Origin: Escherichia coli
GTDB lineage: Bacteria > Pseudomonadota > Gammaproteobacteria > Enterobacterales > Enterobacteriaceae
Direction: 5' to 3' (one strand)
Assembly: GCF_030013205.1 (NCBI RefSeq)
Contig: NZ_CP122648.1
Length of the DNA stretch: 64,000 nucleotides
Part shown: piece by piece, positions 1 through 64,000 of the stretch
How positions within the stretch are numbered: the stretch's first letter is position 1
How the letters are laid out: every line of letters begins with the position of its first letter
Made by a program: the position numbers and the translations under genes
Notes under the pieces: generated by a model
Told to the model about the DNA's origin: nothing
The model's database searches: none
The model's input: the letters and a program-made list of their open reading frames with translations, nothing else

Positions 1-675
1 TTAGTTCCCGGCGATGTGCTGTACGTTCCCGCTGGTGGCTGGAATTTTCCACAATGGCAAGCCCCCGCCACTACCTTTAGCGTGCTGTTTGGCAAACAGC
101 AACTCGGCTTCAGCGTCGTGCAATGGGATGGCAAACAATATCAAAATCTGGCGAAGCAACACGTCGCCCGACGCGGCCCACGCATAGGTTCTTTTCTGCT
201 ACAAACGCTCAATGAAATGCAAATGCAGTCGCAGGAGCAGCAAACGGCAAGGCTTATCGTCGCCAGCCTGCTTAGCCACTGCCGCGATTTGCTTGGCAGC
301 CAAATCCAGACCGCCTCACGCAGCCAGGCACTATTCGAAGCTATTCGCGATTATATCGACGAACGCTATGCCTCCGCGCTTACCCGCGAATCTGTCGCAC
401 AGGCGTTCTATATTTCACCAAACTATCTCTCGCACCTGTTTCAAAAAACAGGGACCATTGGTTTTAACGAATACCTGAATCACACGCGACTGGAGCACGC
501 TAAGACGTTATTGAAAGGCTATGACCTGAAGGTAAAAGAAGTGGCGCACGCCTGCGGCTTTGTCGACAGCAACTACTTCTGCCGTCTGTTTCGTAAAAAT
601 ACCGAACGCTCACCGTCGGAATATCGTCAGCAGTACCACAGCCAACTGACAGAAAAACCGACTACTCCAGAATGA
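1..675 (+). CDS. yijO: AraC-family transcriptional regulator, C-terminal part (gene starts upstream of window)
   Basis: ORF 16..675 translation carries an AraC-type HTH signature at its C-terminus (…YLSHLFQKTGT…FCRLFRKNTERSPSEYR); frame is open back to base 1; position next to frwD matches the K-12 neighbourhood. Confidence 0.7.
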   Translation, partial: LVPGDVLYVPAGGWNFPQWQAPATTFSVLFGKQQLGFSVVQWDGKQYQNLAKQHVARRGPRIGSFLLQTLNEMQMQSQEQQTARLIVASLLSHCRDLLGSQIQTASRSQALFEAIRDYIDERYASALTRESVAQAFYISPNYLSHLFQKTGTIGFNEYLNHTRLEHAKTLLKGYDLKVKEVAHACGFVDSNYFCRLFRKNTERSPSEYRQQYHSQLTEKPTTPE

Positions 676-1003
676 GATGGGTTTGCTGCGGCGCAGAAAG
701 CACTTTGCGTACCGCGCTCATCACCCGCTGCGGCTCACGAAGGAAAGCGTAGATGCTGCATTGCACATAGCGGCAATGTTCAAATCGCTCAGCACCGGCA
801 AGCTCGATATCCGTAATTAACAGCGCAACATCCGCCCGGCGGATATCCTCGTCCGCTAAACGATTCTCCGTTCCCAGCGCGCCCTGAGTTTCAATGCTGA
901 CGCCCCACTTCTCTAACAGGCACAACTTTTCCAGCCGTTCCGCCGCCATATAAGTATGCGCCACGCCACTGACGCAGGCGGTTACTGCCACCAGGTATGC
1001 CAT
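662..1003 (-). CDS. frwD: PTS fructose-like IIB component
   Basis: 113-aa ORF with PTS EIIB active-site-like motif (VTACVSGVAHTYMAAE); paralogous to frwB ORF at 4197..4517; synteny with pflCD. Confidence 0.8.
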   Translation of the reverse strand: MAYLVAVTACVSGVAHTYMAAERLEKLCLLEKWGVSIETQGALGTENRLADEDIRRADVALLITDIELAGAERFEHCRYVQCSIYAFLREPQRVMSAVRKVLSAPQQTHLILE

Positions 1004-1004
1004 T

Positions 1005-1883
1005 TTAACCTCCCACGGTAACCTGAAATCCGGCCCGTTCTGCCATTTCGCGCATCGTTGTCACATCGGCTGACGACGGCGCAGGCACCTCTTTCATCGA
1101 CCATGTTTTCCCCAGCAGGCGGTATTTCGGTTCGCCGTACTGATGAAACGGTAACAGATGGATCTGCCTGATTTTCAGCGGGATCAGTACATCCAGCGCC
1201 TGCTGCATATTCTCCCGGCTGAGCGTGAAACCAGGGATCAGCGGTAAACGCGGGATCACGTTGACGCCCTCACTCACCAGCAAACGCAGATTCTCCAGCA
1301 CGCGTGGCAGATTCATCTTCACCACATCCCGCGCCTGAGTCGCGTCCATAATTTTTAAATCGAACAACACTTCATCGCACAATTTCGCCAGCGGTAGCAG
1401 CTTGCTAGCTGGCGCGTCTCCGGCAGTTTCAATGGCGCATGACACGCCCCACAACCGCAGCCGCTGTAAAAAACGGGTAGCAAACTCCGCCTGCATTAAC
1501 ACTTCGCCGCCAGAAAGCGTGACGCCGCCGCCGGACGTGCGAAAGAAAATGTCATCTTTCATCACTTCCCGTTCCAGCGCGTCAAGGCTGATATCGCGGC
1601 CAATCCGTTCAAACGCCCCGGAGGGGCATTCATCCGCATCACGCAAACATTTCGCACAGTGCAGACATTTCGCCTCTCTGCGTACCGTCTGGATTTTGCC
1701 GGAGATCGACTCCGGATTAGCACACCATGGGCAAAGATGCGGACAGCCTTTAAAAAAGACCACCGTACGAATGCCCTCGCCGTCATTCAGTGAATAACGC
1801 TGAATGTTGAAAATGCGCGCCACATCATTGCGGCGCGTTTCCACAACGTTACAGCTGATGCGCTGTCCGGCGGATGATGTCAT
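1005..1883 (-). CDS. pflC: pyruvate formate-lyase 2 activating enzyme (radical SAM)
   Basis: ORF 1005..1952; start trimmed to internal Met (MTSSAGQR…) giving 292 aa; CxxxCxxC radical-SAM motif (GCPHLCPWC); adjacent to pflD. Confidence 0.85.
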   Translation of the reverse strand: MTSSAGQRISCNVVETRRNDVARIFNIQRYSLNDGEGIRTVVFFKGCPHLCPWCANPESISGKIQTVRREAKCLHCAKCLRDADECPSGAFERIGRDISLDALEREVMKDDIFFRTSGGGVTLSGGEVLMQAEFATRFLQRLRLWGVSCAIETAGDAPASKLLPLAKLCDEVLFDLKIMDATQARDVVKMNLPRVLENLRLLVSEGVNVIPRLPLIPGFTLSRENMQQALDVLIPLKIRQIHLLPFHQYGEPKYRLLGKTWSMKEVPAPSSADVTTMREMAERAGFQVTVGG

Positions 1884-4146
1884 CCTGGATCTCCTTCGAC
1901 AATTCGACAAAGAAGGCGCTGTATCCGGCAACGCGCACCACCAGCCCGGCATAATCTTGTGGGCGCTGTTGCGCTTCCCGCAACGTGTCGGCGTTCACCA
2001 CGTTAAACTGAATGTGTTGTAACTTAAGCTGGGTAAATGCCCGTAAGAAGTCGGCCAGTTTGCGTAATCCCGCTTCACCTTCCAGGGTCGCCGGAGTGAA
2101 TTTCACGTTCAGCAACGTACCGTTAGACAGCAGCGTATTATCGAGCTTACTGACTGACTTCAGTACCGCCGTTGGCCCTTGTGCGTCCTGACCCAGCATA
2201 GGTGACAAGCCGCCGTCTGCCAGTTGTTCCCCGGCAAAACGACCGTCTGGCGTCGCGCCAACCACCGATCCCAACGGGACGTGAGCAGAAACGGTATACG
2301 ATCCCGGCGTGAAGTAGCCGCCGCGCGGGTTCTGGTATTTTTCCACTTCTTTGCAGTAGTGGCGTAACAGTTCGGCGCTGATGTTATCCACCTCGTCGAT
2401 ATCGTTACCGTATTTCTCGAAGCGGTTAATTAAGCGAGCACGGACTTTTTCGCCTTCTGGCGTTGCGAAGTTGGCTTTTAATACCGACAGCAATTCGTCA
2501 AAACTTAAACGCTGTTGCTCAAAAACCATACCTTTCAACGCATGGAGAGAATCGCTCAGGTTAGCGATACCGATCCCCTGTACGCCGGAGAAGTTATAAC
2601 GCGCACCGCCATCGGTAATATCGCGGCCTTTTTCCAGACAATCGCTGATAAAAGACGAGAGCAGCGGTACAGGTGCCCAGTCACGGTGACCGATATCGCA
2701 AATATTGCTGCCCTCAACCATCAGGGTGATGTAGTGGCTGATCTTGGCGCGGATCTGCTCCAGTAAACCTTCATAAGTCAGCGCAGCATTGCCTTCATTT
2801 TCATGCAGGCAGATTTCCATCACTTTCAGCAGATTAAACATCGCGATGTCATGCAAGCCGTAGGTTCTGCCGGGAATAGATAATTCCACACAGCCCACTA
2901 CGGAATAGTCGCGTGCATCTTCCAGCGAAACGCCACGGTTGAGGAACGCTGGCACCACCACTTCATCGTTAAAGATTTGCGGAATACCGGTGCCGAGGCG
3001 AATGGTTTCTGCGGTTTTCATCAGGAACGGCGTGTCGATCAAGGCGTTAGTGCGCACGCCGAGGTTCGGTTGCGGTAATTGCACGCTTTGATAAGCGTCA
3101 AGGCAAAGGAACGAAAGCACGTTCACCGCGCTACGTCCGTTCTCGGTTAACCCGCCGAGCAGTGCGGTATAGCCGGTCGGGAAACCGGCGAAATAACGCG
3201 CGCTACTGGTGGAGCGCAACAGCACGATGTCGTTGCATTTCACCCATAAAGATTCGAGCAGTTCTTTCAGGAACGCCGGATCTTCGCCCTGGGTTAATGA
3301 TGCCTGATAGAACGGCAACATATACTGGTCGAAGCGCCCTAAAGACAGAGAACTGGCGTTGGATTCGTATTGCAGAATGATGTTCATGTACCAGAATAAC
3401 TGGCACGCCTGCCAGAACGTCTGCGGCTTATGTTCGGCGTTATGGCGGGAGATCTCCGCAATAGTCAGCAGTTCTTCGCGACGCTGGGCATCTGTGCAGT
3501 TTGCCGCCATCGTTTCCGCCAGTTCAGCGTAACGCAGAATGTGTTTCCGCGAGGCTTCCAGCAGTAACAGCGCTGCCTGATAAAAGTGATTCTCCGGCTG
3601 TTGCTGACAATGTTGCTGCATCTGTGCCACCAGCTCCCCCAGCCCGTGATTCAGCAGGCGCGGGTAATCAATAATAATGTGCCCCTGGCCTTTATCCGTC
3701 TGGTTGATGCTGAAAATCTGCGTGCTGGTCGCGGCTTTTACTTCATCCGTCATCTGCCCGTTAATGAAATCTTTCATCGAACGTTTTTCCCAGTACGGGA
3801 ACAACTCTTCGCGGTAGATACGTTTATCTTCTTCGCTGATAGCAAAGCGGTCCTGCGGACGCGTCGGGAATTGATCCAGCTCTTTCAGCAGCCAGTAAGG
3901 GTCCATTTCCGGCGACATAATTCCGGCGCGCGGTTTCACCGTACGGTTACCGGCAATCAGTTCTTCATCACGAATCGAAATTTCAACATGTTCAAGGATA
4001 TACGCTGTTGCTTTCGCCCGGCGCAATATCACCGGTTCGCCTTCGGTTTGCCGATGGCTGGCGGTATAAAGCAGCGCCCGCTCCAGCGAGATTTCACGGG
4101 TATTGGCAAACAGTGCAGTTTTGAGGCGAGAGATACGATTCGTCAT
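1849..4146 (-). CDS. pflD: formate acetyltransferase 2 (glycyl-radical enzyme)
   Basis: 765-aa ORF; C-terminal glycyl radical motif (RVAGYSAFF); expected size for PflD. Confidence 0.9.
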   Translation of the reverse strand: MTNRISRLKTALFANTREISLERALLYTASHRQTEGEPVILRRAKATAYILEHVEISIRDEELIAGNRTVKPRAGIMSPEMDPYWLLKELDQFPTRPQDRFAISEEDKRIYREELFPYWEKRSMKDFINGQMTDEVKAATSTQIFSINQTDKGQGHIIIDYPRLLNHGLGELVAQMQQHCQQQPENHFYQAALLLLEASRKHILRYAELAETMAANCTDAQRREELLTIAEISRHNAEHKPQTFWQACQLFWYMNIILQYESNASSLSLGRFDQYMLPFYQASLTQGEDPAFLKELLESLWVKCNDIVLLRSTSSARYFAGFPTGYTALLGGLTENGRSAVNVLSFLCLDAYQSVQLPQPNLGVRTNALIDTPFLMKTAETIRLGTGIPQIFNDEVVVPAFLNRGVSLEDARDYSVVGCVELSIPGRTYGLHDIAMFNLLKVMEICLHENEGNAALTYEGLLEQIRAKISHYITLMVEGSNICDIGHRDWAPVPLLSSFISDCLEKGRDITDGGARYNFSGVQGIGIANLSDSLHALKGMVFEQQRLSFDELLSVLKANFATPEGEKVRARLINRFEKYGNDIDEVDNISAELLRHYCKEVEKYQNPRGGYFTPGSYTVSAHVPLGSVVGATPDGRFAGEQLADGGLSPMLGQDAQGPTAVLKSVSKLDNTLLSNGTLLNVKFTPATLEGEAGLRKLADFLRAFTQLKLQHIQFNVVNADTLREAQQRPQDYAGLVVRVAGYSAFFVELSKEIQDDIIRRTAHQL

Positions 4147-4196
4147 GAGGAACTCCTGTGGGAAAGCGAACCCGCCCTTACGGGCGGGATAAGAAC

Positions 4197-4517
4197 TTAA
4201 GCGGTTTGTGCCAGGTGAGCTTCAATTTTGCTCATAATGGCATCAGCGCGTTTTACCGCGTCGCTGATGTTGACGCGCACGATGGTCTTGCCAGCAAAAC
4301 GCTCTTCAAACTTGATGCCGATATCTTTGGTCAGAATCACCATATCGGCGCTCGCCACGTCTTCCGCAGTCAGTTCATTTTCCAGACCAATCGAGCCCTG
4401 GGTTTCTACTTTCACTTCCCAGCCTTTCGCTTTCGCGGCACTTTCCAGCGCCTCTGCCGCCATATAGGTATGGGCAACACCAGATGGACACGCGGTTACT
4501 GCAATAATTTTCGTCAT
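4197..4517 (-). CDS. frwB: PTS fructose-like IIB component
   Basis: 106-aa ORF, EIIB motif (VTACPSGVAHTYMAAE); synteny. Confidence 0.85.
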   Translation of the reverse strand: MTKIIAVTACPSGVAHTYMAAEALESAAKAKGWEVKVETQGSIGLENELTAEDVASADMVILTKDIGIKFEERFAGKTIVRVNISDAVKRADAIMSKIEAHLAQTA

Positions 4518-4531
4518 GGCTCGTTCCTCAA

Positions 4532-5617
4532 TTAATTAATTTCAAAATCCAAATCCAGGTCGTCTTCCTTCTCATCAGTCGAAGACCCATTTTTACGCGC
4601 CAGACTTTTCAGCACGTTCACGCAGACTGCCGTCACAACCGCCCCGACAGCCACTGCTGCGATATAACCCAGCTTGCCTTCAACCACCGGCAGCACAATC
4701 AGACCACCCCAGCCTGCATAGCACTGCGCACCGACCAGTGCCGCAGTTACCGCACCACAAACAGAACCGACCATGATGGAAGGAATGACACGTAACGGAT
4801 CGGCTGCGGCAAAAGGAATCGCCCCTTCAGTAACGCCAACACACCCCATCACCAGCGCCGCTTTGCCGGTTTCGCGCTCTTCTGCGGAGAAATTTTTACG
4901 ACCAATCAGCGTCGCCAGCCCCATGCCCAACGGTGGAACACAAATCCCAACAGCGGCAATAGCCACCACGGTATAAACACCCTGAGCAACGCAAATCAGC
5001 ATGAAGGCATAGGCCACTTTGTTAACCGGGCCGCCCATATCGAACGCCAGCATCAGCCCCATGATCACCGCCAGCATAACAATGCTGCCCTGCTGCATCC
5101 CTTGTAGCCACTGAGTCAGGCTGTTGGTCAACGCCCCTACAGGCTCGCCCAGACCCCACATCATGATGCCTGCGGTAATCAGTGTGCCGACGATCGGAAT
5201 GATGAAGATGGGCATCACCGAGCGCAGAACTTTATGCACCGGAATTTTCTTCAGGTAATGCACCACGATGCCGCCGATAATCCCGGCGATCAGTGCACCA
5301 AAGCTGTTACCAACCCAGGCACCGATAGCGCACGGAGCCAGAGCTGAGCGTTCTGCAATGGAGTAACCAATGTAAGCGGCGAGGAAAGGCACCATCAGCG
5401 TCAAACCTGCAACGCCGATATCAAACAGTTTTTTCAAATTCGGATCGGCGACGGCATCCGGCACTGCGCCTTTGCCATACAACATGACGGAAACCGCCAG
5501 CAAAATACCGCCCGATACCACGAAGGGAATCATGTGTGAAACGCCCGTCATTAAGTGCTGACGGGTATTTTTCAGGATCTGCACCAACTCATTCATAAGC
5601 TGCTCCCGGGCTTGCAA
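4532..5617 (-). CDS. frwC: PTS fructose-like IIC permease
   Basis: 361-aa polytopic membrane ORF; synteny with frwB/ptsA; exact start (first Met vs MNELVQ…) uncertain. Confidence 0.85.
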   Translation of the reverse strand: MQAREQLMNELVQILKNTRQHLMTGVSHMIPFVVSGGILLAVSVMLYGKGAVPDAVADPNLKKLFDIGVAGLTLMVPFLAAYIGYSIAERSALAPCAIGAWVGNSFGALIAGIIGGIVVHYLKKIPVHKVLRSVMPIFIIPIVGTLITAGIMMWGLGEPVGALTNSLTQWLQGMQQGSIVMLAVIMGLMLAFDMGGPVNKVAYAFMLICVAQGVYTVVAIAAVGICVPPLGMGLATLIGRKNFSAEERETGKAALVMGCVGVTEGAIPFAAADPLRVIPSIMVGSVCGAVTAALVGAQCYAGWGGLIVLPVVEGKLGYIAAVAVGAVVTAVCVNVLKSLARKNGSSTDEKEDDLDLDFEIN

Positions 5618-5904
5618 AAGCCCATGTCCATATTTTTGATGGAGGAAACAATAGGCAATCGCAGGCGGAGCAAACAGTGGATAAAAAGGCCATTTACTGG
5701 ACTTTTGTAATATCAGTACAAAAATGCGATCCGCCTCATAACTTGCGATAATCCGGAAGCATGCCGCAAAACGGCGTCTTGTGAGACGCGTCGCAAATTG
5801 ACGGTTACATTACATTTGTCCAGCTTTTGGCAGATTTGTCACATGGCAGGCCGTTGCCGTGCGCTCTTATCCTGTAAACAGAAAACCGTACCGGGAGAAA
5901 GGCA

Positions 5905-8406
5905 ATGGCCCTGATTGTGGAATTTATTTGTGAGCTACCTAACGGCGTACATGCGCGTCCGGCAAGCCACGTTGAAACGCTGTGTAATACTTTTTCATCA
6001 CAAATTGAGTGGCATAACCTGCGCACTGACCGCAAGGGCAACGCCAAAAGCGCCCTTGCGCTGATTGGCACCGATACGCTGGTGGGCGATAACTGCCAGT
6101 TACTGATTTCCGGGGCCGACGAACAGGAAGCGCACCAGCGTTTAAGCCAATGGCTGCGCGATGAATTCCCCCACTGCGACGCACCGCTGGCGGAAGTTAA
6201 ATCTGACGAACTGGAACCACTGCCGGTTTCACTGACCAATCTGAATCCGCAAATTATCCGCGCCCGCACCGTGTGCAGCGGTAGTGCAGGCGGCATTCTG
6301 ACGCCGATCTCTTCTTTAGATCTCAATGCGCTGAGTAATCTTCCCGCAGCCAAAGACGTTGACGCCGAGCAATCCGCACTGGAAAACGGCCTGACGCTGG
6401 TACTGAAAAACATTGAGTTTCGTCTGCTGGATAGCGACGGTGCCACCAGCGCGATTCTGGAAGCGCACCGCTCCCTGGCTGGCGATACTTCCCTGCGCGA
6501 ACATTTACTGGCAGGCGTCAGCGCCGGATTAAGCTGCGCCGAAGCAATTGTCGCCAGTGCGAATCACTTTTGTGAAGAGTTTTCCCGTTCCAGCAGCAGC
6601 TACCTGCAAGAACGTGCCCTGGACGTACGCGACGTCTGCTTCCAGTTACTCCAGCAAATCTACGGTGAACAACGCTTCCCGGCACCGGGCAAACTGACGC
6701 AGTCCGCCATTTGTATGGCTGATGAACTGACCCCCAGCCAGTTCCTCGAACTGGATAAAAATCACCTCAAAGGATTGTTGCTCAAAAGCGGCGGCACCAC
6801 CTCACATACCGTAATTCTTGCCCGTTCGTTCAACATTCCGACGCTGGTTGGTGTGGATATTGATGCCCTTACCCCGTGGCAACATCAAACGATTTATATC
6901 GACGGCAACGCCGGAGCGATTGTGGTTGAGCCAGGGGAAGCCGTAGCCCGTTATTATCAGCAAGAAGCCCGCGTACAGGATGCCCTGCGTGAGCAACAGC
7001 GTGTCTGGCTGACCCAACAAGCCCGTACCGCTGACGGTATCCGCATTGAAATTGCTGCTAACATCGCTCACTCCGTGGAAGCGCAGGCTGCATTCGGCAA
7101 TGGTGCGGAAGGCGTTGGTTTGTTCCGCACTGAAATGCTCTATATGGATCGCACCAGCGCACCGGGCGAAAGTGAGTTGTACAACATTTTTTGTCAGGCG
7201 CTGGAGTCCGCCAACGGGCGAAGCATTATTGTCCGCACCATGGATATTGGCGGTGACAAACCTGTTGATTATCTAAACATTCCCGCAGAAGCTAACCCGT
7301 TCCTCGGTTATCGCGCGGTGCGTATTTATGAAGAGTACGCGTCGTTGTTTACCACACAACTACGGTCGATTCTCCGTGCCTCCGCTCACGGCAGCCTGAA
7401 AATCATGATCCCGATGATCTCTTCAATGGAAGAGATCTTATGGGTGAAAGAAAAACTGGCGGAAGCCAAACAGCAACTGCGTAACGAACACATTCCGTTT
7501 GATGAGAAGATCCAGCTCGGCATCATGCTGGAAGTGCCGTCGGTGATGTTCATCATCGATCAATGCTGTGAAGAGATTGATTTCTTTAGTATTGGTAGTA
7601 ATGACCTGACGCAATATCTGCTGGCAGTGGATCGCGATAACGCTAAGGTTACTCGTCACTATAACAGCCTGAATCCAGCATTCTTGCGGGCGCTCGATTA
7701 CGCCGTGCAAGCGGTGCATCGCCAGGGCAAATGGATTGGTCTGTGCGGTGAACTGGGAGCGAAAGGTTCCGTGCTGCCATTGCTGGTCGGTTTAGGGCTG
7801 GATGAGCTGAGCATGAGCGCACCGTCAATTCCGGCGGCGAAAGCGCGAATGGCGCAACTTGATAGCCGTGAGTGCCGCAAGTTGCTCAACCAGGCAATGG
7901 CCTGCCGTACTTCGCTGGAAGTGGAACACCTGCTGGCGCAATTCCGCATGACACAACAAGACGCACCGCTGGTCACCTCCGAGTGCATCACACTGGAAAG
8001 CGACTGGCGCAGCAAAGAAGAAGTGCTCAAAGGCATGACCGATAACCTGCTGCTGGCGGGCCGCTGCCGCTATCCGCGTAAACTGGAAGCCGACTTGTGG
8101 GCGCGCGAGGCCGTTTTCTCTACCGGTCTGGGCTTTAGTTTTGCCATTCCCCACAGCAAATCGGAACATATTGAGCAATCCACCATCAGCGTAGCGCGTC
8201 TGCAAGCGCCGGTGCGCTGGGGCGATGATGAAGCGCAATTCATCATTATGTTAACGCTGAACAAACACGCTGCGGGCGATCAGCACATGCGCATTTTCTC
8301 GCGCCTCGCTCGCCGCATCATGCACGAAGAATTCCGTAACGCGCTGGTTAACGCCGCCTCTGCCGACGCTATCGCCAGCCTGCTGCAACATGAACTGGAA
8401 CTGTAA
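5905..8406 (+). CDS. ptsA: multiphosphoryl transfer protein (HPr-EI-EIIA fusion)
   Basis: 833-aa ORF; enzyme I-like core (…[21 protein letters not shown]…) plus C-terminal EIIA-like domain; synteny. Confidence 0.9.
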
Positions 8407-8417
8407 AAGGAAACATC

Positions 8418-9080
8418 ATGGAACTGTATCTGGACACCGCTAACGTCGCAGAAGTCGAACGTCTGGCACGCATATTCCCGATTGCCGGGGTGACAACTAA
8501 CCCGAGCATTATCGCTGCCAGCAAGGAGTCCATATGGGAAGTGCTGCCGCGTCTGCAAAAAGCGATTGGTGATGAGGGCATTCTGTTTGCTCAGACCATG
8601 AGCCGCGACGCGCAGGGGATGGTGGAAGAAGCGAAGCGCCTGCGCGACGCCATTCCGGGTATTGTGGTGAAAATCCCGGTGACTTCCGAAGGTCTGGCAG
8701 CAATTAAAATACTGAAAAAAGAGGGTATTACTACACTTGGCACCGCTGTATATAGCGCCGCACAAGGGTTATTAGCCGCACTGGCAGGGGCAAAATACGT
8801 TGCTCCGTATGTTAACCGCGTAGATGCCCAGGGCGGAGACGGCATTCGTACGGTTCAGGAGCTGCAAGCGCTGTTAGAAATGCACGCACCAGAAAGCATG
8901 GTGCTGGCGGCCAGCTTTAAAACGCCGCGTCAGGCGCTGGACTGTTTACTGGCAGGATGTGAATCCATCACCCTGCCCTTAGATGTAGCGCAACAAATGC
9001 TCAACACCCCTGCGGTAGAGTCAGCTATAGAGAAGTTCGAACACGACTGGAATGCCGCATTTGGCACTACTCATCTCTAA
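8418..9080 (+). CDS. fsaB: fructose-6-phosphate aldolase 2
   Basis: 220-aa ORF beginning [31 protein letters not shown] (transaldolase-like fold). Confidence 0.9.
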
Positions 9081-9090
9081 AGGAGCAATT

Positions 9091-10194
9091 ATGGACCGCA
9101 TTATTCAATCACCAGGTAAATACATCCAGGGCGCTGATGTGATTAATCGTCTGGGCGAATACCTGAAGCCGCTGGCAGAACGCTGGTTAGTGGTGGGTGA
9201 CAAATTTGTTTTAGGTTTTGCTCAATCCACTGTCGAGAAAAGCTTTAAAGATGCTGGACTGGTAGTAGAAATTGCGCCGTTTGGCGGTGAATGTTCGCAA
9301 AATGAGATCGACCGTCTGCGTGGCATTGCGGAGACTGCGCAGTGTGGCGCAATTCTCGGTATCGGTGGCGGAAAAACCCTCGATACTGCCAAAGCGCTGG
9401 CACATTTCATGGGTGTTCCGGTAGCGATCGCACCGACTATCGCCTCTACCGACGCACCGTGCAGCGCCTTGTCTGTTATCTACACCGATGATGGTGAATT
9501 TGACCGCTATCTGATGTTGCCAAATAACCCGAATATGGTCATTGTCGACACCAAAATCGTCGCTGGCGCACCTGCACGTCTGTTAGCGGCGGGTATCGGC
9601 GATGCGCTGGCAACCTGGTTTGAAGCGCGTGCCTGCTCTCGTAGCGGCGCGACCACCATGGCGGGCGGCAAGTGCACCCAGGCGGCGCTGGCACTGGCTG
9701 AACTGTGCTACAACACCCTGCTGGAAGAAGGCGAAAAAGCGATGCTTGCTGCCGAACAGCATGTAGTGACTCCGGCGCTGGAACGCGTGATTGAAGCGAA
9801 CACCTATTTGAGCGGTGTTGGTTTTGAAAGCGGCGGACTGGCGGCGGCTCACGCGGTGCATAACGGCCTGACCGCTATCCCGGACGCGCATCACTATTAT
9901 CACGGTGAAAAAGTGGCATTCGGTACGCTGACGCAGCTGGTTCTGGAAAATGCGCCGGTTGAGGAAATCGAAACCGTAGCTGCACTTAGCCATGCGGTAG
10001 GTTTGCCAATAACTCTCGCTCAACTGGATATTAAAGAAGATGTCCCGGCGAAAATGCGAATTGTGGCAGAAGCGGCATGTGCAGAAGGTGAAACCATTCA
10101 CAACATGCCTGGCGGCGCGACGCCAGATCAGGTTTACGCCGCACTGCTGGTAGCTGATCAGTATGGACAACGTTTCCTGCAAGAGTGGGAATAA
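9091..10194 (+). CDS. gldA: glycerol dehydrogenase
   Basis: ORF 9052..10194 trimmed to Met at [14 protein letters not shown] (367 aa); iron-containing ADH family motifs. Confidence 0.9.
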
Positions 10195-10390
10195 CCTACT
10201 CCAAACTCCCGGCTTGTCCGGGAGTTTGAGAGTGCAGGCAAAGTGGCTCACTCGTCACTGCGGGCATGTTTTTCCCCCTCGCCCTTTCAGGGAGAGGGTC
10301 GGGGTGAGGGTAAATATTCGCCCCGGAGCTGGCCTGTTCCCCTCACCCTAACCCTCTCCCCAAAGGGGAGAGGGGACTGTTCGAGCACTT
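10195..10390. repeat. cluster of GC-rich palindromic intergenic repeat units
   Basis: perfect inverted repeat CAAACTCCCGG-CTTGT-CCGGGAGTTTG directly after gldA stop, followed by two imperfect palindromes built on GGGAGAGGG / CCCTCACCC motifs. Confidence 0.5.
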
Positions 10391-10524
10391 TTTATACGTT
10401 ATCACCCGTCTGAAACTCCCACGTTGTTCAGGAATTTTTTATCCGCTTCTGGACATTTTCTCCACAGAACAATCGTTAGCCCGGAAGGTCGAATCTGTGA
10501 CTCTTATTTTCACGGACGAAACAG

Positions 10525-11142
10525 ATGAAAGCTTCACTGGCGTTATTCAGTCTTCTGACGGTATTTACCAGTTACTCCTTAAAATCTCCCGCCGTTCCAC
10601 CAACCGTGGTACAAATCCAGGCCAACACCAACCTTGCCATCGCAGACGGTGCCAGACAGCAAATCGGCAGCACGCTATTTTACGATCCGGCGTATGTGCA
10701 GCTTACCTATCCTGGCGGTGATGTCCCGCAGGAACGCGGCGTATGTTCCGATGTGGTGATCCGCGCCTTGCGCAGCCAGAAGGTCGATTTGCAGAAACTG
10801 GTTCACGAAGATATGGCGAAGAATTTTGCTGAGTACCCGCAAAAATGGCAGTTAAAGCGCCCGGACAGCAACATCGATCACCGTCGGGTGCCTAATCTGG
10901 AAACCTGGTTTAGCCGCCATGATAAAACACGCCCCACCAGCAAGAACCCCGGTGATTATCAAGCGGGCGATATTGTCTCCTGGCGATTAGATAACGGGCT
11001 GGCGCATATTGGGGTGGTGTCAGATGGCTGTGCCCGCGACGGTACGCCGCTGGTGATACATAACATTGGCGCAGGCGCGCAGGAAGAAGACGTGCTGTTT
11101 AGCTGGCGGATGGTGGGGCACTATCGGTATTTTGTTAAATAA
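10525..11142 (+). CDS. yijF: DUF1287-family periplasmic protein
   Basis: 205-aa ORF with N-terminal signal peptide; synteny between gldA and yijE. Confidence 0.8.
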   Translation: MKASLALFSLLTVFTSYSLKSPAVPPTVVQIQANTNLAIADGARQQIGSTLFYDPAYVQLTYPGGDVPQERGVCSDVVIRALRSQKVDLQKLVHEDMAKNFAEYPQKWQLKRPDSNIDHRRVPNLETWFSRHDKTRPTSKNPGDYQAGDIVSWRLDNGLAHIGVVSDGCARDGTPLVIHNIGAGAQEEDVLFSWRMVGHYRYFVK

Positions 11143-11168
11143 GCGATCGCCCCACATGAAGAAAAAAT

Positions 11169-12074
11169 TCAGATGCTTTTTACACTGACAGCTTCTTTTT
11201 TCTTACGGCTCACCAGCGCCAGTGCCAGCACAATCAGCACAATACCGCTACCTTCAACGGCCCCCGGATTCTCACCGAGCAGCCACCAGGAAAAGAGTAC
11301 GCCGCAAACGGGAACGGCCAGTGTGCTTAAACTGGCAATACTGGCAGGCAAGTTTTTCAATACAAACAACCATAAGCTCCACGCCAGCGCCGTCGCCAGA
11401 ATCGCACTGTAGGCCAGCGCCCAGAACACGGTAGGCTGCCAGTCAATTTCACGTTGCGGCACCAGTAAAGCGACCACACTCATCACCAGCGCCGCATACA
11501 GCATCTGCCAGGATGTTAACGACAATAAATCCACGCGCGGATGACGGGCATACAGACGTTTAGCAACAATCGCGCTCGCCCCCCAACTAACACCGGAGAG
11601 GATTGCCAGCATGGCACTTTTCATCGAAGAGAAATCGAGTTGCCACGGCTGCAACACCAAAAATAAGCCGAAAGCGGCAATCAGTATCGCGAAATATTGC
11701 CCACGTCGCAGGCGTTCACCGAGAAACAACGCGGCGAAAATCACCACCCAGAACGGCATGGTATAGCTCAGGATCGCCACCTTCCCCGCTCCTCCGCTGA
11801 CCAGCGCCCACTGCGCCAGGCCAACCATCCCACAGGTTTGTAACAGGGCAATGGCTAAGGTGTATTTAAACGGTGTCGGGCGCATTCCGCGACCACGTAA
11901 TAAAAGGACAATGAATAAAACGAGAGCGCCGAAAATGCAGCGTAAGGCGGTAAAGTCGAAGGCACCGATGTAGCTGGTGACTTGCTTCATGAAAATCCAG
12001 CTATAACTCCAGATAAGTGTGAGCACAACCAAGCCACTGATTGCCAGTGGGTTGCTCTTTCCTGCGGCAGACAT
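11169..12074 (-). CDS. yijE: EamA/DMT-family transporter
   Basis: ORF 11169..12107 trimmed to Met ([10 protein letters not shown]…) giving 301 aa; 10-TM profile; synteny. Confidence 0.8.
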
Positions 12075-12166
12075 GAGAGATCCAGTGTGTAGTTTTCCTG
12101 TGGACACTATACGCCGGTAAAGAAACTTCAGCGACTGCCATCAGGCAGTCGCTGAAGAAGGTCAGA

Positions 12167-14401
<2,235 letters not shown>

Positions 14402-14675
14402 TTATAATTGAATTAATCCACGGATGCGATAGTTGAGATCTTACATATTGTTGGTTAAAGAGATGTAGATCAAATTGATCGTAATTAAGCCTTTTTGATT
14501 ATGTCCGAATTCGGACAAATGCTTTATAAAAAAGGGTTTTAGCTTTATATCCTTCAAGTAATGAGGGAGAAAACAAGGCTGACACCCTTATTTTCCCGCC
14601 CTCATTTCGAGGCAGCATTTTGTGCTCTGTTTAAAATTTGTGATCACTGTGTGATTTTCACAAAAGCCACACTAT

Positions 14676-15569
<894 letters not shown>

Positions 15570-15606
15570 TTACCTCATCAATCGCTTGTCGTTATATGTT
15601 GTGTTG

Positions 15607-15646
15607 TGAACATCTATCCATTTAGACGTCCAGATGTAAAGATGAA
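15607..15646 (-). promoter_or_regulatory. tandem MetJ boxes (metF operator)
   Basis: tandem 8-bp units resembling AGACGTCT (…TTAGACGTC CAGATGTA AAGATG…) 40-80 bp upstream of metF start. Confidence 0.5.
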
Positions 15647-15947
15647 GGAAAAGCCGAGGGGCGTCAACCGAAAAATGACCAATGATGGTGAGGAAAAATC
15701 AGGGAAGTTGAAAAAAACTCATCTTAATTAGAGGCGATAAAAGATTTCTCTATAGCGCAATCCACCTCGCACGTTTTGACTGATATTCTGACAACACAGC
15801 GACACCTGGGCTTATTCGAAAAACAACGTCCTGCCACCGGATGGTGATGCTAAGGCATCTGATTCGGCCTGCGCCCTCGCGTAGGCCGAATACTGGATCT
15901 GCAAAATCAACTGGTAACAAACAGATGAATCAACTCAATACGTACTT

Positions 15948-17501
15948 TTACTTGATATCTTTCACGCGCATACCGTTGATCTGTTCATCCGTGATGGTGT
16001 TACCCGCTTTGAAGTAATCAACCACGGCGTGATAAACGTAATAACCGCCCGTTGTGTTACGCGCTTTCCCTTCGGTAAAGGCGGTAAAACCATCTCCACC
16101 ATCAGCAAGGAAACTCTGGGTGGCAATAGAATAAACTGTCGCATCTTCAATGGGTTTGCCATTCAGAGTCAGCGTGATTACCCGCTGACCAACCGGCTTA
16201 TTGCTGTCGTACTTCATTTCCAGGCCTTTCGATACCTGTAAAACGCCATTACTTAAACTTGCGCCGTGTTCCATCAAACTGCGTAATTGTTTACCCGTGA
16301 GTTCCATCGTCACCAGTTCGTTGGGGAACGGGAAGGTACTGATGACGCCGCCCATCGTAATCGCCCCTGCGGGGATCTCATTGCGAATGCCGCCAGAGTT
16401 GGTTAACGCCAATTGGGTGTTTTTACCCGCCGCTACCAGTAAAGCATCAGCCGCCAGGTTCCCGAGGGAAGCCGATTCACCATAGGCACGTTTTAATTCA
16501 ACCGGCGATTTCGCGACCGTTTGTTGCACCACTTCATCAAGCTTTTTATTCCAGCCGTCGATCACCTGTTTCGTTTGCGGATCGGGCTTCCACTCGTCGG
16601 CGTAAATGGTTTTAAGCTCGAAGTTTTTCACCGTAAAATCATGCGGCTTCTCTTTGTAGTCCAGTACCAGTTTACCCACATCAATCCCACCGCTGTCAGT
16701 GGAGAGGATGAGCGTATTGCCGACTTTAATCGGTTCCGGCGTACCCACATGCGCATGTCCGGTGATCAAAATATCCAGCCCTTTCACCTGACTTGCCGTC
16801 TGAATATCTTTATCCAACGCGCGACGCACATCGGTCCCTCCCATACTGGACTGGCGGGCTGGAACACCTTCGTGGATCAGGGCGACGGTCAAATCAACCT
16901 TGCCTTTGAGTTCATCGATATAACGTTGTAGCCATTTAATTTCATCGCGCGCTTCAATACCCACGCGCGTGGCAGCAGATACCGTATCGTTGAAGGCAAA
17001 TACTCCGTGCAAACCTATAACGCCTATTTTCACGCCGTCTTTTTCGATGATGGTATATGGCTTATCCCAGAATGATTTACTGCTGTTCTGATAAAAAACA
17101 TTGCCCTGCACAATAGGGAATTTTGCCTGACTCAACTGTAATAATGTGTTGTCCCAGCCGTGGTCAAATTCATGGTTGCCTATCGTGACGGCATCAAACG
17201 GCATAGTATTCATAATATCGATAATAGCCTTACCTTTGGTCAGGCTGCTGATATATGGCCCGGTAAAATAATCACCCGCATCAAAAAACCATGTCGCTTT
17301 ATTTTTTGCTTTTTCTTGCTTAACCAGCGTAGTGATATTTGCCCAGCCACCAATATCCCGTTTACCGTCAGCGATCCACGGCACTTTATAAGGCTCGACA
17401 TGCGCATGGAGGTCGTTGGTATAAATGATGGTGACATCTTTGGCGCAAGCCCAGAACGGCAATGTTAATGCGATACCCGCAGCAAGTATTTTAATTTTCA
17501 T
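15948..17501 (-). CDS. secreted bifunctional metallophosphatase/5'-nucleotidase family protein (UshA/CpdB-like)
   Basis: 517-aa ORF with signal peptide ([18 protein letters not shown]) and calcineurin-like phosphoesterase motifs (DLHAH…GDYF…GNHEFD…GHAH); sits in an insertion between metF and metL. Confidence 0.8.
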
Positions 17502-17633
17502 AAATAGTCCCTTTCAGTGATTTAAAGGATTGCTACATTACGTTCTGAAAGAGTTATTTATGTGAGAGTAATCACATCCACAGGGGAGCGTTGCCGGACA
17601 AAATCAACGACCTTGTGAAATCGTTGGTGATAT

Positions 17634-18350
17634 ATGTCGACTCTGTTTACGATTAATGCCTGCAAGTCGTTTGGTTGCCGTAATTTAGGGCAGCCAACAT
17701 CGACAGATTATAGCTGGCCCGACTATCGACTGGGTTATCCGGCATTGCACTGTCGGGCATGCGGAAGTTACCCGCCGTTGTTTGACGAGCAACAATTTCG
17801 TGACTGGTTGACAGTTCACTTATCTACTTTTGCAACAGAGAAAGGCCATTTTTGCCCGGTATGTTATGGTACAGATACGATTTGTTATGGTCACAATCCA
17901 CAGGGTTCGCAACGCATTCAATGCCGTAACTGCAAAAAAGTATGGACACCCAAACAATATCAGAAAGAAATAACGCCTCCTGAAATAATCGAAACGGTTG
18001 CTTTTCTCGTGCCATTTCAGGGAGTCAGCAGCGGGCAGAAACTGTATGTTTTAATCAGTTTTGATGCTCTTCGCGGTAATATTCTTCATCTTTCTACTAA
18101 TTACACGCAGCATCAGGCTGGAGAAAGTCTGCATTATCGATACAGAGGGAATGCAGAACCAGAGTTACACGAGAGTAATATTGTACAACGCGTTGATATG
18201 CGCGAAGCACAATTTCTACGCCGCAGTCAGTTTGATGAAATTCAGTATGGCAGCGCAGCGCTCAAACGCAATGCTAAAGGTGTTATTCTGCGTCCGGTTA
18301 TCACTGCACACGGGCATTTCAGAGTACTGATATTCTCTTCCCTACAGTAA
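17634..18350 (+). CDS. hypothetical protein with two CxxC-type Zn-ribbon motifs
   Basis: 238-aa ORF; CRACGS…CPVCYG…CRNCKK cysteine pairs; AT-rich; no core-genome counterpart at this position. Confidence 0.5.
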   Translation: MSTLFTINACKSFGCRNLGQPTSTDYSWPDYRLGYPALHCRACGSYPPLFDEQQFRDWLTVHLSTFATEKGHFCPVCYGTDTICYGHNPQGSQRIQCRNCKKVWTPKQYQKEITPPEIIETVAFLVPFQGVSSGQKLYVLISFDALRGNILHLSTNYTQHQAGESLHYRYRGNAEPELHESNIVQRVDMREAQFLRRSQFDEIQYGSAALKRNAKGVILRPVITAHGHFRVLIFSSLQ

Positions 18351-18478
18351 AAACACATGTAATTTCACACGAGTGTTTTTTAAGAGGTGCCATTATTACG
18401 GCATGGGCTGATCTGTTTCGCCAACAGCAAGGTGAGATTTGGTTTATTGAAGAGGAAATAGCTGACGATACCGATAAT

Positions 18479-18763
18479 ATGCCCTGGCGTTTTCAGAGAA
18501 CAACTTATCACGGCTGGTGGAAAAATCAGTGGCAACTCTGGGTTCAGGGAAAAAATCGTAAAATGGTATGTGCATTAACGGGCGGAAATATCAGCAAAGC
18601 TGAAATGCTCTCTTTAGCAACCAGCAGACATTTTATCGACTGGCTACATAAACAAGCAGTATTTACTCACAGCACCCCGCTTTCCGCAGGGCGCGTTACG
18701 CAAATACTGCTTTCTCTAGCTCAGGATTACAACAACTGCGCCAGGCGGTTAATATCCGACTGA
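18479..18763 (+). CDS. hypothetical protein; possibly the displaced 3' part of the upstream gene
   Basis: 94-aa ORF in the -1 frame relative to 17634..18350; its frame is open from 18329, overlapping the upstream ORF end; overlaps metL 3' end by 37 bp. Confidence 0.3.
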   Translation: MPWRFQRTTYHGWWKNQWQLWVQGKNRKMVCALTGGNISKAEMLSLATSRHFIDWLHKQAVFTHSTPLSAGRVTQILLSLAQDYNNCARRLISD

Positions 18764-21159
18764 ATCGCCCCTGCGGTGACGTCGCGCCCCGCGCCAGGCC
18801 CACGGATCACCAGAGGGTTATCGCGATACCAGCGGCTTTCGATGGCAAAGACGTTATCGCACGGCAGCAGTGATGCCAGCGGATGGTCTTCACGCACCGC
18901 TTCCACGCCCACACGCGCTTTGCCATTGGCATCGAAACGCGCCACATAGCGCAGCACCAGCCCCATTTCGCGGGCCGCTTCCAGTCGTTGCACCATCTGC
19001 TCGTTAAGTTCATCGCCGTTTTCAAAGAAATGGTCGATGCTACCGCCTTCGCAATGGGCAGGCACCAGCGATTCCACGCGCACCTGATCTGGTTCGATGT
19101 CGTAACCCGCTTCACGCGCCAGAATCACCAGCTTGCGCATCACGTCTTTGCCGGAAAGGTCATCACGCGGATCAGGCTCGGTTAAGCCCTGCTGCCACGC
19201 CTGATCCACCAGCTCGGTAAACGGCACGCTACCGTCGAATTGCAGGAACAGCCAGGAGAGCGTGCCGGAGAAGATCCCACTGATCGACAAAATAGTATCG
19301 CCGCTGTCGATCAGATCGCGCACGGTATGGTTGATCGGCAAGCCCGCACCGACGGTGGCGTTGTACAGCCAGTGACGCCCGGTTTTTTCGAAGGCGTCGT
19401 GGATCTGGCGATATTTATTGCTGTCGCTGGCTCCCGCCAGTTTGTTGGCGCTGATGACGTGGAAACCGTGGCTGGCAAAATCGAGATACTGATCAGCAAG
19501 CTGCTGGCTGGCGGTAACGTCCAACACCACTAAATCATCATACGGATGGGCGCGCATCCACAGGAACAGCGACTCTTCATCCTGCTCGACCGCTTCATCG
19601 TTGAAGAAGGCTAACGCGCGGCTGGCGTCCAGCCCGTCATAGCTCAACAGGCTGCGGCGGCTGTCCACCACGCCTGCCAGCACAAATTCAAAGCCGGTAC
19701 GCGCCGAAAGCGTGCTCTGCTCACGGGCGAACAGTTCCAGCCAGCGGGAACCGATATTGCCCTTGCCGAACAATACCAGGCCGATGCGTTTTTCTGCGCG
19801 GAAGACGGACTGATGCAGCCCCTGAATCAGGCTTTCGGTCGGTCCGGTGCGCAGTACTGCCACCAGGCTGATGCCGTCATCCGACTGCCAGGTAAATTCG
19901 ACCGGCTGGCCTTTCAGTTGCTGCCAGAAGCGGTGGCAATGCAGCGGGTTACGGGTTACGCCCGCCCCAACCATCGCCACCAGCGCCAGCCCCTGACGCA
20001 GGCGCAGTTCGCCAGGTAATCCCGCTTCGTCGAGGATTTTCAGCGCACTGTCGGCCACTTCTGAGGTGTAGCAAAATTGCAGCAACTGGCGATCGTTATG
20101 CACGCCAACCGCCAGTGGACGCACCTGAGCACGTTTCAGGATTTGGTCGATCTCTTTATGCGCCAGTTTGAAATCCTGACTGGCGGGCACCTGGAACTCA
20201 ATCAAACAGACATCATCGTGGCTGGTGACAATACGCGCACCAGTACCGGAGGCCAGCACGCGTTCAATGCGCGTGGAACCTTGATCCGGCGTGTAGCTAC
20301 AGCGCAGCTGCAGGTCGATTTCGCTGCCAGAAACCGGCTGTAAAGTACGGGCGTGAAGAACGGGAGCCGCCAGACGCGCCAGTTCGCTGGCTTCATCCAG
20401 ACGCAGCAACGGCAGCAGGCAGGCATCTTTCACTTTACGCGGGTCGGCACTGTATACCCCGGCGACGTCACTCCAGATGGTTACACGAGAAACACCCGCC
20501 AGCGCACCGATTTGTGTCGCGGAATAGTCGGAACCGTTACGCCCCAGCAGCACCGTTTCACCAGCGTTGTTACGGCTGATAAACCCGGTCACCACCAGAC
20601 GTTTACCCGGATGTTGTACCAGTAGCTGTTGCAGCAACGGGTAAGAAAGCCCTTCATCAACCTGCGGTTGCGCAGCGCGTTCAGCGCGTAAAAACTCGCG
20701 GGCATCAAGCCAGGCCGCTGGCAGCCCTTGTTGATTAAGCACCGCAGACATCAGGCGCGCCGACCACACTTCACCGTGACCCACCACTTCCGCATACACC
20801 GCATCGTTAATACCACTGTCGAGCAGCGCCGCCAGGCGTTCCAGATCGCTGACAAAAGCGCTAATGAGGCTATCGGCTTCTTCAGCGGGTAGCAGACCGC
20901 TAATCAGATCGCACTGATAGCGACGCAGCGTTTGTTGAACCTGATGCGCAGAGAGACGATCGGTCTGGCTTAGTTTCAACCAGTTAATCAACTGGTTAGT
21001 GGTGCTACCGGCAGCGGAAACCACCATCATATCGTCGGGCTGAGAGTACTCCGCCATAATGCCCGCGACACGCAAATAACACTTCACATCAGCCAGACTA
21101 CTGCCACCAAATTTATGCAGTTGACGACCTTTCGCCCCTGCCTGCGCAATCACACTCAT
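18727..21159 (-). CDS. metL: bifunctional aspartokinase II / homoserine dehydrogenase II
   Basis: 810-aa ORF MSVIAQAGAKGRQLHKFGGSSLADV…. Confidence 0.95.
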   Translation of the reverse strand: MSVIAQAGAKGRQLHKFGGSSLADVKCYLRVAGIMAEYSQPDDMMVVSAAGSTTNQLINWLKLSQTDRLSAHQVQQTLRRYQCDLISGLLPAEEADSLISAFVSDLERLAALLDSGINDAVYAEVVGHGEVWSARLMSAVLNQQGLPAAWLDAREFLRAERAAQPQVDEGLSYPLLQQLLVQHPGKRLVVTGFISRNNAGETVLLGRNGSDYSATQIGALAGVSRVTIWSDVAGVYSADPRKVKDACLLPLLRLDEASELARLAAPVLHARTLQPVSGSEIDLQLRCSYTPDQGSTRIERVLASGTGARIVTSHDDVCLIEFQVPASQDFKLAHKEIDQILKRAQVRPLAVGVHNDRQLLQFCYTSEVADSALKILDEAGLPGELRLRQGLALVAMVGAGVTRNPLHCHRFWQQLKGQPVEFTWQSDDGISLVAVLRTGPTESLIQGLHQSVFRAEKRIGLVLFGKGNIGSRWLELFAREQSTLSARTGFEFVLAGVVDSRRSLLSYDGLDASRALAFFNDEAVEQDEESLFLWMRAHPYDDLVVLDVTASQQLADQYLDFASHGFHVISANKLAGASDSNKYRQIHDAFEKTGRHWLYNATVGAGLPINHTVRDLIDSGDTILSISGIFSGTLSWLFLQFDGSVPFTELVDQAWQQGLTEPDPRDDLSGKDVMRKLVILAREAGYDIEPDQVRVESLVPAHCEGGSIDHFFENGDELNEQMVQRLEAAREMGLVLRYVARFDANGKARVGVEAVREDHPLASLLPCDNVFAIESRWYRDNPLVIRGPGAGRDVTAGAIQSDINRLAQLL

Positions 21160-21161
21160 TT

Positions 21162-22322
21162 TTACCCCTTGTTTGCAGCCCGGAAGCCATTTTCCAGGTC
21201 AGCAATTAAATCTTCGCCATCTTCAATACCGGTGGAGATACGCAGCAGCGTCTCGGAGATCCCGGCGGCAGCACGCGCTTCTGGTGCCATGCCTGCATGT
21301 GTCATGGTTGCGGCGTGAGAGATTAAACTTTCCACTCCCCCTAATGATTCCGCCAGCGTAAACAACGACAGCCCGCCCAGGAAACGACGCAGCGTCTGCT
21401 CATCGCCATCCAGTTCAAAACTCAACATTGCGCCAAAGCCTTTTTGCTGGCGCGCGGCAATTTCATGCCCCTGATTTTCTGGCAGCGACGGGTGATACAG
21501 TTTTTTCACCAACGGCTGGGTTTGCAGATATTTCACAATCGCCTGCGCGTTGCGCTGCGCCAGCTCCATACGCGGCACCAGTGTTCGCAACCCGCGTAGC
21601 AGCAGATAGCTGTCAAACGCGCCACCCGTCACGCCAATATTGTTTGCCCACCAGGCAAGTTCAGTGACAACGTCCGGGTCTTTAGCAATCACCACGCCGG
21701 CCACCACGTCTGAGTGACCGTTCAGATATTTCGTACATGAATGCAACACCAGATCGGCACCTAATGCCAGCGGATTTTGTAATGCCGGGCTTAAGAAGGT
21801 GTTATCCACCACGCTCACCGCCCCGACTTCCCTTGCCAGATGGCAGATTTTCGCAATATCCACGACGCGTAACAATGGATTACTTGGGCTTTCTACCAGT
21901 ACCAGTTTGGGTTTTTCTGCCAGCGCTGCCCGTAATGCCTGTTCATCGCCTTGATCAACAAACAACACGCGATAGCAACCACGTTTAGCCAGGCTGTCGA
22001 ACAGGCGATAGCTGCCGCCATAGCAGTCGTGCGGCGCAACCAGCAGATCGCCCGGTTTCAAAAAGACGGTCGTTACCAGGTGAATCGCGGACATGCCGGT
22101 ATTAGTAAGTACGGCACCGGCACCGCCTTCCAGTTCTGCCAGCGCACGCTGAACCACATCGCGCGTTGGGTTGCCGCGCCGCGAGTAATCATGCGCGCGC
22201 GGTTCATTAAATCCGGTAAAGTTATAGGTGCTGGAAAGATAGATGGGAGGGACAACGCAACCATACTGTTCGTCGTCATTTAACCCGCTACGCACTGCGA
22301 TGGTGGCCTGTTTACGCGTCAT
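21162..22322 (-). CDS. metB: cystathionine gamma-synthase
   Basis: ORF 21162..22499 trimmed to MTRKQATIAVRSGLNDDEQYG (386 aa); PLP-dependent family. Confidence 0.95.
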   Translation of the reverse strand: MTRKQATIAVRSGLNDDEQYGCVVPPIYLSSTYNFTGFNEPRAHDYSRRGNPTRDVVQRALAELEGGAGAVLTNTGMSAIHLVTTVFLKPGDLLVAPHDCYGGSYRLFDSLAKRGCYRVLFVDQGDEQALRAALAEKPKLVLVESPSNPLLRVVDIAKICHLAREVGAVSVVDNTFLSPALQNPLALGADLVLHSCTKYLNGHSDVVAGVVIAKDPDVVTELAWWANNIGVTGGAFDSYLLLRGLRTLVPRMELAQRNAQAIVKYLQTQPLVKKLYHPSLPENQGHEIAARQQKGFGAMLSFELDGDEQTLRRFLGGLSLFTLAESLGGVESLISHAATMTHAGMAPEARAAAGISETLLRISTGIEDGEDLIADLENGFRAANKG

Positions 22323-22385
22323 GTGATGAAGTTCCCTGGGCTTGGTCGGTGAAATGTCAGGCACCAGAGTAAACATTGTGTTAAT

Positions 22386-22417
22386 GGACGTCAATACATC
22401 TGGACATCTAAACTTCT
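22386..22417. promoter_or_regulatory. four tandem MetJ boxes in the metB/metJ divergent control region
   Basis: GGACGTCA ATACATCT GGACATCT AAACTTCT, tandem 8-mers matching AGACGTCT consensus. Confidence 0.6.
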
Positions 22418-22598
22418 TTGCGTATAGATTGAGCAAATCCCAAATAGCCGTTAAAATTATATGCATTATCACGCCGACAGGTGCATTACACGATGTCACG
22501 GTAACGCCTGTACGGTAAACTATGCGGGTTTACGGTCAGTACCCACATAAATTGTGTGGTCTGGTCTCAATTTATTGACGAAGAGGATTAAGTATCTC

Positions 22599-22916
22599 AT
22601 GGCTGAATGGAGCGGCGAATATATCAGCCCATACGCTGAGCACGGCAAGAAGAGTGAACAAGTCAAAAAGATTACGGTTTCCATTCCTCTTAAGGTGTTA
22701 AAAATCCTCACCGATGAACGCACGCGTCGTCAGGTGAACAACCTGCGTCACGCTACCAACAGCGAGCTGCTGTGCGAAGCGTTTCTGCATGCCTTTACCG
22801 GGCAACCTTTGCCGGATGATGCCGATCTGCGTAAAGAGCGCAGCGACGAAATCCCGGAAGCGGCAAAAGAGATCATGCGTGAGATGGGGATTAACCCGGA
22901 GACGTGGGAATACTAA
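22599..22916 (+). CDS. metJ: methionine repressor
   Basis: 105-aa [61 protein letters not shown]…. Confidence 0.95.
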
Positions 22917-22975
22917 AGCGGAAAAGAGCGGCGCGGAGTTAACCAGCCGCTTTTTTCATACATGGACGTTTAACG

Positions 22976-23584
22976 ATGAAAATCAGGCTACTGATCCTCA
23001 GCCTGCTGGTTTCTGTGCCTGCCTTTGCCTGGCAGCCGCAAACTGGCGACATCATCTTTCAAATCTCTCGCTCATCGCAAAGTAAAGCGATCCAACTGGC
23101 GACCCATTCCGATTACAGCCACACCGGTATGCTGGTGATGCGTAACAAAAAGCCCTACGTTTTTGAAGCGGTCGGCCCGGTGAAATACACCCCGCTCAAG
23201 CAGTGGATCGCCCATGGTGAAAAGGGCAAATACGTTGTTCGCCGCGTTGAAGGCGGACTGAGTGTTGAACAACAGCAAAAACTGGCGCAAACGGCGAAAC
23301 GTTATCTCGGCAAACCGTACGATTTCAGCTTCTCGTGGAGCGACGATCGCCAGTACTGTTCGGAAGTGGTTTGGAAGGTTTATCAGAACGCGCTGGGAAT
23401 GCGCGTGGGCAAACAGCAAAAGTTGAAAGAGTTCGACCTTAGTAACCCGCTGGTTCAGGCAAAGCTCAAAGAACGCTACGGCAAAAATATTCCGCTTGAG
23501 GAAACGGTGGTCTCGCCACAAGCCGTTTTCGACGCGCCACAACTCACCACGGTTGCCAAAGAGTGGCCGCTGTTTTCGTGGTAA
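22976..23584 (+). CDS. yiiX: permuted papain-like/NlpC-P60-like lipoprotein-family protein
   Basis: 202-aa ORF with signal peptide; synteny between metJ and rpmE. Confidence 0.8.
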   Translation: MKIRLLILSLLVSVPAFAWQPQTGDIIFQISRSSQSKAIQLATHSDYSHTGMLVMRNKKPYVFEAVGPVKYTPLKQWIAHGEKGKYVVRRVEGGLSVEQQQKLAQTAKRYLGKPYDFSFSWSDDRQYCSEVVWKVYQNALGMRVGKQQKLKEFDLSNPLVQAKLKERYGKNIPLEETVVSPQAVFDAPQLTTVAKEWPLFSW

Positions 23585-23604
23585 TACGACCAAAATTCAG
23601 GCAC

Positions 23605-23632
23605 AAAAAAAGCGCCATGCGGCGCTTTTTTC
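23605..23632. terminator. bidirectional rho-independent terminator (yiiX / rpmE)
   Basis: AAAAAAAGCGCCATGCGGCGCTTTTTT: GC stem flanked by A-run and T-run. Confidence 0.55.
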
Positions 23633-23644
23633 GGAAATCCGGTC

Positions 23645-23896
<252 letters not shown>

Positions 23897-23900
23897 CTAA

Positions 23901-26258
<2,358 letters not shown>

Positions 26259-26407
26259 ACCGCTCACGATGCGAGGCGGATCGAAAAATTCAATATTCAT
26301 CACACTTTTCATGAAAATTCTGTAACCGTTTTCACGCGCTATCTGCTAAAAATGTTGCCGATGTGAAGTAAACATGGATGTAGTACGCCTGACGTGCCAG
26401 GCGAGGA

Positions 26408-27439
26408 GTGAGTGTGAAAGCGAAGAAGCAGGAAACTGCCGCGACCATGAAAGACGTTGCCCTCAAGGCAAAAGTCTCTACAGCGACCGTTTCCCGAGCA
26501 TTAATGAATCCCGATAAAGTCTCCCAGGCCACCCGTAATCGGGTTGAAAAAGCGGCCCGGGAAGTGGGTTATTTACCTCAGCCTATGGGGCGCAACGTCA
26601 AGCGTAATGAATCCCGTACCATTCTGGTGATTGTCCCGGATATCTGCGATCCCTTCTTTAGCGAAATTATTCGCGGTATCGAAGTTACGGCGGCAAATCA
26701 CGGATATCTGGTGCTGATTGGCGACTGTGCGCATCAAAATCAGCAGGAAAAAACCTTTATCGATTTGATCATCACCAAGCAAATTGATGGCATGTTGCTG
26801 CTGGGTTCAAGGCTGCCGTTTGATGCCAGCATTGAGGAACAGCGTAATCTGCCGCCGATGGTGATGGCGAACGAATTTGCACCGGAACTGGAGCTGCCTA
26901 CCGTTCATATCGACAATCTGACCGCCGCATTTGATGCAGTAAATTATTTATATGAGCAAGGGCATAAACGGATTGGCTGTATAGCCGGTCCCGAAGAGAT
27001 GCCGCTGTGTCACTACCGCCTGCAAGGCTACGTTCAGGCGCTGCGTCGCTGCGGCATTATGGTTGATCCGCAATACATCGCCCGTGGCGACTTCACCTTC
27101 GAAGCCGGAAGCAAAGCAATGCAACAGCTGCTTGATCTTCCACAACCGCCTACTGCTGTCTTCTGCCATAGCGATGTGATGGCGCTCGGCGCACTTTCGC
27201 AGGCAAAACGCCAGGGGCTGAAAGTACCGGAAGACCTTTCCATAATCGGTTTTGATAACATCGACCTGACGCAATTTTGTGATCCGCCGCTGACAACCAT
27301 CGCGCAGCCGCGTTACGAAATCGGTCGGGAAGCTATGCTGTTATTGCTTGATCAAATGCAGGGGCAACACGTTGGCAGTGGCTCTCGTTTAATGGACTGC
27401 GAACTTATCATCCGGGGATCAACACGCGCGTTACCTTAA
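26408..27439 (+). CDS. cytR: LacI-family repressor CytR
   Basis: ORF with LacI-type HTH (MKDVALKAKVSTATVSRALMNP); true start may be GTG at 26414. Confidence 0.9.
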   Translation: MSVKAKKQETAATMKDVALKAKVSTATVSRALMNPDKVSQATRNRVEKAAREVGYLPQPMGRNVKRNESRTILVIVPDICDPFFSEIIRGIEVTAANHGYLVLIGDCAHQNQQEKTFIDLIITKQIDGMLLLGSRLPFDASIEEQRNLPPMVMANEFAPELELPTVHIDNLTAAFDAVNYLYEQGHKRIGCIAGPEEMPLCHYRLQGYVQALRRCGIMVDPQYIARGDFTFEAGSKAMQQLLDLPQPPTAVFCHSDVMALGALSQAKRQGLKVPEDLSIIGFDNIDLTQFCDPPLTTIAQPRYEIGREAMLLLLDQMQGQHVGSGSRLMDCELIIRGSTRALP

Positions 27440-27530
27440 AGTAAACCTTTAAGACTGCCGTGACTGGTCAAAGGCCCGCCGCTTAAGTAACATGGCGGGC
27501 TGACGAACGAATAAATACAGCGAAACGATA

Positions 27531-28490
27531 GTGGCACAACGAGATTATGTACGCCGCAGCCAACCGGCACCTTCGCGGCGAAAAAAGAGCACCTCACGGA
27601 AAAAGCAACGAAATCTGCCTGCGGTTTCTCCCGCTATGGTCGCTATTGCTGCCGCCGTTCTTGTGACCTTTATCGGTGGTCTGTACTTCATTACGCATCA
27701 CAAGAAAGAAGAGTCCGAGACGCTGCAAAGCCAGAAAGTGACCGGAAACGGACTACCACCAAAACCAGAAGAACGCTGGCGCTACATTAAAGAGCTGGAA
27801 AGTCGCCAGCCGGGTGTGCGTGCGCCCACAGAACCTTCTGCCGGTGGTGAAGTGAAAACGCCGGAGCAACTGACACCAGAACAACGCCAGCTTCTTGAAC
27901 AAATGCAGGCTGATATGCGCCAGCAGCCAACGCAGCTGGTTGAAGTTCCGTGGAATGAGCAGACGCCGGAACAGCGTCAGCAAACGCTACAGCGCCAGCG
28001 TCAGGCGCAGCAATTAGCGGAGCAGCAACGCCTGGCTCAGCAGTCGCGTACGACTGAACAAAGCTGGCAGCAGCAGACGCGTACGTCGCAAGCCGCACCG
28101 GTACAGGCGCAACCGCGCCAGTCTAAACCGGCGTCTTCTCAGCAGCCGTACCAGGATCTGCTGCAAACTCCTGCGCACACGACTGCGCAGTCGAAGCCGC
28201 AGCAAGCTGCGCCGGTTGCTCGTGCCGCTGACGCGCCAAAACCGACGGCGGAGAAAAAAGACGAACGCCGCTGGATGGTGCAGTGCGGTTCGTTCAGAGG
28301 CGCGGAACAGGCAGAGACGGTACGTGCTCAGCTGGCGTTTGAAGGCTTTGACTCGAAGATCACCACCAACAATGGCTGGAATCGTGTGGTCATTGGCCCG
28401 GTGAAAGGCAAAGAGAACGCAGACAGCACCCTCAATCGCTTGAAGATGGCGGGTCATACAAACTGCATTCGGCTCGCCGCCGGGGGTTGA
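27531..28490 (+). CDS. ftsN: cell division protein FtsN
   Basis: 319-aa ORF; N-terminal TM, Gln/Pro-rich linker, C-terminal SPOR domain. Confidence 0.9.
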   Translation: MAQRDYVRRSQPAPSRRKKSTSRKKQRNLPAVSPAMVAIAAAVLVTFIGGLYFITHHKKEESETLQSQKVTGNGLPPKPEERWRYIKELESRQPGVRAPTEPSAGGEVKTPEQLTPEQRQLLEQMQADMRQQPTQLVEVPWNEQTPEQRQQTLQRQRQAQQLAEQQRLAQQSRTTEQSWQQQTRTSQAAPVQAQPRQSKPASSQQPYQDLLQTPAHTTAQSKPQQAAPVARAADAPKPTAEKKDERRWMVQCGSFRGAEQAETVRAQLAFEGFDSKITTNNGWNRVVIGPVKGKENADSTLNRLKMAGHTNCIRLAAGG

Positions 28491-28582
28491 AACCCTCAAA
28501 ATCCCCCCCATCTATAATTGCATTATGCCCCGTACTTTTGTACGGGGTTTGTACTCTGTATTCGTAACCAAGGGGTCAGCTC

Positions 28583-29113
28583 GTGACAACTATAGTAAGC
28601 GTACGCCGTAACGGCCATGTGGTCATCGCTGGTGATGGTCAGGCCACGTTGGGCAATACCGTAATGAAAGGCAACGTGAAAAAGGTCCGCCGTCTGTACA
28701 ACGACAAAGTCATCGCGGGCTTTGCGGGCGGTACTGCGGATGCTTTTACGCTGTTCGAACTGTTTGAACGCAAACTGGAAATGCATCAGGGCCATCTGGT
28801 CAAAGCCGCCGTTGAGCTGGCAAAAGACTGGCGTACCGATCGCATGCTGCGCAAACTTGAAGCACTGCTGGCAGTCGCGGATGAAACTGCATCGCTTATC
28901 ATCACCGGTAACGGTGACGTGGTGCAGCCAGAAAACGATCTTATTGCTATCGGCTCCGGCGGCCCTTACGCCCAGGCTGCGGCGCGCGCGCTGTTAGAAA
29001 ACACTGAACTTAGCGCCCGTGAAATTGCTGAAAAGGCGTTGGATATTGCAGGCGACATTTGCATCTATACCAACCATTTCCACACCATCGAAGAATTAAG
29101 CTACAAAGCGTAA
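28583..29113 (+). CDS. hslV: ATP-dependent protease subunit HslV
   Basis: 176-aa [27 protein letters not shown]… (N-terminal Thr nucleophile). Confidence 0.95.
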
Positions 29114-29122
29114 GGATCTCCC

Positions 29123-30454
29123 ATGTCTGAAATGACCCCACGCGAAATCGTCAGCGAACTGGATAAGCACATCATCGGCCAGGACAACGCCAAGCGTTCT
29201 GTGGCGATTGCTCTGCGTAACCGCTGGCGTCGCATGCAGCTCAACGAAGAGCTGCGCCATGAAGTGACCCCGAAAAATATCCTGATGATCGGCCCGACCG
29301 GTGTCGGTAAAACTGAAATCGCCCGTCGTCTGGCTAAGCTGGCGAATGCGCCGTTCATCAAAGTTGAAGCGACCAAATTCACCGAAGTGGGCTATGTCGG
29401 TAAGGAAGTGGATTCTATTATTCGCGATCTGACCGATGCCGCCGTGAAAATGGTACGCGTACAGGCTATCGAGAAAAACCGTTATCGCGCTGAAGAACTG
29501 GCAGAAGAACGTATTCTCGACGTGCTGATCCCACCTGCTAAAAACAACTGGGGACAGACCGAACAGCAGCAGGAACCGTCCGCTGCTCGTCAGGCATTCC
29601 GCAAGAAACTGCGTGAAGGCCAGCTTGATGACAAAGAAATCGAGATCGATCTTGCCGCAGCACCGATGGGCGTTGAAATTATGGCTCCTCCGGGAATGGA
29701 AGAGATGACCAGCCAGCTGCAGTCCATGTTCCAGAACCTGGGCGGCCAGAAGCAAAAAGCACGTAAGCTGAAAATCAAAGACGCCATGAAGCTGCTGATT
29801 GAAGAAGAAGCGGCGAAACTGGTGAATCCGGAAGAGCTGAAGCAAGACGCTATCGACGCTGTTGAGCAGCACGGGATCGTGTTTATCGACGAAATCGACA
29901 AAATCTGTAAGCGCGGCGAGTCTTCCGGTCCGGATGTTTCTCGTGAAGGTGTTCAGCGTGACCTGCTGCCGCTGGTAGAAGGTTGCACCGTTTCCACCAA
30001 ACACGGGATGGTCAAAACTGACCACATTCTGTTTATCGCTTCTGGCGCGTTCCAGATTGCGAAACCGTCTGACCTGATCCCGGAACTGCAAGGTCGTCTG
30101 CCGATCCGTGTTGAGCTGCAGGCACTGACCACCAGCGACTTCGAGCGTATTCTGACCGAGCCGAATGCCTCTATCACCGTGCAGTACAAAGCACTGATGG
30201 CGACTGAAGGCGTAAATATCGAGTTTACCGACTCCGGTATTAAGCGCATCGCGGAAGCGGCATGGCAGGTGAACGAATCTACCGAAAACATCGGTGCTCG
30301 TCGTTTACATACCGTTCTGGAGCGTTTAATGGAAGAGATTTCCTACGACGCCAGCGATTTAAGCGGTCAAACCATCACTATTGACGCAGATTATGTGAGC
30401 AAACATCTGGATGCGTTGGTGGCAGATGAAGATCTGAGCCGTTTTATCCTATAA
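29123..30454 (+). CDS. hslU: ATP-dependent protease ATPase subunit HslU
   Basis: 443-aa ORF; Walker [16 protein letters not shown]. Confidence 0.95.
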
Positions 30455-30520
30455 TCGCGTTCAATCATTTTCATCATTGTTTGATGGGGCTGAAAGGCCC
30501 CATTTTTATTGGCGCGTATT

Positions 30521-31447
30521 ATGACTGAACAACAAATTAGCCGAACTCAGGCGTGGCTGGAAAGTTTACGACCTAAAACCCTCCCCCTCGCCTTTGCTGC
30601 AATTATCGTCGGGACGGCGCTGGCATGGTGGCAAGGTCACTTCGATCCGCTGGTCGCCCTGCTGGCACTGATTACCGCCGGGCTATTACAGATCCTTTCT
30701 AACCTCGCCAATGATTACGGCGATGCGGTAAAAGGCAGCGATAAACCTGACCGTATCGGACCGCTACGCGGCATGCAAAAAGGGGTCATTACCCAGCAAG
30801 AGATGAAACGGGCGCTCATTATTACCGTCGTGCTCATCTGTCTCTCCGGGCTGGCACTGGTTGCAGTGGCGTGCCATACGCTGGCCGATTTTGTCGGCTT
30901 CCTGATTCTTGGCGGGTTGTCGATCATTGCCGCTATCACCTACACCGTGGGCAATCGTCCTTATGGTTATATCGGTCTGGGTGATATTTCCGTACTGGTT
31001 TTCTTTGGCTGGTTGAGCGTCATGGGCAGCTGGTATTTACAGGCTCATACATTGATTCCGGCACTGATCCTTCCGGCGACCGCATGCGGCCTGCTGGCAA
31101 CGGCAGTACTGAACATTAATAACCTGCGTGATATCAATAGCGACCGCGAAAATGGCAAAAACACGCTGGTGGTGCGCTTAGGTGAAGTGAACGCGCGTCG
31201 TTATCATGCCTGCCTGCTGATGGGCTCTCTGGTGTGCCTGGCGCTGTTTAATCTCTTTTCGCTGCATAGCCTGTGGGGCTGGCTGTTCCTGCTGGCGGCA
31301 CCATTACTGGTGAAGCAAGCCCGTTATGTGATGCGGGAAATGGACCCGGTGGCGATGCGACCGATGCTGGAACGCACTGTCAAGGGAGCGTTACTGACTA
31401 ACCTGCTGTTTGTTTTAGGGATATTCCTAAGCCAGTGGGCAGCATAA
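30521..31447 (+). CDS. menA: 1,4-dihydroxy-2-naphthoate octaprenyltransferase
   Basis: ORF 30509..31447 trimmed to MTEQQISRTQAW (308 aa); UbiA-family membrane prenyltransferase. Confidence 0.9.
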   Translation: MTEQQISRTQAWLESLRPKTLPLAFAAIIVGTALAWWQGHFDPLVALLALITAGLLQILSNLANDYGDAVKGSDKPDRIGPLRGMQKGVITQQEMKRALIITVVLICLSGLALVAVACHTLADFVGFLILGGLSIIAAITYTVGNRPYGYIGLGDISVLVFFGWLSVMGSWYLQAHTLIPALILPATACGLLATAVLNINNLRDINSDRENGKNTLVVRLGEVNARRYHACLLMGSLVCLALFNLFSLHSLWGWLFLLAAPLLVKQARYVMREMDPVAMRPMLERTVKGALLTNLLFVLGIFLSQWAA

Positions 31448-31539
31448 CTGACAAATATCAATTAACAATTGATGATTTTGCCAACAGCCTACATAGCGCG
31501 ATATACTGAAAATTCTCGCAGCAACTGAATGTTAAGCCT

Positions 31540-32025
31540 ATGAAATACGATACTTCCGAGCTTTGTGACATCTATCAAGAAGATGTTAACGTCGTGGAAC
31601 CGCTGTTCTCCAACTTTGGCGGACGGGCGTCGTTTGGCGGACAAATAATCACGGTAAAATGTTTCGAGGACAACGGGTTGCTGTACGATCTGCTCGAACA
31701 GAATGGCCGTGGTCGTGTTCTGGTCGTCGATGGCGGTGGTTCTGTTCGTCGCGCACTGGTCGATGCTGAACTGGCGCGTCTGGCAGTACAAAATGAATGG
31801 GAAGGTCTGGTCATTTACGGCGCGGTGCGTCAGGTAGATGACCTGGAAGAGCTGGATATCGGCATCCAGGCGATGGCGGCAATTCCGGTTGGTGCCTCTG
31901 GCGAAGGCATTGGCGAAAGCGATGTCCGCGTCAATTTTGGCGGTGTCACCTTCTTCTCCGGCGACCATCTTTATGCCGACAATACCGGGATTATTCTTTC
32001 AGAAGATCCGTTGGATATTGAATGA
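31540..32025 (+). CDS. rraA: RNase E inhibitor RraA
   Basis: 161-aa [49 protein letters not shown]…. Confidence 0.9.
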
Positions 32026-32032
32026 TAGAAAA

Positions 32033-32055
32033 GGCACCGCAAGGTGCCTTTTTTC
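32033..32055 (+). terminator. rho-independent terminator after rraA
   Basis: GGCACCGCAAGGTGCC followed by TTTTTT. Confidence 0.55.
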
Positions 32056-32109
32056 TGCGTTACCTGTTGGCCTACACAGTAAAGAAATTACGCGGAAGAT
32101 GAAGCGTAA

Positions 32110-32403
<294 letters not shown>

Positions 32404-32579
32404 TTACCGGTGACGCCTTAATAAATACGAGCGCACTTTAGTTAGCTCCGATTGTATGAAGCCGCGCCATCGCTGTCCAGCGGCACGCCTTGCAGATTAC
32501 GGTTTGCCACACTTTTCATCCTTCTCCTGGTGACATAATCCACACCAATCGAAAATGTTAATAAATTTGTTGCGCGAAT

Positions 32580-32779
32580 GATCTAACAAACATGCATCAT
32601 GTACAATCAGATGGAATAAATGGCGCGATAACGCTCATTTTATGACGAAGCACACACATTTTAAGTTCGATATTTCTCGTTTTTGCTCGTTAACGATAAG
32701 TTTACAGCATGCCTACAAGCATCGTGGAGGTCCGTGACTTTCACGCATACAACAAACATTAACTCTTCAGGATCCGATT
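32580..32779 (+). promoter_or_regulatory. glpFK promoter/operator region (GlpR and CRP sites expected)
   Basis: AT-rich leader upstream of glpF with repeated TGCTCGTTAACGATAAG-like operator half-sites; function recalled from family knowledge, not demonstrable from sequence. Confidence 0.4.
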
Positions 32780-35156
<2,377 letters not shown>

Positions 35157-35162
35157 TGTAAA

Positions 35163-35232
35163 TGCCGGATGAAGCGTTTATGCCGCATCCGGTAGTCCTG
35201 AATCGTGCGGGGGCAACCCCGCACACATCAAT
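35163..35232. repeat. REP-like palindromic units / glpK terminator region
   Basis: GCCGGATG…CATCCGGTA inverted repeat then GTGCGGGG-GCAA-CCCCGCAC hairpin. Confidence 0.4.
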
Positions 35233-35290
35233 AATCCCGCCCTTCCCCTGTGCTACACTTCGCGCCATTCCTTACTGCTTAGAGTTTGCT

Positions 35291-36301
35291 ATGAGACGAG
35301 AACTTGCCATCGAATTTTCCCGCGTCACCGAATCAGCGGCGCTGGCTGGCTACAAATGGTTAGGACGCGGCGATAAAAACACCGCGGACGGCGCGGCGGT
35401 AAACGCCATGCGTATTATGCTCAACCAGGTCAACATTGACGGCACCATCGTCATTGGTGAAGGTGAAATCGACGAAGCACCGATGCTCTACATTGGTGAA
35501 AAAGTCGGTACTGGTCGCGGCGACGCGGTAGATATTGCTGTTGATCCGATTGAAGGCACGCGCATGACGGCGATGGGCCAGGCTAACGCGCTGGCGGTGC
35601 TGGCAGTAGGCGATAAAGGCTGCTTCCTCAACGCGCCAGATATGTATATGGAGAAGCTGATCGTCGGACCGGGAGCCAAAGGCACCATTGATCTGAACCT
35701 GCCGCTGGCGGATAACCTGCGCAATGTAGCGGCGGCGCTCGGCAAACCGTTGAGCGAACTGACGGTAACGATTCTGGCTAAACCACGCCACGATGCCGTT
35801 ATCGCTGAAATGCAGCAACTCGGCGTACGCGTATTTGCTATTCCGGATGGCGACGTTGCGGCCTCAATTCTCACCTGTATGCCAGACAGCGAAGTTGACG
35901 TGCTGTACGGTATTGGTGGCGCGCCGGAAGGCGTGGTTTCTGCGGCGGTGATCCGCGCATTAGATGGTGACATGAACGGTCGTCTGCTGGCGCGTCATGA
36001 CGTCAAAGGCGACAACGAAGAGAATCGTCGCATTGGCGAGCAGGAGCTGGCACGCTGCAAAGCGATGGGCATCGAAGCCGGTAAAGTATTGCGTCTGGGC
36101 GATATGGCGCGCAGCGATAACGTCATCTTCTCTGCCACCGGTATTACCAAAGGCGATCTGCTGGAAGGCATTAGCCGCAAAGGCAATATCGCGACTACCG
36201 AAACGCTGCTGATCCGCGGCAAGTCACGCACTATTCGCCGCATTCAGTCCATCCACTATCTGGATCGCAAAGACCCGGAAATGCAGGTGCATATCCTCTG
36301 A
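35291..36301 (+). CDS. glpX: fructose-1,6-bisphosphatase class II
   Basis: ORF 35162..36301 trimmed to MRRELAIEFSRVTE (336 aa). Confidence 0.9.
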   Translation: MRRELAIEFSRVTESAALAGYKWLGRGDKNTADGAAVNAMRIMLNQVNIDGTIVIGEGEIDEAPMLYIGEKVGTGRGDAVDIAVDPIEGTRMTAMGQANALAVLAVGDKGCFLNAPDMYMEKLIVGPGAKGTIDLNLPLADNLRNVAAALGKPLSELTVTILAKPRHDAVIAEMQQLGVRVFAIPDGDVAASILTCMPDSEVDVLYGIGGAPEGVVSAAVIRALDGDMNGRLLARHDVKGDNEENRRIGEQELARCKAMGIEAGKVLRLGDMARSDNVIFSATGITKGDLLEGISRKGNIATTETLLIRGKSRTIRRIQSIHYLDRKDPEMQVHIL

Positions 36302-36323
36302 TTGATTTGATCGATTGAGCCTT

Positions 36324-36349
36324 CCAGTCCTTCGGGACTGGAATTTTTT
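36324..36349 (+). terminator. rho-independent terminator after glpX
   Basis: CCAGTCC-TTCG-GGACTGG followed by AATTTTTTT. Confidence 0.6.
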
Positions 36350-36397
36350 TGTTCGGAGAACGAAGATAAGGCAAGTCAATCAAAACAGGAGAAAAAC

Positions 36398-37144
36398 ATG
36401 GCTGATTGGGTAACAGGCAAAGTCACTAAAGTGCAGAACTGGACCGACGCCCTGTTTAGTCTCACCGTTCACGCCCCCGTGCTTCCGTTTACCGCCGGGC
36501 AATTCACCAAGCTTGGTCTTGAAATTGACGGCGAACGCGTCCAGCGCGCCTACTCCTATGTTAACTCGCCCGATAATCCCGATCTGGAGTTTTACCTGGT
36601 CACCGTCCCCGATGGCAAATTAAGCCCACGACTGGCGGCACTGAAACCGGGCGATGAAGTGCAGGTGGTTAGCGAAGCAGCTGGCTTCTTTGTGCTGGAT
36701 GAAGTACCAGATTGCGAAACGCTATGGATGCTGGCAACCGGTACAGCGATTGGCCCTTATTTATCGATTCTGCAACTGGGCAAAGATTTAGAGCGCTTCA
36801 AAAATCTGGTCCTGGTTCACGCCGCACGTTATGCCGCCGACTTAAGCTATTTGCCACTGATGCAAGAACTGGAAAAACGCTACGAAGGCAAACTGCGCAT
36901 TCAGACGGTGGTCAGTCGGGAAACGGCTGCAGGCTCACTCACCGGGAGAATACCGGCGTTAATTGAAAGTGGTGAACTGGAAAGCGCGGTTGGCCTGCCG
37001 ATGAATAAAGAAACCAGCCATGTGATGCTGTGCGGCAATCCACAGATGGTGCGCGATACGCAACAGTTACTGAAAGAGACCCGGCAGATGACGAAACATT
37101 TACGTCGCCGACCGGGCCATATGACAGCGGAGCATTACTGGTAA
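36398..37144 (+). CDS. fpr: ferredoxin/flavodoxin-NADP+ reductase
   Basis: 248-aa ORF MADWVTGKVTKVQNWTDALFSLTVHAPV…. Confidence 0.9.
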   Translation: MADWVTGKVTKVQNWTDALFSLTVHAPVLPFTAGQFTKLGLEIDGERVQRAYSYVNSPDNPDLEFYLVTVPDGKLSPRLAALKPGDEVQVVSEAAGFFVLDEVPDCETLWMLATGTAIGPYLSILQLGKDLERFKNLVLVHAARYAADLSYLPLMQELEKRYEGKLRIQTVVSRETAAGSLTGRIPALIESGELESAVGLPMNKETSHVMLCGNPQMVRDTQQLLKETRQMTKHLRRRPGHMTAEHYW

Positions 37145-37148
37145 GCGG

Positions 37149-37577
37149 TTACTTATCGATAAACGGCACGATGAGCAAATCCGCACTCAACTTATTGATC
37201 ATCCCGCGATATGCCGGCATCAAACGGTTGATAAATGAGTGGTGATGACCACAGACAAGGAGGTCGCACTGCTCTTTTTGCATAATTTCCAGCAGTGTTT
37301 CCGGCCTTTCTCCGCGTTCAATACGCAGTTTTGTCTTCGGCCATTGAATATTTTTCGTCAGTTTATACAGCTTGTTATCCGACTTATTCTTCAACAATTG
37401 AAGAATATCTTCTGTTGCAGGGAAGTAGATACCCGGATACAACTCGCTTAAGCCATCATCAATATGAATTAACGTCAGGTGAGCGTCATTATGTCTGGCG
37501 AGCTCCAGGGCTTTATTCACCAGTAAGGCATCTTCTTCATTCCCGGAAATTGCCACGCCAATGTGTTTATAAGCCAT
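37149..37577 (-). CDS. uspD: universal stress protein D
   Basis: 142-aa ORF, Usp fold ([16 protein letters not shown]…LLVCGHHH). Confidence 0.85.
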
Positions 37578-37603
37578 GTTTAACTCCTTCTAAAGCAACT
37601 CCA

Positions 37604-37903
37604 TCAAGCTAACGAACGCAGTGATAACTCAAAAATAATCATCTCGGCCTGGCATGAGAAGGTGAAGGCCGCATCAAGCTCAACTTGCCCCTCCAGATCC
37701 TTAATCTTATAGGCCACGCTGGCCCCTTCATCTGCAGAGGATGCAGCGGCGGCAAGCTCTTTCAGTTTGGTCATAAAGGACTCTGCTTCTTCGCGGGTGG
37801 CAAAAAAGCGCGAAAACTTACTGGTACAGTTGTCGTTATCAATCACCGTACCGATATCAATCGCACATCCTTTAGTACTGCATTTATCTACGACATCTTT
37901 CAT
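37604..37903 (-). CDS. yiiS: DUF406-family protein
   Basis: 99-aa ORF; synteny. Confidence 0.75.
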
Positions 37904-38114
37904 AGGGCACCTCTGTATATTCGCCTCTCTGTCGATTACGACTTAAGAATAATGCGCCGTTAAGGGAAGAACAAACAAGTAATGATCTTATGGATTACCA
38001 TTTTTTTTGATATTGCTTAAGGTGAAGAGTTCAGAAGGATTTTCCGGGCATTGTCATTTGCATCGAGGAAATAACAATCCCGGAAAAAAATAGCAGTAAG
38101 AGATATATTAAAGG

Positions 38115-38555
38115 TTAATTACTTGATTTATTGTCGGCTTTATACTTCACATCCTGAGTATCTTTACCATATTTATTTTCGCCTTGTGTGCCAACAAACG
38201 CACCAAGATCGATAAGCATCATCACCAGAATCAACGTCGGGACAAAACGCCCCACCGCCCATTGCCAGACACCCGGTAAAATCGCCCAGTTACCCGCCAG
38301 CAGCATCCACGCCACAATCATCAGAAATGCCCATGCGCCGGAACGCCCGCGATCATGCAAGCGCTTAACGGTTACTGCCGCTGTTGGCCAAAGCAAGCAC
38401 ACAAGGCAAAACGCCGCGGTCTGAATATCGAGTAAATTTTTACCCGCCAGTGAGAAAAGCACCAGCATGCCTGCGAACCACAGGCCTATCCAAATCCAGA
38501 AATCACGGCGTCCAATACGCCCTTTGAATGAGAATAACCATTGCTGTATGGTCAT
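38115..38555 (-). CDS. yiiR: DUF805-family inner membrane protein
   Basis: 146-aa ORF with TM helices; synteny. Confidence 0.75.
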   Translation of the reverse strand: MTIQQWLFSFKGRIGRRDFWIWIGLWFAGMLVLFSLAGKNLLDIQTAAFCLVCLLWPTAAVTVKRLHDRGRSGAWAFLMIVAWMLLAGNWAILPGVWQWAVGRFVPTLILVMMLIDLGAFVGTQGENKYGKDTQDVKYKADNKSSN

Positions 38556-38655
38556 GTAAGTTCCTTGATGGTTGTCTTTTCCAGGATTCTACCCTTTTGA
38601 CAAGGGCGACAGATATCGTTTTAATCGGAGCCAGTCATAACAAAAGGTACTGTCA

Positions 38656-39255
38656 ATGAAGCCAGGGTGTACGCTGTTTTTTCTCTTATGTTCTGCATTA
38701 ACCGTTACAACAACGGCGCATGCACAAACACCAGATACGGCAACGACCGCGCCTTATTTGCTGGCTGGAGCCCCTACTTTCGATCTCTCCATCAGCCAGT
38801 TTCGAGAAGACTTTAACAGCCAGAATCCCAGCCTGCCACTGAACGAATTTCGTGCCATCGACAGCAGTCCCGACAAAGCCAATCTCACTCGTGCTGCCAG
38901 TAAAATTAACGAGAACTTGTATGCTTCTACAGCGCTGGAGCGCGGTACCTTAAAAATCAAAAGCATTCAAATGACCTGGCTACCCATCCAGGGGCCAGAG
39001 CAAAAAGCCGCGAAAGCGAAAGCTCAGGAATACATGGCAGCGGTGATCCGCACACTCACCCCATTAATGACCAAAACACAAAGCCAGAAAAAACTGCAGT
39101 CGCTACTAACGGCCGGGAAAAACAAACGTTATTACACCGAGACAGAAGGTGCACTGCGTTATGTTGTCGCGGACAACGGCGAAAAGGGGCTGACCTTCGC
39201 TGTTGAACCGATTAAGCTGGCGCTATCTGAATCGCTTGAAGGTTTGAATAAATGA
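38656..39255 (+). CDS. yiiQ: DUF1454-family periplasmic protein
   Basis: 199-aa ORF with signal peptide; synteny. Confidence 0.75.
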   Translation: MKPGCTLFFLLCSALTVTTTAHAQTPDTATTAPYLLAGAPTFDLSISQFREDFNSQNPSLPLNEFRAIDSSPDKANLTRAASKINENLYASTALERGTLKIKSIQMTWLPIQGPEQKAAKAKAQEYMAAVIRTLTPLMTKTQSQKKLQSLLTAGKNKRYYTETEGALRYVVADNGEKGLTFAVEPIKLALSESLEGLNK

Positions 39256-39362
39256 CAAAAAGCAAAGCCTTTGTGCCGATGAATCTCTATACTGTTTCAC
39301 AGACCTGCTGCCCTGCGGGGCGGCCATCTTCCTTTATTCGCTTATAAGCGTGGAGAATTAAA

Positions 39363-40130
39363 ATGCGACATCCTTTAGTGATGGGTAACTGGAAACTGAA
39401 CGGCAGCCGCCACATGGTTCACGAGCTGGTTTCTAACCTGCGTAAAGAGCTGGCAGGTGTTGCTGGCTGTGCGGTTGCAATCGCACCACCGGAAATGTAC
39501 ATCGATATGGCGAAGCGTGAAGCTGAAGGCAGCCACATCATGCTGGGTGCGCAAAACGTGGACCTGAACCTGTCCGGCGCATTCACCGGTGAAACCTCTG
39601 CTGCTATGCTGAAAGACATCGGCGCACAGTACATCATCATCGGCCACTCTGAACGTCGTACTTACCACAAAGAGTCTGACGAACTGATCGCGAAAAAATT
39701 CGCGGTGCTGAAAGAGCAGGGTCTGACTCCGGTTCTGTGCATCGGTGAAACCGAAGCTGAAAACGAAGCGGGCAAAACTGAAGAAGTTTGTGCACGTCAG
39801 ATCGACGCGGTACTGAAAACTCAGGGTGCTGCGGCATTCGAAGGTGCGGTTATCGCTTACGAACCCGTATGGGCAATCGGTACTGGCAAATCTGCAACTC
39901 CGGCTCAGGCACAGGCTGTTCACAAATTCATCCGTGACCACATCGCTAAAGTTGACGCTAACATCGCTGAACAAGTGATCATTCAGTACGGCGGCTCTGT
40001 AAACGCGTCTAACGCTGCAGAACTGTTTGCTCAACCAGACATCGACGGCGCGCTGGTTGGCGGTGCTTCTCTGAAAGCTGACGCTTTCGCAGTGATCGTT
40101 AAAGCTGCAGAAGCGGCTAAACAGGCTTAA
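39363..40130 (+). CDS. tpiA: triosephosphate isomerase
   Basis: 255-aa [26 protein letters not shown]…IGHSERR…. Confidence 0.95.
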
Positions 40131-40184
40131 GTCTGACAGGTGCCGGATTTCATATCCGGCACTTACTTTCCTTAACTCCTCGCC

Positions 40185-40940
40185 TTAACGCAAAATCTCA
40201 CACTGATGATCCTGGATTTCCTCGGCTGAAGCACGGTTAAGCGTCAGTAGATTTCGTTGTGTCGCCAGCAATACAAATGAGTTATCACTCTGCCGCACCA
40301 TCGCCAGCCCGTAGCTTCCCATATGTTCCCGCGCCTCAGGCACTTCTTCTGCAAGCATCATAAATGGGCTGCGTTGTACCAGTTCGCTTTCCGTTACCCG
40401 ACGCGCCAGGTATTCATGCCCGCGCAAACCACCTGGCAGTGGCAACCAGCGGCTGCTGATGTTCGCCAGATTGTTATCCAGCTGTTCGCGCACATCAGGA
40501 CGAATACAAGAGATATGAATATGAAAATGGTTTTGCGTACGCCCGGTGCGAGAGTTGATCGCCAAAGAAACCGCGCGATCGGGAACCGGCTGGCCGTATT
40601 TTTTGCTCATAAAATCACGCGCCTGCCAGGCCAACCAAAAGAAGTTCGGCGTTGAAGGATCGGTCAACAAAGGACTTTCAGTTCCGTTAATACGATACGT
40701 TGGCATCAACAGATATTGCAGTGGGCCATTAAGATCTTTTAAAACCACGTATCCGGCATTGGGTTTGACTTCCGCACATGGCGAAGGATTTTGATTTTGC
40801 TGCTGATTGGGCAAACATTCCTCAAGGACAATCTTACGTAATGTATCCGACTCTTCACCGGTTAATTTCCAGTAACCAATACCGGCAGCCACAACGGCGA
40901 TAACTATCATCACCAAAAAAAGAAGACCCGCTTTTTTCAT
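40185..40940 (-). CDS. cdh: CDP-diacylglycerol pyrophosphatase
   Basis: ORF 40185..41132 trimmed to [17 protein letters not shown] (251 aa). Confidence 0.9.
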
Positions 40941-41046
40941 CTTTTTTTCCCTGTACCTCAAAGAGATGCAAGGGTAACGCAAAATCGTGACAAATAAAAA
41001 ACCCGGTCGCGAGAAACCACCGGGTTTGATAATTATCCTGGAGAAA

Positions 41047-42036
41047 TCAGCGTTTGCTGATCTGATCGAACGTACCGCCGTTAGCAAAATGCTCTTTTTG
41101 CGCTTTCGTCCAGCCGCCGAACTCTTCATCAATGGTGAATAACTTCAGCTTTGGAAACGCATTTTCGTACTTTTTCGCCACCTCAGCATCGCGCGGACGG
41201 TAGTAGTTTTTCGCGGCAATTTCCTGACCTTCTGGCGAGTAGAGATATTTCAGGTAGGCTTCCGCCACCTCTTTGGTGCCTTTTTTCTCGACCACTTTAT
41301 CGACCACCGACACGGTTGGCTCTGCGAGGATAGACTCACTCGGCGTAACGATTTCGAATTTATCTTTCCCCAGCTCATTCGCTGCCAGCAGAGCTTCGTT
41401 TTCCCAGGCGATCAGTACATCGCCAATCCCGCGCTCGACAAAGGTATTAGTGGAGCCGCGCGCGCCAGAATCCAGAACTTCGACGTTTTTATAAAGTGCC
41501 CGAACAAAATCCTGCGCTTTTGCCTGATCGTTGTTGTTGTGGTGCAGCGCGTAGCCCCAGGCAGCCAGGTAGTTCCAGCGCGCGCCACCAGAGCTTTTCG
41601 GATTAGGCGTGATCACCGAAACACCCAGTTTAATCAGATCGTTCCAGTCATGGATCTGCTTCGGATTGCCCTTACGCACCAGGAAAACAATGGTGGAAGT
41701 GTACGGTGCGGAGTTATCCGGCAGACGTTTGATCCACTCTTTATCAATCCGCCCGCGTTCCGCAATCGCGTCCACGTCATAGGCCAGAGCCAGCGTGACA
41801 ATATCAGCTTCAATACCGTTGATTACCGACGTCGCTTGTTTACCTGAACCACCGTGTGACTGACGAATCACCACGTTATCGCCAGTTTGCTGTTTCCAGT
41901 GGGCGCTGAATGCCTTGTTGTACTGTTCGTACAATTCGCGCGTTGGATCATATGAAACGTTAAGAAGCTGAATATCCTTTGCCATAACGCTGGTTGCCGC
42001 CAGCAAAAATGTTAACCCTACGCCCCACTTGTTCAT
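41047..42036 (-). CDS. sbp: sulfate-binding periplasmic protein
   Basis: 329-aa ORF with signal peptide. Confidence 0.95.
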
Positions 42037-42198
42037 CGCCCGACTCTCTTATGTTGTGTTGTGATGAGCAAAGCGTGCCAGAAGGTTAACCAAACATTAA
42101 AGAATAAAAAAAGATTGGCTATAACTTGCGGGTATATGTTGAGGGATTAAAAAGGCGGAAGAAATCCGCCTCATATTGCTGACAAAGTGCGCTTTATC

Positions 42199-42300
42199 GA
42201 TGCCGGATGCGGCGCGAACGCCTTATCCGGCCTACAAAAGTTTGCAAATTCAATAAATTGCAGAATTCACGTAGGCCTGATAAGCGAAGCGCATCAGGCA
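42199..42300. repeat. REP/BIME element (two inverted REP units)
   Basis: GATGCCGGATGCGGCGCGAACGCCTTATCCGGCCTAC and inverted GTAGGCCTGATAAGCGAAGCGCATCAGGCA. Confidence 0.7.
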
Positions 42301-42355
42301 TTTTTGCTTCTGTCATCGGTTTCAGGCTAAAGGAATCTGCCTTTTTCCGAAATCA

Positions 42356-43318
42356 TTAATACAGTTTTTTCGCGCAGTCCAGCCAGTCGCCTTTGAACGG
42401 ACGCTTCATGTTTTCGATAGCGTCGATGATGTCGTGGTGAACCAGCTGTTCGTTCTGGATACCTACGCAACGACCGCCGTAACCTGCCAGCAGCAGATCG
42501 ATAGCGTAAGCGCCCATACGGGAAGCCAGAATACGGTCGTAAGGCACCGGAGAACCACCGCGCTGGATGTGGCCCAGCACAGTTGCGCGGGTTTCACGAC
42601 CGGTTTCTTTCTCGATGAAATGCGCCAGTTCGTCAACATCACACATATGTTCGGTAATCGCCACGATCGCGTGTTTTTTACCTTTCGCGATACCCGCTTT
42701 GATTTCGTTTACCAGGTCTTCACGGCTGAATTCAACTTCCGGAACTACAACGAATTCACAGCCACCGGCAATGGCCGCAGCCAAGGTCAGATCGCCACAA
42801 TAACGGCCCATCACTTCCACCACGGAAATACGCTGGTGAGAAGAAGAGGTGTCACGCAGACGGTCGATCGCTTCTACAACGGTGCTCAGCGCAGTGAAGA
42901 AACCGATAGTGTAGTCAGTGCCTTTGATGTCGTTGTCGATAGTGCCCGGCAGACCGATGCACGGGAAGCCCATTTCGGTCAGACGCATTGCACCCATGTA
43001 GGAACCGTCACCGCCGATAACCACCAGCGCGTCGATACCACGTTTTTTCAGGTTTTCGATAGCCACGGCGCGGATGTTCTCGTCGCGGAATTCCGGGAAA
43101 CGCGCAGAACCGAGGAACGTACCACCACGGTTGATCATGTCAGAAACGCTGTAACGGTCTAGCTGTACCATACGGTCTTCATACAGACCCAGATAGCCGT
43201 CATAAATGCCCATTACTTCCAGACCTTCTGTCAGCGCAGAACGAACAACCCCGCGAATTGCGGCGTTCATGCCTGGCGCATCACCGCCGCTTGTCAACAC
43301 ACCGATTTTCTTAATCAT
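42356..43318 (-). CDS. pfkA: 6-phosphofructokinase I
   Basis: ORF 42356..43414 trimmed to [23 protein letters not shown] (320 aa). Confidence 0.95.
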
Positions 43319-43498
43319 GACTACCTCTGAACTTTGGAATGCAAAATGAAATCTGTTGCCGGAAGTCTTCTTGCACATCGAAGTGATCCAACGAATGTGC
43401 AAATAGTATAACAATCACTTCCTGCTGAATTGATTCAGGTCAGGCCAAATGGCGGTATTTTATACACAAAATGCGGGTCTGGCTCTCTTTTATACTGA

Positions 43499-44401
43499 TT
43501 ATGAAAGCATAGACCGTTTACCCTCCCTGGGTACGACGGAACAGGGGTCCTGATGGATAATCACATCCGATCCCGGAAAACGCCGTAAAATAGCCTGCTC
43601 TACCTGATCCGCCACCATATGTGCCTGAACCAAAGGCAGAGAGTCTTCCATTTCCAAATGAATCTGAATAAAGCGGGTCGGCCCTGACTGCCGCGTGCGA
43701 AGATCGTGAGCGCCGCTAACACCCGGCCAGGAAGTCACGATATCAATAATTTCTTGCCGTTCTTCATCAGGCAATGCGCGATCCAGTAATGACTGTACCG
43801 CCTCATATCCCATGCGTAACGCGCTATATAAAATATAGATGCCGATTCCCAATGCAAACAGAGCATCGGCGCGATGCCAGCCATACCAGGACAACCCCAG
43901 CGCCAGCAGAATTGCGCCGTTCATCATAACATCAGACTGGTAATGTAGCATATCAGCCCGCACCGCCTGGCTTTGCGTCCGGCGCACCACCCACCGCTGA
44001 AACGAGACAAGGATAATCGTACAAATTAGCGCCACAATTGTCACGATAACCCCGACGCCTGGATCTGTCATCGGTGTTGGAGATACCAGATGTTGAATAC
44101 CCGTCAAAAACAGGAATAGTGCCGAACCGGAGATAAACATACTTTGCGCCAGCGCCGCGAGGGACTCAGCTTTACCGTGACCAAACGAGTGATTATCGTC
44201 GGCAGGTTGCAGGGAATATCGCACCACCAGTAAATTCGTCAACGACGCGCCGATATCCACCAGCGAATCCACCAGCGCGGCGAGAATACTCACCGACCCG
44301 GTATACCACCATGCAAAAATTTTAATCAGCAATAGCAGTGAAGCCATCGCCGTTGCAGCAATCGCCGCCCGACTGACCAGCCGTCCATAAGATTGATTCA
44401 T
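43499..44401 (-). CDS. fieF: cation-efflux (CDF) transporter
   Basis: ORF trimmed to [16 protein letters not shown] (300 aa); CDF family. Confidence 0.9.
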
Positions 44402-44479
44402 AAATACTCCCGCTATCAACTGACGCTAGTATAACGGAAGCAAATCATCTGCAATGCATTAAGCAGCAGGCAAATTGAG

Positions 44480-44526
44480 GATAAAAAAAACCCCCACATC
44501 ATGTGGGGGAAGACAGGGATGGTGTC
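44480..44526. repeat. prophage att site, fieF-side copy of 47-bp direct repeat
   Basis: GATAAAAAAAACCCCCACATCATGTGGGGGAAGACAGGGATGGTGTC, identical copy at 62846..62892; flanking bases diverge immediately outside. Confidence 0.85.
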
Positions 44527-44637
44527 ACAAAAAAGCACCTAACCTGATGATATAAATGGATTTATATCAAGCACTGTCCACATAGCGTCCACATCGACCA
44601 TAAATAAAGCCCCTCAACTGAGGGGCTATTTTTGTGA

Positions 44638-44856
44638 TCACATCCACATAATTTGCTGCCCTGACGGCAACGGGTGCGGCCTCACGGCGTGGACTTCTCC
44701 CGGCTTCACGATGTATCGCTGTACCGACTCATAAGTGATGAACGTGGCGCTGCAATTCACGTTCTGACACTGGTGATAACGCTCTTTTGTCGTGTCAGTG
44801 ATATAGCGACTTGTACGCGCATGTGCGGCATGCTGGCATAAAGGACAATGAAACAT
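44638..44856 (-). CDS. ogr: late gene transcriptional activator Ogr (C4 zinc finger)
   Basis: ORF trimmed to MFHCPLCQHAAHARTSRYITDTTKERYHQCQNVNCSATFITYE… (72 aa). Confidence 0.9.
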   Translation of the reverse strand: MFHCPLCQHAAHARTSRYITDTTKERYHQCQNVNCSATFITYESVQRYIVKPGEVHAVRPHPLPSGQQIMWM

Positions 44857-44937
44857 CGCGAGCACCTCTTCCGGTTTTGTTGATGGTGCCATTTTAGTTA
44901 ATTTACCCTTATAAAACAAACAGATAAAAACAAAACA

Positions 44938-46101
44938 TCACTCATCATCTTCTGTTTCGTTCTCCACATCAGAAAGCCTGACCTCAAGCTCTAAGGACGT
45001 CGTGAAGCCGCTATTATTCAGAAAATGTGTCACCTTAGTGATTGTCCAGTCCTGCTCGTCTATGACGCGCTTAAAGCCTGATACTTTGACCGGCGTTTCC
45101 GTGTAAATATCTGCCCGACCGGTAGCCAGACTGATGGAAAACTCCGCAACGCCCCGTTGCAGCTTATCCCACTTCGCCTGAGCGGCGCGCATGGCCTGCG
45201 CTTTCGTGGCATATACCGTGGTCAGGGCAAAAACGTTGTCAGCTTCACCGGCCATGTATTCACCTTCGCGCGCTTCCGGTACTTTTGGCGCTTTCTTCTG
45301 CGTGACTGGTTTCGCTTTCGGGTGCTCCAGTGCGCGCAGGTGTTTTTCTTTCTTTTTGCGTTTCAGTTTTACCTTCTGCTTTTGCGGCTTCGGGTCTTTG
45401 GTGTGAAGCCACTTTGCCGTTACGCCGGTATAGGCTCCACGGTCAGCAATCGCAAAATGGTGGCGGTCGCCGTCGCTGCGGGTTATGGTGACCTGCGGGA
45501 TTTTTTTACCGCTGGCCGTCACCCCCTGCCCCGCTTTGAGAAACAACAGTTTTCCCATTTTTACCGAGACCTCACCGCCGTTGCGTTCTGCAAGACGGGT
45601 CAGGAATTTCGCATCAGACTCCTGCGACTGGTCGATGTGCGGAATTTTAATTCCGGCCAGTGACGGAGCGACACTGGCTTCCAGCCTGTTACGGGAGGCT
45701 ATCGCCTCAACAATCGCACCGAGCGTGGTGTCATGCCATGAGCCTTCCCGGCGGGAATTGAGCGTCCCGCGAAAATCTGCACTCCGGGCGCGGATGGTGA
45801 CCACATCCGGTGCGCCCCGGTGTTCAACCTCATCAACGGTAAATTTCCCTTTGCATACCAGGGCAAAACCTTTCCAGCCGATATACACCGTCAGGACAGC
45901 GCCACGAACCGGCAGCCCGACCTGCCCGTCGGCATCGTTCAGTTCAATATCAAGCTGGTCAGCCTCAAAGCCCCGGTTATCCGTCAGGGTCATGCTCATC
46001 AGACGGTCGCTGATATTGCCGGTAATATCCCTGCTGTCGAGCATCAGCATGTAATCCGGCGTCAGCGTACTGCCTGCATCAAATGTCAGCGTATCCAGCA
46101 T
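44938..46101 (-). CDS. D: tail protein D
   Basis: 387-aa ORF in the P2 D position (between U and ogr). Confidence 0.8.
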   Translation of the reverse strand: MLDTLTFDAGSTLTPDYMLMLDSRDITGNISDRLMSMTLTDNRGFEADQLDIELNDADGQVGLPVRGAVLTVYIGWKGFALVCKGKFTVDEVEHRGAPDVVTIRARSADFRGTLNSRREGSWHDTTLGAIVEAIASRNRLEASVAPSLAGIKIPHIDQSQESDAKFLTRLAERNGGEVSVKMGKLLFLKAGQGVTASGKKIPQVTITRSDGDRHHFAIADRGAYTGVTAKWLHTKDPKPQKQKVKLKRKKKEKHLRALEHPKAKPVTQKKAPKVPEAREGEYMAGEADNVFALTTVYATKAQAMRAAQAKWDKLQRGVAEFSISLATGRADIYTETPVKVSGFKRVIDEQDWTITKVTHFLNNSGFTTSLELEVRLSDVENETEDDE

Positions 46102-46580
46102 TATCCCGCCCCCGTCATACCCGTGAATCTGGTCGCCATATTGCCGGCCTTACCGATGAGCGACTCCGCCTGTTTACCGATATCGCCATAAAGCGCGGCC
46201 AGTGATTCATCAACGCGGGTGAGCGACAGCGTAAAATCAATTTTTCGGGGTGTGCCATCTGCAAAGAAAATACTCCCTGTTTCACTCACCTTGCTGATGA
46301 CATACATGCCGTAAATCATTCCGGTGCCATCCAGCAACGGCCACGCCCGGCCTTCCTCTGCCATCAGTCTGAGCGTGGTCATCGTCAGCTTGCCGCCGGT
46401 CAGTTCGGGATAAAGCACACCGGCAAGCGTCATGTTTTCCTCGCCAACACCGAGAAACTGGTAGGCATCCCGTTTACCGATACGGGAATTTGACGGCCAG
46501 CGATAATCAGATTCACGCTGCATGGTCTGGTGTGGCAGCGTCTGGCGCATAAAAACAAACATACCTAACGCGAGCATCAT
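46101..46580 (-). CDS. U: tail protein U
   Basis: 159-aa ORF; start overlaps D stop (ATGA-type coupling). Confidence 0.8.
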   Translation of the reverse strand: MMLALGMFVFMRQTLPHQTMQRESDYRWPSNSRIGKRDAYQFLGVGEENMTLAGVLYPELTGGKLTMTTLRLMAEEGRAWPLLDGTGMIYGMYVISKVSETGSIFFADGTPRKIDFTLSLTRVDESLAALYGDIGKQAESLIGKAGNMATRFTGMTGAG

Positions 46581-46594
46581 TTTTCGTCACCTCC

Positions 46595-48142
46595 TTAACC
46601 GTCATGCATCATGCTGGCACGGGCGCGCGCACGTTTATCCCGCTCGTATTTTTCGAGCGCATCCTGTAACTGGCGGTCAAGCTGTGTCCCCGGCGCAGTA
46701 CCACCCGTCAGGCTGATGTGATATTCGTTTTTACTCTGGTCTACATAAGAGCGGCCAGCCGGTGCCGTGACCGGCTGATAAGCCTGATAGCCTGCATAAG
46801 AGCTGGTCGCCGGAATATAACCACCGGTGCCATACGTGGCGGCATGAGTTCTGGCGGCGGTCTGGTCAAGTGTGTCTGACTCTTTGTTGATAACACCGAG
46901 TTTTTCCAGTACCCAGTCAATACCGCTGCGCAGTTTGTTGAACGCATTAAGCGGCAGCATCAACGCGTCAGCCAGTGCCTGCCCGAACATGACGCCCGAA
47001 TCACGGCAACGGTTCAGGGTGTCCTGGGTGGCTTTGACCGGGGCAATCAGGTTTTTAAACCACTGCCACGCGGCCTGTAACTTTTCACCCAGCCAGTCAA
47101 ACAGCGGCTTAAGTGGCGTGAACAGTTCCCCCACCGGCGCAAATGCTGCTTTCAGCCCTTCAACCACACCGCCAAAGAATGCGCTGACAGGCTCCCAGTA
47201 TTTACGGATAAGCAACGCCCCGGCGACAATGGCGGCCACCACGGCCACAACCGGCCAGCTAATCGCCCCGATGGCCGTCATAACAGCACTGCCAACCGTC
47301 GTGAAGATTGCCCCCATTGCGCCTGCTGCCGCAATGATGGCATTGATGCCGGTGATAACCGGCCAGGCTACAAGACCAATTGCACCGATGATGCCAGTAA
47401 GCGCCAGTGCGCCACCGGCAATGATGCCGATAGTTGCCGCCAGTGATTTGTTTTTCTGTATCCAGCCGTCGAGTTTTAACACATACTTTGTGGCCGTCTG
47501 CGTGAGCTTACGCAGTGCGCCTTCCTGCTGGTCAAACAGGTCAGTCCCCACCGCTTCATAAGCGGACTGAAACTCCTTAAAGTCACCGCCGAGGTTGTCC
47601 TGCATGATTTTAACCAGCTCTTCCGTTTTACCGTCTGAGGCTTTCAGCGTGGCGGTCAGCTTATCCAGTTTTCCGCTTGCAGCCGCTGCCAGTAAAACGT
47701 TCGCTGATTTCAGGGCTTCCTCACCAAAAATGGTTTTAAGGTATTCCCCCTTCTGAGACGTTCCCAGCTTGTGTTTATCAAAGCTGACCTGAATCTCTTT
47801 CAGAATGGTGAACAACGGACGCATATTTCCCTTTTTGTCCGAGGTTTTAACGCCAAGCTCTTTGAGTGCTTCCCATGCTTTCCCTGTCGGAGCCTGTAAT
47901 CGGGTGACAACGGCACTACTCCCCGTACCCAGCATGGAGCCGATGCCGCACACCGCAGGCAGTGACAGGTCAGGAAACTGCACCAGAACAACACCGGCAA
48001 CCATCGAGACAAAACCACCGAGCAACATGCGCCCGATAAACAGACGCGGGGTGATGGGTTCACCACCGGCAAGCACCTTGCCGACAACAATCAGCACCCC
48101 AATCATGAAAAGCGACAGGACGCTTTTTTCTTCTGCTGTCAT
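46595..48142 (-). CDS. in-frame fusion: N-terminal holin (Y)-like membrane segment joined to C-terminal tape-measure (T) fragment
   Basis: 515-aa ORF starts 4 bp inside the X stop (Y position) with hydrophobic holin-like helices (SVLSLFMIGVLIVVGKVLAGG…) and ends just before U (T position) with Ala/Gly-rich tape-measure-like sequence; far too short for an intact T. Confidence 0.65.
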   Translation of the reverse strand: MTAEEKSVLSLFMIGVLIVVGKVLAGGEPITPRLFIGRMLLGGFVSMVAGVVLVQFPDLSLPAVCGIGSMLGTGSSAVVTRLQAPTGKAWEALKELGVKTSDKKGNMRPLFTILKEIQVSFDKHKLGTSQKGEYLKTIFGEEALKSANVLLAAAASGKLDKLTATLKASDGKTEELVKIMQDNLGGDFKEFQSAYEAVGTDLFDQQEGALRKLTQTATKYVLKLDGWIQKNKSLAATIGIIAGGALALTGIIGAIGLVAWPVITGINAIIAAAGAMGAIFTTVGSAVMTAIGAISWPVVAVVAAIVAGALLIRKYWEPVSAFFGGVVEGLKAAFAPVGELFTPLKPLFDWLGEKLQAAWQWFKNLIAPVKATQDTLNRCRDSGVMFGQALADALMLPLNAFNKLRSGIDWVLEKLGVINKESDTLDQTAARTHAATYGTGGYIPATSSYAGYQAYQPVTAPAGRSYVDQSKNEYHISLTGGTAPGTQLDRQLQDALEKYERDKRARARASMMHDG

Positions 48143-48145
48143 GCG

Positions 48146-48349
48146 TTACTCCCACAGATTGACAGTTTCAGCCACGGGCGCGGTCTGAACGTCGGGCAGT
48201 TCGACGGCGGTGCCGTGCGGCAGCACCGCGCCCAGTTCAGCCAGTCCCGGATTTGCGGCGAGCACGGCTTCGACCACGCCCTCAGTGCGCCCGTAATACC
48301 GGACACAGATGGCGTCGAGCGTGTCGCCCTGTAGCGCAAAGGTCTTCAT
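48146..48349 (-). CDS. X: tail protein X
   Basis: ORF trimmed to MKTFALQGDTLDAICVRYYGRTEGVVEAVLAANPGLAELGAVLPHGTAVELPDVQ… (67 aa). Confidence 0.85.
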   Translation of the reverse strand: MKTFALQGDTLDAICVRYYGRTEGVVEAVLAANPGLAELGAVLPHGTAVELPDVQTAPVAETVNLWE

Positions 48350-48858
48350 CAGATTTGACTCACGATGCAGCGCGGCTTGTCCTGGATGCGCGCCACCGCC
48401 CAGCGCATATCCCGCCACAGCTCATCAATGGTGCTGTCAATGCTGTCGGCCTTCTTGTCGCCTTTCGCACTGGCATCCACGCCGCGGTAACGCTCATAAA
48501 GCGACGCGGTCGCCATCGCACACACAGCGCGCTCGTAGTAAAAAACTTTGATGCTTTCACCGTCGATGTCGTCCGCCGGAACGTCCGCCAGACGCGTAAA
48601 ACCGGCGGCAATTTTCTGTTCGCGGTACTCGTACAGCTCCGCATTCGTTTCCGCCATGCCTGACTTGATGGCCTCACGCAGGCGGGCGGGGGCGACGGTC
48701 TGCTCAAGGCGCATACGTTCCCGGACACGCTTCGGGTCGATATCGGGAAAAAAGAACGTGTTTTTAATCACCGGCTCGTCGCCTGCCGGTTGCGGGATGA
48801 CCACCGTACCCTCACCGGACACGGGAGCCTCCTTTCGCGGAATAATCAGCGTCATCAT
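48349..48858 (-). CDS. L: capsid completion protein L
   Basis: ORF trimmed to MMTLIIPRKEAP (169 aa). Confidence 0.8.
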   Translation of the reverse strand: MMTLIIPRKEAPVSGEGTVVIPQPAGDEPVIKNTFFFPDIDPKRVRERMRLEQTVAPARLREAIKSGMAETNAELYEYREQKIAAGFTRLADVPADDIDGESIKVFYYERAVCAMATASLYERYRGVDASAKGDKKADSIDSTIDELWRDMRWAVARIQDKPRCIVSQI

Positions 48859-48957
48859 GACTACCTCTGAAAAGTCGGGCGGTGGACGCCGGTGCAGTGT
48901 CAGGTGATTCACCCTCACTGACCGGCGTGCCGCCCTGGCGCGGGGCGCATTCGGTTG

Positions 48958-49701
48958 TTAACTGGCTTTCTTTTTCGGGCGTCCACGTTTTGCCGGTGTC
49001 ACGCTCCGGGTCTTACGCGGGGTACGGGTGGCCGCTTTGGGCTGCGGCTCCGGCTTCGGTTTCAGCTCCCGCTCCAGTCGTTCAATCTCTTTTTTGACGC
49101 CTGCCTGACAGTCGAGCTGTGTCGCACGTTGCAGGTGAGCCAGCGCCCCTGCGGCATCACCAGCGTCACGCAGAAACAGACCGGTGATTTTGTGCAGTTT
49201 TGCGCGCACTTCATCAGGCATGTCAGCCGTGGCGGTCAGTTCGAGGGTGTCCATCAGCAGGCGGGGATCCACAGACTCACCGGCAGCGTGAGCGCGCATG
49301 GCCGCAAGCGCCACCTCCTCGGTGAACATGTACGGCGGGGTGCGGCGGTGTTTACCCGGCATGGTCAGACCGTACTTCAGGGCATAACGGGCAATCTCCA
49401 GCGCACCGGCAATATCGCCGGTATCCAGACGCCACAGCATGACCGTCATCAGAATGTCATCCTGTGCACCTTTGCCCTGCTCCAGCACGCCGTTCACCCA
49501 CGGCAACCAGAACGGCAGCAGTTCGCGTTTTTTCGCGGCCTTCAGCTCTTTTGAATAAATCGCTTTCAGTGTGCGCTGGTCTGCGGCGAGCTTAACCAGC
49601 ATCTGCTCATAGACAGTTGCATGTCGCAGCGGGGCGGCTTCCCGCTGCGCGGTCATCGCTGCCGAGACCCGCATCATGTGGCGCTGTGCGGGACTCGTCA
49701 T
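48958..49701 (-). CDS. M: terminase endonuclease (small) subunit M
   Basis: 247-aa ORF in the M position between L and N. Confidence 0.8.
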   Translation of the reverse strand: MTSPAQRHMMRVSAAMTAQREAAPLRHATVYEQMLVKLAADQRTLKAIYSKELKAAKKRELLPFWLPWVNGVLEQGKGAQDDILMTVMLWRLDTGDIAGALEIARYALKYGLTMPGKHRRTPPYMFTEEVALAAMRAHAAGESVDPRLLMDTLELTATADMPDEVRAKLHKITGLFLRDAGDAAGALAHLQRATQLDCQAGVKKEIERLERELKPKPEPQPKAATRTPRKTRSVTPAKRGRPKKKAS

Positions 49702-49704
49702 CGG

Positions 49705-50778
49705 TTACGCTCCCGGCTCTGCGGTCGCCCTGGCCGGTGTGGAGAAATCACCGACCTTAATTTTTTCCACCAGGCAACCGGCGGCGTAGTCTTCCACCAC
49801 GTAATCAATGTTCATTGACTCGTAGTTCTCCACGCGGTCGAGTTTCGGGTTTTCCTCAATCACGCGGCGATGGCTGTCATCCATGTAGTAGATGGACAGG
49901 TTTTCCAGCTTCGTGATGAGCATCGCATCCGCCGGGAAGTACGGGACGCGTACCGCCGGCAGGTTACCGATGCGTTTCTGGCTGATGATGACGTCAGCGG
50001 CCAGCATTTCGCTGTTGTCCTGCTCTTTGTTAACGATGGGGAAATACTTGTCCGCCAGTAGCTGACGCCCCACAATCACCACAAGGTCAGGGTCTTCCTG
50101 ATACCACGGCTCAATCAGGTTGTTGGTCGCATCCATCACCAGTGCATCAAGGCTGGCATAATCACCGCCCTTACCCACGCGGATAACCTCAGAGGTGGTG
50201 CGGCCTTCCTCGTCAGTGACCTTGCTCATCACACGCGCCGGGGCTTCATTGCGGTATTTCTGCAGCCAGCCAACCGCCACATCCTGCAGCATCGGATTGC
50301 TGCTGCGGTCAGAGGTTTCGGCACGCTTCACGCCGTTAAAACCGGCCATGATGAAATCAAGGGACTGGCGTTTGATAATGGCGTTACGGATACGGAGCTG
50401 GAAATCCTGATAACGCGCCCACAGGTCAAGCGTTTTGTAGCGGATATAAAAATCGAAGTTAATCTGGTCGCATTCGTACTTGTTAGACGCCAGCTTCGAG
50501 AAGTCCTTCGGCTGACGCTCGGTGCCACCGGCGGTGTCGGTGGTGCTGGCGATGGAGCCGGTGACACCGATACCAATTTTTTCCCCTTTCATTTCGCTGA
50601 CCGGCACAATGTTGATGCGGGTCAGAAAATCAGAGGACTCCTGCATGGTGTTCATCAGGGTCTGGGTGACCGACGGTTCAACGGTGAATTTTTTCGACAC
50701 ATCACCGGCGTCGATGCCGTTCAGTTCGGCAACACGGGACAGGTAGGCATTAAATTTAAAGCGGGTTTCCTGGCGCAT
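49705..50778 (-). CDS. N: major capsid protein N
   Basis: 357-aa ORF. Confidence 0.85.
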   Translation of the reverse strand: MRQETRFKFNAYLSRVAELNGIDAGDVSKKFTVEPSVTQTLMNTMQESSDFLTRINIVPVSEMKGEKIGIGVTGSIASTTDTAGGTERQPKDFSKLASNKYECDQINFDFYIRYKTLDLWARYQDFQLRIRNAIIKRQSLDFIMAGFNGVKRAETSDRSSNPMLQDVAVGWLQKYRNEAPARVMSKVTDEEGRTTSEVIRVGKGGDYASLDALVMDATNNLIEPWYQEDPDLVVIVGRQLLADKYFPIVNKEQDNSEMLAADVIISQKRIGNLPAVRVPYFPADAMLITKLENLSIYYMDDSHRRVIEENPKLDRVENYESMNIDYVVEDYAAGCLVEKIKVGDFSTPARATAEPGA

Positions 50779-50836
50779 AGTTTTTCCTGAAATTAAGGGT
50801 TAATCGTGAAGGTTTTTCCGGACTGACTGACGCCGG

Positions 50837-51691
50837 TCAGCAGTTCGTCATCAGGGCGTCACCGCCACCGCCGGTGGCCTTGCTGCGGCGCTGCTGGGTC
50901 AGACTTTCGGTGTGGTCGAGACTGTTTTTCAGGCGGGTGAATGCCTGGCTGGTTTCATCCGCCCTGTCAGTCACCTCCTGCTTAAGTGCGGAAAAGGCGG
51001 TTTCCATCTCAGCGAGGCGCTGCTCAGTGGCGCTCAGCTTTTCCTGCACATGTTCAGCAACAGCGGTCACCGCTTCATGCACATCATTCAGACGGGCGTC
51101 ATCGCTGGCCTGTTTGCGGCCAAAAATGGATTTCACCTTTTCGGTCAGGGCGGTGAACACGGTTTCAGGCAGGTCTTCAAATTCCAGCTCAACAGGCGTT
51201 GCCACTGAAATCAGGTTTTCAGGGCTTAATTTGAAGCGGTTCAGGGGGTTGTGTTTTGCCGTGCGGCAGAATTCCAGGTATTCCGTGCCGAGGCTTGCCG
51301 GGTCATCGGTGACGGCCAGACCCACCAGATAACATTTGCCGGTATTGGCAAAGTTCGGCTGAATTTCCATTGAGGTATAGACCTTCTGCGCGGCCTTGTT
51401 CATCGCGATAAGGTCATCGGTCGGGGTGATTTTCGCAAACAGCGCCCATTTGCCTTTCAGCGCCGAATCGTCATCAATCTTTTCGGCCTTCAGTTCAACC
51501 ACATCGCCATAACGTTTAAAAATACCGTCAGGCAGGATGCCGCGCAGATGTTCCAGGTTAATGCGGCAACCATAGACGCGCGGGTCAAAGGTTTCAGCCA
51601 TTTCCTGAATATCCTGCGCACTGATGACACGCCCGTCACAGGTGTCACCCTCAACGCCGATACGAAAGAATTTTGAGACTTTTTTTGCCAT
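50837..51691 (-). CDS. O: capsid scaffolding protein O
   Basis: ORF trimmed to MAKKVSKFFRIGVEGDTCDGR (284 aa). Confidence 0.8.
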   Translation of the reverse strand: MAKKVSKFFRIGVEGDTCDGRVISAQDIQEMAETFDPRVYGCRINLEHLRGILPDGIFKRYGDVVELKAEKIDDDSALKGKWALFAKITPTDDLIAMNKAAQKVYTSMEIQPNFANTGKCYLVGLAVTDDPASLGTEYLEFCRTAKHNPLNRFKLSPENLISVATPVELEFEDLPETVFTALTEKVKSIFGRKQASDDARLNDVHEAVTAVAEHVQEKLSATEQRLAEMETAFSALKQEVTDRADETSQAFTRLKNSLDHTESLTQQRRSKATGGGGDALMTNC

Positions 51692-51864
51692 TGTCAGGAG
51701 TCCTGAATAGTGATTAGAGGAGTCACATGTCGGCATCAGTTTCCCGACGATGCGCATCCTCCGCCATCAGTCCCGGATGGCTTATCACTGACACAACAGC
51801 ACCTTAGCGAATCGCGGGGCGCGACTCAGTAGGCTTGCCGTGTATTCATCACGGCGAGGTATTC
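51692..51864. promoter_or_regulatory. divergent phage late promoter region (O-operon and P-Q operon; Ogr-dependent)
   Basis: intergenic region between divergent O and P; call is by position in the P2 map, no operator motif confidently identified. Confidence 0.4.
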
Positions 51865-53637
51865 ATGACCATCACCACAGACACCACTCTTTTACACGAC
51901 CCGCGTCGTCAGGCGGCGCTGCTGTACTGGCAGGGGTTTTCCGTGCCGCAGATTGCCGCCATGTTGCAGATGAAACGCCCGACGGTGCAGAGCTGGAAAC
52001 AGCGCGACGGCTGGGACAGCGTTGCCCCCATCAGCCGTGTCGAAATGAGTCTGGAAGCGCGGCTGACCCAGCTCATCATCAAACCGCAGAAAACCGGCGG
52101 TGACTTCAAGGAAATTGACCTGCTCGGACGCCAGATTGAACGGCTGGCACGGGTCAACCGTTACAGTCAGACCGGCAACGAGGCAGACCTTAATCCGAAC
52201 GTCGCTAACCGCAACAAAGGCGGGCGTCGCAAACCGAAAAAGAATTTTTTCAGCGACGAAGCCATCGAAAAGCTGGAGCAGATTTTCTTTGAGCAGTCTT
52301 TCGACTATCAGTTGCACTGGTATCGCGCCGGGCTTGAGCACCGCATCCGCGATATCCTGAAATCCCGCCAGATTGGCGCGACGTTTTATTTTTCCCGCGA
52401 GGCGCTGCTGCGTGCCCTGAAAACCGGTCATAACCAAATTTTTCTGTCGGCCAGTAAAACGCAGGCGTATGTGTTCCGCGAATACATCATCGCCTTTGCC
52501 CGTCTGGTTGACGTTGACCTGACCGGTGACCCGATTGTCCTGGGCAATAACGGCGCAAAACTGATTTTTCTCGGCACCAACTCCAACACCGCGCAGAGCC
52601 ATAACGGCGACCTGTACGTCGACGAGATTTTCTGGATCCCGAATTTTCAGGTACTGCGTAAGGTGGCATCAGGTATGGCCTCACAGAGCCACCTGCGCTC
52701 GACCTATTTCTCCACCCCGTCCACGCTGGCGCACGACGCCTACCCATTCTGGTCGGGTGAACTGTTCAACCGGGGACGCGCCAGCGCCGCTGAACGCGTG
52801 GAAATCGACGTCAGTCATAACGCCCTTGCCGGGGGGCTTCTCTGTGCGGACGGCCAGTGGCGGCAGATTGTCACCATTGAGGACGCCCTGAAAGGTGGCT
52901 GCACGCTGTTCGACATTGAGCAGCTCAAACGTGAAAACAGCGCCGACGATTTTAAAAACCTGTTCATGTGTGAATTTGTTGACGACAAGGCGTCGGTGTT
53001 CCCGTTCGAGGAGCTGCAACGCTGCATGGTCGACACGCTGGAAGAATGGGAAGACTATGCGCCGTTTGCCGCCAATCCGTTCGGCTCCCGCCCGGTATGG
53101 ATTGGTTACGACCCGTCACACCGTGGCGACAGCGCCGGATGCGTGGTGCTGGCACCGCCGGTGGTGGCCGGAGGTAAATTCAGAATACTTGAGCGTCACC
53201 AGTGGAAAGGCATGGACTTTGCCACTCAGGCGGAATCCATCCGCAAACTCACCGAAAAATACAACGTCGAATACATCGGAATTGATGCCACCGGCCTCGG
53301 TGTCGGCGTGTTCCAGCTCGTGCGCTCGTTCTATCCCGCCGCGCGCGATATCCGCTACACGCCGGAAATGAAAACCGCAATGGTGCTCAAGGCAAAAGAC
53401 GTCATCCGCCGTGGCTGTCTGGAATATGACGTCAGCGCCACCGACATCACCAGCTCGTTCATGGCTATCCGCAAGACCATGACCAGCAGCGGACGCAGCG
53501 CCACCTATGAGGCCAGCCGTAGCGAGGAAGCCAGCCACGCCGACCTCGCCTGGGCGACCATGCACGCCCTGTTAAATGAGCCACTCACCGCCGGTATCAG
53601 CACCCCGCTGACATCCACCATTCTGGAGTTTTACTGA
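51865..53637 (+). CDS. P: terminase ATPase (large) subunit P
   Basis: ORF trimmed to MTITTDTTLLHDPRRQAALLYWQGFSV (590 aa). Confidence 0.9.
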   Translation: MTITTDTTLLHDPRRQAALLYWQGFSVPQIAAMLQMKRPTVQSWKQRDGWDSVAPISRVEMSLEARLTQLIIKPQKTGGDFKEIDLLGRQIERLARVNRYSQTGNEADLNPNVANRNKGGRRKPKKNFFSDEAIEKLEQIFFEQSFDYQLHWYRAGLEHRIRDILKSRQIGATFYFSREALLRALKTGHNQIFLSASKTQAYVFREYIIAFARLVDVDLTGDPIVLGNNGAKLIFLGTNSNTAQSHNGDLYVDEIFWIPNFQVLRKVASGMASQSHLRSTYFSTPSTLAHDAYPFWSGELFNRGRASAAERVEIDVSHNALAGGLLCADGQWRQIVTIEDALKGGCTLFDIEQLKRENSADDFKNLFMCEFVDDKASVFPFEELQRCMVDTLEEWEDYAPFAANPFGSRPVWIGYDPSHRGDSAGCVVLAPPVVAGGKFRILERHQWKGMDFATQAESIRKLTEKYNVEYIGIDATGLGVGVFQLVRSFYPAARDIRYTPEMKTAMVLKAKDVIRRGCLEYDVSATDITSSFMAIRKTMTSSGRSATYEASRSEEASHADLAWATMHALLNEPLTAGISTPLTSTILEFY

Positions 53638-54671
53638 TGAGCAAGAAAAAAGGGAAAACACCGCAACCTGCGGCAAAAAAAATGACCGCCAGCGCCCCGA
53701 AAATGGAGGCATTCACCTTTGGTGAGCCGGTGCCGGTACTCGACCGCCGTGACATTCTGGATTACGTCGAGTGCATCAGTAACGGCAGATGGTATGAGCC
53801 ACCAGTCAGCTTTACCGGTCTGGCAAAAAGCCTGCGTGCTGCCGTGCATCACAGCTCACCGATTTACGTCAAACGCAATATTCTGGCCTCGACATTTATC
53901 CCACATCCGTGGCTTTCCCAGCAGGATTTCAGCCGCTTTGTGCTGGATTTTCTGGTGTTCGGTAATGCGTTTCTGGAAAAGCGTTACAGCACCACCGGCA
54001 AGGTCATCAGACTGGAAACCTCACCGGCAAAATATACCCGCCGTGGTGTGGAAGAGGATGTTTACTGGTGGGTGCCGTCCTTCAACGAGCCGACAGCCTT
54101 CGCGCCCGGTTCCGTGTTTCACCTGCTGGAGCCGGATATTAATCAGGAGCTGTACGGCCTGCCGGAATATCTCAGCGCCCTTAACTCTGCCTGGCTGAAT
54201 GAGTCAGCCACGCTGTTCCGCCGCAAGTATTACGAAAACGGCGCTCATGCCGGATACATCATGTACGTCACCGATGCCGTGCAGGATCGCAACGATATCG
54301 AAATGCTTCGCGAAAACATGGTTAAGTCGAAAGGCCGCAACAACTTTAAAAACCTGTTTCTCTATGCCCCGCAGGGGAAAGCTGACGGCATTAAAATTAT
54401 CCCGCTCAGTGAAGTGGCGACGAAGGACGATTTTTTTAATATCAAAAAAGCCAGTGCCGCAGACCTGCTGGACGCGCACCGCATCCCCTTTCAGTTGATG
54501 GGCGGCAAGCCGGAGAACGTCGGGTCGCTGGGTGATATTGAGAAAGTGGCAAAGGTCTTTGTCCGCAATGAGCTTATCCCGTTACAGGACAGGATTCGGG
54601 AAATAAACGGCTGGCTCGGTCAGGAGGTCATCCGCTTTAAAAACTACTCACTGGACACTGACAACGGCTGA
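53637..54671 (+). CDS. Q: portal protein Q
   Basis: 344-aa ORF; start overlaps P stop. Confidence 0.9.
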   Translation: MSKKKGKTPQPAAKKMTASAPKMEAFTFGEPVPVLDRRDILDYVECISNGRWYEPPVSFTGLAKSLRAAVHHSSPIYVKRNILASTFIPHPWLSQQDFSRFVLDFLVFGNAFLEKRYSTTGKVIRLETSPAKYTRRGVEEDVYWWVPSFNEPTAFAPGSVFHLLEPDINQELYGLPEYLSALNSAWLNESATLFRRKYYENGAHAGYIMYVTDAVQDRNDIEMLRENMVKSKGRNNFKNLFLYAPQGKADGIKIIPLSEVATKDDFFNIKKASAADLLDAHRIPFQLMGGKPENVGSLGDIEKVAKVFVRNELIPLQDRIREINGWLGQEVIRFKNYSLDTDNG

Positions 54672-54676
54672 ACATC

Positions 54677-54698
54677 GCCGCCTGCGGGCGGCTTTTTT
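54677..54698 (+). terminator. rho-independent terminator after Q
   Basis: GCCGCC-TGCG-GGCGGC followed by TTTTTT. Confidence 0.6.
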
Positions 54699-54840
54699 AC
54701 ACCCTGTCATCACGCCCTCACACGCTCACCACCGCACAAAACACCCCGCAGACACACCAACGCCTCAACGGGCAGACTAAACGCCGTCACGACGCGCTCA
54801 GACGCTGAAAAAATAAAATCAGCACCACCGCCAGCGCGCA

Positions 54841-54859
54841 GTGCTTTCCCCGCCTCGCC
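54841..54859. other. cos site (19-nt cohesive-end sequence)
   Basis: GTGCTTTCCCCGCCTCGCC is the reverse complement of GGCGAGGCGGGGAAAGCAC, the P2/186 cohesive end as I recall it; lies between Q and the cargo, as in the P2 map. Confidence 0.55.
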
Positions 54860-54987
54860 CGCCCGCTTCATGGGTCGGTTTTAATGCAGGTGCATGAACA
54901 CACTGGAGACGCACCAGTACTGGCGGTGGTCACGTAGATCCGCCCCTTAAAAGCCATGCAGAATAATGCAACTATTGCGGGCGTCGG

Positions 54988-55407
54988 CTAATCATCTTCT
55001 AAAGGTGGAATTTTGATGCCACTAATTAGCAGTACTTTCCGGTATGCCTCAAAAATAATGTTGTGTGTTTTTTGTAAATCATCGAGCATTTTTTGCCGTC
55101 CTGCTGGGGTATCTTTGGCAAAATTATGAGCGCGAAAAAAATCATGTGCCAAGTAGTTTCTGGCTTTAAGAGCATCTGACACATACTCCAGTGTATCAGC
55201 ATCCTCCACCATCCTAGACTTCAGTGCGTAATTCAATTTACCCAGCGTGTATTTATCCATTTCTAAAAACTGTTTTTTCAGCGACTGTATATCTTTCCCC
55301 TGACTCATATCATACTCAGTGATAACATTTATCAACTCAGTCTCCAGTAATTGAGCTGCTTCCGAAGCATAACCAAATTTCCAATAAACCGTATCAAGCG
55401 TCACCAT
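54988..55407 (-). CDS. hypothetical cargo protein with R-x4-H (HEPN-like) motif
   Basis: 139-aa ORF in AT-rich DNA, codirectional with and downstream of the HNH gene; contains ARNYLAHDFF. Confidence 0.6.
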   Translation of the reverse strand: MVTLDTVYWKFGYASEAAQLLETELINVITEYDMSQGKDIQSLKKQFLEMDKYTLGKLNYALKSRMVEDADTLEYVSDALKARNYLAHDFFRAHNFAKDTPAGRQKMLDDLQKTHNIIFEAYRKVLLISGIKIPPLEDD

Positions 55408-55498
55408 ATAATCTATTCCCCATATAACAAATCACACCCAAAATTAAATCATAACACATAATTAAATCTAACGCCTCTCTGCACCAGAAGAAGTCATG

Positions 55499-56830
55499 TT
55501 AACGCTTATCATGGAACTTTTTCCATTTTGTCATCAACTTTCCAGCATCAAGTTCTACATGATGCGGTTGTAGAGTTTTACCCTCAAACATAGTTTTGTG
55601 GATACAATTAATAGAGAAATGAACCGTTAAGTCCTCTGGATTAATCCCCATTAATCCTTTATCAAACATTCGGTGTAAACTTACTTCAAGTAACAGGCCA
55701 TTAGATGTGTTATTATTTGCTGATTCTGTTATTGCTTCAATATGTGCGGCTTCCAATATCCCCTCTGGCAATGGATAGCCAGTAATAGCACATCTGCCAT
55801 TGAAGTTATCCCAAACACGGCGTTTGAAATCAGCTTGATCTCCAGCATGACGGACTTTGTGAGTAACCTCGACTGTTCGTCCTGTAGCACAGGTATCGTT
55901 TGCGGCCTTGAAAGGATTAATTAGACTTTCATTAATGGCTATATCCGTTCCATCCATGATAAGAGATATTTCATTATTGGGTTCGGGTGATGTTAATGGA
56001 CTTATGTACTGATTGCTTAAAAAAGTCATACTAGATTCTTCATCAGTCGCGAGTTTCCACGCTTCTGATTGTGTCATTGTTAGCAATGCCGTTTGATAAA
56101 CTTGCTTATTAAAATAACGTTTATCTTTCTTGTAACTCCCCATATTAATAGTACTAGATTTAATCGGAAGTGTTTTATCACCAATTAGTAGATCACGTAT
56201 TTCTACAGTCTCTTCTAAGGTATCAATAGGAGCTACTATAGGGTTAGTAAACGGGTTATCTACATGATCTACGTGGTTGTGTCGTAAATGCCACTCTATA
56301 GCACTATCTTTTATATGTATCTCGCAGACAGGGCATACAATAAGCCCCATAGATGTTACAGGTAGCTTTTTGCCACCGATTAAGCGTAATGTATTTGCAT
56401 TCTGGTTATGTACTTTCTTTTGGTTCTGTGTCAGTACACTACGCTTAGCCTCTAAACGGGTCGGAATCTTAGCAAGATTAAGCGATTTACGGCTCTCTTG
56501 TCTCTCAAGATCATAGATCCGAATCCCTGCTTCAGTTTTGATTTTTGTCCACATAGAGATAGAACTAAGGAATTTATGTCCATGTACTTTTTCATAATCA
56601 GCATAAGCTTGCAAAGTAGCAGTGGAACTATCTAATCCTTTTTTACGGAGTGCTGTATATTGCTGAAAAAGATTAATAGCATGAGCTGTAATAGAGCGCC
56701 TATTCTCTATAATTTGCGCTTTTTTTGCTGCTTGTTCTGCTTGCAATGCTTTTTGTTCAGGGGTAAGCGACTTCTTTTTGGCTTTCTTGGTTCTTTTCTT
56801 ACTCAAAGTTTTCTTACTGTTATTGTTCAT
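55499..56830 (-). CDS. HNH nuclease-domain cargo protein (Lys-rich N-terminus, C2H2-like zinc finger, C-terminal HNH)
   Basis: 443-aa ORF; N-terminus SKKTLSKKRTKKAKKK; CPVCEIHIKDSAIEWHLRHNH; C-terminus GRCAITGYPLPEGILEAAHIEAI…SNGLLLEVSLHRMFDKGLMGI resembles the HNH endonuclease core; AT-rich. Confidence 0.7.
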   Translation of the reverse strand: MNNNSKKTLSKKRTKKAKKKSLTPEQKALQAEQAAKKAQIIENRRSITAHAINLFQQYTALRKKGLDSSTATLQAYADYEKVHGHKFLSSISMWTKIKTEAGIRIYDLERQESRKSLNLAKIPTRLEAKRSVLTQNQKKVHNQNANTLRLIGGKKLPVTSMGLIVCPVCEIHIKDSAIEWHLRHNHVDHVDNPFTNPIVAPIDTLEETVEIRDLLIGDKTLPIKSSTINMGSYKKDKRYFNKQVYQTALLTMTQSEAWKLATDEESSMTFLSNQYISPLTSPEPNNEISLIMDGTDIAINESLINPFKAANDTCATGRTVEVTHKVRHAGDQADFKRRVWDNFNGRCAITGYPLPEGILEAAHIEAITESANNNTSNGLLLEVSLHRMFDKGLMGINPEDLTVHFSINCIHKTMFEGKTLQPHHVELDAGKLMTKWKKFHDKR

Positions 56831-56939
56831 TTTGCAAGCCTTTAATCTAATTCATGGAAAGGGGCATTCACTTGCCCTGTATCCAGTAAACTGACATAAC
56901 ACGATATAAGCAAGCTCCGTAATTCTTTCATGTTAATCA

Positions 56940-59258
56940 TCAATGGTCCATTGTGAATCCCGGCCACTCATCAGCGACCGGATACGTGAATTTTTTACCG
57001 TCGTAATTTACAGTCGCGCCACGCGCCAGCGCCTCAAGCTCCCATCTCTGAGGCCTGATACCGTTCTGAGCAAGGTCTACGCGGATACGGGTAATTTGCA
57101 TTCGTTCTGACCGGGTCAGTCTGGCCGATGGTGCAATTTCATGCGGTTTTAACGGGCTTCCGTTTCTTTGCTGACGGTTTGGCGTTCTCAGGTCGTATTT
57201 TAATGCGCCCCTGAGCGCCCTCACGACCTCCGGTTCATTCCATTCAATAACACCGTCATCAACCAGATTAAGCACTGCTGCGGCGTGCTCAGAAGGAGTG
57301 GGAGCCGGTAACGAAGTATCACCGCTGGTGAGCTTTCCACAGTTATTGACAGGACTCCGAGGCGCGGCGATGCCGCTTTTTAAAGTCAAAGGCTCAACGA
57401 CCGGAACTTTCGGCACAATGCGCCAGTCCGTCGTTCTGGTGATATGAATATGACGCGCGCCGAGATGCGGCGCGTAAATGCCGACCACTCTCTCGACTTC
57501 TTCCTCGTATTCGTTAACGTCATCCGACGGGCTACGGGCGACCCTGACAGTCTGACAATCGCGCGGGACATTTGCCCCGCCCTGCGCGCTGATATACAGC
57601 GCAAAATCGCCACTGTCTGCGGCGGCGCGTGCAGCCTCCACGCGTTCGTCAAATTCATCAGCAATGCTGACGCCGCGAGGCAATTTACGTAGCTCACGGT
57701 AAGCTCCCATTGTCGGCAGGCCAACCGTTTTAAATTGCGGGATGCGCCACGTTGATGCCCATGCGGTAACAGCCGCCGCAGTATCTTTCAGCGGTCTGCC
57801 GGTATCGTTATCGAGCTGACCATCCAGTGCATAGCCGTCGATATTTTTTGAAATGTATTTCGCGATATATCCCGCAGCACCGCCCCGGTTAAGGTGTTTT
57901 GCCTGAAAACGGTTTCGCGCGGCTCCTCTTTCGTCGCCATCCTCTTTGAGCGCATAGCGACGCATGATTTCGATAATCTGGTTACGCTGGCGTGGATTAC
58001 AAAAAAGCATCATATGCCAGTGCGGCGTTCCGTCGTGGTGTGGCTCGACGACTCGCAAACCGTAGACCTGTAAATCATTATCCTTGAATGCCGTGCGCAT
58101 CAGGCTCCAGATACGGCAGAGATAACGCTGCGCATCCTTTGGATTAAATGCCTCATCATTCCAGCCGTGATTAAGCTGGACGGTTTTATTTTCGCCTTTT
58201 CCGACCTGACGTGTCGGGTGATACTTTGACGGCGCGGTAAGCGTGATAAACATCCCCACATCACCCTCTGAGGCGGCGTAACGCTCAATACCGGCAATGG
58301 TGTTCATCAGCTCCATCCGGCGAATTTCAGGATTAGAAATACTGCCCATCACCTTACTGATAAGGTCGATGCGCTCGCCGGTTTCCCTGTTTTCAAGGTC
58401 ACACGATTTAAGAAATTCCAGATTTGCCTGGCGGCGCGCACGCACATCACGAATGGCGTGTTTACTGGCATAAGGAGAACGGTCTTTATTGACCTCCCCG
58501 ACAGCTATCAGTAACGCTTCATGCCAGCGCATACGCTGGCCTTTAAGCTGATGAGTCCACCACTCATCGTTAAACAGACGGGCAATTGCAGAATATGCCT
58601 GCCTCGTGGTCATCTGTCCTTTACGGTATTTTTTCCAGTAGAGAGGGGAAATATTGAAAGCACGTGCAGCACCAGCAACATGACCATAGAGGTGAGCCTG
58701 CGCCTCATCCGTAAACAGCGATTCTTTTTCGCCATGCGCATCCACCCAGGCATCGCTGAGTTCCTCATACATCATGAAAAGCTGCGATGAGATACGGGCA
58801 GCAAACTTTTTCAGCTCCTTGTCATTCATTCCCGGCAGGCGCGCATAGTGGTCACGCTCTGCCAGAAACAGTAACGACGCGTCGGTGTTCATTTCATGGC
58901 GCTGATTCACACGCTCAATGCGCGGCCATAAACGACGCTGAAAAGTGGATGTGAGGAAATAAAACCCGTGCACCGGGCTTTTATTGCGCCGGATGTAGTC
59001 ATAGCGTGAAGTAAACAGCGAGCGCAAAAAGTAAGGCAGGCGGTTAATCGTGGATAAAACACCTTGCACCTGACGCATCTCGTCACGTGTAAGGGGTCTT
59101 TCGCGCCCGACAGCCTCGCGTGGCGCGTTCCATGCATAAGCACCTGTAAACGCCTTACCGGTGCCTGCGGCAAATGCTGACGGAGGGACAAAACGTCCGG
59201 AGGCTTTAACGGCCATGTGAGCCAAAAGCCTCTGAACAACGCTTGCTGAGTTGCTCAA
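56940..59258 (-). CDS. A: replication initiation endonuclease A (rolling-circle Rep)
   Basis: 772-aa ORF in the P2 A position; true start may be a few codons downstream. Confidence 0.85.
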   Translation of the reverse strand: MSNSASVVQRLLAHMAVKASGRFVPPSAFAAGTGKAFTGAYAWNAPREAVGRERPLTRDEMRQVQGVLSTINRLPYFLRSLFTSRYDYIRRNKSPVHGFYFLTSTFQRRLWPRIERVNQRHEMNTDASLLFLAERDHYARLPGMNDKELKKFAARISSQLFMMYEELSDAWVDAHGEKESLFTDEAQAHLYGHVAGAARAFNISPLYWKKYRKGQMTTRQAYSAIARLFNDEWWTHQLKGQRMRWHEALLIAVGEVNKDRSPYASKHAIRDVRARRQANLEFLKSCDLENRETGERIDLISKVMGSISNPEIRRMELMNTIAGIERYAASEGDVGMFITLTAPSKYHPTRQVGKGENKTVQLNHGWNDEAFNPKDAQRYLCRIWSLMRTAFKDNDLQVYGLRVVEPHHDGTPHWHMMLFCNPRQRNQIIEIMRRYALKEDGDERGAARNRFQAKHLNRGGAAGYIAKYISKNIDGYALDGQLDNDTGRPLKDTAAAVTAWASTWRIPQFKTVGLPTMGAYRELRKLPRGVSIADEFDERVEAARAAADSGDFALYISAQGGANVPRDCQTVRVARSPSDDVNEYEEEVERVVGIYAPHLGARHIHITRTTDWRIVPKVPVVEPLTLKSGIAAPRSPVNNCGKLTSGDTSLPAPTPSEHAAAVLNLVDDGVIEWNEPEVVRALRGALKYDLRTPNRQQRNGSPLKPHEIAPSARLTRSERMQITRIRVDLAQNGIRPQRWELEALARGATVNYDGKKFTYPVADEWPGFTMDH

Positions 59259-59481
59259 CCTGCACGTTTAAATCAGCAAAAGACTTTGCGCTTCCGGTCA
59301 GAATATCGTGATGCATCAGGCCTGAAACGAGCTGGCTTAATTTCGGGTAATAACCAACCACCGCCAGCCATTCCTGACCGGCGTTTTTACCGCTTTCAGC
59401 TCTCTTTTTCTCGTGGAGAATAAACTGAAAGCTGTCACTGGTAACGACATAACGTTCGCCAATTTCAATACGAATACTCAT
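59206..59481 (-). CDS. hypothetical early-region protein (P2 orf83-like position)
   Basis: 91-aa ORF, tightly packed codirectional array between B and A. Confidence 0.45.
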   Translation of the reverse strand: MSIRIEIGERYVVTSDSFQFILHEKKRAESGKNAGQEWLAVVGYYPKLSQLVSGLMHHDILTGSAKSFADLNVQVEQLSKRCSEAFGSHGR

Positions 59482-59702
59482 GCCGTTCTCCGGTAATGTT
59501 TGTTTTTTGCTTCAAAGACTGACTGACAGGAAACACAACGCGTGGCTGACGGGTAAGCCGCACGACGGGCAGCAGGTATTGGCGCGTCACACTCTTCGCA
59601 AACCAGCGCAGAAGCACCGCAATGTTTTACCCTTGCCGCGTTAATCTGGCGCTCCAGTAATTCAGCCTGTTGTTCCTGAATAAAATCTACGTTGTCCGGC
59701 AT
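59478..59702 (-). CDS. TraR/DksA-type C4 zinc-finger protein (P2 orf82-like)
   Basis: 74-aa ORF with CEEC…CVSC zinc finger (CGASALVCEECDAPIPAARRAAYPSATRCVSCQ). Confidence 0.6.
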   Translation of the reverse strand: MPDNVDFIQEQQAELLERQINAARVKHCGASALVCEECDAPIPAARRAAYPSATRCVSCQSVFEAKNKHYRRTA

Positions 59703-60007
59703 TACCAGTTCCTTTTGTCGTTCAGTTTTTTAAATTCATCAGCGCAATAGCTGGCGATTTCTGTCGTTAATTTCGTCAGTTCATCCACGGAGGAAATTTG
59801 CTTGTGAAATACAGCGCGTTTAACAAGTAAATTGACCACATCAGACAGGAGGTTTAATTCACTCTGATAAATCGCGATAACAGATTCAGTTATTTCGCGT
59901 TTTTCTTTATCAAGACCAAGTTGAATAAGAGACAAATCGCCATTTTTCATAACGGCGATTTTTAAGGCATTGTTCAGTAAAACAACTGAACGAGAACAGG
60001 ACATCAA
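59702..60007 (-). CDS. hypothetical early-region protein
   Basis: 101-aa ORF; start/stop overlaps with neighbours. Confidence 0.45.
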
Positions 60008-60261
60008 AGCACCTCCCCGCGAGACAATCCGATGTTGTGAAATTTTTCCGACTCCTGACTGAGCAGCTCGACTATCTCCACGCGGGATAACTCCGCCTTT
60101 GTGATGTGGCGAATCATGGCGTCAAGATGAGAAGAAAAGCGCGTCGCTGCATCGGCCTGTGCTTCGGTTCTGGCCTGTTGCAGCAGTAATGCGTATTTAC
60201 CGCACTGATTTTCAGAAACTGTATGCATGACTTTCTCCAGGCAAAAAGAAGCCCCGCACAA
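60004..60261 (-). CDS. hypothetical early-region protein
   Basis: 85-aa ORF; translational coupling to the next ORF. Confidence 0.45.
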
Positions 60262-60291
60262 TTAAGTGCGTTAAAAACTCTGGTTAATTAC

Positions 60292-60798
60292 TTAATGCAG
60301 ATATTGCTCTGGTTTTACCGACGTCAGAATTGTCGGTGCATACTCAAACAGGCTGAATAATTCACGTAATGCACGGAATAAAGCATCACGCCAGTAACAT
60401 GACTCTTCATTAATTCGCCAGTATGGCTGGTTGAATTCTTTTTCAGTCAATCCGGCATGCATAAATAAAGTGCGACGCTGACTGACTGTTAAAAAACTAA
60501 TATATGCATACTCACTTGCGCCAACCTGACGGCGTTTTGAGAATGCCCCACGCAATTCATCAATTGCACAAACCAGCCGTTCACGTTCGACGTCGTTCAT
60601 TTCTTCAAAACGCATCGTTGCGTGACGCTGTTTTAACTGCGCATGAAAGCAAACCGTTAGCCGTTCGCGCTCCATCATCTGATTATAATAATCACATGTA
60701 TCCTGCCAGCGAGGAACGGCAAGATGCTTACCAATTATCCGGCGCATAGCTGCTGGCTGTTTTTCAACGAGATTGAGCGTCATCACTGTCATTTCCAT
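60292..60798 (-). CDS. B: replication protein B (helicase loader-like)
   Basis: 168-aa ORF in the P2 B position downstream of cox. Confidence 0.7.
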   Translation of the reverse strand: MEMTVMTLNLVEKQPAAMRRIIGKHLAVPRWQDTCDYYNQMMERERLTVCFHAQLKQRHATMRFEEMNDVERERLVCAIDELRGAFSKRRQVGASEYAYISFLTVSQRRTLFMHAGLTEKEFNQPYWRINEESCYWRDALFRALRELFSLFEYAPTILTSVKPEQYLH

Positions 60799-60961
60799 AC
60801 CCTCCGGCTTTTCAGAAAGGTCAGAGCCTTTTTTAACGGACTCTGTTTTTTGGTGCGGATAATGATTCCCTTACGCCCCTTACCGTGGGTGATGGTGAAG
60901 TCAATCGCCCTTGGGCTTTCGTTACGCAGTAACTGAGCAATACAACGCGGTTCACTCATAA

Positions 60962-61234
60962 TCACAACCCCATCCACAAAAGCCATGCATCACGCTGTTC
61001 AACTGGTCGGTTATAAAACGCCTCTCGTACAGCGCGATTAAACTCTGGAATGAAAACCCACTTCTCACCGACACGAGCGTTCGGCTTACTTGGATCACGA
61101 AGCTCAATAACTGGCAATTTATTCTCTTTTACCATCTTGACTACAGCCGTTTCTGGCTTACCAAGTAACTCTGCAAACTTAACCGTATGTACCGCATCAA
61201 TCGGGTACTGAATCACATAGTCATTGACTTCCAT
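60962..61234 (-). CDS. cox: Cox excisionase / early-operon regulator
   Basis: 90-aa ORF ending …WLLWMGL, divergent from the C repressor. Confidence 0.7.
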   Translation of the reverse strand: MEVNDYVIQYPIDAVHTVKFAELLGKPETAVVKMVKENKLPVIELRDPSKPNARVGEKWVFIPEFNRAVREAFYNRPVEQRDAWLLWMGL

Positions 61235-61386
61235 TGATTAGCCCTTTTTGCTTTCGTGTTACCCTTATTAGATCCAGTCCCTTCTAGGTCGCCCCTGTCC
61301 TTTCTAGGGACTGGCTAACACACTCAAAAGGTCACCAATACACAACCTTTTGACGGGAATATAAGTCACCAATAGGTTACTGTCAA
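61235..61386. promoter_or_regulatory. immunity switch region (divergent early promoter and repressor promoter with operators)
   Basis: 152-bp intergenic region between divergent cox and C; inverted repeats (…CCAGTCCCTTCTAGG…CCTTTCTAGGGACTGG…). Confidence 0.5.
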
Positions 61387-61680
61387 ATGCAGACATTCGA
61401 AAAACTGAAAGCGATTAGGAAAGCAGAAGGCTTAACACAGGCGAAATTCAGCGAAATTAGCGGGATAGCTCTAGGAACAGTCAAAAATTACGAAAGTGGG
61501 CATAAAGACCCTGGTCTCAGCATCGTTATGCGAGTCACAAATACGCCTTTATTTAAAAAATATACGCTCTGGTTAATGACTGGTGATACGTCACCACAAG
61601 CTGGTCAGATCGCGCCGGCTCTCGCACACATTGGGCAAAAACCAACAGAATCAGACCACTCCGAAAAACAGACTGGTTAA
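61387..61680 (+). CDS. C: immunity repressor C
   Basis: 97-aa ORF with HTH (EGLTQAKFSEISGIALGTVKNYESG) and …KYTLWLMTGD…GQIAPALAHIGQ resembling P2 C. Confidence 0.8.
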   Translation: MQTFEKLKAIRKAEGLTQAKFSEISGIALGTVKNYESGHKDPGLSIVMRVTNTPLFKKYTLWLMTGDTSPQAGQIAPALAHIGQKPTESDHSEKQTG

Positions 61681-61719
61681 CACTCTATAAACATTATATT
61701 TTCACCATTTGTTACCAAG

Positions 61720-62730
61720 ATGGTGAATACAGCGTCAGAGGGCTTTCTTATGTCAATTAAGAAGCTCGATGATGGACGCTATGAAGTGGACATTAGACCT
61801 CGCGGTCGCGACGGAAAACGCATCCGCAGGAAATTTGAAAGAAAAGCTGAGGCTGTAGCATTTGAGCGATACACAATCGCCTACGCCAGCCAGAAAGAAT
61901 GGGCAGGTCAGCGAGCAGATCGCAGAACTTTGAGTGAGTTGCTGGACATCTGGTGGAAATATCACGGGCAAAACCACGAGCATGGAACAAAAGAGTTTAA
62001 TCATCTGCTCAAAACCATCAGCGGCATAGGTGATATACCAGTGAGCCGGATGAGCAAAAGAGCTTTGATGGATTATCGTTCCATGCGACTACGTGATGGT
62101 ATCAGTGCCGCAACGATAAACCGTGACATGTACCGATTATCCGGCATGTTCACAAAATTAATTCAATTGGATGAATTTTCCGGGCAACACCCAATTCACG
62201 GACTGCCGCCACTGGCGGAGGCCAACCCTGAAATGACGTTCCTGGAAAAAGCAGAAATCGAAAAACTGTTAAATGTTTTGGATGGTGATGACTTACTTGT
62301 CGCACTTTTATGTCTGAGCACTGGAGGAAGATGGACGGAAGTTGCCACGCTAAAACCAGCACAGATTACAAATTGCAGGGTTACCTTCCTGAAAACCAAA
62401 AACGGTAAAAAGCGAACCGTGCCGATTTCTGAGGAACTGGAGAAAAAAGTTAAAGAGGAGGCCAGCGCTAAATTATTCAAAGTTGATTATGAGAAGTTTT
62501 GCGGGATTTTACGCAGAGTGAAGCCAGATATACCACCCAATCAGGCAACCCACATCCTGCGGCATACATTCGCAAGCCATTTCATGATGAATGGGGGCAA
62601 TATAATCGCACTGCAACAGATTCTGGGACATGCGAGCATTCAGCAGACGATGGCCTATGCGCACCTTGCGCCTGACTACCTGCAAAATGCCGTCGCGCTG
62701 AATCCTCTAAAAGGCGGAGTGACGTTATAA
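61720..62730 (+). CDS. int: tyrosine integrase
   Basis: 336-aa ORF; C-terminal catalytic motifs (HILRHTFASHFMMNGG…LGHASIQQTMAYAHL); alternative start at 61750 (MSIKKLDDGRYE). Confidence 0.9.
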   Translation: MVNTASEGFLMSIKKLDDGRYEVDIRPRGRDGKRIRRKFERKAEAVAFERYTIAYASQKEWAGQRADRRTLSELLDIWWKYHGQNHEHGTKEFNHLLKTISGIGDIPVSRMSKRALMDYRSMRLRDGISAATINRDMYRLSGMFTKLIQLDEFSGQHPIHGLPPLAEANPEMTFLEKAEIEKLLNVLDGDDLLVALLCLSTGGRWTEVATLKPAQITNCRVTFLKTKNGKKRTVPISEELEKKVKEEASAKLFKVDYEKFCGILRRVKPDIPPNQATHILRHTFASHFMMNGGNIIALQQILGHASIQQTMAYAHLAPDYLQNAVALNPLKGGVTL

Positions 62731-62845
62731 ATTTCCCTTCTGAGTGTCCACATAGTGTCCACACTCTCAGAACTTTGTAGCCCTTCCAGTCCCTTATAGG
62801 TTTTCTTAAGTTACTGTTTTCTTACGGAAACTGATGTAAGTGATT

Positions 62846-62892
62846 GATAAAAAAAACCCCCACATCATGTGGGGGAAGACAGGGATGGTGTC
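62846..62892. repeat. prophage att site, cpxP-side copy of 47-bp direct repeat (also the cpxP terminator)
   Basis: identical to 44480..44526; on the minus strand reads as GC hairpin CCCCCACATGATGTGGGGG followed by TTTTTTTT, 24 bp after cpxP stop. Confidence 0.85.
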
Positions 62893-62915
62893 TATGGCAA
62901 GGAAAACAGGGTTTA

Positions 62916-63419
62916 CTACTGGGAACGTGAGTTGCTACTACTCAATAGCTTCAACGATGAACTTTTTTGCCATTGCGTCACGTCACGCAACTGCTCCATT
63001 CGTTGTTGATGTTTCTCATTTAAAACCGCTTGCTGCTCCGGCGTTAACAGGCGATACATTTGGTTGCGGACTTTTGCCATCTCAACCTGACGAGCAATTT
63101 GCTCATTCGCCATTTTTTCTGCCTGTGCGCGCACAGCGTTTTCATCAAAATTTTCTGCGGTGACAAGGCGATGCATTGTCTCCAGTTCGCTAACATTAAC
63201 AGGAGGCTGTTCGTGCCGGGCCTGTTGCATAAGATCTCGCATCTGCTGACGCTGATGTTCGGTTAAACTTATGCCGTCGAACATATGGCTCTGCGTACTG
63301 CGCTGCGTAAGTTCTTCACCCGGATGCCAGTTATCGCCTGAACCGACTTCAGCAGCGTGGCTTAATGAACTGACTGCCAGCGTTGAGGCCATGACGGCAG
63401 CGGTAACTATGCGCATCAT
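62916..63419 (-). CDS. cpxP: periplasmic stress adaptor CpxP
   Basis: 167-aa ORF with signal peptide and paired [13 protein letters not shown] / [16 protein letters not shown] motifs. Confidence 0.9.
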
Positions 63420-63495
63420 TTGCTCCCAAAATCTTTCTGTCGCGATTCAACGATAGAGAGTTTACGATTCAGGCTGCAAACATGCGTCAGGGGGT

Positions 63496-63510
63496 GTAAA
63501 ACAACGTAAA
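63496..63510. promoter_or_regulatory. CpxR-P binding site (GTAAA-N5-GTAAA) in the cpxP/cpxRA divergent promoter
   Basis: GTAAAACAACGTAAA read directly. Confidence 0.65.
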
Positions 63511-63564
63511 GTCATGGATTAGCGACGTCTGATGACGTAATTTCTGCCTCGGAGGTATTTAAAC

Positions 63565-64000
63565 AATGAATAAAATCCTGTTAGTTGATGATGACCGAGA
63601 GCTGACTTCCCTATTAAAGGAGCTGCTCGAGATGGAAGGCTTCAACGTGATTGTTGCCCACGATGGGGAACAGGCGCTTGATCTTCTGGACGACAGCATT
63701 GATTTACTTTTGCTTGATGTAATGATGCCGAAGAAAAATGGTATCGACACATTAAAAGCACTTCGCCAGACACACCAGACGCCTGTCATTATGTTGACGG
63801 CGCGCGGCAGTGAACTTGATCGCGTTCTCGGCCTTGAGCTGGGCGCAGATGACTATCTCCCGAAACCGTTTAATGATCGTGAGCTGGTGGCACGTATTCG
63901 CGCGATCCTGCGCCGTTCGCACTGGAGCGAGCAACAGCAAAACAACGACAACGGTTCACCGACACTGGAAGTTGATGCCTTAGTGCTAAATCCAGGCCGT
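63565..64000 (+). CDS. cpxR: response regulator CpxR (N-terminal part; runs off window end)
   Basis: ATG at 63565 then MNKILLVDDDRELTSLLKELLEMEGFNV… receiver domain; no stop within window. Confidence 0.9.

Follow-up and report, generated by a model that had tools for sequence, protein, structure and literature searches.

We analysed the intergenic spacer between gldA and yijF in a 64,000-nucleotide stretch of an Escherichia coli genome (contig NZ_CP122648.1), referred to here as the window. The genes in this part of the window are arranged in the order fsaB, gldA, a 330-bp spacer and yijF, followed by yijE on the opposite strand (Table 1). The boundaries of gldA rest on the open reading frame list and on the RefSeq annotation of a 100%-identical locus in strain CFSAN018748 (NZ_CP028192.1), in which gldA occupies positions 397-1500 and position 1501 corresponds to window position 10195. 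No annotated feature was present in the gldA-yijF spacer in the RefSeq annotation of thousands of genomes. Relatives of the downstream protein, YijF, were collected using a pattern-based scan of 100,044 species genomes that returned 70 loci. The Escherichia relatives among them shared 90-95% identity, and the next closest matches, from Acidobacteria, Acinetobacter, Chryseobacterium and Epilithonimonas, shared 45-61%. No other Enterobacteriaceae with YijF were among these 70 loci, an absence that is no proof in a scan of this kind. From this distribution yijF looks like a gene horizontally acquired in the Escherichia lineage.

Table 1. Coordinates of genes and repeat features at the gldA-yijF locus of the window.
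Feature	Position	Strand	Description
gldA (glycerol / L-1,2-propanediol dehydrogenase) CDS	9091..10194	+	from the open reading frame list; TAA stop ends at 10194; upstream of the repeat
Hairpin 1, CAAACTCCCGG-CTTGT-CCGGGAGTTTG	10202..10228	+	11-bp stem, 5-nt loop
Derived cassette, ~180-nt dispersed palindromic repeat (BoxC pair plus left and right arms)	about 10230..10408	.	from allele alignments
Long imperfect palindrome of the inverted B+A pair	10275..10375	.	39-nt arms, 23-nt centre
BoxC/PIT/TMECO motif type B, CCCTCGCCC-TTTCA-GGGAGAGGG-TCG-GGGTGAGGG	10276..10310	+	exact consensus match; one stem mismatch; second loop TCG
BoxC/PIT/TMECO motif type A, CCCTCTCCC-CTTTG-GGGAGAGGG-TTA-GGGTGAGGG	10340..10374	-	exact consensus match; no mismatch; second loop TTA
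Hairpin 2 relic	10413..10437	+	direct-repeat copy of hairpin 1 (10203-10227), 76% identical, then T6
yijF (DUF1287 protein) CDS	10525..11142	+	downstream neighbour gene

The original prediction for this spacer, made from the letters of the window, was a perfect 11-bp-stem hairpin right after the gldA stop followed by two longer imperfect palindromes with reiterated motifs, and all three structures were found where it had placed them. The arms of the hairpin (10202-10212 and 10218-10228; 11 nt, 100% complementary) begin 7 nt past the stop codon. The long palindrome is G/C-rich and nested, with arms (10275-10313 and 10337-10375) that are 82% complementary. Two local palindromes lie within it, CCCTCGCCC-TTTCA-GGGAGAGGG at 10276-10298 with one mismatch and CCCTCTCCCC-AAA-GGGGAGAGGG at 10352-10374, which is perfect. 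The word GGGAGAGGG occurred three times in the element and nowhere else in the 64-kb window, with 0.2 occurrences expected.

These features were compared with the intergenic repeats described as BoxC, PIT or TMECO (Bergler et al. 1992; Hoyne et al. 2000; Hoyne & Maher 2002; Holder et al. 2015, PMC4666352). BoxC, Maher's PIT (potential intrastrand triplex) elements and TMECO ("triplex motif") are a single family according to Holder et al. 2015 (PMC4666352), with 3610 copies in 262 proteobacterial genomes and none in Salmonella. The published consensus, CCCTCNCCC-N3-6-GGGNGAGGG-N3-GGGNGAGGG, consists of a C-rich block and two G-rich blocks; motifs with TTA as the second loop are type A, those with CCG or TCG are type B, and palindromic sites combine one A and one B motif on opposite strands, as at five K-12 sites (Holder et al. 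2015, PMC4666352). The full three-block consensus had two exact matches in the window as compared to 0.00 expected from 100 shuffles. The second loop of the plus-strand motif is TCG, as in the type-B K-12 motifs no. 12 and no. 20, and that of the minus-strand motif is TTA, so that the pair follows the A+B rule. The type-B motif is comparable to K-12 TMECO no. 10 and no. 12 (Table 1 of PMC4666352). The type-A motif is the perfect form with a CTTTG loop, whereas most type-A copies in K-12 (13 of 15) have one mismatch (PMC4666352).

The type-A 36-mer of the window has an identical counterpart in the supplement of PMC4666352, listed for E. coli 042 as TMECO no. 514 (4612757-4612792); we verified that these coordinates fall between gldA and yijF in that genome. 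Strain 042 thus has this BoxC allele too, except that a single G has become A in block three of its type-B motif (GGGGTGAGGG to GGAGTGAGGG). Only one motif of the 042 pair was catalogued because this change breaks the type-B consensus. As two inverted exact consensus matches were found where none was expected, and the type-A motif is identical to a catalogued copy, the palindrome cluster is, by its sequence, a known E. coli BoxC/PIT/TMECO intergenic repeat made up of an inverted type-B and type-A pair. Every family feature that could be tested here was present, namely the consensus, the A+B pairing, an intergenic and multi-copy distribution, and homology to the box C beside envM (fabI). Nothing essential distinguished the window element from the family, the one difference in location being that K-12 is without a copy at gldA-yijF. 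The family is already on record, and so, since 2015, is its presence at this locus in strain 042.

Folding predictions were carried out for both strands. The 111-nt core folded into one long hairpin at -70.6 kcal/mol on the plus strand and -72.3 kcal/mol on the minus strand, with an RNA z score of about -6 on both. As single-stranded DNA the long palindrome gave a z score of about -4, and two local hairpins were the alternative fold. Hairpin 1 as RNA reached -22.2 kcal/mol (z = -6.1 against shuffles). Oligonucleotides of K-12 type A and type B form a stable intrastrand purine-motif triplex of the G-rich strand in vitro, as measured by CD and NMR, and the triplex was not detected in vivo (PMC4666352).

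To define the extent of the repeat unit we used alignments of the alleles at this locus and of copies elsewhere. The cassette junctions fall after GGGAGTTTGA on the left and before TCTGAAACTCCC on the right. The range first proposed, 10195-10390, therefore does contain the predicted features but does not delimit the repeat unit, which is longer. A blastn search with the 182-nt element was positive in 5424 of 5426 complete E. coli genomes, and the median genome had 16 matching places; the motif is thus dispersed, and it is neither unique in the genome nor unconserved across strains. Copies were read at ygfF-gcvP, alx-sstT, entC-fepB, recA-recX, eutG-eutH, hrpB-mrcB, lldD-trmL and fabI-ycjD. The ygfF-gcvP copy was the closest among the paralogues found, with 85-90% identity over 154-191 nt including the arms; it aligned to window 10225-10415 at 85%, and the alx-sstT copy aligned to 10270-10426, also at 85%. 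The right arm (GAGCAC...TTGTCATC) recurred at alx-sstT, entC-fepB and recA-recX, and the left arm from TTTGAGA was common only to the ygfF-gcvP copy. The motifs of the alx-sstT and entC-fepB copies, read in non-K-12 strains, were identical to K-12 nos. 12/13 and 7/8. The entC-fepB pair lies in a divergent promoter/leader region about 70 nt upstream of fepB, showing that copies are not all in 3' regions. In the O145 strain RM9873-C1 the 242-bp spacer separating recA from recX holds a copy whose left half is degenerate.

The name 'box C' originates from the copy at fabI (envM). The K-12 fabI-ycjD spacer holds TTTTCCCCTCACCCTAACCCTCTCCCCAGAGGGGCGAGGGGACCG, which is 91% identical to window 10334-10380 and coincides with TMECO no. 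9 (1351204-1351239). The repeat also has a long form of ~150 nt at the palindromic sites of K-12. It may correspond to the 152-bp 'RSA' repeat, for which the 1997 K-12 genome paper reportedly gave 6 copies; no paper defining 'RSA' was found by full-text literature search. The K-12 copies at ygfF-gcvP, hrpB-mrcB, lldD-trmL and fabI-ycjD coincide with TMECO sites listed in Table 1 of PMC4666352. Across the paralogues the three 9-nt blocks were extremely conserved, and this conservation is not explained by a purely neutral element.

The gldA-yijF spacer was found in two forms among complete E. coli genomes. The 330-bp BoxC spacer was present in 630 of 5426 genomes (~12%), including strain 042, and a 274-bp REP/BIME spacer as in K-12 was present in 4592; BoxC is absent from the locus in about 85%. 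The two alleles have hairpin 1 in common on their left side and, on their right, the whole stretch from TCTGAAACTCCC onward up to yijF, and the 116 nt directly 5' of yijF are identical. Between the shared flanks K-12 carries ~123 nt, of which 107 nt match the window at 42201-42307 with 89% identity. That part of the window (42199-42307) is a genuine two-REP BIME in reverse orientation relative to the K-12 gldA-yijF BIME, and the original prediction had been right to use 42199..42300 as its REP reference. A third allele was considered and rejected, as the apparent exceptions were the BoxC allele scored differently, a diverged BIME allele or a chromosomal rearrangement. Strain 7_12_15B (NZ_CP074849.1) has dppA instead of gldA upstream of yijF owing to a chromosomal rearrangement with its breakpoint in the repeat; its match to the K-12 spacer begins at position 61, within the first REP of the BIME. 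Escherichia sp. MOD1-EC7003 has two tandem BIME-like units upstream of yijF and no gldA 3' end in the 402 nt examined, so that its spacer is different in structure or rearranged.

The polarity of the two alleles was read from the four other Escherichia lineages for which the full spacer was recovered. Each of these, namely E. albertii, E. whittamii, Escherichia sp. E1V33 and the divergent 'E. coli' SCPM-O-B-8794, has a BIME in the spacer and no TMECO motif. Because the BIME form is found in four of four lineages, this outgroup comparison shows the BIME to be the ancestral sequence and the BoxC unit to be derived, having replaced the BIME within a minority E. coli lineage. The BoxC allele shows almost no variation, with 574 records at least 99% identical to the window element, and in three strains it is linked to one GldA protein allele, WP_000373992.1. 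This uniformity and linkage are consistent with a single origin of the BoxC allele.

Two direct copies of a single terminator-like hairpin flank the variable cassette. Hairpin 1 is native spacer sequence, present in both alleles and outside the BoxC element; K-12, E. albertii and Escherichia sp. E1V33 all have it in identical form. The stem of hairpin 1 in E. whittamii and SCPM-O-B-8794 reads CTCCCGC/GCGGGAG as compared to CTCCCGG/CCGGGAG, a compensatory swap of a G-C pair to C-G. Hairpin 2 in other Escherichia species has an intact G/C stem and then T6, the form of an intrinsic terminator, and in both alleles of E. coli it has decayed from GGGAG to AGGAA. In SCPM-O-B-8794 both hairpin copies carry the same variant stem (CCCGCG...GCGGG), and this shared variant suggests duplication or homogenisation of the two. 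The ancestral BIME may have inserted together with a duplication of the gldA terminator.

REP/BIME (PU) elements occupy the same niche as the BoxC element, being palindromic intergenic repeats just 3' of a stop codon, and a BIME is the ancestral sequence at this very spacer, but the sequences of the two are unrelated. No similarity to REP (GCCGGATGCGGCG... / GCCTGATGCGC...) was found in the BoxC allele, which shares only its flanks with the K-12 allele. This bears out the proposal that the cluster belongs to an intergenic repeat family other than REP. REPs have a transposase family, RAYT, and documented mRNA-stabilising and protein-binding roles, whereas we know of no transposase family and no documented mRNA-stabilising or protein-binding role for BoxC. 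ERIC/IRU (RU-1), YPAL (RU-2) and other MITE-like repeats resemble the window element in being intergenic imperfect palindromes of 100-170 nt that fold into a long RNA hairpin and sometimes contain spurious ORFs (Delihas 2007, PMC2759123). ERIC-type elements differ from the window element in that their terminal inverted repeats are defined and their target is TA. Two candidates from that study were rejected as unrelated in sequence, RU-2 (168 bp), which is the Yersinia YPAL, and RU-3 (103 bp), which is a BIME (PMC2759123).

How the BoxC unit reached the spacer was considered from its junctions. Short stretches of identity with the recipient spacer lie at both ends of the element (TTTGAGA at the left end, TCTGA at the right), and GGGAGTTTGAGAC is present in E. 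whittamii and SCPM-O-B-8794. No target-site duplication was visible at the cassette junctions, and the event was a replacement and not a simple insertion. As the ends coincide with recipient identities and no target-site duplication is seen, we infer for this single locus that the BoxC copy would derive from a paralogue through illegitimate, microhomology-guided recombination or template switching, and that classical transposition is the less likely route. The ygfF-gcvP copy was tried as the donor and is unsupported, being only 85-90% identical. A MITE-like mobile element would fit the length of about 180 nt, the overall palindromic form and the many intergenic copies, and the copy number does differ greatly between strains, from 1-2 in CFT073, UTI89 and IHE3034 to 12-13 in 042, 23 in K-12 and 29 in 55989. 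The terminal heptamers of the window copy (TTTGAGA / TCTGAAA) are also near-complementary. However, this 7-nt pair was the only trace of terminal inverted repeats, as the left arms of the paralogues are not conserved or alignable and give no common terminal pair, and with a replacement lacking any target-site duplication the defining marks of a MITE are missing. Matches on plasmids were very rare (37 of 77,112 places), we know of no partner transposase, and in the 2015 study the motifs were not associated with mobile elements (PMC4666352). We consider it unlikely that the cluster is a mobile element of this type, and microhomology-guided arrival remains the reading we prefer.

A second locus is of interest for the alternation of the two repeat families. 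At bglA-gcvP a REP-bearing spacer is likewise the alternative to a segment carrying ygfF and BoxC. Strains JJ1886 and O157:H7 F1273 are without ygfF and the adjoining BoxC unit and have a 165-nt spacer with a single REP. The right junction there falls exactly at the end of the BoxC unit, beside the gcvP terminator, and the K-12 form of bglA-ygfF-gcvP is absent from about 2400 of 5426 genomes. The BoxC/BIME alternation at gldA-yijF and bglA-gcvP could hint at a shared landing site. That BoxC units and BIMEs compete for shared 'landing pads' beside terminator hairpins, and are exchanged there by a directed mechanism, is a doubtful extension of this, since REPs are very common downstream of genes and coincidence is the simpler explanation.

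We next considered what the element does in the cell. The reading we favour, with a probability of roughly 0.85, sees the cluster as a dispersed, non-coding repeat whose effects are limited to structural by-products. In the alternative reading the whole cluster would be a functional module at the 3' end of the ptsA-fsaB-gldA RNA, where it would either terminate transcription or, in the manner of a REP, stabilise gldA mRNA by blocking 3' exonucleases. This alternative draws on the position of the cluster on the sense strand 7 nt past the gldA stop and on the very stable RNA folds (-111.9 kcal/mol for 226 nt, z = -6.9; core z = -6.1). Most of the paralogues read also lie just 3' of a stop codon, and the displaced allele belongs to the BIMEs, whose stabilising effect on mRNA is established. 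Against these points, no T-run directly follows the long BoxC hairpin on either strand and a scan called no promoter-like or terminator-like site on it, the sole terminator call being a weak 5-bp stem at 10251-10264. The element is missing from the locus in most E. coli genomes and in the other Escherichia species, and Hoyne & Maher 2002, as cited in PMC4666352, found no promoter or terminator activity for BoxC/PIT/TMECO. The structure that is conserved with a compensatory change is hairpin 1 and not the BoxC hairpin. A 3'-end function of the BoxC element is thus improbable. Hairpin 1 has no canonical U-tract and was not called by the terminator scan, so that a G/C stem with an immediate T-run was found neither there nor at the BoxC hairpin. 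Being native to the spacer, conserved in both alleles and across species, and with its pairing kept by a compensatory exchange, hairpin 1 is a likelier 3'-end element than BoxC, and it is probably a 3'-end structure of the gldA transcript. The earlier suggestion of an mRNA-stabilising or terminating structure therefore stays plausible for hairpin 1 only and is unsupported for the BoxC part, which lacks a T-run, is absent from about 85% of strains and is without published terminator activity.

A coding or regulatory RNA role was also weighed. An uninterrupted 56-codon ORF with a GTG start (10243-10413) spans the element, and weak matches to Rfam hairpin-RNA models were obtained. At permissive thresholds these were only eukaryotic miRNA precursors on both strands, the best scoring 31.6 and 31.1 bits as compared to gathering thresholds of 83 and 77.5, and such sub-threshold matches reflect only a long hairpin. 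The 56-aa ORF had no match in Pfam, and a 62-aa ORF had one chance-level match below the curated cut-off. RefSeq annotates no small protein or RNA here in thousands of genomes, the scan found no promoter-like site and the indels between paralogues would break the frame. That the element encodes a small protein or a small regulatory RNA is therefore extremely improbable.

The dispersed, non-coding repeat that we favour probably has no dedicated cellular function here, given the published findings and the fact that about 85% of strains lack it at this site. No later functional study of BoxC/PIT/TMECO was found in the literature collection searched. The side effects expected of such an element are structural. 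A gldA transcript that reads through would carry a very stable long hairpin, and a single G-rich strand could adopt the purine-motif triplex that, in vitro, can stall polymerases. BoxC sites would also be hotspots of small intergenic rearrangements. Intergenic TMECO sites vary between strains more than control sites do (PMC4666352), and the gldA-yijF polymorphism is one more instance of this published variability of BoxC sites.

For annotation, these results mean that the appropriate label for the spacer is a BoxC/PIT/TMECO inverted pair, and that the 56-codon ORF and the miRNA-like matches should be disregarded. Spacer length, 330 bp or 274 bp, is a simple marker of lineage. If the landing-pad reading were true, a hairpin-targeted copy-paste or template switch would be the first clue to how BoxC spreads. 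The locus is a clean natural case of one intergenic repeat family replacing another with the polarity known, and it offers a test case for the movement of BoxC and for its effects on the expression of neighbouring genes.

Follow-up and report, generated by a model that had tools for sequence, protein, structure and literature searches.

The window, i.e., the entire 64,000-nucleotide stretch of Escherichia coli DNA that was analyzed, carries a nucleotidase gene between metF and metL, next to a divergently oriented gene that is annotated as a frameshifted 'cytoplasmic protein' and will be referred to here as the partner. This region of the window is 100% identical to that of pig-associated E. 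coli, including ETEC and O139:H1 isolates; in one of these, strain K_EC180, the identical locus encodes the RefSeq protein WP_063085504.1. The two genes and the segment that is absent from E. coli K-12 are listed below in the coordinates of the window.

15717 to 18725, no strand assigned: segment absent from E. coli K-12, which has 197 unrelated bases between metL and the metF promoter region
15948 to 17501, minus strand: nucleotidase coding sequence, 517 amino acids, ATG start, identified by its Metallophos and 5_nucleotid_C domains, a PDB match and conserved residues
17442 to 17501, minus strand: predicted signal peptide, residues 1-20, based on inspection and on conservation of the cleavage position, with the predicted SPase I cut before K21
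17634 to 18763, plus strand: partner pseudogene ('cytoplasmic protein'), frameshifted by a 1-bp deletion near 18329; the intact form has 376 amino acids

Domains, predicted export and distribution of the nucleotidase

The reading frame described in an earlier note on this DNA was confirmed at these coordinates, on the minus strand and with an ATG start, and the two domains that had been named from the letters alone were both recovered by a Pfam domain search with scores above their cut-offs. The Metallophos domain (PF00149) spanned residues 24-252 and scored 48.1 bits (gathering cut-off, 21.5), and the 5'-nucleotidase C-terminal domain (PF02872, 5_nucleotid_C) spanned residues 335-477 and scored 135.6 bits (gathering cut-off, 23.6). 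The protein is indeed shorter than its two well-known relatives, as the note had stated; with the E. coli K-12 proteins (NC_000913.3) as references, UshA has 550 amino acids, i.e., 33 more than the nucleotidase, and CpdB has 647.

Inspection of the N-terminus revealed a basic n-region, a hydrophobic core and an A-x-A site, followed by the mature start KDVTI, and found no twin-arginine motif. Comparison with the relatives was in agreement: the signal peptides of all orthologues and paralogues stop directly before the motif [K/Q][D/E][V/I/L]T, and the alignment with the chains of the PDB entries 3IVD and 3IVE begins at residue 19. The sequence 'FWAC' could be mistaken for a lipoprotein signal; this reading was rejected and a lipobox is considered unlikely, because the Cys is not conserved, being Ser in Enterobacter and Leu in Vibrio. 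The paralogues, moreover, have plain A-x-A sites. The claim of a Sec signal peptide was thus borne out by inspection and by the conserved cleavage position, and the nucleotidase looks like a Sec-exported, soluble periplasmic protein of the SPase I type.

In E. coli the gene is accessory, being present in 1844 of 5426 complete genomes, as compared with 5422 and 5420 for the core genes ushA and cpdB, respectively. Three states of the locus were found. The empty state is that of K-12; the short form, to which this window belongs, consists of the nucleotidase and the partner and occurs in approximately 1175 genomes, as counted by partner allele; and the long form, found in 659 genomes and common among extraintestinal pathogenic strains, adds two signal peptide-bearing paralogues of 516 and 539 amino acids (58% and 65% identical to the window nucleotidase, respectively) and a 286-residue nucleoside channel of the Tsx family (score with the Tsx subfamily model, 492.8 bits; cut-off, 311). 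None of these three additional genes is present in the window strain. The idea that the short form is a recent deletion product of the long form found no support, as each form has a full-length partner allele of its own and these alleles diverge by about 20% at the DNA level.

The partner protein was used as query with one genome per species, and 34 loci were recovered; in 33 of these, the partner has a nucleotidase orthologue as its direct upstream neighbour, in divergent orientation. The position between metF and metL is that of most Enterobacteriaceae, including Citrobacter, Klebsiella, Kosakonia, Phytobacter, Kluyvera, Pseudocitrobacter, Superficieibacter, Salmonella arizonae and Escherichia. 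Since this site is common to many genera, it is the ancestral one, and the segment was most likely lost by K-12-type E. coli. A recently acquired island or mobile element was rejected on the same ground; in addition, no repeats bounding the segment were found when searched for, and the partner exists as a single copy. An Rfam scan of positions 14000-19500 returned no hits.

The state of the locus also bears on whether the gene still has a role in the window strain. Here the partner is frameshifted and the remainder of the long form is absent, and in Salmonella and some E. coli the module is present only in fragments, all of which would fit a decaying remnant without current function. Nonetheless, we regard such a remnant as extremely improbable. 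The reading frame is intact and all catalytic residues are present; furthermore, a comparison of two E. coli alleles of the gene showed 58 differences in 1554 bases, and of the codons affected 47 were changed synonymously and 8 non-synonymously, such that the gene is under purifying selection. The frameshift itself does not extend beyond a small lineage, represented by 19 genomes with 99% identity or higher. The other short-form genomes align with one base more in the partner (1094 vs. 1093), and the one that was compared base by base has an intact partner.

Catalytic residues and place in the family

In the UshA/CD73 family, the N-terminal domain binds two metals, which activate a water and stabilize the phosphoryl transition state with the assistance of a His-Asp dyad, while in the C-terminal domain the nucleoside is sandwiched by two phenylalanines; a rotation of the domains then carries the substrate to the metals. 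The corresponding residues of the nucleotidase were located by alignment. The metal ligands of UshA (D41, H43, D84, N116, H217, H252 and Q254) match D30, H32, D77, N109, H210, H249 and H251, such that every ligand is kept and the loss of metal-binding residues, which the earlier note had named as grounds for abandoning its reading, did not materialize. The UshA dyad of H117 and D120 matches H110 and D113, and its nucleobase-stacking pair, F429 and F498, matches F392 and F464. The C-terminal domain also keeps R373, N394 and D470 in the alignment with UshA and CpdB, R373 being the equivalent of the phosphate-binding R410 of UshA. In contrast, UshA R375 and R379 align with L336 and Y340 throughout the subfamily, both island paralogues and the Vibrio orthologue included, with a conserved arginine, R338, two residues away. 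Phosphate recognition, and hence the substrate, may therefore differ from those of UshA and CD73.

The relationship to UshA and CpdB is distant. By BLASTP, the nucleotidase is 24% identical to UshA and 23% identical to CpdB, which disposes of a duplicate of ushA or cpdB or an assembly artefact, a second eventuality that the note had raised. It also reached no equivalog cut-off of the NCBIfam models for UshA (NF007109; 151.5 against 600), CpdB (NF006938, 102.4 against 486; TIGR01390, 101 against 883), NadN (133.8 against 436), SoxB (154.4 against 550), the YfkN type (183.6 against 1646) and Nt5e (152.5 against 1050), and therefore no specific activity can be transferred to it from these models.

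In a sequence search of the PDB, the best match was 3IVD/3IVE ('Nucleotidase'), with approximately 98% identity over residues 19-517. It was followed by the Thermus thermophilus 5'-nucleotidase 2Z1A (E value, 3e-45) and the snake-venom and human ecto-5'-nucleotidases (about 1e-33 to 1e-35), and then by NadN (5e-30), UshA (1e-22) and CpdB-type domains (1e-12 to 1e-14). Because the Thermus enzyme and the ecto-5'-nucleotidases rank ahead of NadN, UshA and CpdB, the nucleotidase represents, by this sequence comparison, a separate lineage of long standing within the family rather than a paralogue that arose recently from UshA or CpdB. The earlier designation as a third UshA/CpdB-like paralogue can be kept as a count for the window strain, where it is the third family member besides the core genes ushA and cpdB; it does not hold in the sense of a recent paralogue, nor for the species as a whole, as some E. 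coli carry three such extra genes.

It is to be noted that the enzyme was already known through its solved structure, its RefSeq annotation and a published mention of the locus. The entries 3IVD and 3IVE, which we take to be structural-genomics depositions of the putative 5'-nucleotidase c4898 of E. coli CFT073 with bound uridine or cytidine, represent the same protein in a different allele, with 9 substitutions that are those of the long-form allele plus one more. RefSeq labels the protein 'bifunctional metallophosphatase/5'-nucleotidase'. The locus is listed as genomic region GR31 (metL..metF) in a genome paper of 2026 on BEN2908, an avian pathogenic strain. From in silico evidence alone, its authors suggest that the three ORFs with UshA domains and the homologue of Tsx serve to process and transport nucleosides, and the published comparison gives about 28% identity to Bacillus subtilis YfkN (PMC12928451). 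Literature searches for the nucleotidase found no biochemical, genetic, localisation or expression study, and those for c4898, c4893-c4897 and 3IVD/3IVE found nothing relevant.

Two alternative activities have to be weighed against these residues and scores. The first is that of a CpdB-like 2',3'-cyclic nucleotide phosphodiesterase/3'-nucleotidase that would process RNA breakdown products, in keeping with motif V, which reads GHAH as in CpdB where UshA has GHSQ, and with some sources that tag homologues as 2',3'-cyclic-nucleotide phosphodiesterase. However, the clamp is Phe/Phe as in UshA and not Tyr/Tyr as in CpdB, the dyad residue D113 and the arginine R373 are kept where CpdB has Asn and Tyr, respectively, the score against the CpdB equivalog is far below its cut-off (102 vs. 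486), and the C-terminal extension of CpdB is absent; this activity is thus judged very improbable.

The second is a broad pyrophosphatase/phosphodiesterase resembling UshA and NadN, with UDP-sugars, NAD, FAD, CDP-alcohols and nucleoside di- and triphosphates as its main substrates and the hydrolysis of 5'-NMPs as the last step. The pair of domains and the catalytic residues are those of UshA and NadN, the Leu and Tyr in place of R375 and R379 suggest another mode of phosphate binding, and the three diverged long-form paralogues (58-65% identity) suggest that substrates might be divided among them. On the other hand, the scores fall far under the cut-offs of both models (151.5 vs. 600 for UshA; 133.8 vs. 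436 for NadN), and the loss of arginines that bind the additional phosphates in UshA favors, if anything, a smaller phosphate moiety. We consider this activity rather unlikely, although less so than the CpdB-like one. The substrates that we favor are the 5'-NMPs, which are, on a modest balance of probability, the main ones.

The divergent control region and the partner protein

The nucleotidase and the partner are separated by an intergenic region of 132 bp, in which the following elements were recognized.

17508 to 17513, minus strand: Shine-Dalgarno-like AAGGGA, 6 nt before the ATG, by reading of the sequence
17535 to 17540, minus strand: putative -10 hexamer TAATGT (TAAnGT in other genera)
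17561 to 17576, no strand assigned: perfect CRP consensus, TGTGAGAGTAATCACA, the sole match in 64 kb, with 0.16 expected
17605 to 17626, no strand assigned: inverted repeat CAACGA-N10-TCGTTG, shortly before the start codon of the partner

The CRP site lies 67 bp upstream of the nucleotidase start codon. When the corresponding intergenic regions of 31 species were compared, the best CRP-like site scored at least 9/10 in 27 of them, of which 22 were perfect; in nearly all regions the site starts 59-60 nt from the nucleotidase start codon, and its 6-nt spacer is free to vary. This pattern of conservation is such as selection on a protein-binding site would give, and the nucleotidase is probably transcribed in a cAMP-CRP-dependent manner. 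A scan for consensus promoters detected no strong sigma-70 promoter that would serve the nucleotidase, as is expected of a promoter that depends on an activator. If the proposed -10 hexamer is accepted, the CRP site might be tentatively placed near -40.5, in a class II arrangement. Nearer to the gene, the CCCTTTCAGT block at the Shine-Dalgarno site is kept in other genera.

In nucleoside promoters of the CytR/CRP type, a CytR operator is flanked by tandem CRP sites at a spacing of about 53 bp. Another TGTGA-like site does occur at this distance (17614-17629; 53 bp off), but it is not conserved in other genera, and a CytR-type tandem promoter was therefore rejected. The inverted repeat in front of the partner was found as a strict pattern in 17 of the 31 species and is a candidate for either an operator or a hairpin in the 5'-UTR.

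The partner, the 3' end of which overlaps the 3' end of metL by 37 bp, belongs to a family, with roughly 126 representatives, of proteins of about 375 amino acids with four Cys pairs (Zn-ribbons) and an RNase H-like transposase fold. It reached no Pfam or NCBIfam family cut-off, and a PDB profile search with the alignment of the family gave only compositional zinc-finger matches. An active DDE transposase or insertion sequence was ruled out by the alignment, in which the DDE triad is not conserved and E247 alone is invariantly acidic, by the lack of terminal repeats and by the single copy per genome. The partner differs in these same respects from IS1 InsA/InsAB', other DDE transposases and retroviral integrases, and also in that it keeps, in two bacterial families, a constant divergent arrangement with metabolic genes; in concept, it may be likened to transposase-derived transcription factors.

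More distant relatives of the partner offer a further view of its possible role. Some flank genes for a NupC-type transporter and a phosphorylase (nupC/udp-like), and others flank DeoB-like, phosphorylase and NupG-like genes. We tentatively propose, with confidence somewhat short of even, that the partner represents an undescribed family of regulators derived from an IS1-like transposase, which together with CRP would control genes of nucleotide and nucleoside utilisation in Enterobacteriaceae, Vibrionaceae and their relatives. The nucleotidase would be the main target, next to NupC/NupG-type transporters, nucleoside phosphorylase and phosphopentomutase, and CAACGA-N10-TCGTTG would be the operator. 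A literature search for a transposase-derived nucleoside regulator found none. If the proposal is true, the partner would be a rare bacterial case of a transposase turned transcription factor and would supply a missing regulator of nucleoside catabolism in enteric bacteria and vibrios.

Proposed role and comparison with known systems

When the catalytic residues are considered together with the CRP site, the neighbourhoods of the partner relatives and the Tsx-like channel of the long form, the nucleotidase is likely a periplasmic nucleotide-hydrolyzing enzyme used for scavenging, and its role is most likely the catabolite-controlled dephosphorylation of nucleotides in the periplasm. Scavenging had been suggested in the earlier note, and this idea is strengthened by the channel, the conserved CRP site and the partner relatives near nucleoside genes.

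The same observations bear on a different role, in which the enzyme would degrade signalling or host nucleotides (cyclic dinucleotides, or extracellular ATP and AMP to adenosine) and thereby serve host interaction in pathogenic E. coli, in parallel to the surface nucleotidases of streptococci and staphylococci. The gene is accessory in E. coli, with its long form common in extraintestinal pathogenic strains, and the family does include such enzymes, the models of Nt5e and of surface-anchored nucleotidases matching weakly. Nonetheless, the module is an ancestral one and is widely found among environmental, non-pathogenic members of the Enterobacteriaceae and Vibrionaceae, and the CRP site, the nucleoside channel and the partner contexts of the nucleoside-catabolism type all point to nutrition, such that we find a role in host interaction improbable.

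In the scavenging role that we prefer, the enzyme would act as follows. Two metals would be held by D30, H32, D77, N109, H210, H249 and H251, with H110 and D113 as the catalytic dyad; in the C-terminal domain, F392 and F464 would form a clamp around the nucleobase and R373 would bind the phosphate, and closure of the domains would then lead to hydrolysis of the phosphoester. The reaction is most likely the conversion of a 5'-NMP to nucleoside and phosphate, perhaps extending to longer or pyrophosphate-linked nucleotides, and the products could be taken up via nucleoside transporters. Activation by cAMP-CRP from the class II-type site, which would lie some 40 bp before the putative transcription start, would cause the enzyme to be made when good carbon sources are scarce, as are other nucleoside-catabolism genes. 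The nucleotidase and the partner constitute an old two-gene module of Enterobacteriaceae and Vibrionaceae, in which the divergent, transposase-derived Zn-ribbon protein may be the dedicated regulator of the nucleotidase. In the window strain the 1-bp deletion inactivates this partner, and nucleotidase expression may be altered or lost as a result. It is from sequence and gene context that we infer the substrate, the localisation, the CRP dependence and the regulatory role of the partner.

As an annotated member of a well-understood family with a solved structure, the enzyme by itself adds little; the partner, which is conserved and undescribed, is the more valuable lead. For E. coli physiology the enzyme is of modest importance: in one-third of the strains, as many as three additional nucleotidases are found in the periplasm, joined in 12% by a second Tsx-like channel, and this could alter feeding on extracellular nucleotides and on breakdown products of DNA and RNA in the gut or urinary tract.

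Comparison with characterized systems places the nucleotidase as follows. Among the NCBIfam subfamilies, the best match was the C-terminal 5'-nucleotidase half of Bacillus subtilis YfkN (183.6 bits; model positions 629-1097); YfkN, however, is a fused, wall-anchored, trifunctional protein of more than 1,100 amino acids, and the cut-off of its model (1646) is far from reached. Among the solved structures, Thermus 2Z1A, CD73 and the snake-venom 5'-nucleotidases are the best matches after 3IVD and align from end to end, yet they are distant, and they keep the arginine equivalent to R354 of CD73 (R379 of UshA), whereas the nucleotidase has Tyr340. CpdB shares the N-terminal domain of the superfamily, the GHAH motif and the periplasmic location, but at 23% identity it differs in its Tyr/Tyr clamp, in the lack of the dyad Asp and in the long C-terminal extension that brings it to 647 amino acids. 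UshA has in common with the nucleotidase its two-domain architecture, the positions of the metal ligands, the Phe/Phe clamp, the His-Asp dyad, the signal peptide and one of the arginines that bind phosphate; in contrast, the two are only 24% identical, Q254 of UshA is replaced by His and R375/R379 by Leu/Tyr, and UshA belongs to the core genome of E. coli whereas the nucleotidase is accessory.

The partner gene

The gene divergent to the nucleotidase, here called the partner, was found to be a frameshifted copy in the window:

17634-18763 (+): partner gene, frameshifted by a 1-bp deletion near 18329

It belongs to a conserved family without a Pfam match, annotated as 'cytoplasmic protein' and about 376 amino acids long, in which four Cys pairs and a transposase/integrase fold of the RNase H-like type, lacking the DDE triad, were recognized. 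When one genome per species was scanned, the nucleotidase and the partner were divergently paired in 33 of the 34 species. It is to be noted that the lengths recorded for this family in databases are unreliable, because gene callers chose internal Met codons as starts, as in a Vibrio locus (L007, 5583-7000) and in another compared locus (L015, 4645-5000); in both, the true open reading frames reach further upstream and include the Cys-rich N-terminal domain. Separately, the partner reading frame and the convergent metL share 37 bp at their 3' ends (18727-18763), as they do in L016, a strain whose partner gene is intact.

Sequence elements flanking the nucleotidase

Two elements were located in the divergent intergenic region, and a third downstream of the nucleotidase:

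17561-17576: perfect CRP consensus TGTGAGAGTAATCACA, by sequence match
17605-17626: inverted repeat CAACGA-N10-TCGTTG, immediately 5' of the partner start codon
15862-15891: 9-bp inverted repeat ATTCGGCCT...AGGCCGAAT, 57 nt 3' of the nucleotidase stop codon

The CRP consensus occurs only once within the 64-kb window, and its position is kept, with a variable spacer, across Enterobacteriaceae and at one Vibrio orthologue locus. In many enteric genera the arms of the CAACGA-N10-TCGTTG repeat are conserved and its spacer varies, and the repeat is a candidate operator or 5'-UTR hairpin; the left arm is CAGCGA in Enterobacter, a change that would preserve pairing, as G-U, in the partner mRNA. The downstream repeat lies upstream of the metF promoter region and, since it has no T-run, was ruled out as a canonical intrinsic terminator. 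Transcriptional read-through from the nucleotidase towards metF is conceivable.

Variation of the locus among genomes

A long form of the metF-metL segment is present in 659 of the 5426 E. coli genomes, exemplified by two compared loci:

L003, 4410-8557: long-form segment
L004, 11044-15191: long-form segment

It adds two nucleotidase paralogues with signal peptides (516 and 539 amino acids), the larger of which carries a 22-residue Asn/Asp-rich insertion in its N-terminal domain, and a 286-amino-acid channel of the Tsx family. In Salmonella the nucleotidase-partner module appears to be decaying: the partner match is confined to residues 126-367 in S. enterica subsp. arizonae (L043), and the annotated nucleotidase reading frames of S. 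enterica serovars (P0088, P0100, P0134) are only fragmentary. The single exception among the 34 loci was Vibrio aquaticus (L050), where a nucleotidase-like gene, only 34% identical, lies upstream of the partner in the same orientation, with a NupC-like gene about 4 kb downstream. Distant relatives of the partner were also found to flank nupC/udp-like and deoB/nupG-like genes.

Follow-up and report, generated by a model that had tools for sequence, protein, structure and literature searches.

The 64,000-nucleotide stretch of Escherichia coli DNA analysed here (the window; contig NZ_CP122648.1) contains two overlapping open reading frames (ORFs) in the gene order katG-metF-5'-nucleotidase-pseudogene-metL-metB. 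Their layout raises the questions of whether they represent one broken gene or something else, and of what the unbroken gene encodes. Taken whole, the best explanation, to which we attach a probability of roughly 85%, is that of a pseudogene derived from a transposase-related family with an inferred regulatory role; the regulatory part, judged by itself, is evenly poised between true and false.

A single-base deletion has broken a 376-codon gene

The region at 17634-18763 is a genuine pseudogene, in which one gene of 376 codons has been broken by the loss of a single A (Table 1). The arrangement described in the initial annotation, namely a 238-aa ORF followed by a 94-aa ORF in a -1 frame that is open from 18329, was reproduced by the ORF list. 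This -1 frame continues to the stop at 18763 (145 codons) and shares 22 nt with the end of the first ORF, whilst the final 37 nt of the pseudogene also form part of the 3' end of metL, which is convergent. The first ORF retains native codons 1-232, followed by six out-of-frame codons (IFSSLQ) and a TAA. Alignment with intact alleles revealed that an A is missing at 18330, converting CTG AAT ATT to CTG ATA TTC (GTACTG-ATATTC in the window, as opposed to GTACTGAATATTC in intact alleles). When this base was restored, a 376-codon ORF was obtained, the product of which shares 99.7% identity with the intact CFSAN018748 protein and differs from it by one amino acid; the ancestral gene of about 375 codons that had been proposed is thereby recovered. 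The allele of CFSAN018748 is the closest intact relative (99.8% identity) and differs by the deleted base and one substitution, G289R, which lies downstream of the frameshift and alters a nearly invariant glycine. As predicted from secondary structure, the deletion falls within a helix (residues 221-235) of an RNase H-like domain.

Table 1. Coordinates of features in and upstream of the pseudogene (window positions)
Feature	Position	Strand	Basis or remark
Divergent partner, periplasmic metallophosphatase/5'-nucleotidase, 517 aa, signal peptide, intact	15948..17501	-	
Predicted -10 hexamer TAATGT, 5'-nucleotidase promoter	17535..17540	-	read from sequence
CRP-like site TGTGAGAGTAATCACA, shared divergent promoter region	17561..17576	.	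consensus half-sites matched 10/10
Inverted repeat CAACGA-N10-TCGTTG, including the ACCAAC box	17605-17626		directly upstream of pseudogene ATG
ACCAAC box (ACCAACGATTTCACAAG), proposed operator of family protein	17612..17628	-	motif comparison across loci
Whole frameshifted pseudogene	17634..18763	+	ORF layout and alignment; ancestral gene of 376 codons
Remaining 5' ORF, ATG start, 238 aa	17634..18350	+	ORF list and alignment
Zn ribbon 1 (C10, C15, C40, C43), nearly invariant in family	17661..17762	+	
Zn ribbon 2 (C74, C77, C97, C100), IS1 InsA / IS1595 type	17853..17933	+	NCBIfam NF050000, NF033558; Pfam PF03811; hhalign
RNase H-like (DDE-transposase-like) domain, frameshift-interrupted	17985..18760	+	
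1-bp deletion site, one A of AA in CTG AAT lost after codon L232	18329..18330	+	alignments
3' part, codons 233-376, now in the -1 frame	18330..18763	+	frame check and alignment
94-aa ORF within the 3' part	18479..18763	+	ATG is internal Met283
G to A, G289R, only other difference from closest intact allele	18497..18497	+	alignments

The initial annotation had left a choice between a pseudogene and a sequencing error. Single-base indels are the commonest assembly error, and the extra A is present in the closest relative, CFSAN018748, such that the gene might be intact in the living strain. A total of 17 complete E. coli genomes from swine or wild boar were nonetheless found to be 100% identical over 1,301 bp, deletion included, and the four of these whose records were opened originate from four countries (Korea, France, Japan and Belgium). 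An error was dismissed because these 17 genomes were assembled independently and have the same deletion; furthermore, the sequence context is an AA dinucleotide rather than a long homopolymer, and the deletion is accompanied by the second change at a nearly invariant residue. An artefact is accordingly extremely improbable. The pseudogene half of the choice is upheld by RefSeq, which labels this very sequence 'cytoplasmic protein, frameshifted' in K_EC180, W13-16, EC556 and ETEC1748; the frameshift was thus already known, this label predating our analysis. The deletion has become fixed in one E. coli clade associated with pigs, to which O139:H1 and porcine ETEC strains belong. On these sequence comparisons the gene loss is confined to one lineage and is recent, the latter since only one further substitution separates the allele from its nearest intact relative.

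It was also considered that programmed -1 ribosomal frameshifting might join the two frames and still yield a full-length protein, as occurs between insA and insB' of IS1. IS1, to which the family is related, depends on such a shift for its transposase, and the shift needed at 17634-18763 is likewise -1. However, inspection of the frame-0 codons of the 22-nt overlap at 18329-18350 (ATA TTC TCT TCC CTA CAG TAA) revealed no heptamer of the X XXY YYZ type, as had been observed initially, and the A6C motif of IS1 is missing; programmed frameshifting was excluded because there is no slippery site. In addition, the break lies inside a predicted helix of the catalytic-type domain and not at the junction of DNA-binding and catalytic domains, and all other members, including the 99.8% identical allele, are encoded by one continuous ORF. 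We regard this explanation as scarcely credible. Least probable of all is that the ORFs are two genuine separate genes. Each does have an ATG start, but the second is an internal methionine without an evident ribosome-binding site, the break interrupts what is predicted to be a single folded domain, and homologues consistently consist of one ORF. Single ORFs spanning both parts, for which the initial annotation had proposed to look, were recovered in the Enterobacteriaceae, encoding proteins of 371-403 aa (Escherichia, Citrobacter, Klebsiella, Enterobacter and Salmonella).

Zinc ribbons and a transposase-like fold

The repaired protein belongs to a small uncharacterised gammaproteobacterial family with two N-terminal Zn ribbons and an RNase H-like fold of the DDE-transposase kind. 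The paired cysteine motifs noted at the outset are present (C10/C15, C40-R-A-C43, C74-P-V-C77 and C97-R-N-C100), and their suggested resemblance to transposase-type Zn ribbons was substantiated by InsA-type matches in NCBIfam and Pfam, by profile alignment with IS1 InsAB' and by the DDE-transposase fold of the C-terminal part. NF050000 (IS1/IS1595 Zn domain) and NF033558 (IS1 transposase) each matched 31 of the 52 family members, and Pfam PF03811 (Zn_ribbon_InsA) matched 14 of 52. Alignment of the family profile with IS1 InsAB' using hhalign gave a probability of 96.4% (E 1.2e-9) across the Zn finger and helix-turn-helix (HTH). Scores for NF050000 were 22-23 bits in the E. coli clade (cutoff 28) and 28.7-34.3 bits in four distant members. 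The whole-protein cutoff of NF033558 (100 bits) was not reached, with E. coli proteins scoring 19.6-22.5 and distant members at most 35.5 bits. A Pfam scan of the E. coli protein returned nothing above threshold, a profile sequence search of the PDB found no credible match, and the C-terminal domain had no significant hhalign match to IS1 InsB (probability 0.2%), so that any kinship of this catalytic-type domain with IS1 in particular is conjectural. An InsA-like HTH occurs in distant members and is missing from the E. coli clade, therefore any DNA binding by the latter must rest on the two Zn ribbons.

AlphaFold2 models of two family members (pLDDT 95.4 and 92.1) were compared in three dimensions with solved structures, and the predicted fold matches that of the RNase H-like/DDE transposase-integrase superfamily, here carrying a four-stranded beta insertion and C-terminal helices. 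A Foldseek search of the PDB yielded weak, low-TM-score matches to Piwi, Endonuclease V and NurA, which fit an RNase H-like fold without being specific for it. The two canonical aspartate positions of the DDE fold, as assigned from predicted secondary structure, are not conserved in the family: no conserved acidic residue was found on beta1 or after beta4, where T/S121 and R/K220-P221-V222 occur instead. Of the D, D and E expected on beta1, after beta4 and on the next helix, E247 alone is conserved. Acidic residues are conserved at the non-canonical positions 144 (75% D/E), 201 (87%) and 247 (E, 100%), therefore catalytic activity may have been retained.

InsA represses by binding DNA, and the IS1 transposase is produced through a -1 frameshift. 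The family resembles InsA and InsAB' in its CxxC...CxxC Zn ribbon, which in distant members is also followed by an HTH, and in the RNase H-type domain that comes after it. It differs in size (376-570 aa, compared with 232 aa for IS1), in the extra N-terminal Zn ribbon, the beta-sheet insertion and the C-terminal helices, and in having neither a sequence match to InsB nor conserved DD positions. Furthermore, its members lack terminal repeats, are single-copy and syntenic, and are always encoded by one ORF, the frameshift at 17634-18763 being a mutation. Identity to ISCth4 of the IS256/Mutator family (PDB 6xg8), to other DDE transposases and to retroviral integrases is 7-8%; unlike these proteins, the family has no conserved catalytic triad and displays no sign of mobility.

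Distribution and genomic context of the intact gene

Approximately 1,800 of 5,426 E. coli genomes encode the gene as a single intact ORF, which also occurs in Salmonella, Citrobacter, Klebsiella, Enterobacter and the Vibrionaceae. The dN/dS ratios of intact alleles were 0.09-0.19 for the whole gene and 0.09-0.27 for codons 233-376, from which both halves of the intact gene are judged to be under purifying selection. Matches were found at a median of one place per E. coli genome and a maximum of two, the genome scan for paralogues having used a narrower alignment (A4); second copies were diverged paralogues (35-71% identity), each with its own nucleotidase. The position between metL and metF is constant in E. 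coli, Citrobacter and Salmonella. Some matches were labelled 'plasmid' or 'phage', and the one that was opened proved to be a mislabelled chromosomal fragment with the same metF-metL locus.

These observations bear on the suggestion in the initial annotation that this is a degraded mobile-element gene, which needs correcting: family members behave as host genes, present in one copy, maintained by purifying selection, conserved in position between genera and not bounded by terminal repeats. A decayed insertion-sequence remnant would account for the IS1-type Zn ribbon and the DDE-transposase fold, for the name 'IS1 family transposase' given to relatives in some databases, and for the occurrence of the gene-nucleotidase module at different chromosomal sites between genera. 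Against this, the gene is present once per genome or, where there is more than one copy, as diverged paralogues that are each paired with a nucleotidase, a search for insertion-sequence ends found no inverted repeats flanking the gene, synteny with metL and metF is kept in Escherichia, Citrobacter and Salmonella, and intact alleles are under purifying selection. The NF033558 scores (20-36 bits against a cutoff of 100) and the absence of the canonical catalytic aspartates across the family point the same way, and an origin as a dead mobile-element gene is very unlikely.

The immediate neighbours of the gene always include genes for the scavenging of extracellular nucleotides or nucleosides. A 5'-nucleotidase gene is adjacent at nearly every locus with usable flanks, in divergent orientation in the Enterobacteriaceae and in tandem upstream of the gene in the Vibrionaceae, where the outer flanking genes vary. 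At other loci the neighbours are nupC-deoCAB, or else genes for a porin, class B acid phosphatase and class II phosphodiesterase. The only literature found was a description of the island, with no characterisation of any family member (PMC12928451). In that study, genomic region GR31 (metL..metF) of ExPEC/APEC was reported, and its Tsx and three UshA-like nucleotidases were proposed to form a nucleoside-processing system; the accompanying table lists no ORF in the gap of approximately 1.5 kb where the gene lies. GR31 is the same chromosomal island, its layout matching one of the loci collected here (L004), and the window contains a short form with one nucleotidase and the pseudogene.

Promoter architecture and proposed function of the family

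The divergent promoter region upstream of the pseudogene contains a CRP-like site and an ACCAAC box. The predicted -10 hexamer of the 5'-nucleotidase gene places the CRP-like site near -41.5 and the centre of the box near -93, with the same 19-21 nt spacing as in Vibrionaceae promoters. Exactly 52 nt separate the first A of the box from the CRP-like site, and identical spacing was observed in Escherichia, Vibrio, Psychromonas, Gynuella, Agarivorans and Salmonella. A composite of A[CT]CAAC and a CRP-like site at this 52-nt offset was found once in most loci, always at the adjacent promoter, and once in the whole of the window; shuffles of all 804 kb of loci gave 0-3 composite matches in total. 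At other nucleotidase or Tsx promoters of larger islands no further ACCAAC boxes were found, the only matches being coding (the TNDL motif of nucleotidases). Some Vibrio promoters have a LacI-type palindrome between the box and the CRP-like site. The possibility that the box is a weak second CRP site was rejected, as CCAAC is invariant and there is no conserved TGTGA or TCACA half-site. Conservation of the intergenic sequence is partly explained by ribosome-binding sites and core promoter elements.

This architecture is reminiscent of the CRP/CytR promoters (deoP2, udp, cdd and tsx), which serve the same kind of gene, have a proximal CRP site at class II distance from the -10 hexamer and have a site for a second protein 50-53 bp further upstream. 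In contrast, the family promoters have an ACCAAC box at the upstream position, not a second CRP site, and the candidate binder is transposase-derived, not a LacI-family repressor. An ACCAAC-type [CT]CAAC box is absent from the deo, udp, cdd and tsx promoters of E. coli K-12; deo, udp and cdd have a second CRP-like site at about the distance of the box instead.

Whether the family is that of a domesticated transposase working as a putative DNA-binding regulator is, on the sequence comparisons above, a matter of even odds. The intact protein would bind the conserved box near -93 of the neighbouring 5'-nucleotidase promoter, the place that a second CRP dimer would occupy in classical CytR-type promoters, and would act jointly with CRP bound near -41.5. 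In the Enterobacteriaceae the box overlaps the promoter and leader of the gene itself, therefore the gene would also regulate its own expression. The RNase H-like domain may be reused as a sensor or interaction module. The fuller proposal, of an undescribed domesticated IS1-like family (two Zn ribbons, an HTH in some members and an RNase H-like domain devoid of catalytic activity) acting as putative scavenging regulators in the Enterobacteriaceae, Vibrionaceae and related Gammaproteobacteria through ACCAAC binding near -93 with CRP near -41.5, is slightly more tentative, falling a little short of an even chance. The loci were collected via the family gene, and therefore the box could instead be the target of some further factor that accompanies these promoters.

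A different proposal is that the intact protein serves nucleotide metabolism as an enzyme or an accessory factor, such as a nuclease or nucleotide-binding protein, and that some other factor binds the ACCAAC box. This would suit the RNase H-like fold (its weaker structural matches include Piwi, Endonuclease V and NurA), the conservation of D/E144, D/E201 and E247, the absence of an HTH from the E. coli clade, and the Vibrionaceae arrangement, in which the gene follows the nucleotidase as in an enzyme operon. The protein lacks a signal peptide, however, although its partners are periplasmic proteins; a Zn finger with HTH of the InsA type constitutes a DNA-binding module, the canonical active-site positions are unoccupied, and the overlap of the box with the gene's own promoter in the Enterobacteriaceae is typical of an autoregulated regulator. 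An enzymatic or accessory role is considered unlikely. The frameshift deprives the modelled fold of its strand beta5, beta insertion and C-terminal helices; on the regulatory reading, control of the still-intact 5'-nucleotidase gene has therefore probably been lost or altered in the frameshifted strain.

The frameshift itself is routine, its value being that of a lineage marker and a natural knockout. Thousands of genomes list the intact gene under the name 'cytoplasmic protein' or 'hypothetical protein', or under the erroneous name 'IS1 family transposase'. If the regulatory reading is true, the family would clearly exemplify, in bacteria, the conversion of a transposase into a host transcription factor. 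TnpB-derived TldR is a transposon protein exapted as a bacterial transcription factor; the likeness would be one of concept only, a catalytically dead transposon protein controlling host promoters, since the folds are unrelated and the family has no guide RNA. The family would likewise supply a regulator so far missing from the picture of how periplasmic 5'-nucleotidases and nucleoside uptake are controlled in dependence on CRP, functions relevant to phosphate and nucleoside scavenging and to adenosine production in pathogens. The fixed geometry of the box and CRP-like site provides a directly testable model, closely related intact and frameshifted strains exist for comparison, and the pig-associated E. 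coli clade would represent a natural loss-of-function mutant.

A single-base deletion in the gene between the 5'-nucleotidase and metL

The initial annotation had described, from the sequence alone, a Zn-ribbon gene split by a -1 frameshift, and this layout was borne out by both the ORF list and translation of the -1 frame, which begins DILFPTVKTHVISHECFLRGA, is open from 18329 to the stop at 18763 and overlaps the other frame by 22 nt. Alignment with intact alleles revealed that one A is missing (intact, GTACTGAATATTC; window 18324-18335, GTACTGATATTC), such that L232 (18327-18329) is the last native codon, after which frame 0 reads IFSSLQ and a stop. Re-insertion of the A yielded a 376-aa protein whose sole difference from the intact allele of CFSAN018748 (swine, Denmark) is G289R, a change 3' of the break that affects an almost invariant glycine.

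The window is E. coli chromosome, with the gene order katG, metF, 5'-nucleotidase (-), the split gene (+), metL and metB. The 1,301 bp of the split-gene region are 100% identical to strain K_EC180, in which the NCBI pipeline annotates, at exactly matching coordinates, a 'cytoplasmic protein' pseudogene, 'frameshifted'. The identical 1,301 bp are common to 17 complete genomes, and the RefSeq 'frameshifted' flag was present in all four records opened, from Korea (K_EC180), France (O139:H1, wild boar), Japan (EC556) and Belgium (ETEC1748). Together with the context of the deletion, a dinucleotide with no homopolymer run, these genomes rule out an assembly artefact; of the initial alternatives, pseudogene or sequencing error, the former holds. 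Programmed frameshifting, already regarded as unsupported in the initial annotation, is excluded because there is no slippery heptamer in the 22-nt overlap, the break falls within a predicted helix in mid-domain and every relative is a continuous ORF. The gene is an ordinary frameshift pseudogene, real and restricted to one lineage, and as such was already known through its RefSeq annotation.

Features of the window in and around the split gene
Feature	Position	Strand	Remark
GC-rich palindrome, 13-nt arms (ATTCGGCCTGCGC / GCGTAGGCCGAAT)	15862-15891		between metF and the 5'-nucleotidase gene
Metallophosphatase/5'-nucleotidase, 517 aa	15948-17501	-	local gene order
CRP-type core TGTGAgagtaaTCACA, perfect	17561-17576		predicted site
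-10-like CAAAAT	17599-17604		predicted promoter of the split gene
Inverted repeat CAACGA-N10-TCGTTG	17605-17626		directly before the ATG of the split gene
5' ORF, 238 aa	17634-18350	+	ORF list
3' ORF, 94 aa	18479-18763	+	ORF list
Imperfect hairpin, 27-nt arms, 74% complementary, 5-nt loop	18654-18712		inside the pseudogene 3' end
L31 (rpmE) ribosomal-protein leader	23864-23916	-	Rfam match above gathering score
343-aa ORF	26408-27439	+	adjoins priA-sized and ftsN-region ORFs
ClpQY (hslVU) promoter element	28528-28585	+	Rfam match above gathering score
ES036 (CssrF) sRNA	42237-42278	+	Rfam match above gathering score

The hairpin lies just past the stop of the convergent metL (18727) and may be a metBL terminator embedded in the coding sequence of another gene, and the palindrome looks like a REP element or terminator. 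The 343-aa ORF, about 8 kb from the nucleotidase island, appears from its position to be cytR, the ORF list giving coordinates only. CytR is the classical repressor of the nucleoside regulon, and we know of no functional link between this ORF and the island.

The gene is present in approximately 1,837 of 5,426 complete E. coli genomes. As the other matches extend over the metL end alone, it is part of an island present or absent as a unit. The long form of this island, comprising Tsx and three UshA-like enzymes, has been described as a putative nucleoside-processing system (2026; PMC12928451), with no ORF listed at the place of this gene.

Relatives, selection and repeated decay

A search of 5.8 billion proteins retrieved 253 relatives. 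Among the best 120 of these, the full-length enterobacterial proteins (371-403 aa; Escherichia, Citrobacter, Klebsiella, Enterobacter, Kluyvera, Pluralibacter and Pseudocitrobacter) bear the label 'cytoplasmic' or 'hypothetical' protein and are encoded by single ORFs spanning both parts of the split gene. HMMER, run exhaustively on 1.84 billion cluster representatives, returned only 120 clusters, including relatives of 400-570 aa at 20-40% identity; no functional description of the family was found in the open-access text searched. Pairwise dN/dS between intact alleles was 0.09-0.19, and 0.09-0.27 in codons 233-376 alone, the part stranded in the window. The homologues are not separate genes and the downstream part has coding signal, in keeping with the initial reading of one broken gene, and the intact gene is a real, selected one.

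The alleles in E. coli are mosaic and diverge to an unusual degree. Between two E. coli loci, L003 and L005, dS was 0.93 in codons 1-232 and 0.17 in codons 233-376. For B2-type alleles (locus L004), which differ in their C-terminus, dS rose to about 1.2. This pattern suggests that the allelic lineages are old and that recombination has taken place inside the gene.

Decay of the family has occurred repeatedly. In a Citrobacter-like contig (L075), a Mu-like prophage encoding a CI-type repressor, a Ner-like HTH protein and a Mu transposase interrupts the gene (2255-2980 and downstream) after about codon 238, the closeness of this cut to the frameshift in the window probably being coincidence. Salmonella enterica subsp. 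arizonae represents an independent inactivation by deletion, in which only codons 126-368 are left (the first 125 are missing) and the promoter box ACCAAC is absent, with the nucleotidase gene intact. Split ORFs were found in other Salmonella, and K-12-like E. coli are without the gene altogether.

An InsA-type Zn ribbon in a gene that is not mobile

The Cys pairs noted initially (C40/C43, C74/C77 and C97/C100) were found, in addition to a further pair, C10/C15. Pfam returned nothing above threshold for the E. coli protein, and two NCBIfam matches of residues 74-105, to the IS1/IS1595 Zn-binding domain and to the beginning of the IS1 transposase model, fell slightly short of the cutoff. Amongst 52 diverse family members, 31 were matched by the NCBIfam IS1/IS1595 models and 14 by Pfam Zn_ribbon_InsA, with four distant members exceeding the Zn-domain cutoff. 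The family profile aligned with residues 4-87 of IS1 InsAB', comprising the Zn finger and helix-turn-helix (probability 96.4%, E 1.2e-9); the helix-turn-helix segment is confined to more distant members, about 60 residues having been lost there in the enterobacterial clade that includes E. coli. The C-terminal domain had no significant sequence similarity to IS1 InsB. With positions assigned from predicted secondary structure, the canonical catalytic positions do not appear to be conserved: beta1 carries T/S121 and beta4 then R/K220-P221-V222, and the only conserved acidic residues are those at 144, 201 and 247. Whilst the family has the DNA-binding Zn ribbon of IS1 and a predicted transposase-type fold, the protein falls outside the IS1 transposase family, since it scores below the cutoff and is without the catalytic residues, terminal repeats and copy-number behaviour of IS1.

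Nor is the gene a mobile element now. E. coli genomes carry it at a median of one place, and those with two copies harbour diverged paralogues (35-71% identity), each with its own nucleotidase genes; no inverted repeats were found flanking the gene, and the metL-metF position is common to E. coli, Citrobacter and Salmonella. Of the initial suggestions, that of a transposase-type Zn ribbon is upheld and that of a degraded mobile-element gene needs correcting. Several records filed as plasmids or phages (H93-H98, H106-H109) carry homologues; the 'plasmid' record opened, NZ_LN868945.1 (Salmonella Senftenberg 'plasmid 3'), contains the katG-metF-metL-metB-metJ stretch of the chromosome and is probably a misassigned chromosome fragment.

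Nucleotide-scavenging partners and a box-CRP promoter

Wherever the flanks of an enterobacterial locus were usable, the gene and a periplasmic 5'-nucleotidase gene point away from each other across a gap of about 132-138 bp, even at the differing chromosomal sites of Klebsiella and Enterobacter, where further nucleotidases and a Tsx-like channel are attached. At 17 Vibrionaceae and Psychromonas loci it follows a 5'-nucleotidase gene at a distance of 7-100 bp, with outer neighbours that vary by species. The divergent partner is nupC-deoC-deoA-deoB in Agarivorans and Gynuella, and a porin, a class B acid phosphatase and a class II cyclic-nucleotide phosphodiesterase in one Salmonella lineage.

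Conservation of the enterobacterial intergenic region greatly exceeds that of its flanks. A nucleotidase-side -10-like TAATGT lies 20 nt from the CRP core, which would place the predicted CRP site near -41.5 of the nucleotidase promoter. Read towards the nucleotidase, the inverted repeat starts with the ACCAAC box, its first A exactly 52 nt from TGTGA. Vibrionaceae nucleotidase upstream regions read ACCAACnCAAAAGGTAA, 35 nt, a CRP-like site, 19-21 nt and a -10, and the same arrangement was found upstream of nupC in Gynuella and Agarivorans and beside the Salmonella Give-type gene. A scan in which [CT]CAAC had to be accompanied, at a 52-nt offset, by a CRP-like site agreeing with the consensus in at least 8 of 10 positions gave exactly one match in most loci, always in the adjacent promoter, and one in the 64-kb window; the sequence of the loci (804 kb), shuffled 20 times, yielded 0-3 matches in total.

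No box was found in the deo, udp, cdd and tsx promoters of E. coli K-12. Instead, the deo, udp and cdd promoters have a second CRP-like site, 50-53 nt further upstream than the proximal one; the box therefore takes the place that a distal CRP site occupies in classical CytR/CRP promoters. A LacI-type palindrome, GCAAACGTTTGC, lies between box and CRP site in several Vibrio promoters. In five Vibrio and Thaumasiovibrio nucleotidase promoters (L059, L061, L064, L066, L067) the LacI-family-type palindrome GCAAACG(A/T)TTGC, placed between the ACCAAC box and the CRP-like site, hints that some species have a further CytR- or PurR-like input. Ahead of the second nucleotidase operon of the long island (L004, 4760-4991) are a CRP-like site, TGTTACTAAGATCACA, and, about 50 nt upstream of it, an inverted repeat GACC...GGTC with no ACCAAC box, which may be a variant operator or unrelated.

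We consider it roughly an even chance that the family protein is a regulator; an enzymatic or other role seems less likely. As a regulator, it would bind the box and act with CRP on the neighbouring catabolic promoter, either activation or repression being compatible, and in the Enterobacteriaceae, where the box site overlaps the gene's own predicted promoter and leader, it may also autoregulate. The presumably dead RNase H-like domain could then serve oligomerisation, contact with CRP or RNA polymerase, or ligand sensing.

In the window, the truncated product lacks strand beta5, the beta insertion that carries the invariant W295/W296/W300, and the C-terminal helices, which include N367. Most likely it has no function, a residual DNA-binding fragment being conceivable, and the nucleotidase gene, box and CRP site are all intact. 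This uncharacterised, transposase-derived gene deserves experiments in its intact form.

Follow-up and report, generated by a model that had tools for sequence, protein, structure and literature searches.

The segment at positions 44480–62892 of the window, by which we mean the whole 64-kb stretch of DNA that was analysed, is almost certainly a Wφ-type P2-like (Peduovirus) prophage located at cpxP that is defective through an internal deletion. A Wφ-type prophage between cpxP and fieF is an ordinary, well-explained case, and the site has already been published: Wφ attaches at MG1655 coordinate 4104392, L-413C has the same core (PMC3448106 Table 1), and the insertion-site table compiled for E. 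coli W holds the entry "cpxP-fieF: Wphi1 (P2)" (PMC3032704). Beyond annotation the significance of the element is small; what it adds are exact attL and attR coordinates for a Wφ-type prophage at a published site (Table 1).

Table 1. Positions in the window of the prophage features and the neighbouring host genes.
Feature	Position	Strand	Remarks
fieF	43499-44401	-	host gene, attL side; from the RefSeq annotation of the identical record and the empty-site comparison
attL core (47-mer copy 1)	44480-44526		minus strand: second cpxP/CpxQ terminator hairpin and U-run
P' arm	44575-44593	-	predicted Int arm repeats TGTGGACA (exact) and TGTGGACG (one mismatch), 11 bp apart
terminator-like hairpin	44608-44627		bidirectional; between ogr and attP/attL
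ogr	44638-44856	-	late-gene activator
D, U	44938-46101, 46101-46580	-	tail genes, intact, 97-98% identity to Wφ
Y'/'T fusion ORF	46595-48142	-	in-frame holin–tape-measure fusion, 515 aa
deletion junction	47926-47930		5-bp microhomology TACCC; the match to T runs up to 47930, that to Y begins at 47926
X, L, M, N, O	48146-51691	-	tail protein X, head completion, small terminase, major capsid, scaffold; all intact
P, Q	51865-54671	+	large terminase, portal; both intact
cos	54841-54859	-	reverse complement of GGCGAGGCGGGGAAAGCAC, the left end of the Wφ record
cargo pair	54988-56830	-	Q/A variable slot; low GC (~38%)
uncharacterised protein	54988-55407	-	cargo gene, 139 aa, without Pfam match
HNH_2-domain protein	55499-56830	-	cargo gene, 443 aa
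A, orf83, orf82, orf81, orf80, B, orf78, cox	56940-61234	-	early operon, all intact
C	61387-61680	+	immunity repressor
int	61750-62730	+	tyrosine integrase; Pfam Int_N and Phage_integrase
P arm	62745-62763	-	two predicted Int arm repeats, both exact TGTGGACA, 11 bp apart
attR core (47-mer copy 2)	62846-62892		3' part of the cpxP 3'UTR and terminator
CpxQ sRNA (cpxP 3'UTR)	62849-62906	-	58 nt; predicted from sequence and fold
cpxP	62916-63416	-	host gene, attR side, intact

Gene content, cargo and internal deletion

The retained genes follow P2 order (ogr-D-U-T…Y-X-L-M-N-O / P-Q / cos / cargo / A…B-cox / C-int). They are collinear with those of Wφ (Peduovirus Wphi, NC_005056) and phage 899, with protein identities of 92–100%. 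Over 326 aa, Int has 99.7% identity with its Wφ counterpart, and the Int of phage 899 is identical (100%). In the comparison with Wφ, the retained proteins other than Int, C, Cox and Ogr show 97–100% identity and, apart from the fused T and Y, are full length. C, Cox and Ogr are each 100% identical to the Wφ proteins; Ogr also scores 177.6 bits with profile NF007241 (cut-off 116), and the identity of C and Cox gives the element, by sequence, the C repressor/Cox switch of the Wφ immunity class. The A protein is the replication nickase, and the cos site has P2-type 19-nt cohesive ends, its flanks being 96% identical to the joined ends of Wφ. The element matches Wφ in its arm repeats, its order of genes, cos and the host site; with P2 it shares the overall genome layout, the order of the late genes, late control by Ogr, a C/Cox switch and the variable slot between Q and A, but the immunity class of P2 is a different one. 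A full-length sibling prophage is found at cpxP in ETEC-2265, with identical protein accessions for Int, C and Cox.

The initial annotation described an 18.4-kb block of genes in P2 order. The gene order is indeed kept, but the block represents only ~55–62% of a P2-type genome and contains an internal deletion. Collinearity with phage 899 and with the PEC41 prophage is lost at the junction listed in Table 1. The PEC41 prophage has 11,430 bp more at this point and phage 899 ~14.96 kb more, so that at least 11.4 kb has been lost. Removed are K, lysA/B/C, R, S, V, W, J, I, H, G, FI, FII and E/E' along with the 5' portion of T, a loss that takes away the genes for lysis and for baseplate, fibres, sheath and tube; the element therefore differs from Wφ by the absence of a lysis and tail module of at least 11.4 kb. 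What is left of T is closer to T of the PEC41 prophage, which sits at another site, than to that of Wφ. In our reading, an illegitimate deletion at 5 bp of microhomology fused the holin gene Y to the tape-measure gene T after integration; the resulting defective prophage retains intact integration/excision, immunity, replication and head/packaging genes together with cos and the cargo pair. In RefSeq the fusion ORF appears as two pseudogenes (T "missing N-terminus", holin "missing C-terminus"), and these two notes are the only signal given there of a pig ETEC remnant without tail and lysis genes.

Neither a complete lysis cassette nor a complete tail module, as expected of a viable phage, is present. 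Since the lysis and tail genes are lost, the prophage is, as judged from its gene content, defective: it is predicted to be unable to build tails or to lyse the cell, and hence to produce no virus particles. It resembles in this respect the ogrK-D' remnant of E. coli K-12, another member of the P2 family with deleted morphogenetic genes that is still at its att site ("cyaR RNA … ogr-D' in K-12", PMC3032704). It is far less decayed than that remnant, however, having suffered a single deletion that spared int, cox, C, A, the head genes and both att sites. Six genomes of Belgian pig ETEC, out of 5426, are the only ones in which the deletion junction was found; they were assembled separately but all stem from a single study and a single pig ETEC lineage, and are thus independent for assembly only, not for biology.

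The Q/A slot differs from relative to relative. It holds the HNH pair here as opposed to mth and orf96/98 in Wφ, an exoribonuclease gene in phage 899, and genes for a DUF2975 and a Panacea-domain protein in ETEC-2265; at this position P2 has old and tin. For the cargo pair, PADLOC returned no curated defence system with matches above noise for all components; the hits were to generic HNH models (E 3e-11 and 2.5e-7) and, marginally, to PD-Lambda-3_B (E 0.0022). NCBIfam gave a sub-threshold match confined to the HNH region (33 bits versus a cut-off of 180). A homologue of the HNH protein with 65% identity is encoded beside a Gabija-like gene pair in Citrobacter. The pair probably has an anti-phage role and, lying in a P2 cargo hotspot, is a candidate for defence screening.

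These features bear on the possibility that the tail-less remnant has been kept selectively (domesticated) for its cargo, its Wφ-type immunity or its head genes, and is not the product of a recent neutral deletion. The intactness of all remaining genes, the position of the cargo in a slot whose contents vary between relatives and the Gabija-like neighbours of the Citrobacter homologue would all suit such a history. We nevertheless consider it unlikely: the deletion is limited to one lineage, the absence of other decay fits a recent event equally well, and the function of the cargo is putative, with PADLOC matches to generic HNH models only.

It is very improbable that we are dealing with an intact, inducible P2-like prophage that is merely small. 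The int, cox, C, replication, head and terminase genes and cos are intact and 97–100% identical to those of viable phages, but the lysis genes, endolysin included, and most tail genes are gone, T lacks its N-terminus and the holin its C-terminus, and viable relatives measure 32.7–33.8 kb as against 18.4 kb here. Moreover, a T/holin/X/L probe matches a single locus in the ETEC4079 chromosome, so no close P2-like helper is evident in that genome. Pairs of P2-like prophages are known to confuse assemblies, for example in E. coli W (PMC3032704), yet we give hardly any credence to the deletion being an assembly artefact caused by collapse between two similar prophages. The junction joins the non-homologous genes T and Y through 5 bp of identity, unlike a repeat collapse; it is identical in six complete assemblies of differing chromosome length; and the ETEC4079 record has only one T/holin-like locus.

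The attachment site and its empty counterpart

The ends of the Wφ-type prophage are defined by GATAAAAAAAACCCCCACATCATGTGGGGGAAGACAGGGATGGTGTC, an exact 47-bp direct repeat with both copies on the plus strand. The two copies, 18,366 bp apart from start to start, are the only ones in the 64-kb window, and identity ends immediately on either flank; the chance expectation for such a pair in 64 kb is ~1e-19. The initial annotation had reported perfect repeats bracketing the block, and its coordinates proved exact. It had also placed the rho-independent terminator hairpin of cpxP within the repeat: on the minus strand the 47-mer reads CCCCCACATGATGTGGGGG followed by eight T, and a terminator scan detects the hairpin in both copies.

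A synthetic empty site, composed of the fieF flank, one 47-mer and the cpxP flank, is uninterrupted in 4593 of the 5426 complete E. coli genomes, the best match being 100% over 655 bp and spanning fieF and cpxP. A single 47-mer between these two genes in element-free strains is what the initial annotation had proposed to look for. Likewise, a synthetic attP (int, 47-mer and ogr) is uninterrupted in the free P2-like phages fiAA91-ss (99.4%), phage 899 (99.1%) and Wφ (98.9%). The 47-mer itself is exact in Wφ (22550–22596) and in phage 899, and the core length of 47 nt is the one defined by the sequences compared here. Because both the empty site and the attP of free phages are contiguous, the 47-mers are the attL and attR of a site-specific integration. 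The same matches support the earlier view that integration rebuilt the 3' end of cpxP and parted it from fieF. The hairpin in the 47-mer is GC-rich and generic-looking, but the idea that the repeats are duplicated host sequence (a repeated terminator or REP-like element) unrelated to integration has practically no chance of being correct and is refuted by the empty-site, attP and Wφ/phage 899 matches: element-free genomes have exactly one copy, exactly at the predicted junction, the identical 47-mer lies between int and ogr of free phage genomes, and within the window it is confined to the two prophage ends.

The Pfam domains of Int and its identity to Wφ Int mark it as a tyrosine integrase of Wφ specificity. 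Its gene ends 115 bp from the cpxP-side repeat, in agreement with the initial annotation, which had a tyrosine integrase adjoining that repeat. As in an attP of the Wφ type, the core is identical to attB and is accompanied by two P2-type arm repeats per side; the TGTGGACA-type sites are a feature shared with P2 and correspond to the P2-type Int arm-binding consensus tgTGGaCa (PMC3448106 section 7). P2 itself attaches elsewhere, at MG1655 coordinate 2165238 (PMC3448106 Table 1). In the model we favour, the tyrosine integrase inserted a Wφ-type phage at its canonical attB, the 3'UTR/terminator of cpxP between cpxP and fieF, and recombination within the 47 bp common to attP and attB left one 47-mer at each prophage end. 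The Int-mediated exchange is expected to fall inside the hairpin dyad, and the element should still be capable of excision. The region upstream of fieF (44402–44479) is unaltered by the insertion, and fieF retains it behind the attL copy of the terminator. An int–core–cpxP junction like the present one occurs in 788 of 5426 complete E. coli genomes (14.5%); the cpxP–fieF site is thus occupied in ~15% of them.

CpxQ and the att core

The sRNA CpxQ is 58 nt long and has a 5' seed (PMC6755755); its length and position are also described in PMC9438474. Its 5' end was set here at a distance of 58 nt from the U-run; so positioned, CpxQ takes its first 14 nt from host DNA next to the core, and the remaining 44 nt, on the 3' side, belong to the 47-bp core. 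The duplicated sequence therefore comprises most of CpxQ in addition to the terminator, which extends the initial annotation without contradicting it. The small-RNA genes in which P2-family integrases insert thereby come to include one derived from a 3'UTR. At attR the sequence is the same as in the empty site, and with the 5' end so placed CpxQ is predicted to be rebuilt intact there. The attP brings in the 3' 44 nt of CpxQ with the terminator, such that the 3' end of cpxP, its terminator and the 58-nt CpxQ are reconstituted unchanged.

This arrangement is like that of phages which integrate at the 3' ends of tRNA, tmRNA or sRNA genes, where a long core covers the 3' part of the RNA and its terminator and the RNA gene is rebuilt, as with 186 in tRNA-Ile and Fels-2 and SopEΦ in ssrA (PMC3448106 section 7); rybB ncRNA and cyaR RNA are listed as P2-type sites (PMC3032704 insertion-site table). 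Unlike the targets of such phages, CpxQ is derived from a 3'UTR and cut from an mRNA, and is not a free-standing RNA gene. No link between the Wφ attB and CpxQ was found in the literature searched. The Wφ attB was reportedly first mapped by Karlsson et al. in 2006, and CpxQ is said to have been described later, in 2016.

One may speculate, although we regard it as a long shot, that Wφ-type phages use the Hfq-binding 3' module of CpxQ, which they have just downstream of ogr, for a phage-made chimeric sRNA. Read-through of the weak ogr terminator would then yield an RNA with the body of CpxQ in which a phage 5' end, AGGUGCUUUUUUGU, replaces the seed UUUUCCUUGCCAUA. Such a chimera might compete with CpxQ for Hfq or retarget it, and the choice of att site would amount to a tap into the envelope-stress regulon, beyond a safe landing pad.

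The CpxQ 3' module in question comprises 44 nt, terminator hairpin and U-tail included, and is present in both attP and attL.

The 47-bp core and the cpxP–fieF integration site

The window matches, at 100% identity, the chromosome of ETEC4079, a porcine ETEC strain from Belgium, in which RefSeq annotates 24 phage genes or gene fragments between fieF and cpxP. The initial annotation regarded this block as a prophage flanked by exact 47-bp direct repeats that hold the cpxP terminator. The 47-mer GATAAAAAAAACCCCCACATCATGTGGGGGAAGACAGGGATGGTGTC indeed occurs exactly twice within the window, in direct orientation, and the identity between the copies is exactly 47 bp, the adjoining bases differing immediately on each side; the chance expectation for such a pair in 64 kb is ∼ 1e-19. 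A terminator scan confirmed the hairpin in both copies, with an 8-bp GC-rich stem, a 3-nt loop and then eight T on the minus strand. The two junctions predicted by site-specific recombination were built in silico: an empty site (655 bp; fieF flank, one 47-mer and cpxP flank) and an attP (651 bp; int 3′ end, 47-mer and ogr side). The synthetic empty site gave a single unbroken match in 4593 of 5426 complete E. coli genomes (best 100% identity, annotated fieF and cpxP on either side), which is the element-free arrangement, with one 47-mer between the two genes, that had been anticipated. The synthetic attP gave a single unbroken int–ogr match in the free P2-like phages fiAA91-ss (99.4%), phage 899 (99.1%) and Wφ (98.9%), and the exact 47-mer is present in both Wφ (22550-22596) and phage 899. 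Because empty site and attP are each contiguous where predicted, a chance or purely host-derived repeat is ruled out, and the data support the repeats as products of integration between cpxP and fieF.

Int is 99.7% identical to its Wφ counterpart and 100% identical to that of phage 899, and contains the Int_N and Phage_integrase domains (Pfam). The C repressor, Cox and Ogr are 100% identical to those of Wφ; all other retained proteins are full length with 97–100% identity. Repeats matching the P2-type Int arm consensus (tgTGGaCa; PMC3448106) lie beside int and ogr, and the cos end sequence is also present (see table). A P4-type satellite or PICI is ruled out, as the element has its own P2 set of head, terminase, replication and int genes. 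The element is a Wφ-type P2-like prophage at the published cpxP–fieF attachment site. The Wφ site has been placed at MG1655 coordinate 4104392, with the same core in phage L-413C (PMC3448106, Table 1); in the genome paper on E. coli W, ‘cpxP-fieF: Wphi1 (P2)’ appears in the list of insertion sites occupied by prophages (PMC3032704), and an O157 study describes a 31-kb prophage between cpxP and fieF (PMC7609406). The same int–core–cpxP junction is found in 788 of the 5426 complete genomes (14.5%). Given these listings and occupied genomes, site and phage type are common and already described. The element is thus known in kind, and its overlap with the sRNA CpxQ and its uncharacterised HNH cargo are the sole points that might repay follow-up.

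In the metF–metL interval (15948-18763), RefSeq annotates a bifunctional metallophosphatase/5′-nucleotidase gene and a ‘cytoplasmic protein’ pseudogene with a frameshift. All else within window positions 1-43400 belongs to the ordinary E. coli core (frw, pfl, katG, met, priA, hslVU, glp, tpiA, pfkA).

Features of the prophage and its flanks (window coordinates)
Feature	Position	Strand	Remarks
fieF	43499-44401	-	Left of first 47-mer copy; RefSeq annotation
47-mer, attL	44480-44526		fieF side
Hrs1 (RF02628) matches	62849-62921 and 44483-44549	+	Opposite cpxP/CpxQ; sub-threshold
Int arm repeats, P2-type	44575-44593		Adjoin ogr; one exact and one single-mismatch copy
holin′–′T fusion ORF	46595-48142	-	515 aa, in-frame junction; two pseudogenes in RefSeq
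19-nt cos end sequence	54841-54859		Surrounding region 96% identical to joined Wφ ends
Cargo pair	54988-56830	-	443-aa protein and 139-aa protein
Int arm repeats, P2-type	62745-62763		Adjoin int; two exact copies
47-mer, attR	62846-62892		cpxP side
CpxQ (inferred)	62906-62849	-	UUUUCCUUGCCAUAGACACCAUCCCUGUCUUCCCCCACAUGAUGUGGGGGUUUUUUUU
cpxP	62916-63416	-	Right of second 47-mer copy; RefSeq annotation

Overlap of the core with CpxQ

CpxQ is a 58-nt Hfq-dependent sRNA that is cut by RNase E from the cpxP 3′UTR, nearly all of which it covers, and carries its seed at the 5′ end (PMC6755755; PMC9438474). Its position here was set by taking the 58 nt that end with the U-run, and the resulting RNA folds into a small hairpin and the terminator. 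The 3′ 44 nt lie inside the 47-bp core, and the 5′ 14 nt, with the seed, in host DNA beside attR. The initial annotation correctly placed the cpxP terminator in the core but overlooked that the core amounts to most of CpxQ. Since the core covers these 44 nt, cpxP, its terminator and CpxQ are restored unchanged at attR wherever strand exchange falls in the core; their sequences are indeed unchanged, as the proposed reconstitution of the cpxP 3′ end implies. At attL and in the free-phage attP, the same 44 nt follow a 5′ end of phage origin and lie downstream of ogr and its hairpin.

Integrases of the P2/186 family target tRNA, tmRNA and sRNA genes at their 3′ ends, the long core restoring the gene on insertion (PMC3448106, section 7), and the sRNA genes rybB and cyaR are among the listed insertion sites (PMC3032704). 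A Wφ-type core at CpxQ follows this known 3′-end habit. The Wφ site was mapped before CpxQ was described, and none of the papers examined connects CpxQ with the Wφ site or with prophage integration. The dyad symmetry of the hairpin may supply the two Int core-binding half-sites.

Rfam has no CpxQ family. Its only matches were sub-threshold ones to Hrs1 (RF02628) at both att copies, at 44.5 and 31.8 bits versus a gathering score of 56.4, and a weak STnc100 match on the ogr terminator. They are taken to reflect a conserved cpxP 3′ region and a hairpin of generic type rather than distinct RNA genes. Hrs1 is an Hfq-regulated sRNA whose Rfam model starts with an A-run and then a hairpin, resembling a terminator in reverse; for this reason the model may describe the CpxQ region in the opposite orientation.

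The sequence gives no sign that cpxP or fieF is disrupted. We infer that transcription of cpxP continues to stop at the gene's own terminator. The 78 bp upstream of fieF (44402-44479) are retained, and two terminators on the minus strand, the ogr hairpin and the copy at attL, presumably protect fieF from read-through out of the phage. The hairpin that separates ogr from the att core (44608-44627) has a terminator score on either strand, and in the circular phage would stop transcripts of ogr as well as int. In the prophage, transcription of int would instead proceed into the attR core, whose plus strand lacks a T-run.

Internal deletion and its distribution

The assignment of the 18.4-kb block as a prophage in P2 gene order stands, but the initial annotation overlooked that it is defective, its tail and lysis genes being deleted. 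Viable relatives measure 32.7–33.8 kb. The element is collinear with phage 899, and with a full-length, near-identical prophage of the pig strain PEC41, except for a single break, at which the T (tape-measure) side matches to 47930 and the Y (holin) side from 47926, with only TACCC common to both. The missing segment is 11,430 bp versus PEC41 and about 14.96 kb versus phage 899, which has extra cargo near its fibre genes. Lost are the endolysin gene, lysA/B/C, R, S, V, W, J, I, H, G, FI, FII, E/E′ and the 5′ 45% of T; the resulting ORF joins the N-terminal membrane segment of the holin to the C-terminal 55% of the tape measure. The remnant may still excise and replicate, as it retains int, cox, A, B and the two att sites in intact form. 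It is capable of neither tail formation nor lysis. A T/holin/X/L probe matched the ETEC4079 chromosome in one place only, so no second, close P2-like prophage that might act as helper is evident there.

The T–holin junction was found in only six genomes, all of Belgian pig ETEC. The human strain ETEC-2265 carries a sibling prophage at cpxP whose Int, C and Cox have the same protein accessions as here and whose tail and lysis module is complete. The tail-less, lysis-less form is confined to one pig ETEC lineage, and we read the deletion as a recent illegitimate event in that lineage.

The PEC41 prophage (NZ_CM168023.1 1736792-1777222) occupies a different site, adjoining trhP with ogrK at the end. 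Its U protein and HNH cargo pair are the same as those of the window element, and its T is 99.8% identical. This indicates that P2-like phages exchange modules, late genes and cargo being combined with different int/att modules.

Cargo gene pair in the Q/A slot

Between Q/cos and A lies 1.8 kb of cargo with about 38% GC, versus 54–60% in the phage late genes. The slot is variable, holding the unrelated mth/orf96/orf98 in Wφ, an exoribonuclease gene in phage 899 and genes for a DUF2975 and a Panacea-domain protein in the ETEC-2265 prophage. The 443-aa cargo protein carries an HNH_2 domain at its C terminus (PF13391, aa 347–397) and shows a near-invariant C-C-H-H motif (C166/C169/H181/H186) in its family alignment. 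PADLOC returned generic HNH matches only, and a PDB sequence search only a marginal HNH-domain match, to the HNH endonuclease 6yex (E 0.025). An AlphaFold2 model from a 27-sequence alignment (pLDDT 51, pTM 0.24) was too poor to use. The 139-aa protein matched no Pfam family, its only match being an unannotated PHROG, and the pair matched no system among curated defence systems. Relatives of the 443-aa protein are restricted to Enterobacterales; a Citrobacter homologue (65% identical) is located in a chromosomal island, directly next to a Gabija-like pair (AAA_15/OLD-TOPRIM and UvrD). By position and association, a role of the cargo in defence is plausible.

Follow-up and report, generated by a model that had tools for sequence, protein, structure and literature searches.

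Positions 44480-44937 of the window, a stretch of 64,000 nucleotides from the Escherichia coli contig NZ_CP122648.1, very probably form the P-O-B' junction of a defective Wphi-type, P2-like prophage that lies between cpxP and fieF and has left the proximal upstream sequence of fieF unchanged. The prophage remnant spans 44480-62892 (18.4 kb). Between its two att core copies lie ogr, D, U, a truncated T, L, M, N, O, P, Q, a cargo region, A, B, cox, C and int. The chromosomal genes flanking the remnant are fieF and pfkA beyond the ogr-side core copy and cpxP and cpxR beyond the int-side copy. An earlier note on this DNA had claimed that a prophage was integrated between cpxP and fieF and that ogr was transcribed toward fieF, and both claims hold. 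It had described the DNA upstream of fieF as an att copy plus the 3' end of ogr; the att copy is there, but the ogr gene is present in its entirety. The coordinates of the features are given in Table 1. The junction is the expected product of a known phage at a known site and matters little as it stands, the prophage structure being already known, common and well understood.

Table 1. Features of the two prophage junctions and their neighbors in the window.
Feature	Position	Strand	Description
fieF (yiiP)	43499-44401	minus	CDF-family cation efflux transporter, 300 aa; ATG at 44401
B' arm	44402-44479	minus	native 78-nt spacer from att core to fieF ATG
att core (O), ogr-side junction	44480-44526	minus	47 nt; P-O-B' (attR in the lambda/P2 convention)
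cpxP/CpxQ intrinsic terminator copy, predicted	44483-44509	minus only	stem-loop 44491-44509, U8 tract 44483-44490
Phage P arm of attP	44527-44607	minus	81 nt
ogr terminator hairpin, predicted	44608-44627	both	begins 10 nt past the ogr stop
ogr	44638-44856	minus	complete, 72 aa; zinc-finger activator of P2-type late promoters
D-ogr spacer	44857-44937	minus	81 nt
int	61750-62730	plus	tyrosine integrase of Wphi specificity, convergent with cpxP; Pfam Int_N and Phage_integrase
att core, second copy, int/cpxP-side junction	62846-62892	minus	B-O-P'
CpxQ sRNA (cpxP 3' UTR)	62849-62906	minus	intact, 58 nt
cpxP	62916-63419	minus	Pfam LTXXQ 8e-22; annotated in strains 042 and K_EC180

The att copy proposed at 44480-44526 was confirmed as one half of an exact 47-nt direct repeat, the other half being 62846-62892. 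No other long exact repeat was found in the window. The empty site of strain 042 (B-O-B'), the attP of fiAA91-ss (P-O-P') and the two window junctions (B-O-P' and P-O-B') were compared in a four-way alignment, which gave the exact Campbell pattern with breakpoints precisely at the core ends. Most complete E. coli genomes match the junction queries only as far as 44526 on one side and only from 62846 on the other. We take cpxP to be the usual upstream neighbor of fieF. That the two are normally adjacent, as had been stated, was seen in strain 042 and in most of 120 Enterobacterales species.

The integrase was identical to Wphi Int at 325 of 326 residues (99.7%) and repressor C to Wphi C at 97 of 97. 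Compared with the attP of Wphi (NC_005056) two substitutions were found in 311 nt, with one over the P arm and none in the core. The attachment site of Wphi and L-413C has been placed at MG1655 coordinate 4104392 (PMC3448106), the E. coli W genome is listed with 'cpxP-fieF: Wphi1 (P2)' (PMC3032704) and a 31-kb prophage has been described between cpxP and fieF in O157 (PMC7609406). The fieF-core-P-ogr junction was present in 695 of 5426 complete E. coli genomes and the int-P'-core-cpxP junction in 779. The cpxP-fieF site is occupied in approximately 13-14% of complete E. coli genomes, or about 1 in 7. Nearly all of the other complete genomes stop matching at 44526, the last base of the core, some of them with 100% identity.

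The prophage carries an internal deletion of about 15 kb (14.96 kb in comparison with phage 899), running from within the holin gene to within T. The deletion junction was located by blastn against phage 899 at 47926-47941, where 16 nt of microhomology are found. Lysis, tail and baseplate genes have been taken out, and because about 15 kb is lost the prophage in the window would be unable to make virions. The order left after the deletion is O-N-M-L-X-holin'-'T-U-D-ogr, co-linear on the minus strand. At the junction an in-frame fusion ORF (46595-48142, minus) joins the first ~72 codons of holin to the C-terminal part of the tape-measure gene T and contains both a Pfam holin domain and a tape-measure domain. 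Only six complete genomes share this deletion junction and all are porcine ETEC. The remnant retains int, cox, C and both att sites intact, so that its excision may still be possible. The prophage of K_EC180 matches at 99.99% identity wherever the two share sequence; its deletion is larger, with window positions 46484-53351 absent.

The cargo region lies at 54894-56955, between Q and A. Nothing in phage 899 matches it, and the genes listed for Wphi at this position are different. It codes for a 443-aa HNH_2-domain protein (55499-56830, minus) and also holds a 139-aa ORF (54988-55407, minus) with a weak PADLOC match to PD-Lambda-3_B (E = 0.002). The position between Q and A is that of the old/tin anti-phage hotspot of P2.

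The att core corresponds to nt 15-58 of the small RNA CpxQ plus 3 nt, and reads GACACCATCCCTGTCTTCCCCCACATGATGTGGGGGTTTTTTTTATC on the minus strand. A 58-nt sequence taken to be CpxQ was used as an exact-match query, and it matched the window exactly at 62849-62906. CpxQ was placed by this match because an Rfam 15 search at gathering score returned no family on the CpxQ sense strand. The query sequence fits the published length and the published C5, C6 and U7. CpxQ is described as 58 nt long, with C5, C6 and U7, in 10.1101/271551, and RNase E releases it from the cpxP 3' UTR (PMC9438474). The copy on the fieF side (44483-44526) holds only CpxQ nt 15-58, and the sequence 5' of these is the phage P arm. 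It is without nt 1-14, the seed region with C5, C6 and U7, and is therefore not a full CpxQ.

CpxQ nt 1-36 were near-invariant in an alignment of 24 species, in which compensatory changes across genera were also seen in the stem of the cpxP/CpxQ terminator. A 22-nt stretch of CpxQ was found exactly in more than 120 Enterobacterales species. A Wphi-like integrase follows directly after the CpxQ stretch in about 10 of the 120 species retrieved, including members of Rosenbergiella, Erwinia and Serratia, and in many species an additional 0.4-3 kb of DNA separates CpxQ from fieF. The extra DNA and the integrases in other species point to the CpxQ-fieF site as an integration hotspot well beyond E. 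coli. The identity of the core with the 3' 44 nt of CpxQ would account for its unusual length of 47 nt and for the usability of the site across the Enterobacterales. In Erwinia psidii (L031) only an int fragment and ogr are left. This species had been taken up as an independent P arm and was dropped as uninformative, the second core being absent from the locus.

The core was found in 54 IMG/VR contigs. In all of them the P arm ends at CpxQ nt 15, and the idea of a phage with full-length CpxQ was rejected for this reason. At least four types of int-side arm were observed at the same CpxQ core, starting AATCACTTACATC, AGGTACTTAGAAAAAATCC, AATTACTTACATGC and AATAACTTAC. Since these arm types adjoin one core, the contigs suggest that several integrase lineages share a single CpxQ target.

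Rfam RF02628, the Erwinia 'Hfq-regulated sRNA 1' (Hrs1), gave 44.5 bits at 62849-62921 (+) and 31.8 bits at 44483-44549 (+), both below its gathering score of 56.4. These matches sit on the strand opposite CpxQ, with the terminator-side boundary common to both, and Hrs1 looks like CpxQ modelled on the wrong strand. Gathering-level Rfam matches elsewhere in the window were the ES036/CssrF sRNA at 42237-42278 (+), between sbp and pfkA, the ClpQY (hslVU) promoter element at 28528-28585 (+) and the L31 ribosomal protein leader at 23864-23916 (-). All three are ordinary chromosomal features.

The P arm appears to be recombination machinery and not fieF regulatory DNA. It contains two Int arm-type sites ATGTGGAC as direct repeats at 44576-44583 and 44587-44594, and the int-side arm contains the arm-type site TGTGGACA twice. 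The published consensus for P2-type arm sites is tgTGGaCa (PMC3448106, Nilsson et al. 2011). An IHF-like sequence, TATCATCAGGTTA, is found at 44540-44552 with one mismatch to WATCARNNNNTTR. Its ATCA....GTTR skeleton is retained in the divergent P arms of the IMG/VR contigs.

The ogr gene was identified by Pfam (Ogr_Delta, 1.1e-21) and is annotated as ogr or ogrK in the matching phages and genomes. Its translation has four cysteines, C4, C7, C30 and C35 (Cys-X2-Cys...Cys-X4-Cys), with the spacing of P2 Ogr. Gene D (Pfam Phage_GPD) is directly upstream and ends at 44938. A relaxed scan of the spacer between D and ogr gave a candidate ogr promoter, TTGTTT-17-TAAAAT, with the -35 at 44914-44919 and the -10 at 44891-44896. 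A strict promoter scan of the same spacer gave zero matches, and the assignment is a putative one.

Two hairpins had been reported between ogr and fieF. Both are present, the first at 44608-44627 and not at 44611-44630, a difference of 3 nt. Both pass a Rho-independent terminator scan on the minus strand (GC-rich stem-loop and U tract). Three terminator-like sites were found in 44200-45100 vs 0.5 expected from shuffles. The hairpin behind ogr has eight pairs, six of them G-C, and a dG of -15.3 kcal/mol (z = -5.8; 0 of 200 shuffles were as stable). It passes the scan on both strands, with the tails TTATTTAT on the minus and ATTTTTGT on the plus strand. It would end ogr transcription on the minus strand, and in the free phage would meet int transcription on the plus strand. 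Because its U tract is broken up (UUAUUUAU), some read-through is possible. The stem-loop in the core copy has a dG of -13.7 kcal/mol, with the tail TTTTTTTT on the minus and AAGACAGG on the plus strand. For both terminators the efficiency is inferred.

The fieF product matched Pfam Cation_efflux (1e-50) and ZT_dimer (1.5e-26), and RefSeq annotates the identical DNA of strains 042 and K_EC180 in the same way. Over 44380-44526, a stretch that takes in the 125 nt before the fieF ATG, the window shows 100% identity to 042, O157:H7 and further element-free strains. These 125 nt are unchanged because the crossover falls within the 47-nt identity, and they contain both the candidate -10 of fieF and the native cpxP/CpxQ terminator. 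The earlier note had held that the insertion replaces the native upstream context of fieF. This is correct for the DNA beyond -125 relative to the ATG, the only part replaced, and incorrect for the proximal 125 nt.

A relaxed sigma-70 scan of the B' arm gave a candidate fieF promoter with the -35 ATTGCA/TTGCAG at ~44449-44455 and the -10 TATACT at 44428-44433. The -35 is weak and the -10 matches the hexamer at five of six positions. The Shine-Dalgarno sequence of fieF in this arm is GGGAG. In the 24-species alignment of the CpxQ-fieF spacer TCCGyTATACTA was the sole conserved block besides the Shine-Dalgarno sequence; it is the -10 hexamer at 44428-44433, 46 nt into the bacterial arm. A strict sigma-70 scan of the fieF spacer gave zero matches, so that the putative promoter call rests on the 5/6 -10 hexamer and its cross-genus conservation. 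In PMC4817254 (Grabowicz 2016) 'the promoter of fieF' is placed downstream of CpxQ and cpxP is described as the most strongly Cpx-induced promoter. A literature search found no mapped fieF transcription start site and no report of Cpx control of fieF.

Taken together these features suggest how the junction arose and what it would mean for fieF. The Wphi tyrosine integrase, probably with IHF, would have recombined the attP core with an identical 47-bp bacterial core consisting of the 3' 44 nt of CpxQ, with its Rho-independent terminator, plus 3 nt. Both junctions carry the core because the crossover lies inside the identity. On the int side cpxP and CpxQ are regenerated intact. Directly upstream of fieF its native 78-nt spacer is retained, with the candidate promoter, and so is the same terminator, that terminator copy now being fused to P-arm sequence in place of CpxQ nt 1-14. 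At the empty site transcription comes toward fieF from cpxP through one terminator, whereas in the window it comes from ogr through two in series. Transcription from ogr, or late-operon transcription fused to it by the deletion, would have to cross both intrinsic terminators to reach fieF. That gene would, as in strains lacking the element, rely on a promoter of its own. With an att site of this design integration would be nearly neutral for cpxP and fieF. Most likely there is no meaningful change in fieF expression; we infer this absence of an effect because the 125 nt before fieF are unchanged.

That the insertion nevertheless alters fieF expression, through read-through from ogr or the late operon or through uncoupling of fieF from cpxP read-through or distal elements, is unlikely. 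The ogr gene and the O-N-M-L-X-holin'-'T-U-D block are co-directional with fieF, and the deletion, in making the late O operon co-linear with T'-U-D-ogr, would add a further possible source of incoming transcription. The U tract of the ogr terminator is interrupted, the DNA beyond -125 of fieF is replaced, and the promoter that no longer faces fieF is that of cpxP, for which the strongest Cpx induction is reported (PMC4817254). The one plausible difference is that any Cpx-driven read-through from cpxP is lost, which would be a real, if small, change. Against such an effect, the unchanged 125 nt before the fieF ATG include the conserved -10 and the native U8 terminator, two terminators stand in series before the gene, fieF is not listed as Cpx-regulated in the literature searched and the same junction is found in about 13% of complete E. 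coli genomes.

With regard to neighbor effects of the prophage cpxP and CpxQ deserve at least as close a look as fieF, on account of antisense transcription from int. On the plus strand from the int stop (62730) to cpxP (62731-63136) no terminator-like site was found in the scan. A C-int transcript would be constitutive and, with no plus-strand terminator between int and cpxP, would in the lysogen continue into CpxQ and cpxP in the antisense direction. For the free phage, the C-int transcript would meet the bidirectional ogr terminator instead. A Wphi-type attP carries two-thirds of CpxQ in the sense orientation behind ogr, giving a chimeric 3' module at 44483-44526. It is conceivable, if very unlikely, that the prophage modulates the Cpx/CpxQ circuit by a decoy or variant sRNA or by an antisense RNA, in which case the affected neighbor would be cpxP/CpxQ and not fieF. 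If true, this would concern the roughly 1 in 7 E. coli strains with an element here.

A more specific proposal is that the fieF-side core is itself expressed, by ogr read-through and RNase E processing, as a chimeric CpxQ-like RNA (P arm plus CpxQ nt 15-58) acting as a second sRNA or as a sponge for Hfq or targets. We give this very little credence. The core points the same way as ogr and closes with the full CpxQ terminator with U8, a GC|UUU sequence that agrees with the RNase E consensus RN|WUU (10.1101/271551) is found 8 nt ahead of the core, and Rfam Hrs1 matches this copy weakly (31.8 bits). Opposed to this, the scans gave no promoter-like site between the ogr terminator and the core, and the strong ogr terminator sits upstream of the core copy. 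CpxQ nt 1-14, the seed shown to pair with cfa (C5, C6 and U7; 10.1101/271551), are missing, and the sequence immediately 5' of the core differs from one phage lineage to another (54 IMG/VR contigs) as recombination arms would, unlike an RNA. Finally, the reading of the 47-nt repeat as chance or as an assembly artefact, with no site-specific integration, can be dismissed, as the exact repeat encloses a set of phage genes that runs from ogr to int, and the empty site and the free attP in other records break exactly at the repeat ends, which refutes an artefact.

The window prophage resembles Wphi (NC_005056) in the gene order D-ogr-att-int-C-cox and in its chromosomal site between cpxP and fieF (PMC3448106, PMC3032704), and the attP sequence is shared with L-413C and fiAA91-ss. 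It differs from Wphi in missing about 15 kb, from part of holin through the 5' part of T, and from phage 899 in its cargo between Q and A. The parts of the published Wphi site descriptions available to us call the site intergenic and do not mention CpxQ. CpxQ was reportedly described in 2016. No paper linking CpxQ to phage integration was found in the literature search, and an EPEC RIL-seq paper and a lambda RIL-seq preprint contained no information on a phage-derived CpxQ-like RNA. The overlay of CpxQ and the att core, each a known fact, may be unstated but is not a new kind of system.

The junction is also like those of 186/Fels-2/HP1-type integrases, which use tRNA or tmRNA genes and long cores, in that integration rebuilds the 3' end of a small-RNA gene from a long identity block. 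This logic of a restored 3' end has been given for tRNA sites (PMC3448106). The target differs, being a 3'-UTR-derived sRNA and its mRNA terminator instead of a tRNA, and the arm sites are P2-type (tgTGGaCa) and not 186-type.

The same layout is seen in P2 at the cyaR locus, represented in K-12 by an ogrK-D' remnant that abuts the CyaR 3' end (L180, 1100-1300). There too D'-ogr is followed by a GC-rich hairpin (AAAAAAGCCCCTCGACTGAGGGGCTT), a P arm with GTCCACA-type repeats and the core, which is again the terminator end of an Hfq-dependent sRNA (CyaR, Rfam 100.7 bits). We take the CyaR end to be the complement of the published 27-nt P2 core. From 44547 on, the window shares ~92% identity with the P2 P arm and ogr. 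P2 differs in core sequence and host locus, and its core is 27 nt vs 47 nt here. In addition, the CyaR terminator is convergent with ogrK, whereas the CpxQ terminator is co-oriented with ogr, and because of this orientation the Wphi-type core acts as a second terminator after ogr and provides none for int. P2-type integrases seem to favor the terminator ends of Hfq-dependent sRNAs, CyaR being the target for P2 and CpxQ for Wphi.

Follow-up and report, generated by a model that had tools for sequence, protein, structure and literature searches.

The P2-like (Peduovirus) prophage integrated between fieF and cpxP in a porcine enterotoxigenic Escherichia coli (ETEC) chromosome carries, in place of its lysis genes and most of its tail genes, a single in-frame open reading frame (ORF) in which the beginning of holin gene Y runs directly into the latter part of tape-measure gene T. 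We consider it very probable that this chimera is the scar of one recent microhomology-mediated deletion, in frame by accident, and that the prophage has been decaying since. The DNA analysed, referred to throughout as the window, is a stretch of 64,000 nucleotides; positions 39500-64000 were 100% identical to the chromosome of ETEC4079 (NZ_CP122643.1), and five sister genomes obtained from Belgian pig faeces depart from this sequence by no more than one or two changes. The left 39 kb of the window is ordinary core chromosome running from yijO to tpiA, within which the metF-metL interval (~15948-18763) has a lower GC content (43-49%) and holds a bifunctional metallophosphatase/5'-nucleotidase gene and a frameshifted 'cytoplasmic protein' pseudogene. 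A literature search by strain names returned no match.

The prophage is bounded by two identical 47-bp direct att repeats and measures ~18.4 kb between them, roughly 55% of the 33.6 kb of P2 (AF063097). Its assignment to the P2 group follows the gene order, the late and replication genes being collinear with those of P2 and 97-100% identical to them, as well as the presence of cos and of the flanking att repeats (Table 1); the packaging proteins fall in the same identity range, and the late promoter is shared. Each att repeat holds a perfect hairpin, CCCCCACATCATGTGGGGG, preceded by a run of A residues, which looks like an intrinsic terminator, and integration has duplicated this terminator-like structure.

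Table 1. Features of the prophage and its deletion junction, in window coordinates
Feature	Position	Strand	Evidence or remark
att repeat, fieF side	44480-44526	.	Prophage end adjoining ogr; same 47-mer at 62846-62892
ogr, late-gene activator, intact	44638-44856	-	72/72 aa identical to P2 Ogr; PGAP name ogrK
Gene D, tail protein, intact but orphaned	44938-46101	-	387 aa, 98.7% to P2 gpD
Gene U, tail protein, intact but orphaned	46101-46580	-	159 aa, 97.5% to P2 gpU
T-derived part of fusion (gpT 373-815 + stop)	46595-47925	-	100% to PEC41 T 3' end, 91% to P2 T
Deletion junction, 5-bp microhomology GGGTA common to Y and T	47926-47930	-	Three-way alignment with PEC41; overlapping BLAST segments
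Y-derived part of fusion (holin codons 1-72)	47926-48142	-	99.1% nt to P2 Y 6716-6932; hydropathy scan
Gene X, tail protein X, intact but orphaned	48146-48349	-	67 aa, 98.5% to P2 gpX
Gene L, head completion	48349-48858	-	169 aa, 99.4%
Gene M, small terminase subunit	48958-49701	-	247 aa, 97.6%
Gene N, major capsid protein	49705-50778	-	357 aa, 99.7%
Gene O, scaffold	50837-51691	-	284 aa, 99.6%
Divergent late promoters P_P/P_O and Ogr binding site	51692-51864	.	172/173 nt = P2 2994-3166
Gene P, large terminase subunit	51865-53637	+	590/590 aa identical to P2 gpP
Gene Q, portal	53637-54671	+	344 aa, 99.4%
cos, 19-nt cohesive-end sequence	54841-54859	-	Exact match to P2 cosL GGCGAGGCGGGGAAAGCAC
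Hotspot cargo: 139-aa protein (54988-55407) and 443-aa HNH_2 protein (55499-56830)	54988-56830	-	Pfam, PHROG, PADLOC scans
Early operon A, orf83, orf82, orf81, orf80, B, orf78, cox	56940-61234	-	Full-length P2 matches
C-type repressor (61387-61680) and integrase (to 62730), non-P2 immunity/integration module	61387-62730	+	46% P2 C, 51% P2 Int
att repeat, cpxP side	62846-62892	.	Identical to 44480-44526

The fusion ORF occupies positions 46595-48142 on the minus strand and encodes 515 amino acids, a predicted product of 55 kDa. It begins where gene Y begins in P2, as a preliminary description of this DNA had noted, but not 4 bp inside the X stop codon as stated there: a 3-nt spacer separates it from the end of X at 48146, the same arrangement as in P2, where X ends at 6712 and Y starts at 6716. 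Over its first 217 nucleotides the ORF aligns to P2 Y (6716-6932) with 99.1% nucleotide identity, and over nucleotides 202-1548 to the 3' 1,347 nt of P2 T with 91% identity, rising to 97-100% for closer relatives. In the protein, residues 1-72 are identical to residues 1-72 of P2 Y (72/72) and residues 73-515 correspond to gpT residues 373-815. The PHROG profiles divide the product in the same way, with phrog_175 (holin) covering residues 1-82 (E = 1e-35) and phrog_28 (tape measure) residues 68-511 (E = 2e-99), and the precomputed Pfam matches on the protein are PF04550 and PF10145. The stop codon lies 14 nt from gene U, matching P2. BLAST, PHROG and Pfam therefore all bear out the earlier reading of a holin-like sequence that continues into tape-measure sequence and ends just upstream of U, and the ORF has two parents, Y and T, instead of aligning end to end with a single protein.

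The Y-derived part matches the holin family but does not comprise the full 93-aa protein: it breaks off after residue 72, partway through the third hydrophobic stretch (~59-83), a placement that, like the holin topology as a whole, is drawn from a hydropathy scan. The second half of that segment is missing from the fusion, as is the charged C-terminal tail of Y, RRFKGRGKQ. The T-derived part likewise matches its family but is not full length, having no counterpart to the N-terminal 45% of gpT, and it is not accompanied by tube, sheath and chaperone neighbours; among the 14 other members listed for the T cluster, 13 are 815 aa long, as is P2 T, and one is a 760-aa partial sequence. Because tube, sheath, baseplate and chaperones are missing, neither half would have an obvious working context, and to judge from gene content the chimera has likely lost both holin and tape-measure function.

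P2 proved a poor reference for placing the junction, since T is 91% identical to it and the apparent overlap extends over 16 nt, and the pig strain PEC41 (NZ_CM168023.1) was used instead. This strain carries a complete P2-like prophage at a different att site, adjoining trhP; the 3' end of its T gene is 100% identical to the window, and the sequences flanking the junction are 98.3-98.9% identical. When the two are aligned, the window follows PEC41 through Y as far as ...GGCTCCATGCTGGGTA and picks up again within T at GGGTACGGGGAGT..., with the switch at GGGTA. The junction thus falls at codon 72/73, inside the interval of residues 70-80 (near nt 47900) that had been predicted for it. The GGGTA motif sits in a 16-nt patch over which Y and T agree at 12 of 16 positions and both encode G-S-M-x-G, and the junction bears the hallmark of illegitimate recombination through microhomology. 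Between the two breakpoints 11,430 bp (3 x 3,810) are missing, and the reading frame is preserved across the join because this length is divisible by three and Y shares its frame with T. As such an outcome is expected by chance in one case out of three, it calls for no special explanation and is most simply an accident.

A tblastn search with all 42 P2 proteins against the 64-kb window found no K, lysA, lysB, lysC, R, S, V, W, J, I, H, G, FI, FII or E, and T as residues 368-815 only, in agreement with the claim that everything between Y and T is absent. These are the genes that the deletion removed, together with the first 372 codons of T and, by the features of P2, P_V, P_F and the terminator after S; compared with P2 and with intact relatives, the prophage has thus lost 11.4 kb reaching from the 3' end of Y into the 5' half of T. 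Because the att repeats enclose the whole prophage inside the window, the missing tail and lysis genes do not lie elsewhere in the prophage, and none were found either between the repeats or in the remainder of the window. A complete lysis cassette and a contractile-tail module, both needed for a functional phage, are absent from the prophage, and from its gene content it would be unable to make tails or lyse the host. In the six genomes, a 2.4-kb M-L-X-Y'T probe (itself a chimeric query) was located in a single place even with sensitive (distant) blastn, and the capsid gene is likewise single copy, so that no second close P2-like prophage is present in them. Adding 900 nt of the sheath gene FI to the junction probe raised the number of places per genome from one to two or three (distant blastn), and since it was the addition of FI that produced this rise, a distant sheath homologue belonging to another contractile-tail element is present elsewhere in NZ_CP122643.1 and its five sisters. 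Across E. coli, the capsid gene N was found in 1,764 places and FI in 2,009, counts that are not a clean gauge of head-only remnants.

The remaining P2 genes were recovered by tblastn at full length (Q, P, O, N, M, L, X, U, D, ogr, int, C, cox, orf78, B, orf80-83 and A), and with cos and the late promoter also intact, the capsid, replication, immunity and integration modules are as complete as the preliminary description had them. In comparison with P2, old, tin, orf91, orf30 and fun(Z) are absent, and the module comprising int, C and cox (61387-62730 and 60962-61234) is only 43-51% identical to its P2 counterparts, set against 97-100% for the late and replication genes. This is a mosaic module swap at int/C/cox, in keeping with integration between fieF and cpxP. 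When the prophage was scanned for LexA boxes, no LexA-box-like site was detected; P2-type immunity is not known to be SOS-inducible.

Taken together, the course of events that we favour would begin with one illegitimate-recombination deletion that joined Y to T at GGGTA in a P2-like prophage already resident at fieF/cpxP, and that would have taken with it the endolysin, spanins, lysis regulators, baseplate, fibre, sheath and tube genes and the tail chaperones as well as P_V and P_F. The 515-aa chimera would thereby have become readable from the Ogr-dependent P_O operon, now O-N-M-L-X-Y'T-U-D, and if Ogr is made, transcription of that operon would carry on through the chimera, U and D. The event is recent and lineage-specific, and the prophage is now decaying, with further head and packaging genes gone from sister isolates.

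The distribution of the junction was examined in 5,426 complete E. coli genomes with a 301-nt junction-spanning probe. The probe was covered in six genomes, all of them Belgian pig ETEC and identical or nearly so to one another over 24.5 kb; some 1,500 genomes of the same set matched only one half of it. The fieF-cpxP interval itself is a common P2 attachment site, with ogr adjoining fieF in 604 of the 5,426 genomes and a tail-containing relative (defined as at least 80% coverage of a 24.5-kb probe) at the site in 223; the prophage of E. coli W is one of the P2-like relatives at this site. The exact 515-aa protein was also recorded on 17 more contigs, belonging to draft or SRA-derived assemblies, and its surroundings were the same on each. 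Carriers of the junction outside the six complete genomes include GCA_028046925.1, SRR19716130 and SRR30668465. The fusion is therefore real and reproducible but confined to one narrow lineage. Its public annotation is inconsistent: the exact chimera stands in NCBI nr as a 'phage tail tape measure protein' (HAG5882361.1, HBH7749564.1, HCW2921412.1 and HDH8983641.1), whereas RefSeq PGAP renders the same DNA as two separate partial pseudogenes, a holin and a tape measure. The defective P2-like prophage of E. coli B had been suspected first, and was set aside when the junction was found in the six Belgian pig ETEC genomes only. E. coli TO73 (NZ_LS992171.1) had been considered as a second L-X-to-T deletion; its region at 2960780-2988706 is instead duplicated and ridden with frameshifts, with the order T-U-D'-M'-L-X-Y and two copies of ISEc12, and is probably the product of a noisy assembly or of IS-mediated rearrangement, unrelated to the Y-T deletion.

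Within the junction lineage, three further independent lesions were found, and all of them hit head or packaging genes. ETEC4069 has a 611-bp deletion inside terminase gene P (window 52744-53354); SRR19716130, an automated short-read assembly, has lost 2,645 bp (window 49708-52352) comprising the 5' end of P, the late promoter, O and N; and in ETEC1748 a homopolymer in portal gene Q (window 53651) is shorter by 1 nt, so that the gene is frameshifted and flagged as a pseudogene, although this change could be a sequencing error. This pattern points to continuing decay of the kind that neutral drift after the loss of viability predicts, and since head and packaging genes are expected to drift once the phage cannot reproduce, the lesions argue against selection for the capsid module. 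Genes for replication and immunity and those of the cargo showed no change in any copy examined, a state that would be compatible with selection as well as with recency, the two not being separable by these genes because there is so little divergence. That the other genes are still intact is accounted for by the recent date of the event.

The cargo of the prophage lies between A and Q/cos, a position corresponding to the P2 gpA-gpQ hotspot described by Rousset et al. (PMC9122126), a paper in which HNH proteins and defective prophages are not mentioned. The larger of the two cargo proteins has a C-terminal HNH_2 domain at residues 347-397 (Pfam), the smaller has no Pfam match, and both fall in PHROG families of unknown function. 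Scanning the pair with PADLOC v2 models recovered no described system, the matches being generic HNH ones (E = 3e-11) and a single marginal one (E = 0.002). An identical pair is carried by the intact P2-like prophage of PEC41 at its other att site, and the cargo is therefore not special to the defective copy. To call it defence cargo, as the preliminary description did, is a reasonable guess from the hotspot position, which makes the pair a candidate.

Three other explanations were weighed against the deletion-scar account; no observation ran counter to the deletion itself. The preliminary description held that the prophage looks domesticated, that is, that the host keeps the element for its cargo or for its capsid, replication or immunity functions, the loss of tail and lysis genes being an adaptive disarming. 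Such a reading could draw on the full-length state of every remaining gene in the window, on the preserved cos, att and late promoter, on the position of the cargo in a known P2 defence hotspot and on the constancy of the cargo, replication and immunity genes among the copies examined. Domestication would, however, be expected to show as conservation across diverged lineages under purifying selection, and what was found is an allele in a single narrow lineage (6 of 5,426 genomes and 17 contigs), which leaves little time for selection to show, accompanied by three extra lesions in head or packaging genes; moreover, the cargo has no match to a known defence system and is shared with an intact phage. 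We accordingly regard domestication, of which no sign was seen, as improbable, and the element as an ordinary P2-like prophage of a pig ETEC clone, recently inactivated and decaying.

A more unlikely explanation still is that the element acts as a tail-pirating, capsid-forming satellite, which would excise, replicate and package itself into its own heads while a co-infecting heteroimmune P2-like phage supplied tails and lysis. In its favour, P2 builds its heads and its tails separately, the late promoter has been kept, and the window holds intact int, cox, A, B, cos, P, M, Q, O, N and L; if this explanation were true, an 18.4-kb genome with HNH cargo would be packaged in P2-type heads after late-gene activation with borrowed tails and lysis, and a new satellite would have arisen from the very phage family that serves as its helper. 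Against it stand the loss of packaging genes within the lineage, a genome that from att to att is little more than half as long as that of P2, and the state of the six genomes, in which X, Y, T, L and M are single copy by distant blastn, so that no close second P2-like prophage is at hand and only the distant sheath homologue is present. The short shared sequence at the junction could also be taken to suggest an assembly artefact, a collapse or misjoin that conceals an intact prophage. This we consider scarcely credible, because the same junction recurs in six complete genomes that were deposited separately and on 17 contigs whose assemblies, from NCBI or derived from SRA data, are also separate, because a repeat of 5 bp could not have caused the collapse of 11.4 kb of unique sequence, and because Y and T are single copy in the six genomes.

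The deletion-scar account places the element beside known cases. E. coli K-12 harbours a P2 remnant, ogrK/yegZ, that is an example of a defective or cryptic prophage made by internal deletion. Like cryptic prophages in general, the present element is a temperate phage inactivated in situ by deletion, with ongoing gene loss and leftovers annotated as pseudogenes; unlike the K-12 remnant, it is much younger and less eroded, with ~18 kb left and a scar that is in frame. The capsid-forming phage-inducible chromosomal islands (cf-PICIs), which rely on a helper phage for tails, offer a second comparison, the resemblance being that head and packaging genes are present and tail genes are not. In contrast to the cf-PICIs, the prophage is a single recent deletion derivative and not a conserved family, its packaging genes are decaying, and no dedicated helper-exploitation genes of the cf-PICI kind were seen in it.

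What the analysis provides is a precisely mapped inactivation of a P2-like prophage, in which one 11.4-kb microhomology deletion would have come first and sister isolates would then have lost head genes bit by bit. For further work on this element, the HNH protein and its 139-aa neighbour, as a candidate anti-phage pair, are a more promising lead than the fusion. The fusion itself reveals that a 515-aa database entry with the look of an intact 'tape measure protein' is a deletion chimera, and the junction locus could serve to mark the lineage of the pig ETEC clone. As a new instance of a well-known kind, the deletion-inactivated prophage, it matters little beyond annotation.

Follow-up and report, generated by a model that had tools for sequence, protein, structure and literature searches.

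The window, the whole 64-kb stretch of Escherichia coli DNA analysed here, contains a P2-like prophage in which a short non-coding region and a two-gene insert lie between the portal gene Q and the replication gene A. Gene Q (53637-54671, plus strand, 344 aa; Pfam Phage_portal, 3e-14) presents its 3′ end to the non-coding region and falls inside a 97.9% alignment with P2 1-6932, where P2 Q (187-1221) is part of the colinear stretch. Beyond the Q stop codon at 54671 comes tQ, the intrinsic terminator of the P-Q operon (54677-54699, plus strand), with a GC stem (GCCGCC-TGCG-GGCGGC) and a T-run that align with the annotated P2 tQ at 160-181. The cos site follows, with its 19-nt cohesive end at 54841-54859, then the insert, and finally A (56940-59258, minus strand; Pfam Phage_GPA, 1e-123), the far boundary of the variable hotspot; this is the gene order of P2-family cos regions. 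A sequence-only reading of the locus had placed cos between Q and a variable cargo, as in P2, where old and tin fill the slot, and the gene order agrees with it. The same reading had called the region a spacer, a label we abandon: tQ and the cos region occupy nearly all of the 316 bp between Q and the cargo, so this is not spacer in the sense of filler.

To establish what the 19-mer is, we aligned it to authenticated P2-family cos sequences, and it matched. On the plus strand it reads GTGCTTTCCCCGCCTCGCC; the reverse complement of 54841-54859, GGCGAGGCGGGGAAAGCAC, agrees at 19/19 positions with both cosL (1..19) and cosR (33575..33593) in the annotation of P2 (NC_001895), and the records of Wphi and P4 begin with the identical 19 bases. 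A megablast comparison with phage genomes showed that the base equivalent to window position 54859 is where the linear Wphi and phage 11W records stop. The element is therefore the P2 cohesive end in minus-strand orientation, as had been proposed, and the predicted site of staggered terminase nicks. The proposal had named P2 and 186 together, and here only the P2 part holds exactly: the annotated 186 cos, GGCGTGGCGGGGAAAGCAT, differs from the window 19-mer at two positions (17/19). The 19-mer is single copy in the 64-kb window even when up to three mismatches are allowed, a tolerance at which shuffled sequences lead one to expect 0.04 matches.

The sequences around the cohesive end divide into a core and two dissimilar arms. 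The 55-bp core (54834-54888, minus strand) consists of TGCATTAAAACCGNCCCNNNAAGCGGGCG, the 19-mer and NGCGCGC; it matches P2 at 53/55 positions, counted on alignments, and is common to P2, Wphi, 186, PSP3 and P4. A citing paper (PMC5694545) attributes this core to Ziermann and Calendar 1990. The left arm (54700-54833), delimited by alignments to P2 and Wphi, is non-coding and C-rich on the plus strand (57 C, 21 G). It is common to P2 and Wphi; in global alignment the 100 bases adjoining the core are 94% identical to P2, and left arm and tQ are overall 94-97% P2-like; P4 diverges directly after the core and does not have the left arm. The right arm (54889-54987, minus strand), defined by motif conservation, contains a CCAGTACTGG palindrome at 54914-54923 and a TGCAT-N5-TGCAT element at 54956-54970. 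It reaches to about 54975, with the TGCAT array extending to 54970.

Several other features of this region were considered and set aside. The core is bracketed by an 11-nt perfect inverted repeat (54824-54834/54920-54930), but across 101 unique loci among the matches listed the longest complementarity between left and right arms averaged 6.0, against 5.8 with shuffled partners; as this is no better than shuffling, the repeat is probably fortuitous and we treat it as chance. A 53-aa open reading frame running across cos (54710-54871, minus strand) is regarded as spurious and would be split in virion DNA. We also discounted a terminator-like minus-strand hairpin after the 19-mer (54837-54822), which has a weak stem with only three GC pairs. 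Rfam returned no match in 54300-57200, and the predicted RNA folding of 54790-54990 was no better than that of shuffled sequences (z -0.9).

Searching the window by BLAST with the complete P2 genome places these elements in a prophage. P2 1-6932 is colinear with window 54859-47926, so the alignment begins exactly at the cos end; P2 33546-33593 matches 54888-54841; and P2 26290-30299 matches 60960-56951 at 97.6%. This layout shows that the P2-like prophage lies inverted in the window and that cos is internal, which is what the prophage permutation predicts. The element is bounded by 47-bp att core repeats in exact direct orientation, at 44480-44526 (ogr end) and 62846-62892 (int end), both on the plus strand; the repeat reads GATAAAAAAAACCCCCACATCATGTGGGGGAAGACAGGGATGGTGTC and includes a hairpin-like CCCCCACATCATGTGGGGG. 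The prophage thus spans 44480-62892, or 18.4 kb, and a near-identical locus lies between fieF and cpxP in strain K_EC180. The cognate terminase genes are in the same element as cos: P, encoding the large subunit that acts on cos (51835-53637, plus strand), is an intact open reading frame within the 97.9% alignment (P2 P is 1221-2993), and M, encoding the small or endonuclease subunit (48958-49701, minus strand), is an intact 247-aa frame colinear with P2 M (5157-5900).

This prophage is extensively deleted. BLAST also locates a junction, at 47926-47941, between P2 position 6932 (holin gene Y) and position 20951 (tape-measure gene T); an imperfect 16-bp microhomology lies at this joint. The missing ~14 kb (P2 6932-20951) comprises K, the lys genes, R and S as well as parts of Y and T, and all baseplate, fibre, sheath and tube genes have gone with it. 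The frames of P, M, Q, N, O and L are intact, and terminase, portal, capsid, replication, immunity and integrase genes are all kept as intact frames. Six porcine ETEC genomes have this joint too, with 100% identity; because these closely related genomes are the only ones with it, the deletion appears to be a recent clonal event. The sister strain K_EC180 (NZ_CP062203, 18377-19038) has the same cos and cargo with a larger deletion that has removed most of P and all head genes, and this shows stepwise decay of the prophage lineage. Judged from its gene content, the prophage is a defective, tail-less deletion remnant. With tail and lysis genes lost, it would form no infectious particles without a helper P2-like phage.

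To see which parts of the cos region are conserved beyond the reference phages, we scanned IMG/VR with a pattern for the core, which gave at least 120 loci, 103-109 of them unique and with enough flanking sequence. Among the matches listed (109 unique loci), two stretches that the search pattern left free, TGCATT at -29 and TGCGCGC at +19..+26, hardly vary. Across 103 unique loci among the matches listed, TGCAT occurs at -29 in 97, at -101/-100 in 86, at -111/-110 in 80 and at -121 or -124 in 58. In 83 of the 103 unique loci among the matches listed, the paired form TGCAT-N5-TGCAT is found at a distance of 85-140 bp to the right of the nick; it was never found elsewhere in the 660 bp of flanking sequence per locus in that set. 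In the window, the copy at 54956-54970 is the sole occurrence in 64 kb, and the core-end TGCAT is at 54884-54888; P2, Wphi, 186, PSP3 and P4 all have the paired element.

These patterns bear on which side of the nick is recognised. Conservation around the 19-mer reaches unequally far to the two sides (about -125 to +26), and P4 has only the core and right arm in common with P2-type cos. P4 is packaged by the P2 terminase. We therefore infer that terminase or an accessory factor recognises the right arm, with its phased TGCAT motifs at -29, -101 and -111, which would make this arm a counterpart of lambda cosB; such a right-arm recognition sequence may already have been mapped in Ziermann and Calendar 1990. 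The window combines a P2-type left arm with a right arm of the 186 type, a combination that we considered as a mark of recombination. Among the matches listed, however, 63 loci have a P2-type left arm, of which 30 carry a 186-type right arm and four a P2-type one. This combination is the commonest, so we dropped the idea, and it is the P2 reference that has the unusual right arm.

On the far side of the right arm the base composition changes abruptly. The GC fraction is 0.587 in 54700-54987 and 0.655 in the 55-bp core, compared with 0.557 in the late genes and 0.521 in the whole window; it is 0.377 in the cargo (54988-56939) and 0.532 in gene A. One maximum-likelihood change point, at 54988 (0.549 to 0.383), coincides exactly with the stop codon of the first cargo frame; the other, at 56958 (0.369 to 0.552), is at the 3′ end of gene A, where homology to P2 sets in again (window 56951 = P2 30299). 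A sharp GC shift beyond about 54990 had been noted by eye, and the computed change point confirms it. From a start 18 bp past the final conserved motif of cos, the 2.0-kb AT-rich insert extends as far as A, with open reading frames at 54988-55407 and 55499-56830 followed by A. The cargo thus adjoins cos on one side and A on the other, in the known hotspot, as had been claimed.

This slot has a high turnover. Some part of 54600-57100 is matched by 2159 of 5426 complete E. coli genomes, but only 11 of the 5426 match at least 80% of it, that is, carry this cargo. In other prophages the cos-adjacent slot holds DUF2971 and hypothetical genes, or old and tin. Rousset et al. 2022 (PMC9122126) describe the region between gpA and gpQ, adjoining cos, as a hotspot: across 18,150 E. 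coli loci they counted 1,650 arrangements of genes, of which many are anti-phage. Supplementary file 6 of that paper includes an 'HNH_2 + hypothetical' arrangement with WP_023281582. This accession is the RefSeq identifier of the 139-aa protein in an identical locus. The arrangement of HNH_2 with the 139-aa protein is not among the systems reported as cloned and active in section 10 of the paper's main text (PMC9122126).

Both cargo genes are on the minus strand, read towards cos and are co-directional with A; the old-tin transcript of P2 runs in the opposite direction, starting near cos and reading towards A. The first gene (54988-55407) encodes a protein of 139 aa belonging to the PSP3 gp38 family. 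It had no Pfam or NCBIfam match and falls in phrog_12893, a cluster of unknown function; 37 homologues, mostly from Enterobacteriaceae, were found. In a 24-sequence alignment of this family, R83, N84, L86 and H88 (R83-N-x-L-x-H88, or RNxLxH) and the block E16-AAQLLE-x-EL are invariant, and AlphaFold confidently predicts an all-helical protein (pLDDT 90). HEPN proteins have a conserved R-x4-6-H motif, located on a helix within an up-down bundle of four helices. With its RNxLxH motif the 139-aa protein looks HEPN-like and may belong to this superfamily.

The history of this first gene appears tied to cos. PSP3 gp38 and homologues in other prophages end at the same distance from cos as the 139-aa gene, and DNA homology to PSP3 (74%) runs unbroken from the right arm into the gene, which argues that the two were inherited as a block. 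Such joint inheritance may hold for phages of the P2, 186 and PSP3 types. The upstream neighbours differ: an HNH gene here, DUF2971 and hypothetical genes in CCUG 73778, and gp37 and TumAB in PSP3. With such changing neighbours, the 139-aa gene looks like a stand-alone gene.

The second cargo gene (55499-56830) encodes 443 aa with a C-terminal HNH_2 nuclease domain (Pfam HNH_2, 8e-11, residues 347-397), and RefSeq names the product 'HNH endonuclease signature motif containing protein'. It matched generic HNH models of PADLOC, whose one other match in the cargo, to PD-Lambda-3_B, was weak (E 0.002). Further weak matches were to NF045808 (PT-DNA restriction), below the model cut-off, and to the 'HNH endonuclease' of PDB 6yex, which we take to be the modification-dependent enzyme VcaM4I. 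Type IV HNH restriction enzymes join a C-terminal HNH_2 nuclease to an N-terminal reader domain for modified DNA. No recognisable reader domain was found in the N-terminal ~320 residues of the 443-aa protein. The N-terminal region has a CPVC...HxxxH zinc-finger-like motif. A type IV-like, modification-dependent restriction enzyme is a reasonable guess for this protein, and both cargo genes are probably anti-phage or exclusion genes.

Among the closest characterized systems are P2 and Wphi. With these the locus shares the 19-nt end, the core (53/55), tQ, the left arm (94-97%) and the position between Q and a variable region next to A. The window departs from the P2 reference more than 29 bp right of the nick, where it resembles the right arm of the 186/PSP3 type. 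The contents of the slot also differ, since P2 has old and tin reading away from cos together with orf91, whereas the window has two other genes reading towards cos and no orf91. The cos regions of 186 and PSP3 (Eganvirus) have the same architecture, with about 67-72% identity in the right arm over -95..-29 and TGCAT motifs at equal positions, and PSP3 gp38, at the same distance from cos, is 72% identical in amino acids and 74% in DNA to the 139-aa gene. In 186, in contrast, the cohesive end differs at 2/19 positions and the left arm and late genes are divergent. P4 (NC_001609) has the identical 19-mer, the 55-bp core, the right-arm TGCAT motifs and a variable hotspot adjoining cos, but the sequence left of its cos is unrelated, and it is on this left side, not the right, that P4 has its hotspot (gop, beta, cII). 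The gpA-gpQ hotspot of P2, the old-tin region as described in PMC9122126, corresponds in location, anomalous GC content and high turnover. Lambda cos (cosQ-cosN-cosB) is alike in the established features of staggered terminase nicks and one-sided recognition; it has no sequence relationship to the site described here, its ends are 12 nt rather than 19 nt long, and the terminases belong to different families.

By analogy with established P2 biology, a packaging pathway can be proposed for this site. Excision and replication would yield circular phage DNA; P2 has been reported to package from circular monomers. Terminase, formed by the gpM and gpP that the prophage encodes intact, would recognise cos and nick it twice, 19 bp apart at 54841-54859, leaving 5′ single-stranded ends GGCGAGGCGGGGAAAGCAC. 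The DNA would be threaded into the procapsid through the gpQ portal and, after injection, the ends would anneal and recircularise the genome.

We are highly confident that 54672-54987 is a full P2-like (Peduovirus) cos region with tQ, adjoining a known hotspot in a prophage deleted for tail and lysis genes. One might suppose that the 19-mer is GC-rich sequence that matches by chance and plays no part in packaging; this idea gains something from the general GC-richness of the region, and has no other support. It is nevertheless so improbable as to be negligible, given the 0.04 matches expected with up to three mismatches and the conservation of the 55-bp core, the motif array and the gene order around the 19-mer. 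Very unlikely, too, is that the site belongs to a P4-like satellite or another hitch-hiker inserted beside the phage genes. P4 does have the identical 19-mer and 55-bp core, and P4-like elements also have a cos-adjacent hotspot. Yet tQ and the left arm resemble P2 and run on without a break into Q, P, O, N and M, whereas P4 diverges directly after the core, and on the opposite side of cos the flank leads to the same prophage's gene A. At the near-identical K_EC180 locus, moreover, RefSeq annotates a single integrase, that of the phage, which lies at the end of the prophage; between Q and A it annotates no homologue of psu, sid, delta or the alpha primase.

A further alternative concerns the activity of the site, not its identity, and is compatible with its being a P2-like cos: cos would be intact in sequence but a functionally idle relic, kept only because the deletion is recent. 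Loss of P2 6932-20951, a joint confined to six closely related porcine ETEC genomes at 100% identity, and the still greater loss of late genes in K_EC180 all favour this. On the other side, the terminase, portal, capsid, replication, immunity and integrase frames are intact and the att repeats perfect; tails and lysis could come from a P2-like phage resident in the same cell or superinfecting it, and about 40% of the E. coli genomes in the collection have P2-like sequence. We regard an idle cos as a serious possibility, though somewhat short of probable. The P2-like cos itself is intact in sequence, and we predict that it could give transducing particles only with a helper P2-like phage.

The identification of cos anchors the map of this prophage, fixing the ends of the virion genome, the packaging signal and the limits of the hotspot (54988 to about 56951). 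With these limits fixed, the pair of cargo genes can readily be singled out for defence assays. Both cos and the adjoining hotspot are canonical, already-known P2 biology; as this is textbook material and the hotspot was surveyed in 2022, the finding adds annotation rather than discovery, and the defective state of the prophage is added context to a known kind of site. What deserves attention is the cargo gene pair and, more speculatively, mobilisation of a tail-less, cos-bearing remnant by a helper phage. Only tentatively do we put forward two readings jointly, which together we think rather doubtful: that the cargo pair are anti-phage genes, the 443-aa protein having an N-terminal sensor domain, and that the remnant is a helper-dependent element mobilised through cos. 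If this is true, an 18.4-kb tail-less remnant, with its cos, terminase, capsid, replication and integration modules, could carry the cargo genes between strains.
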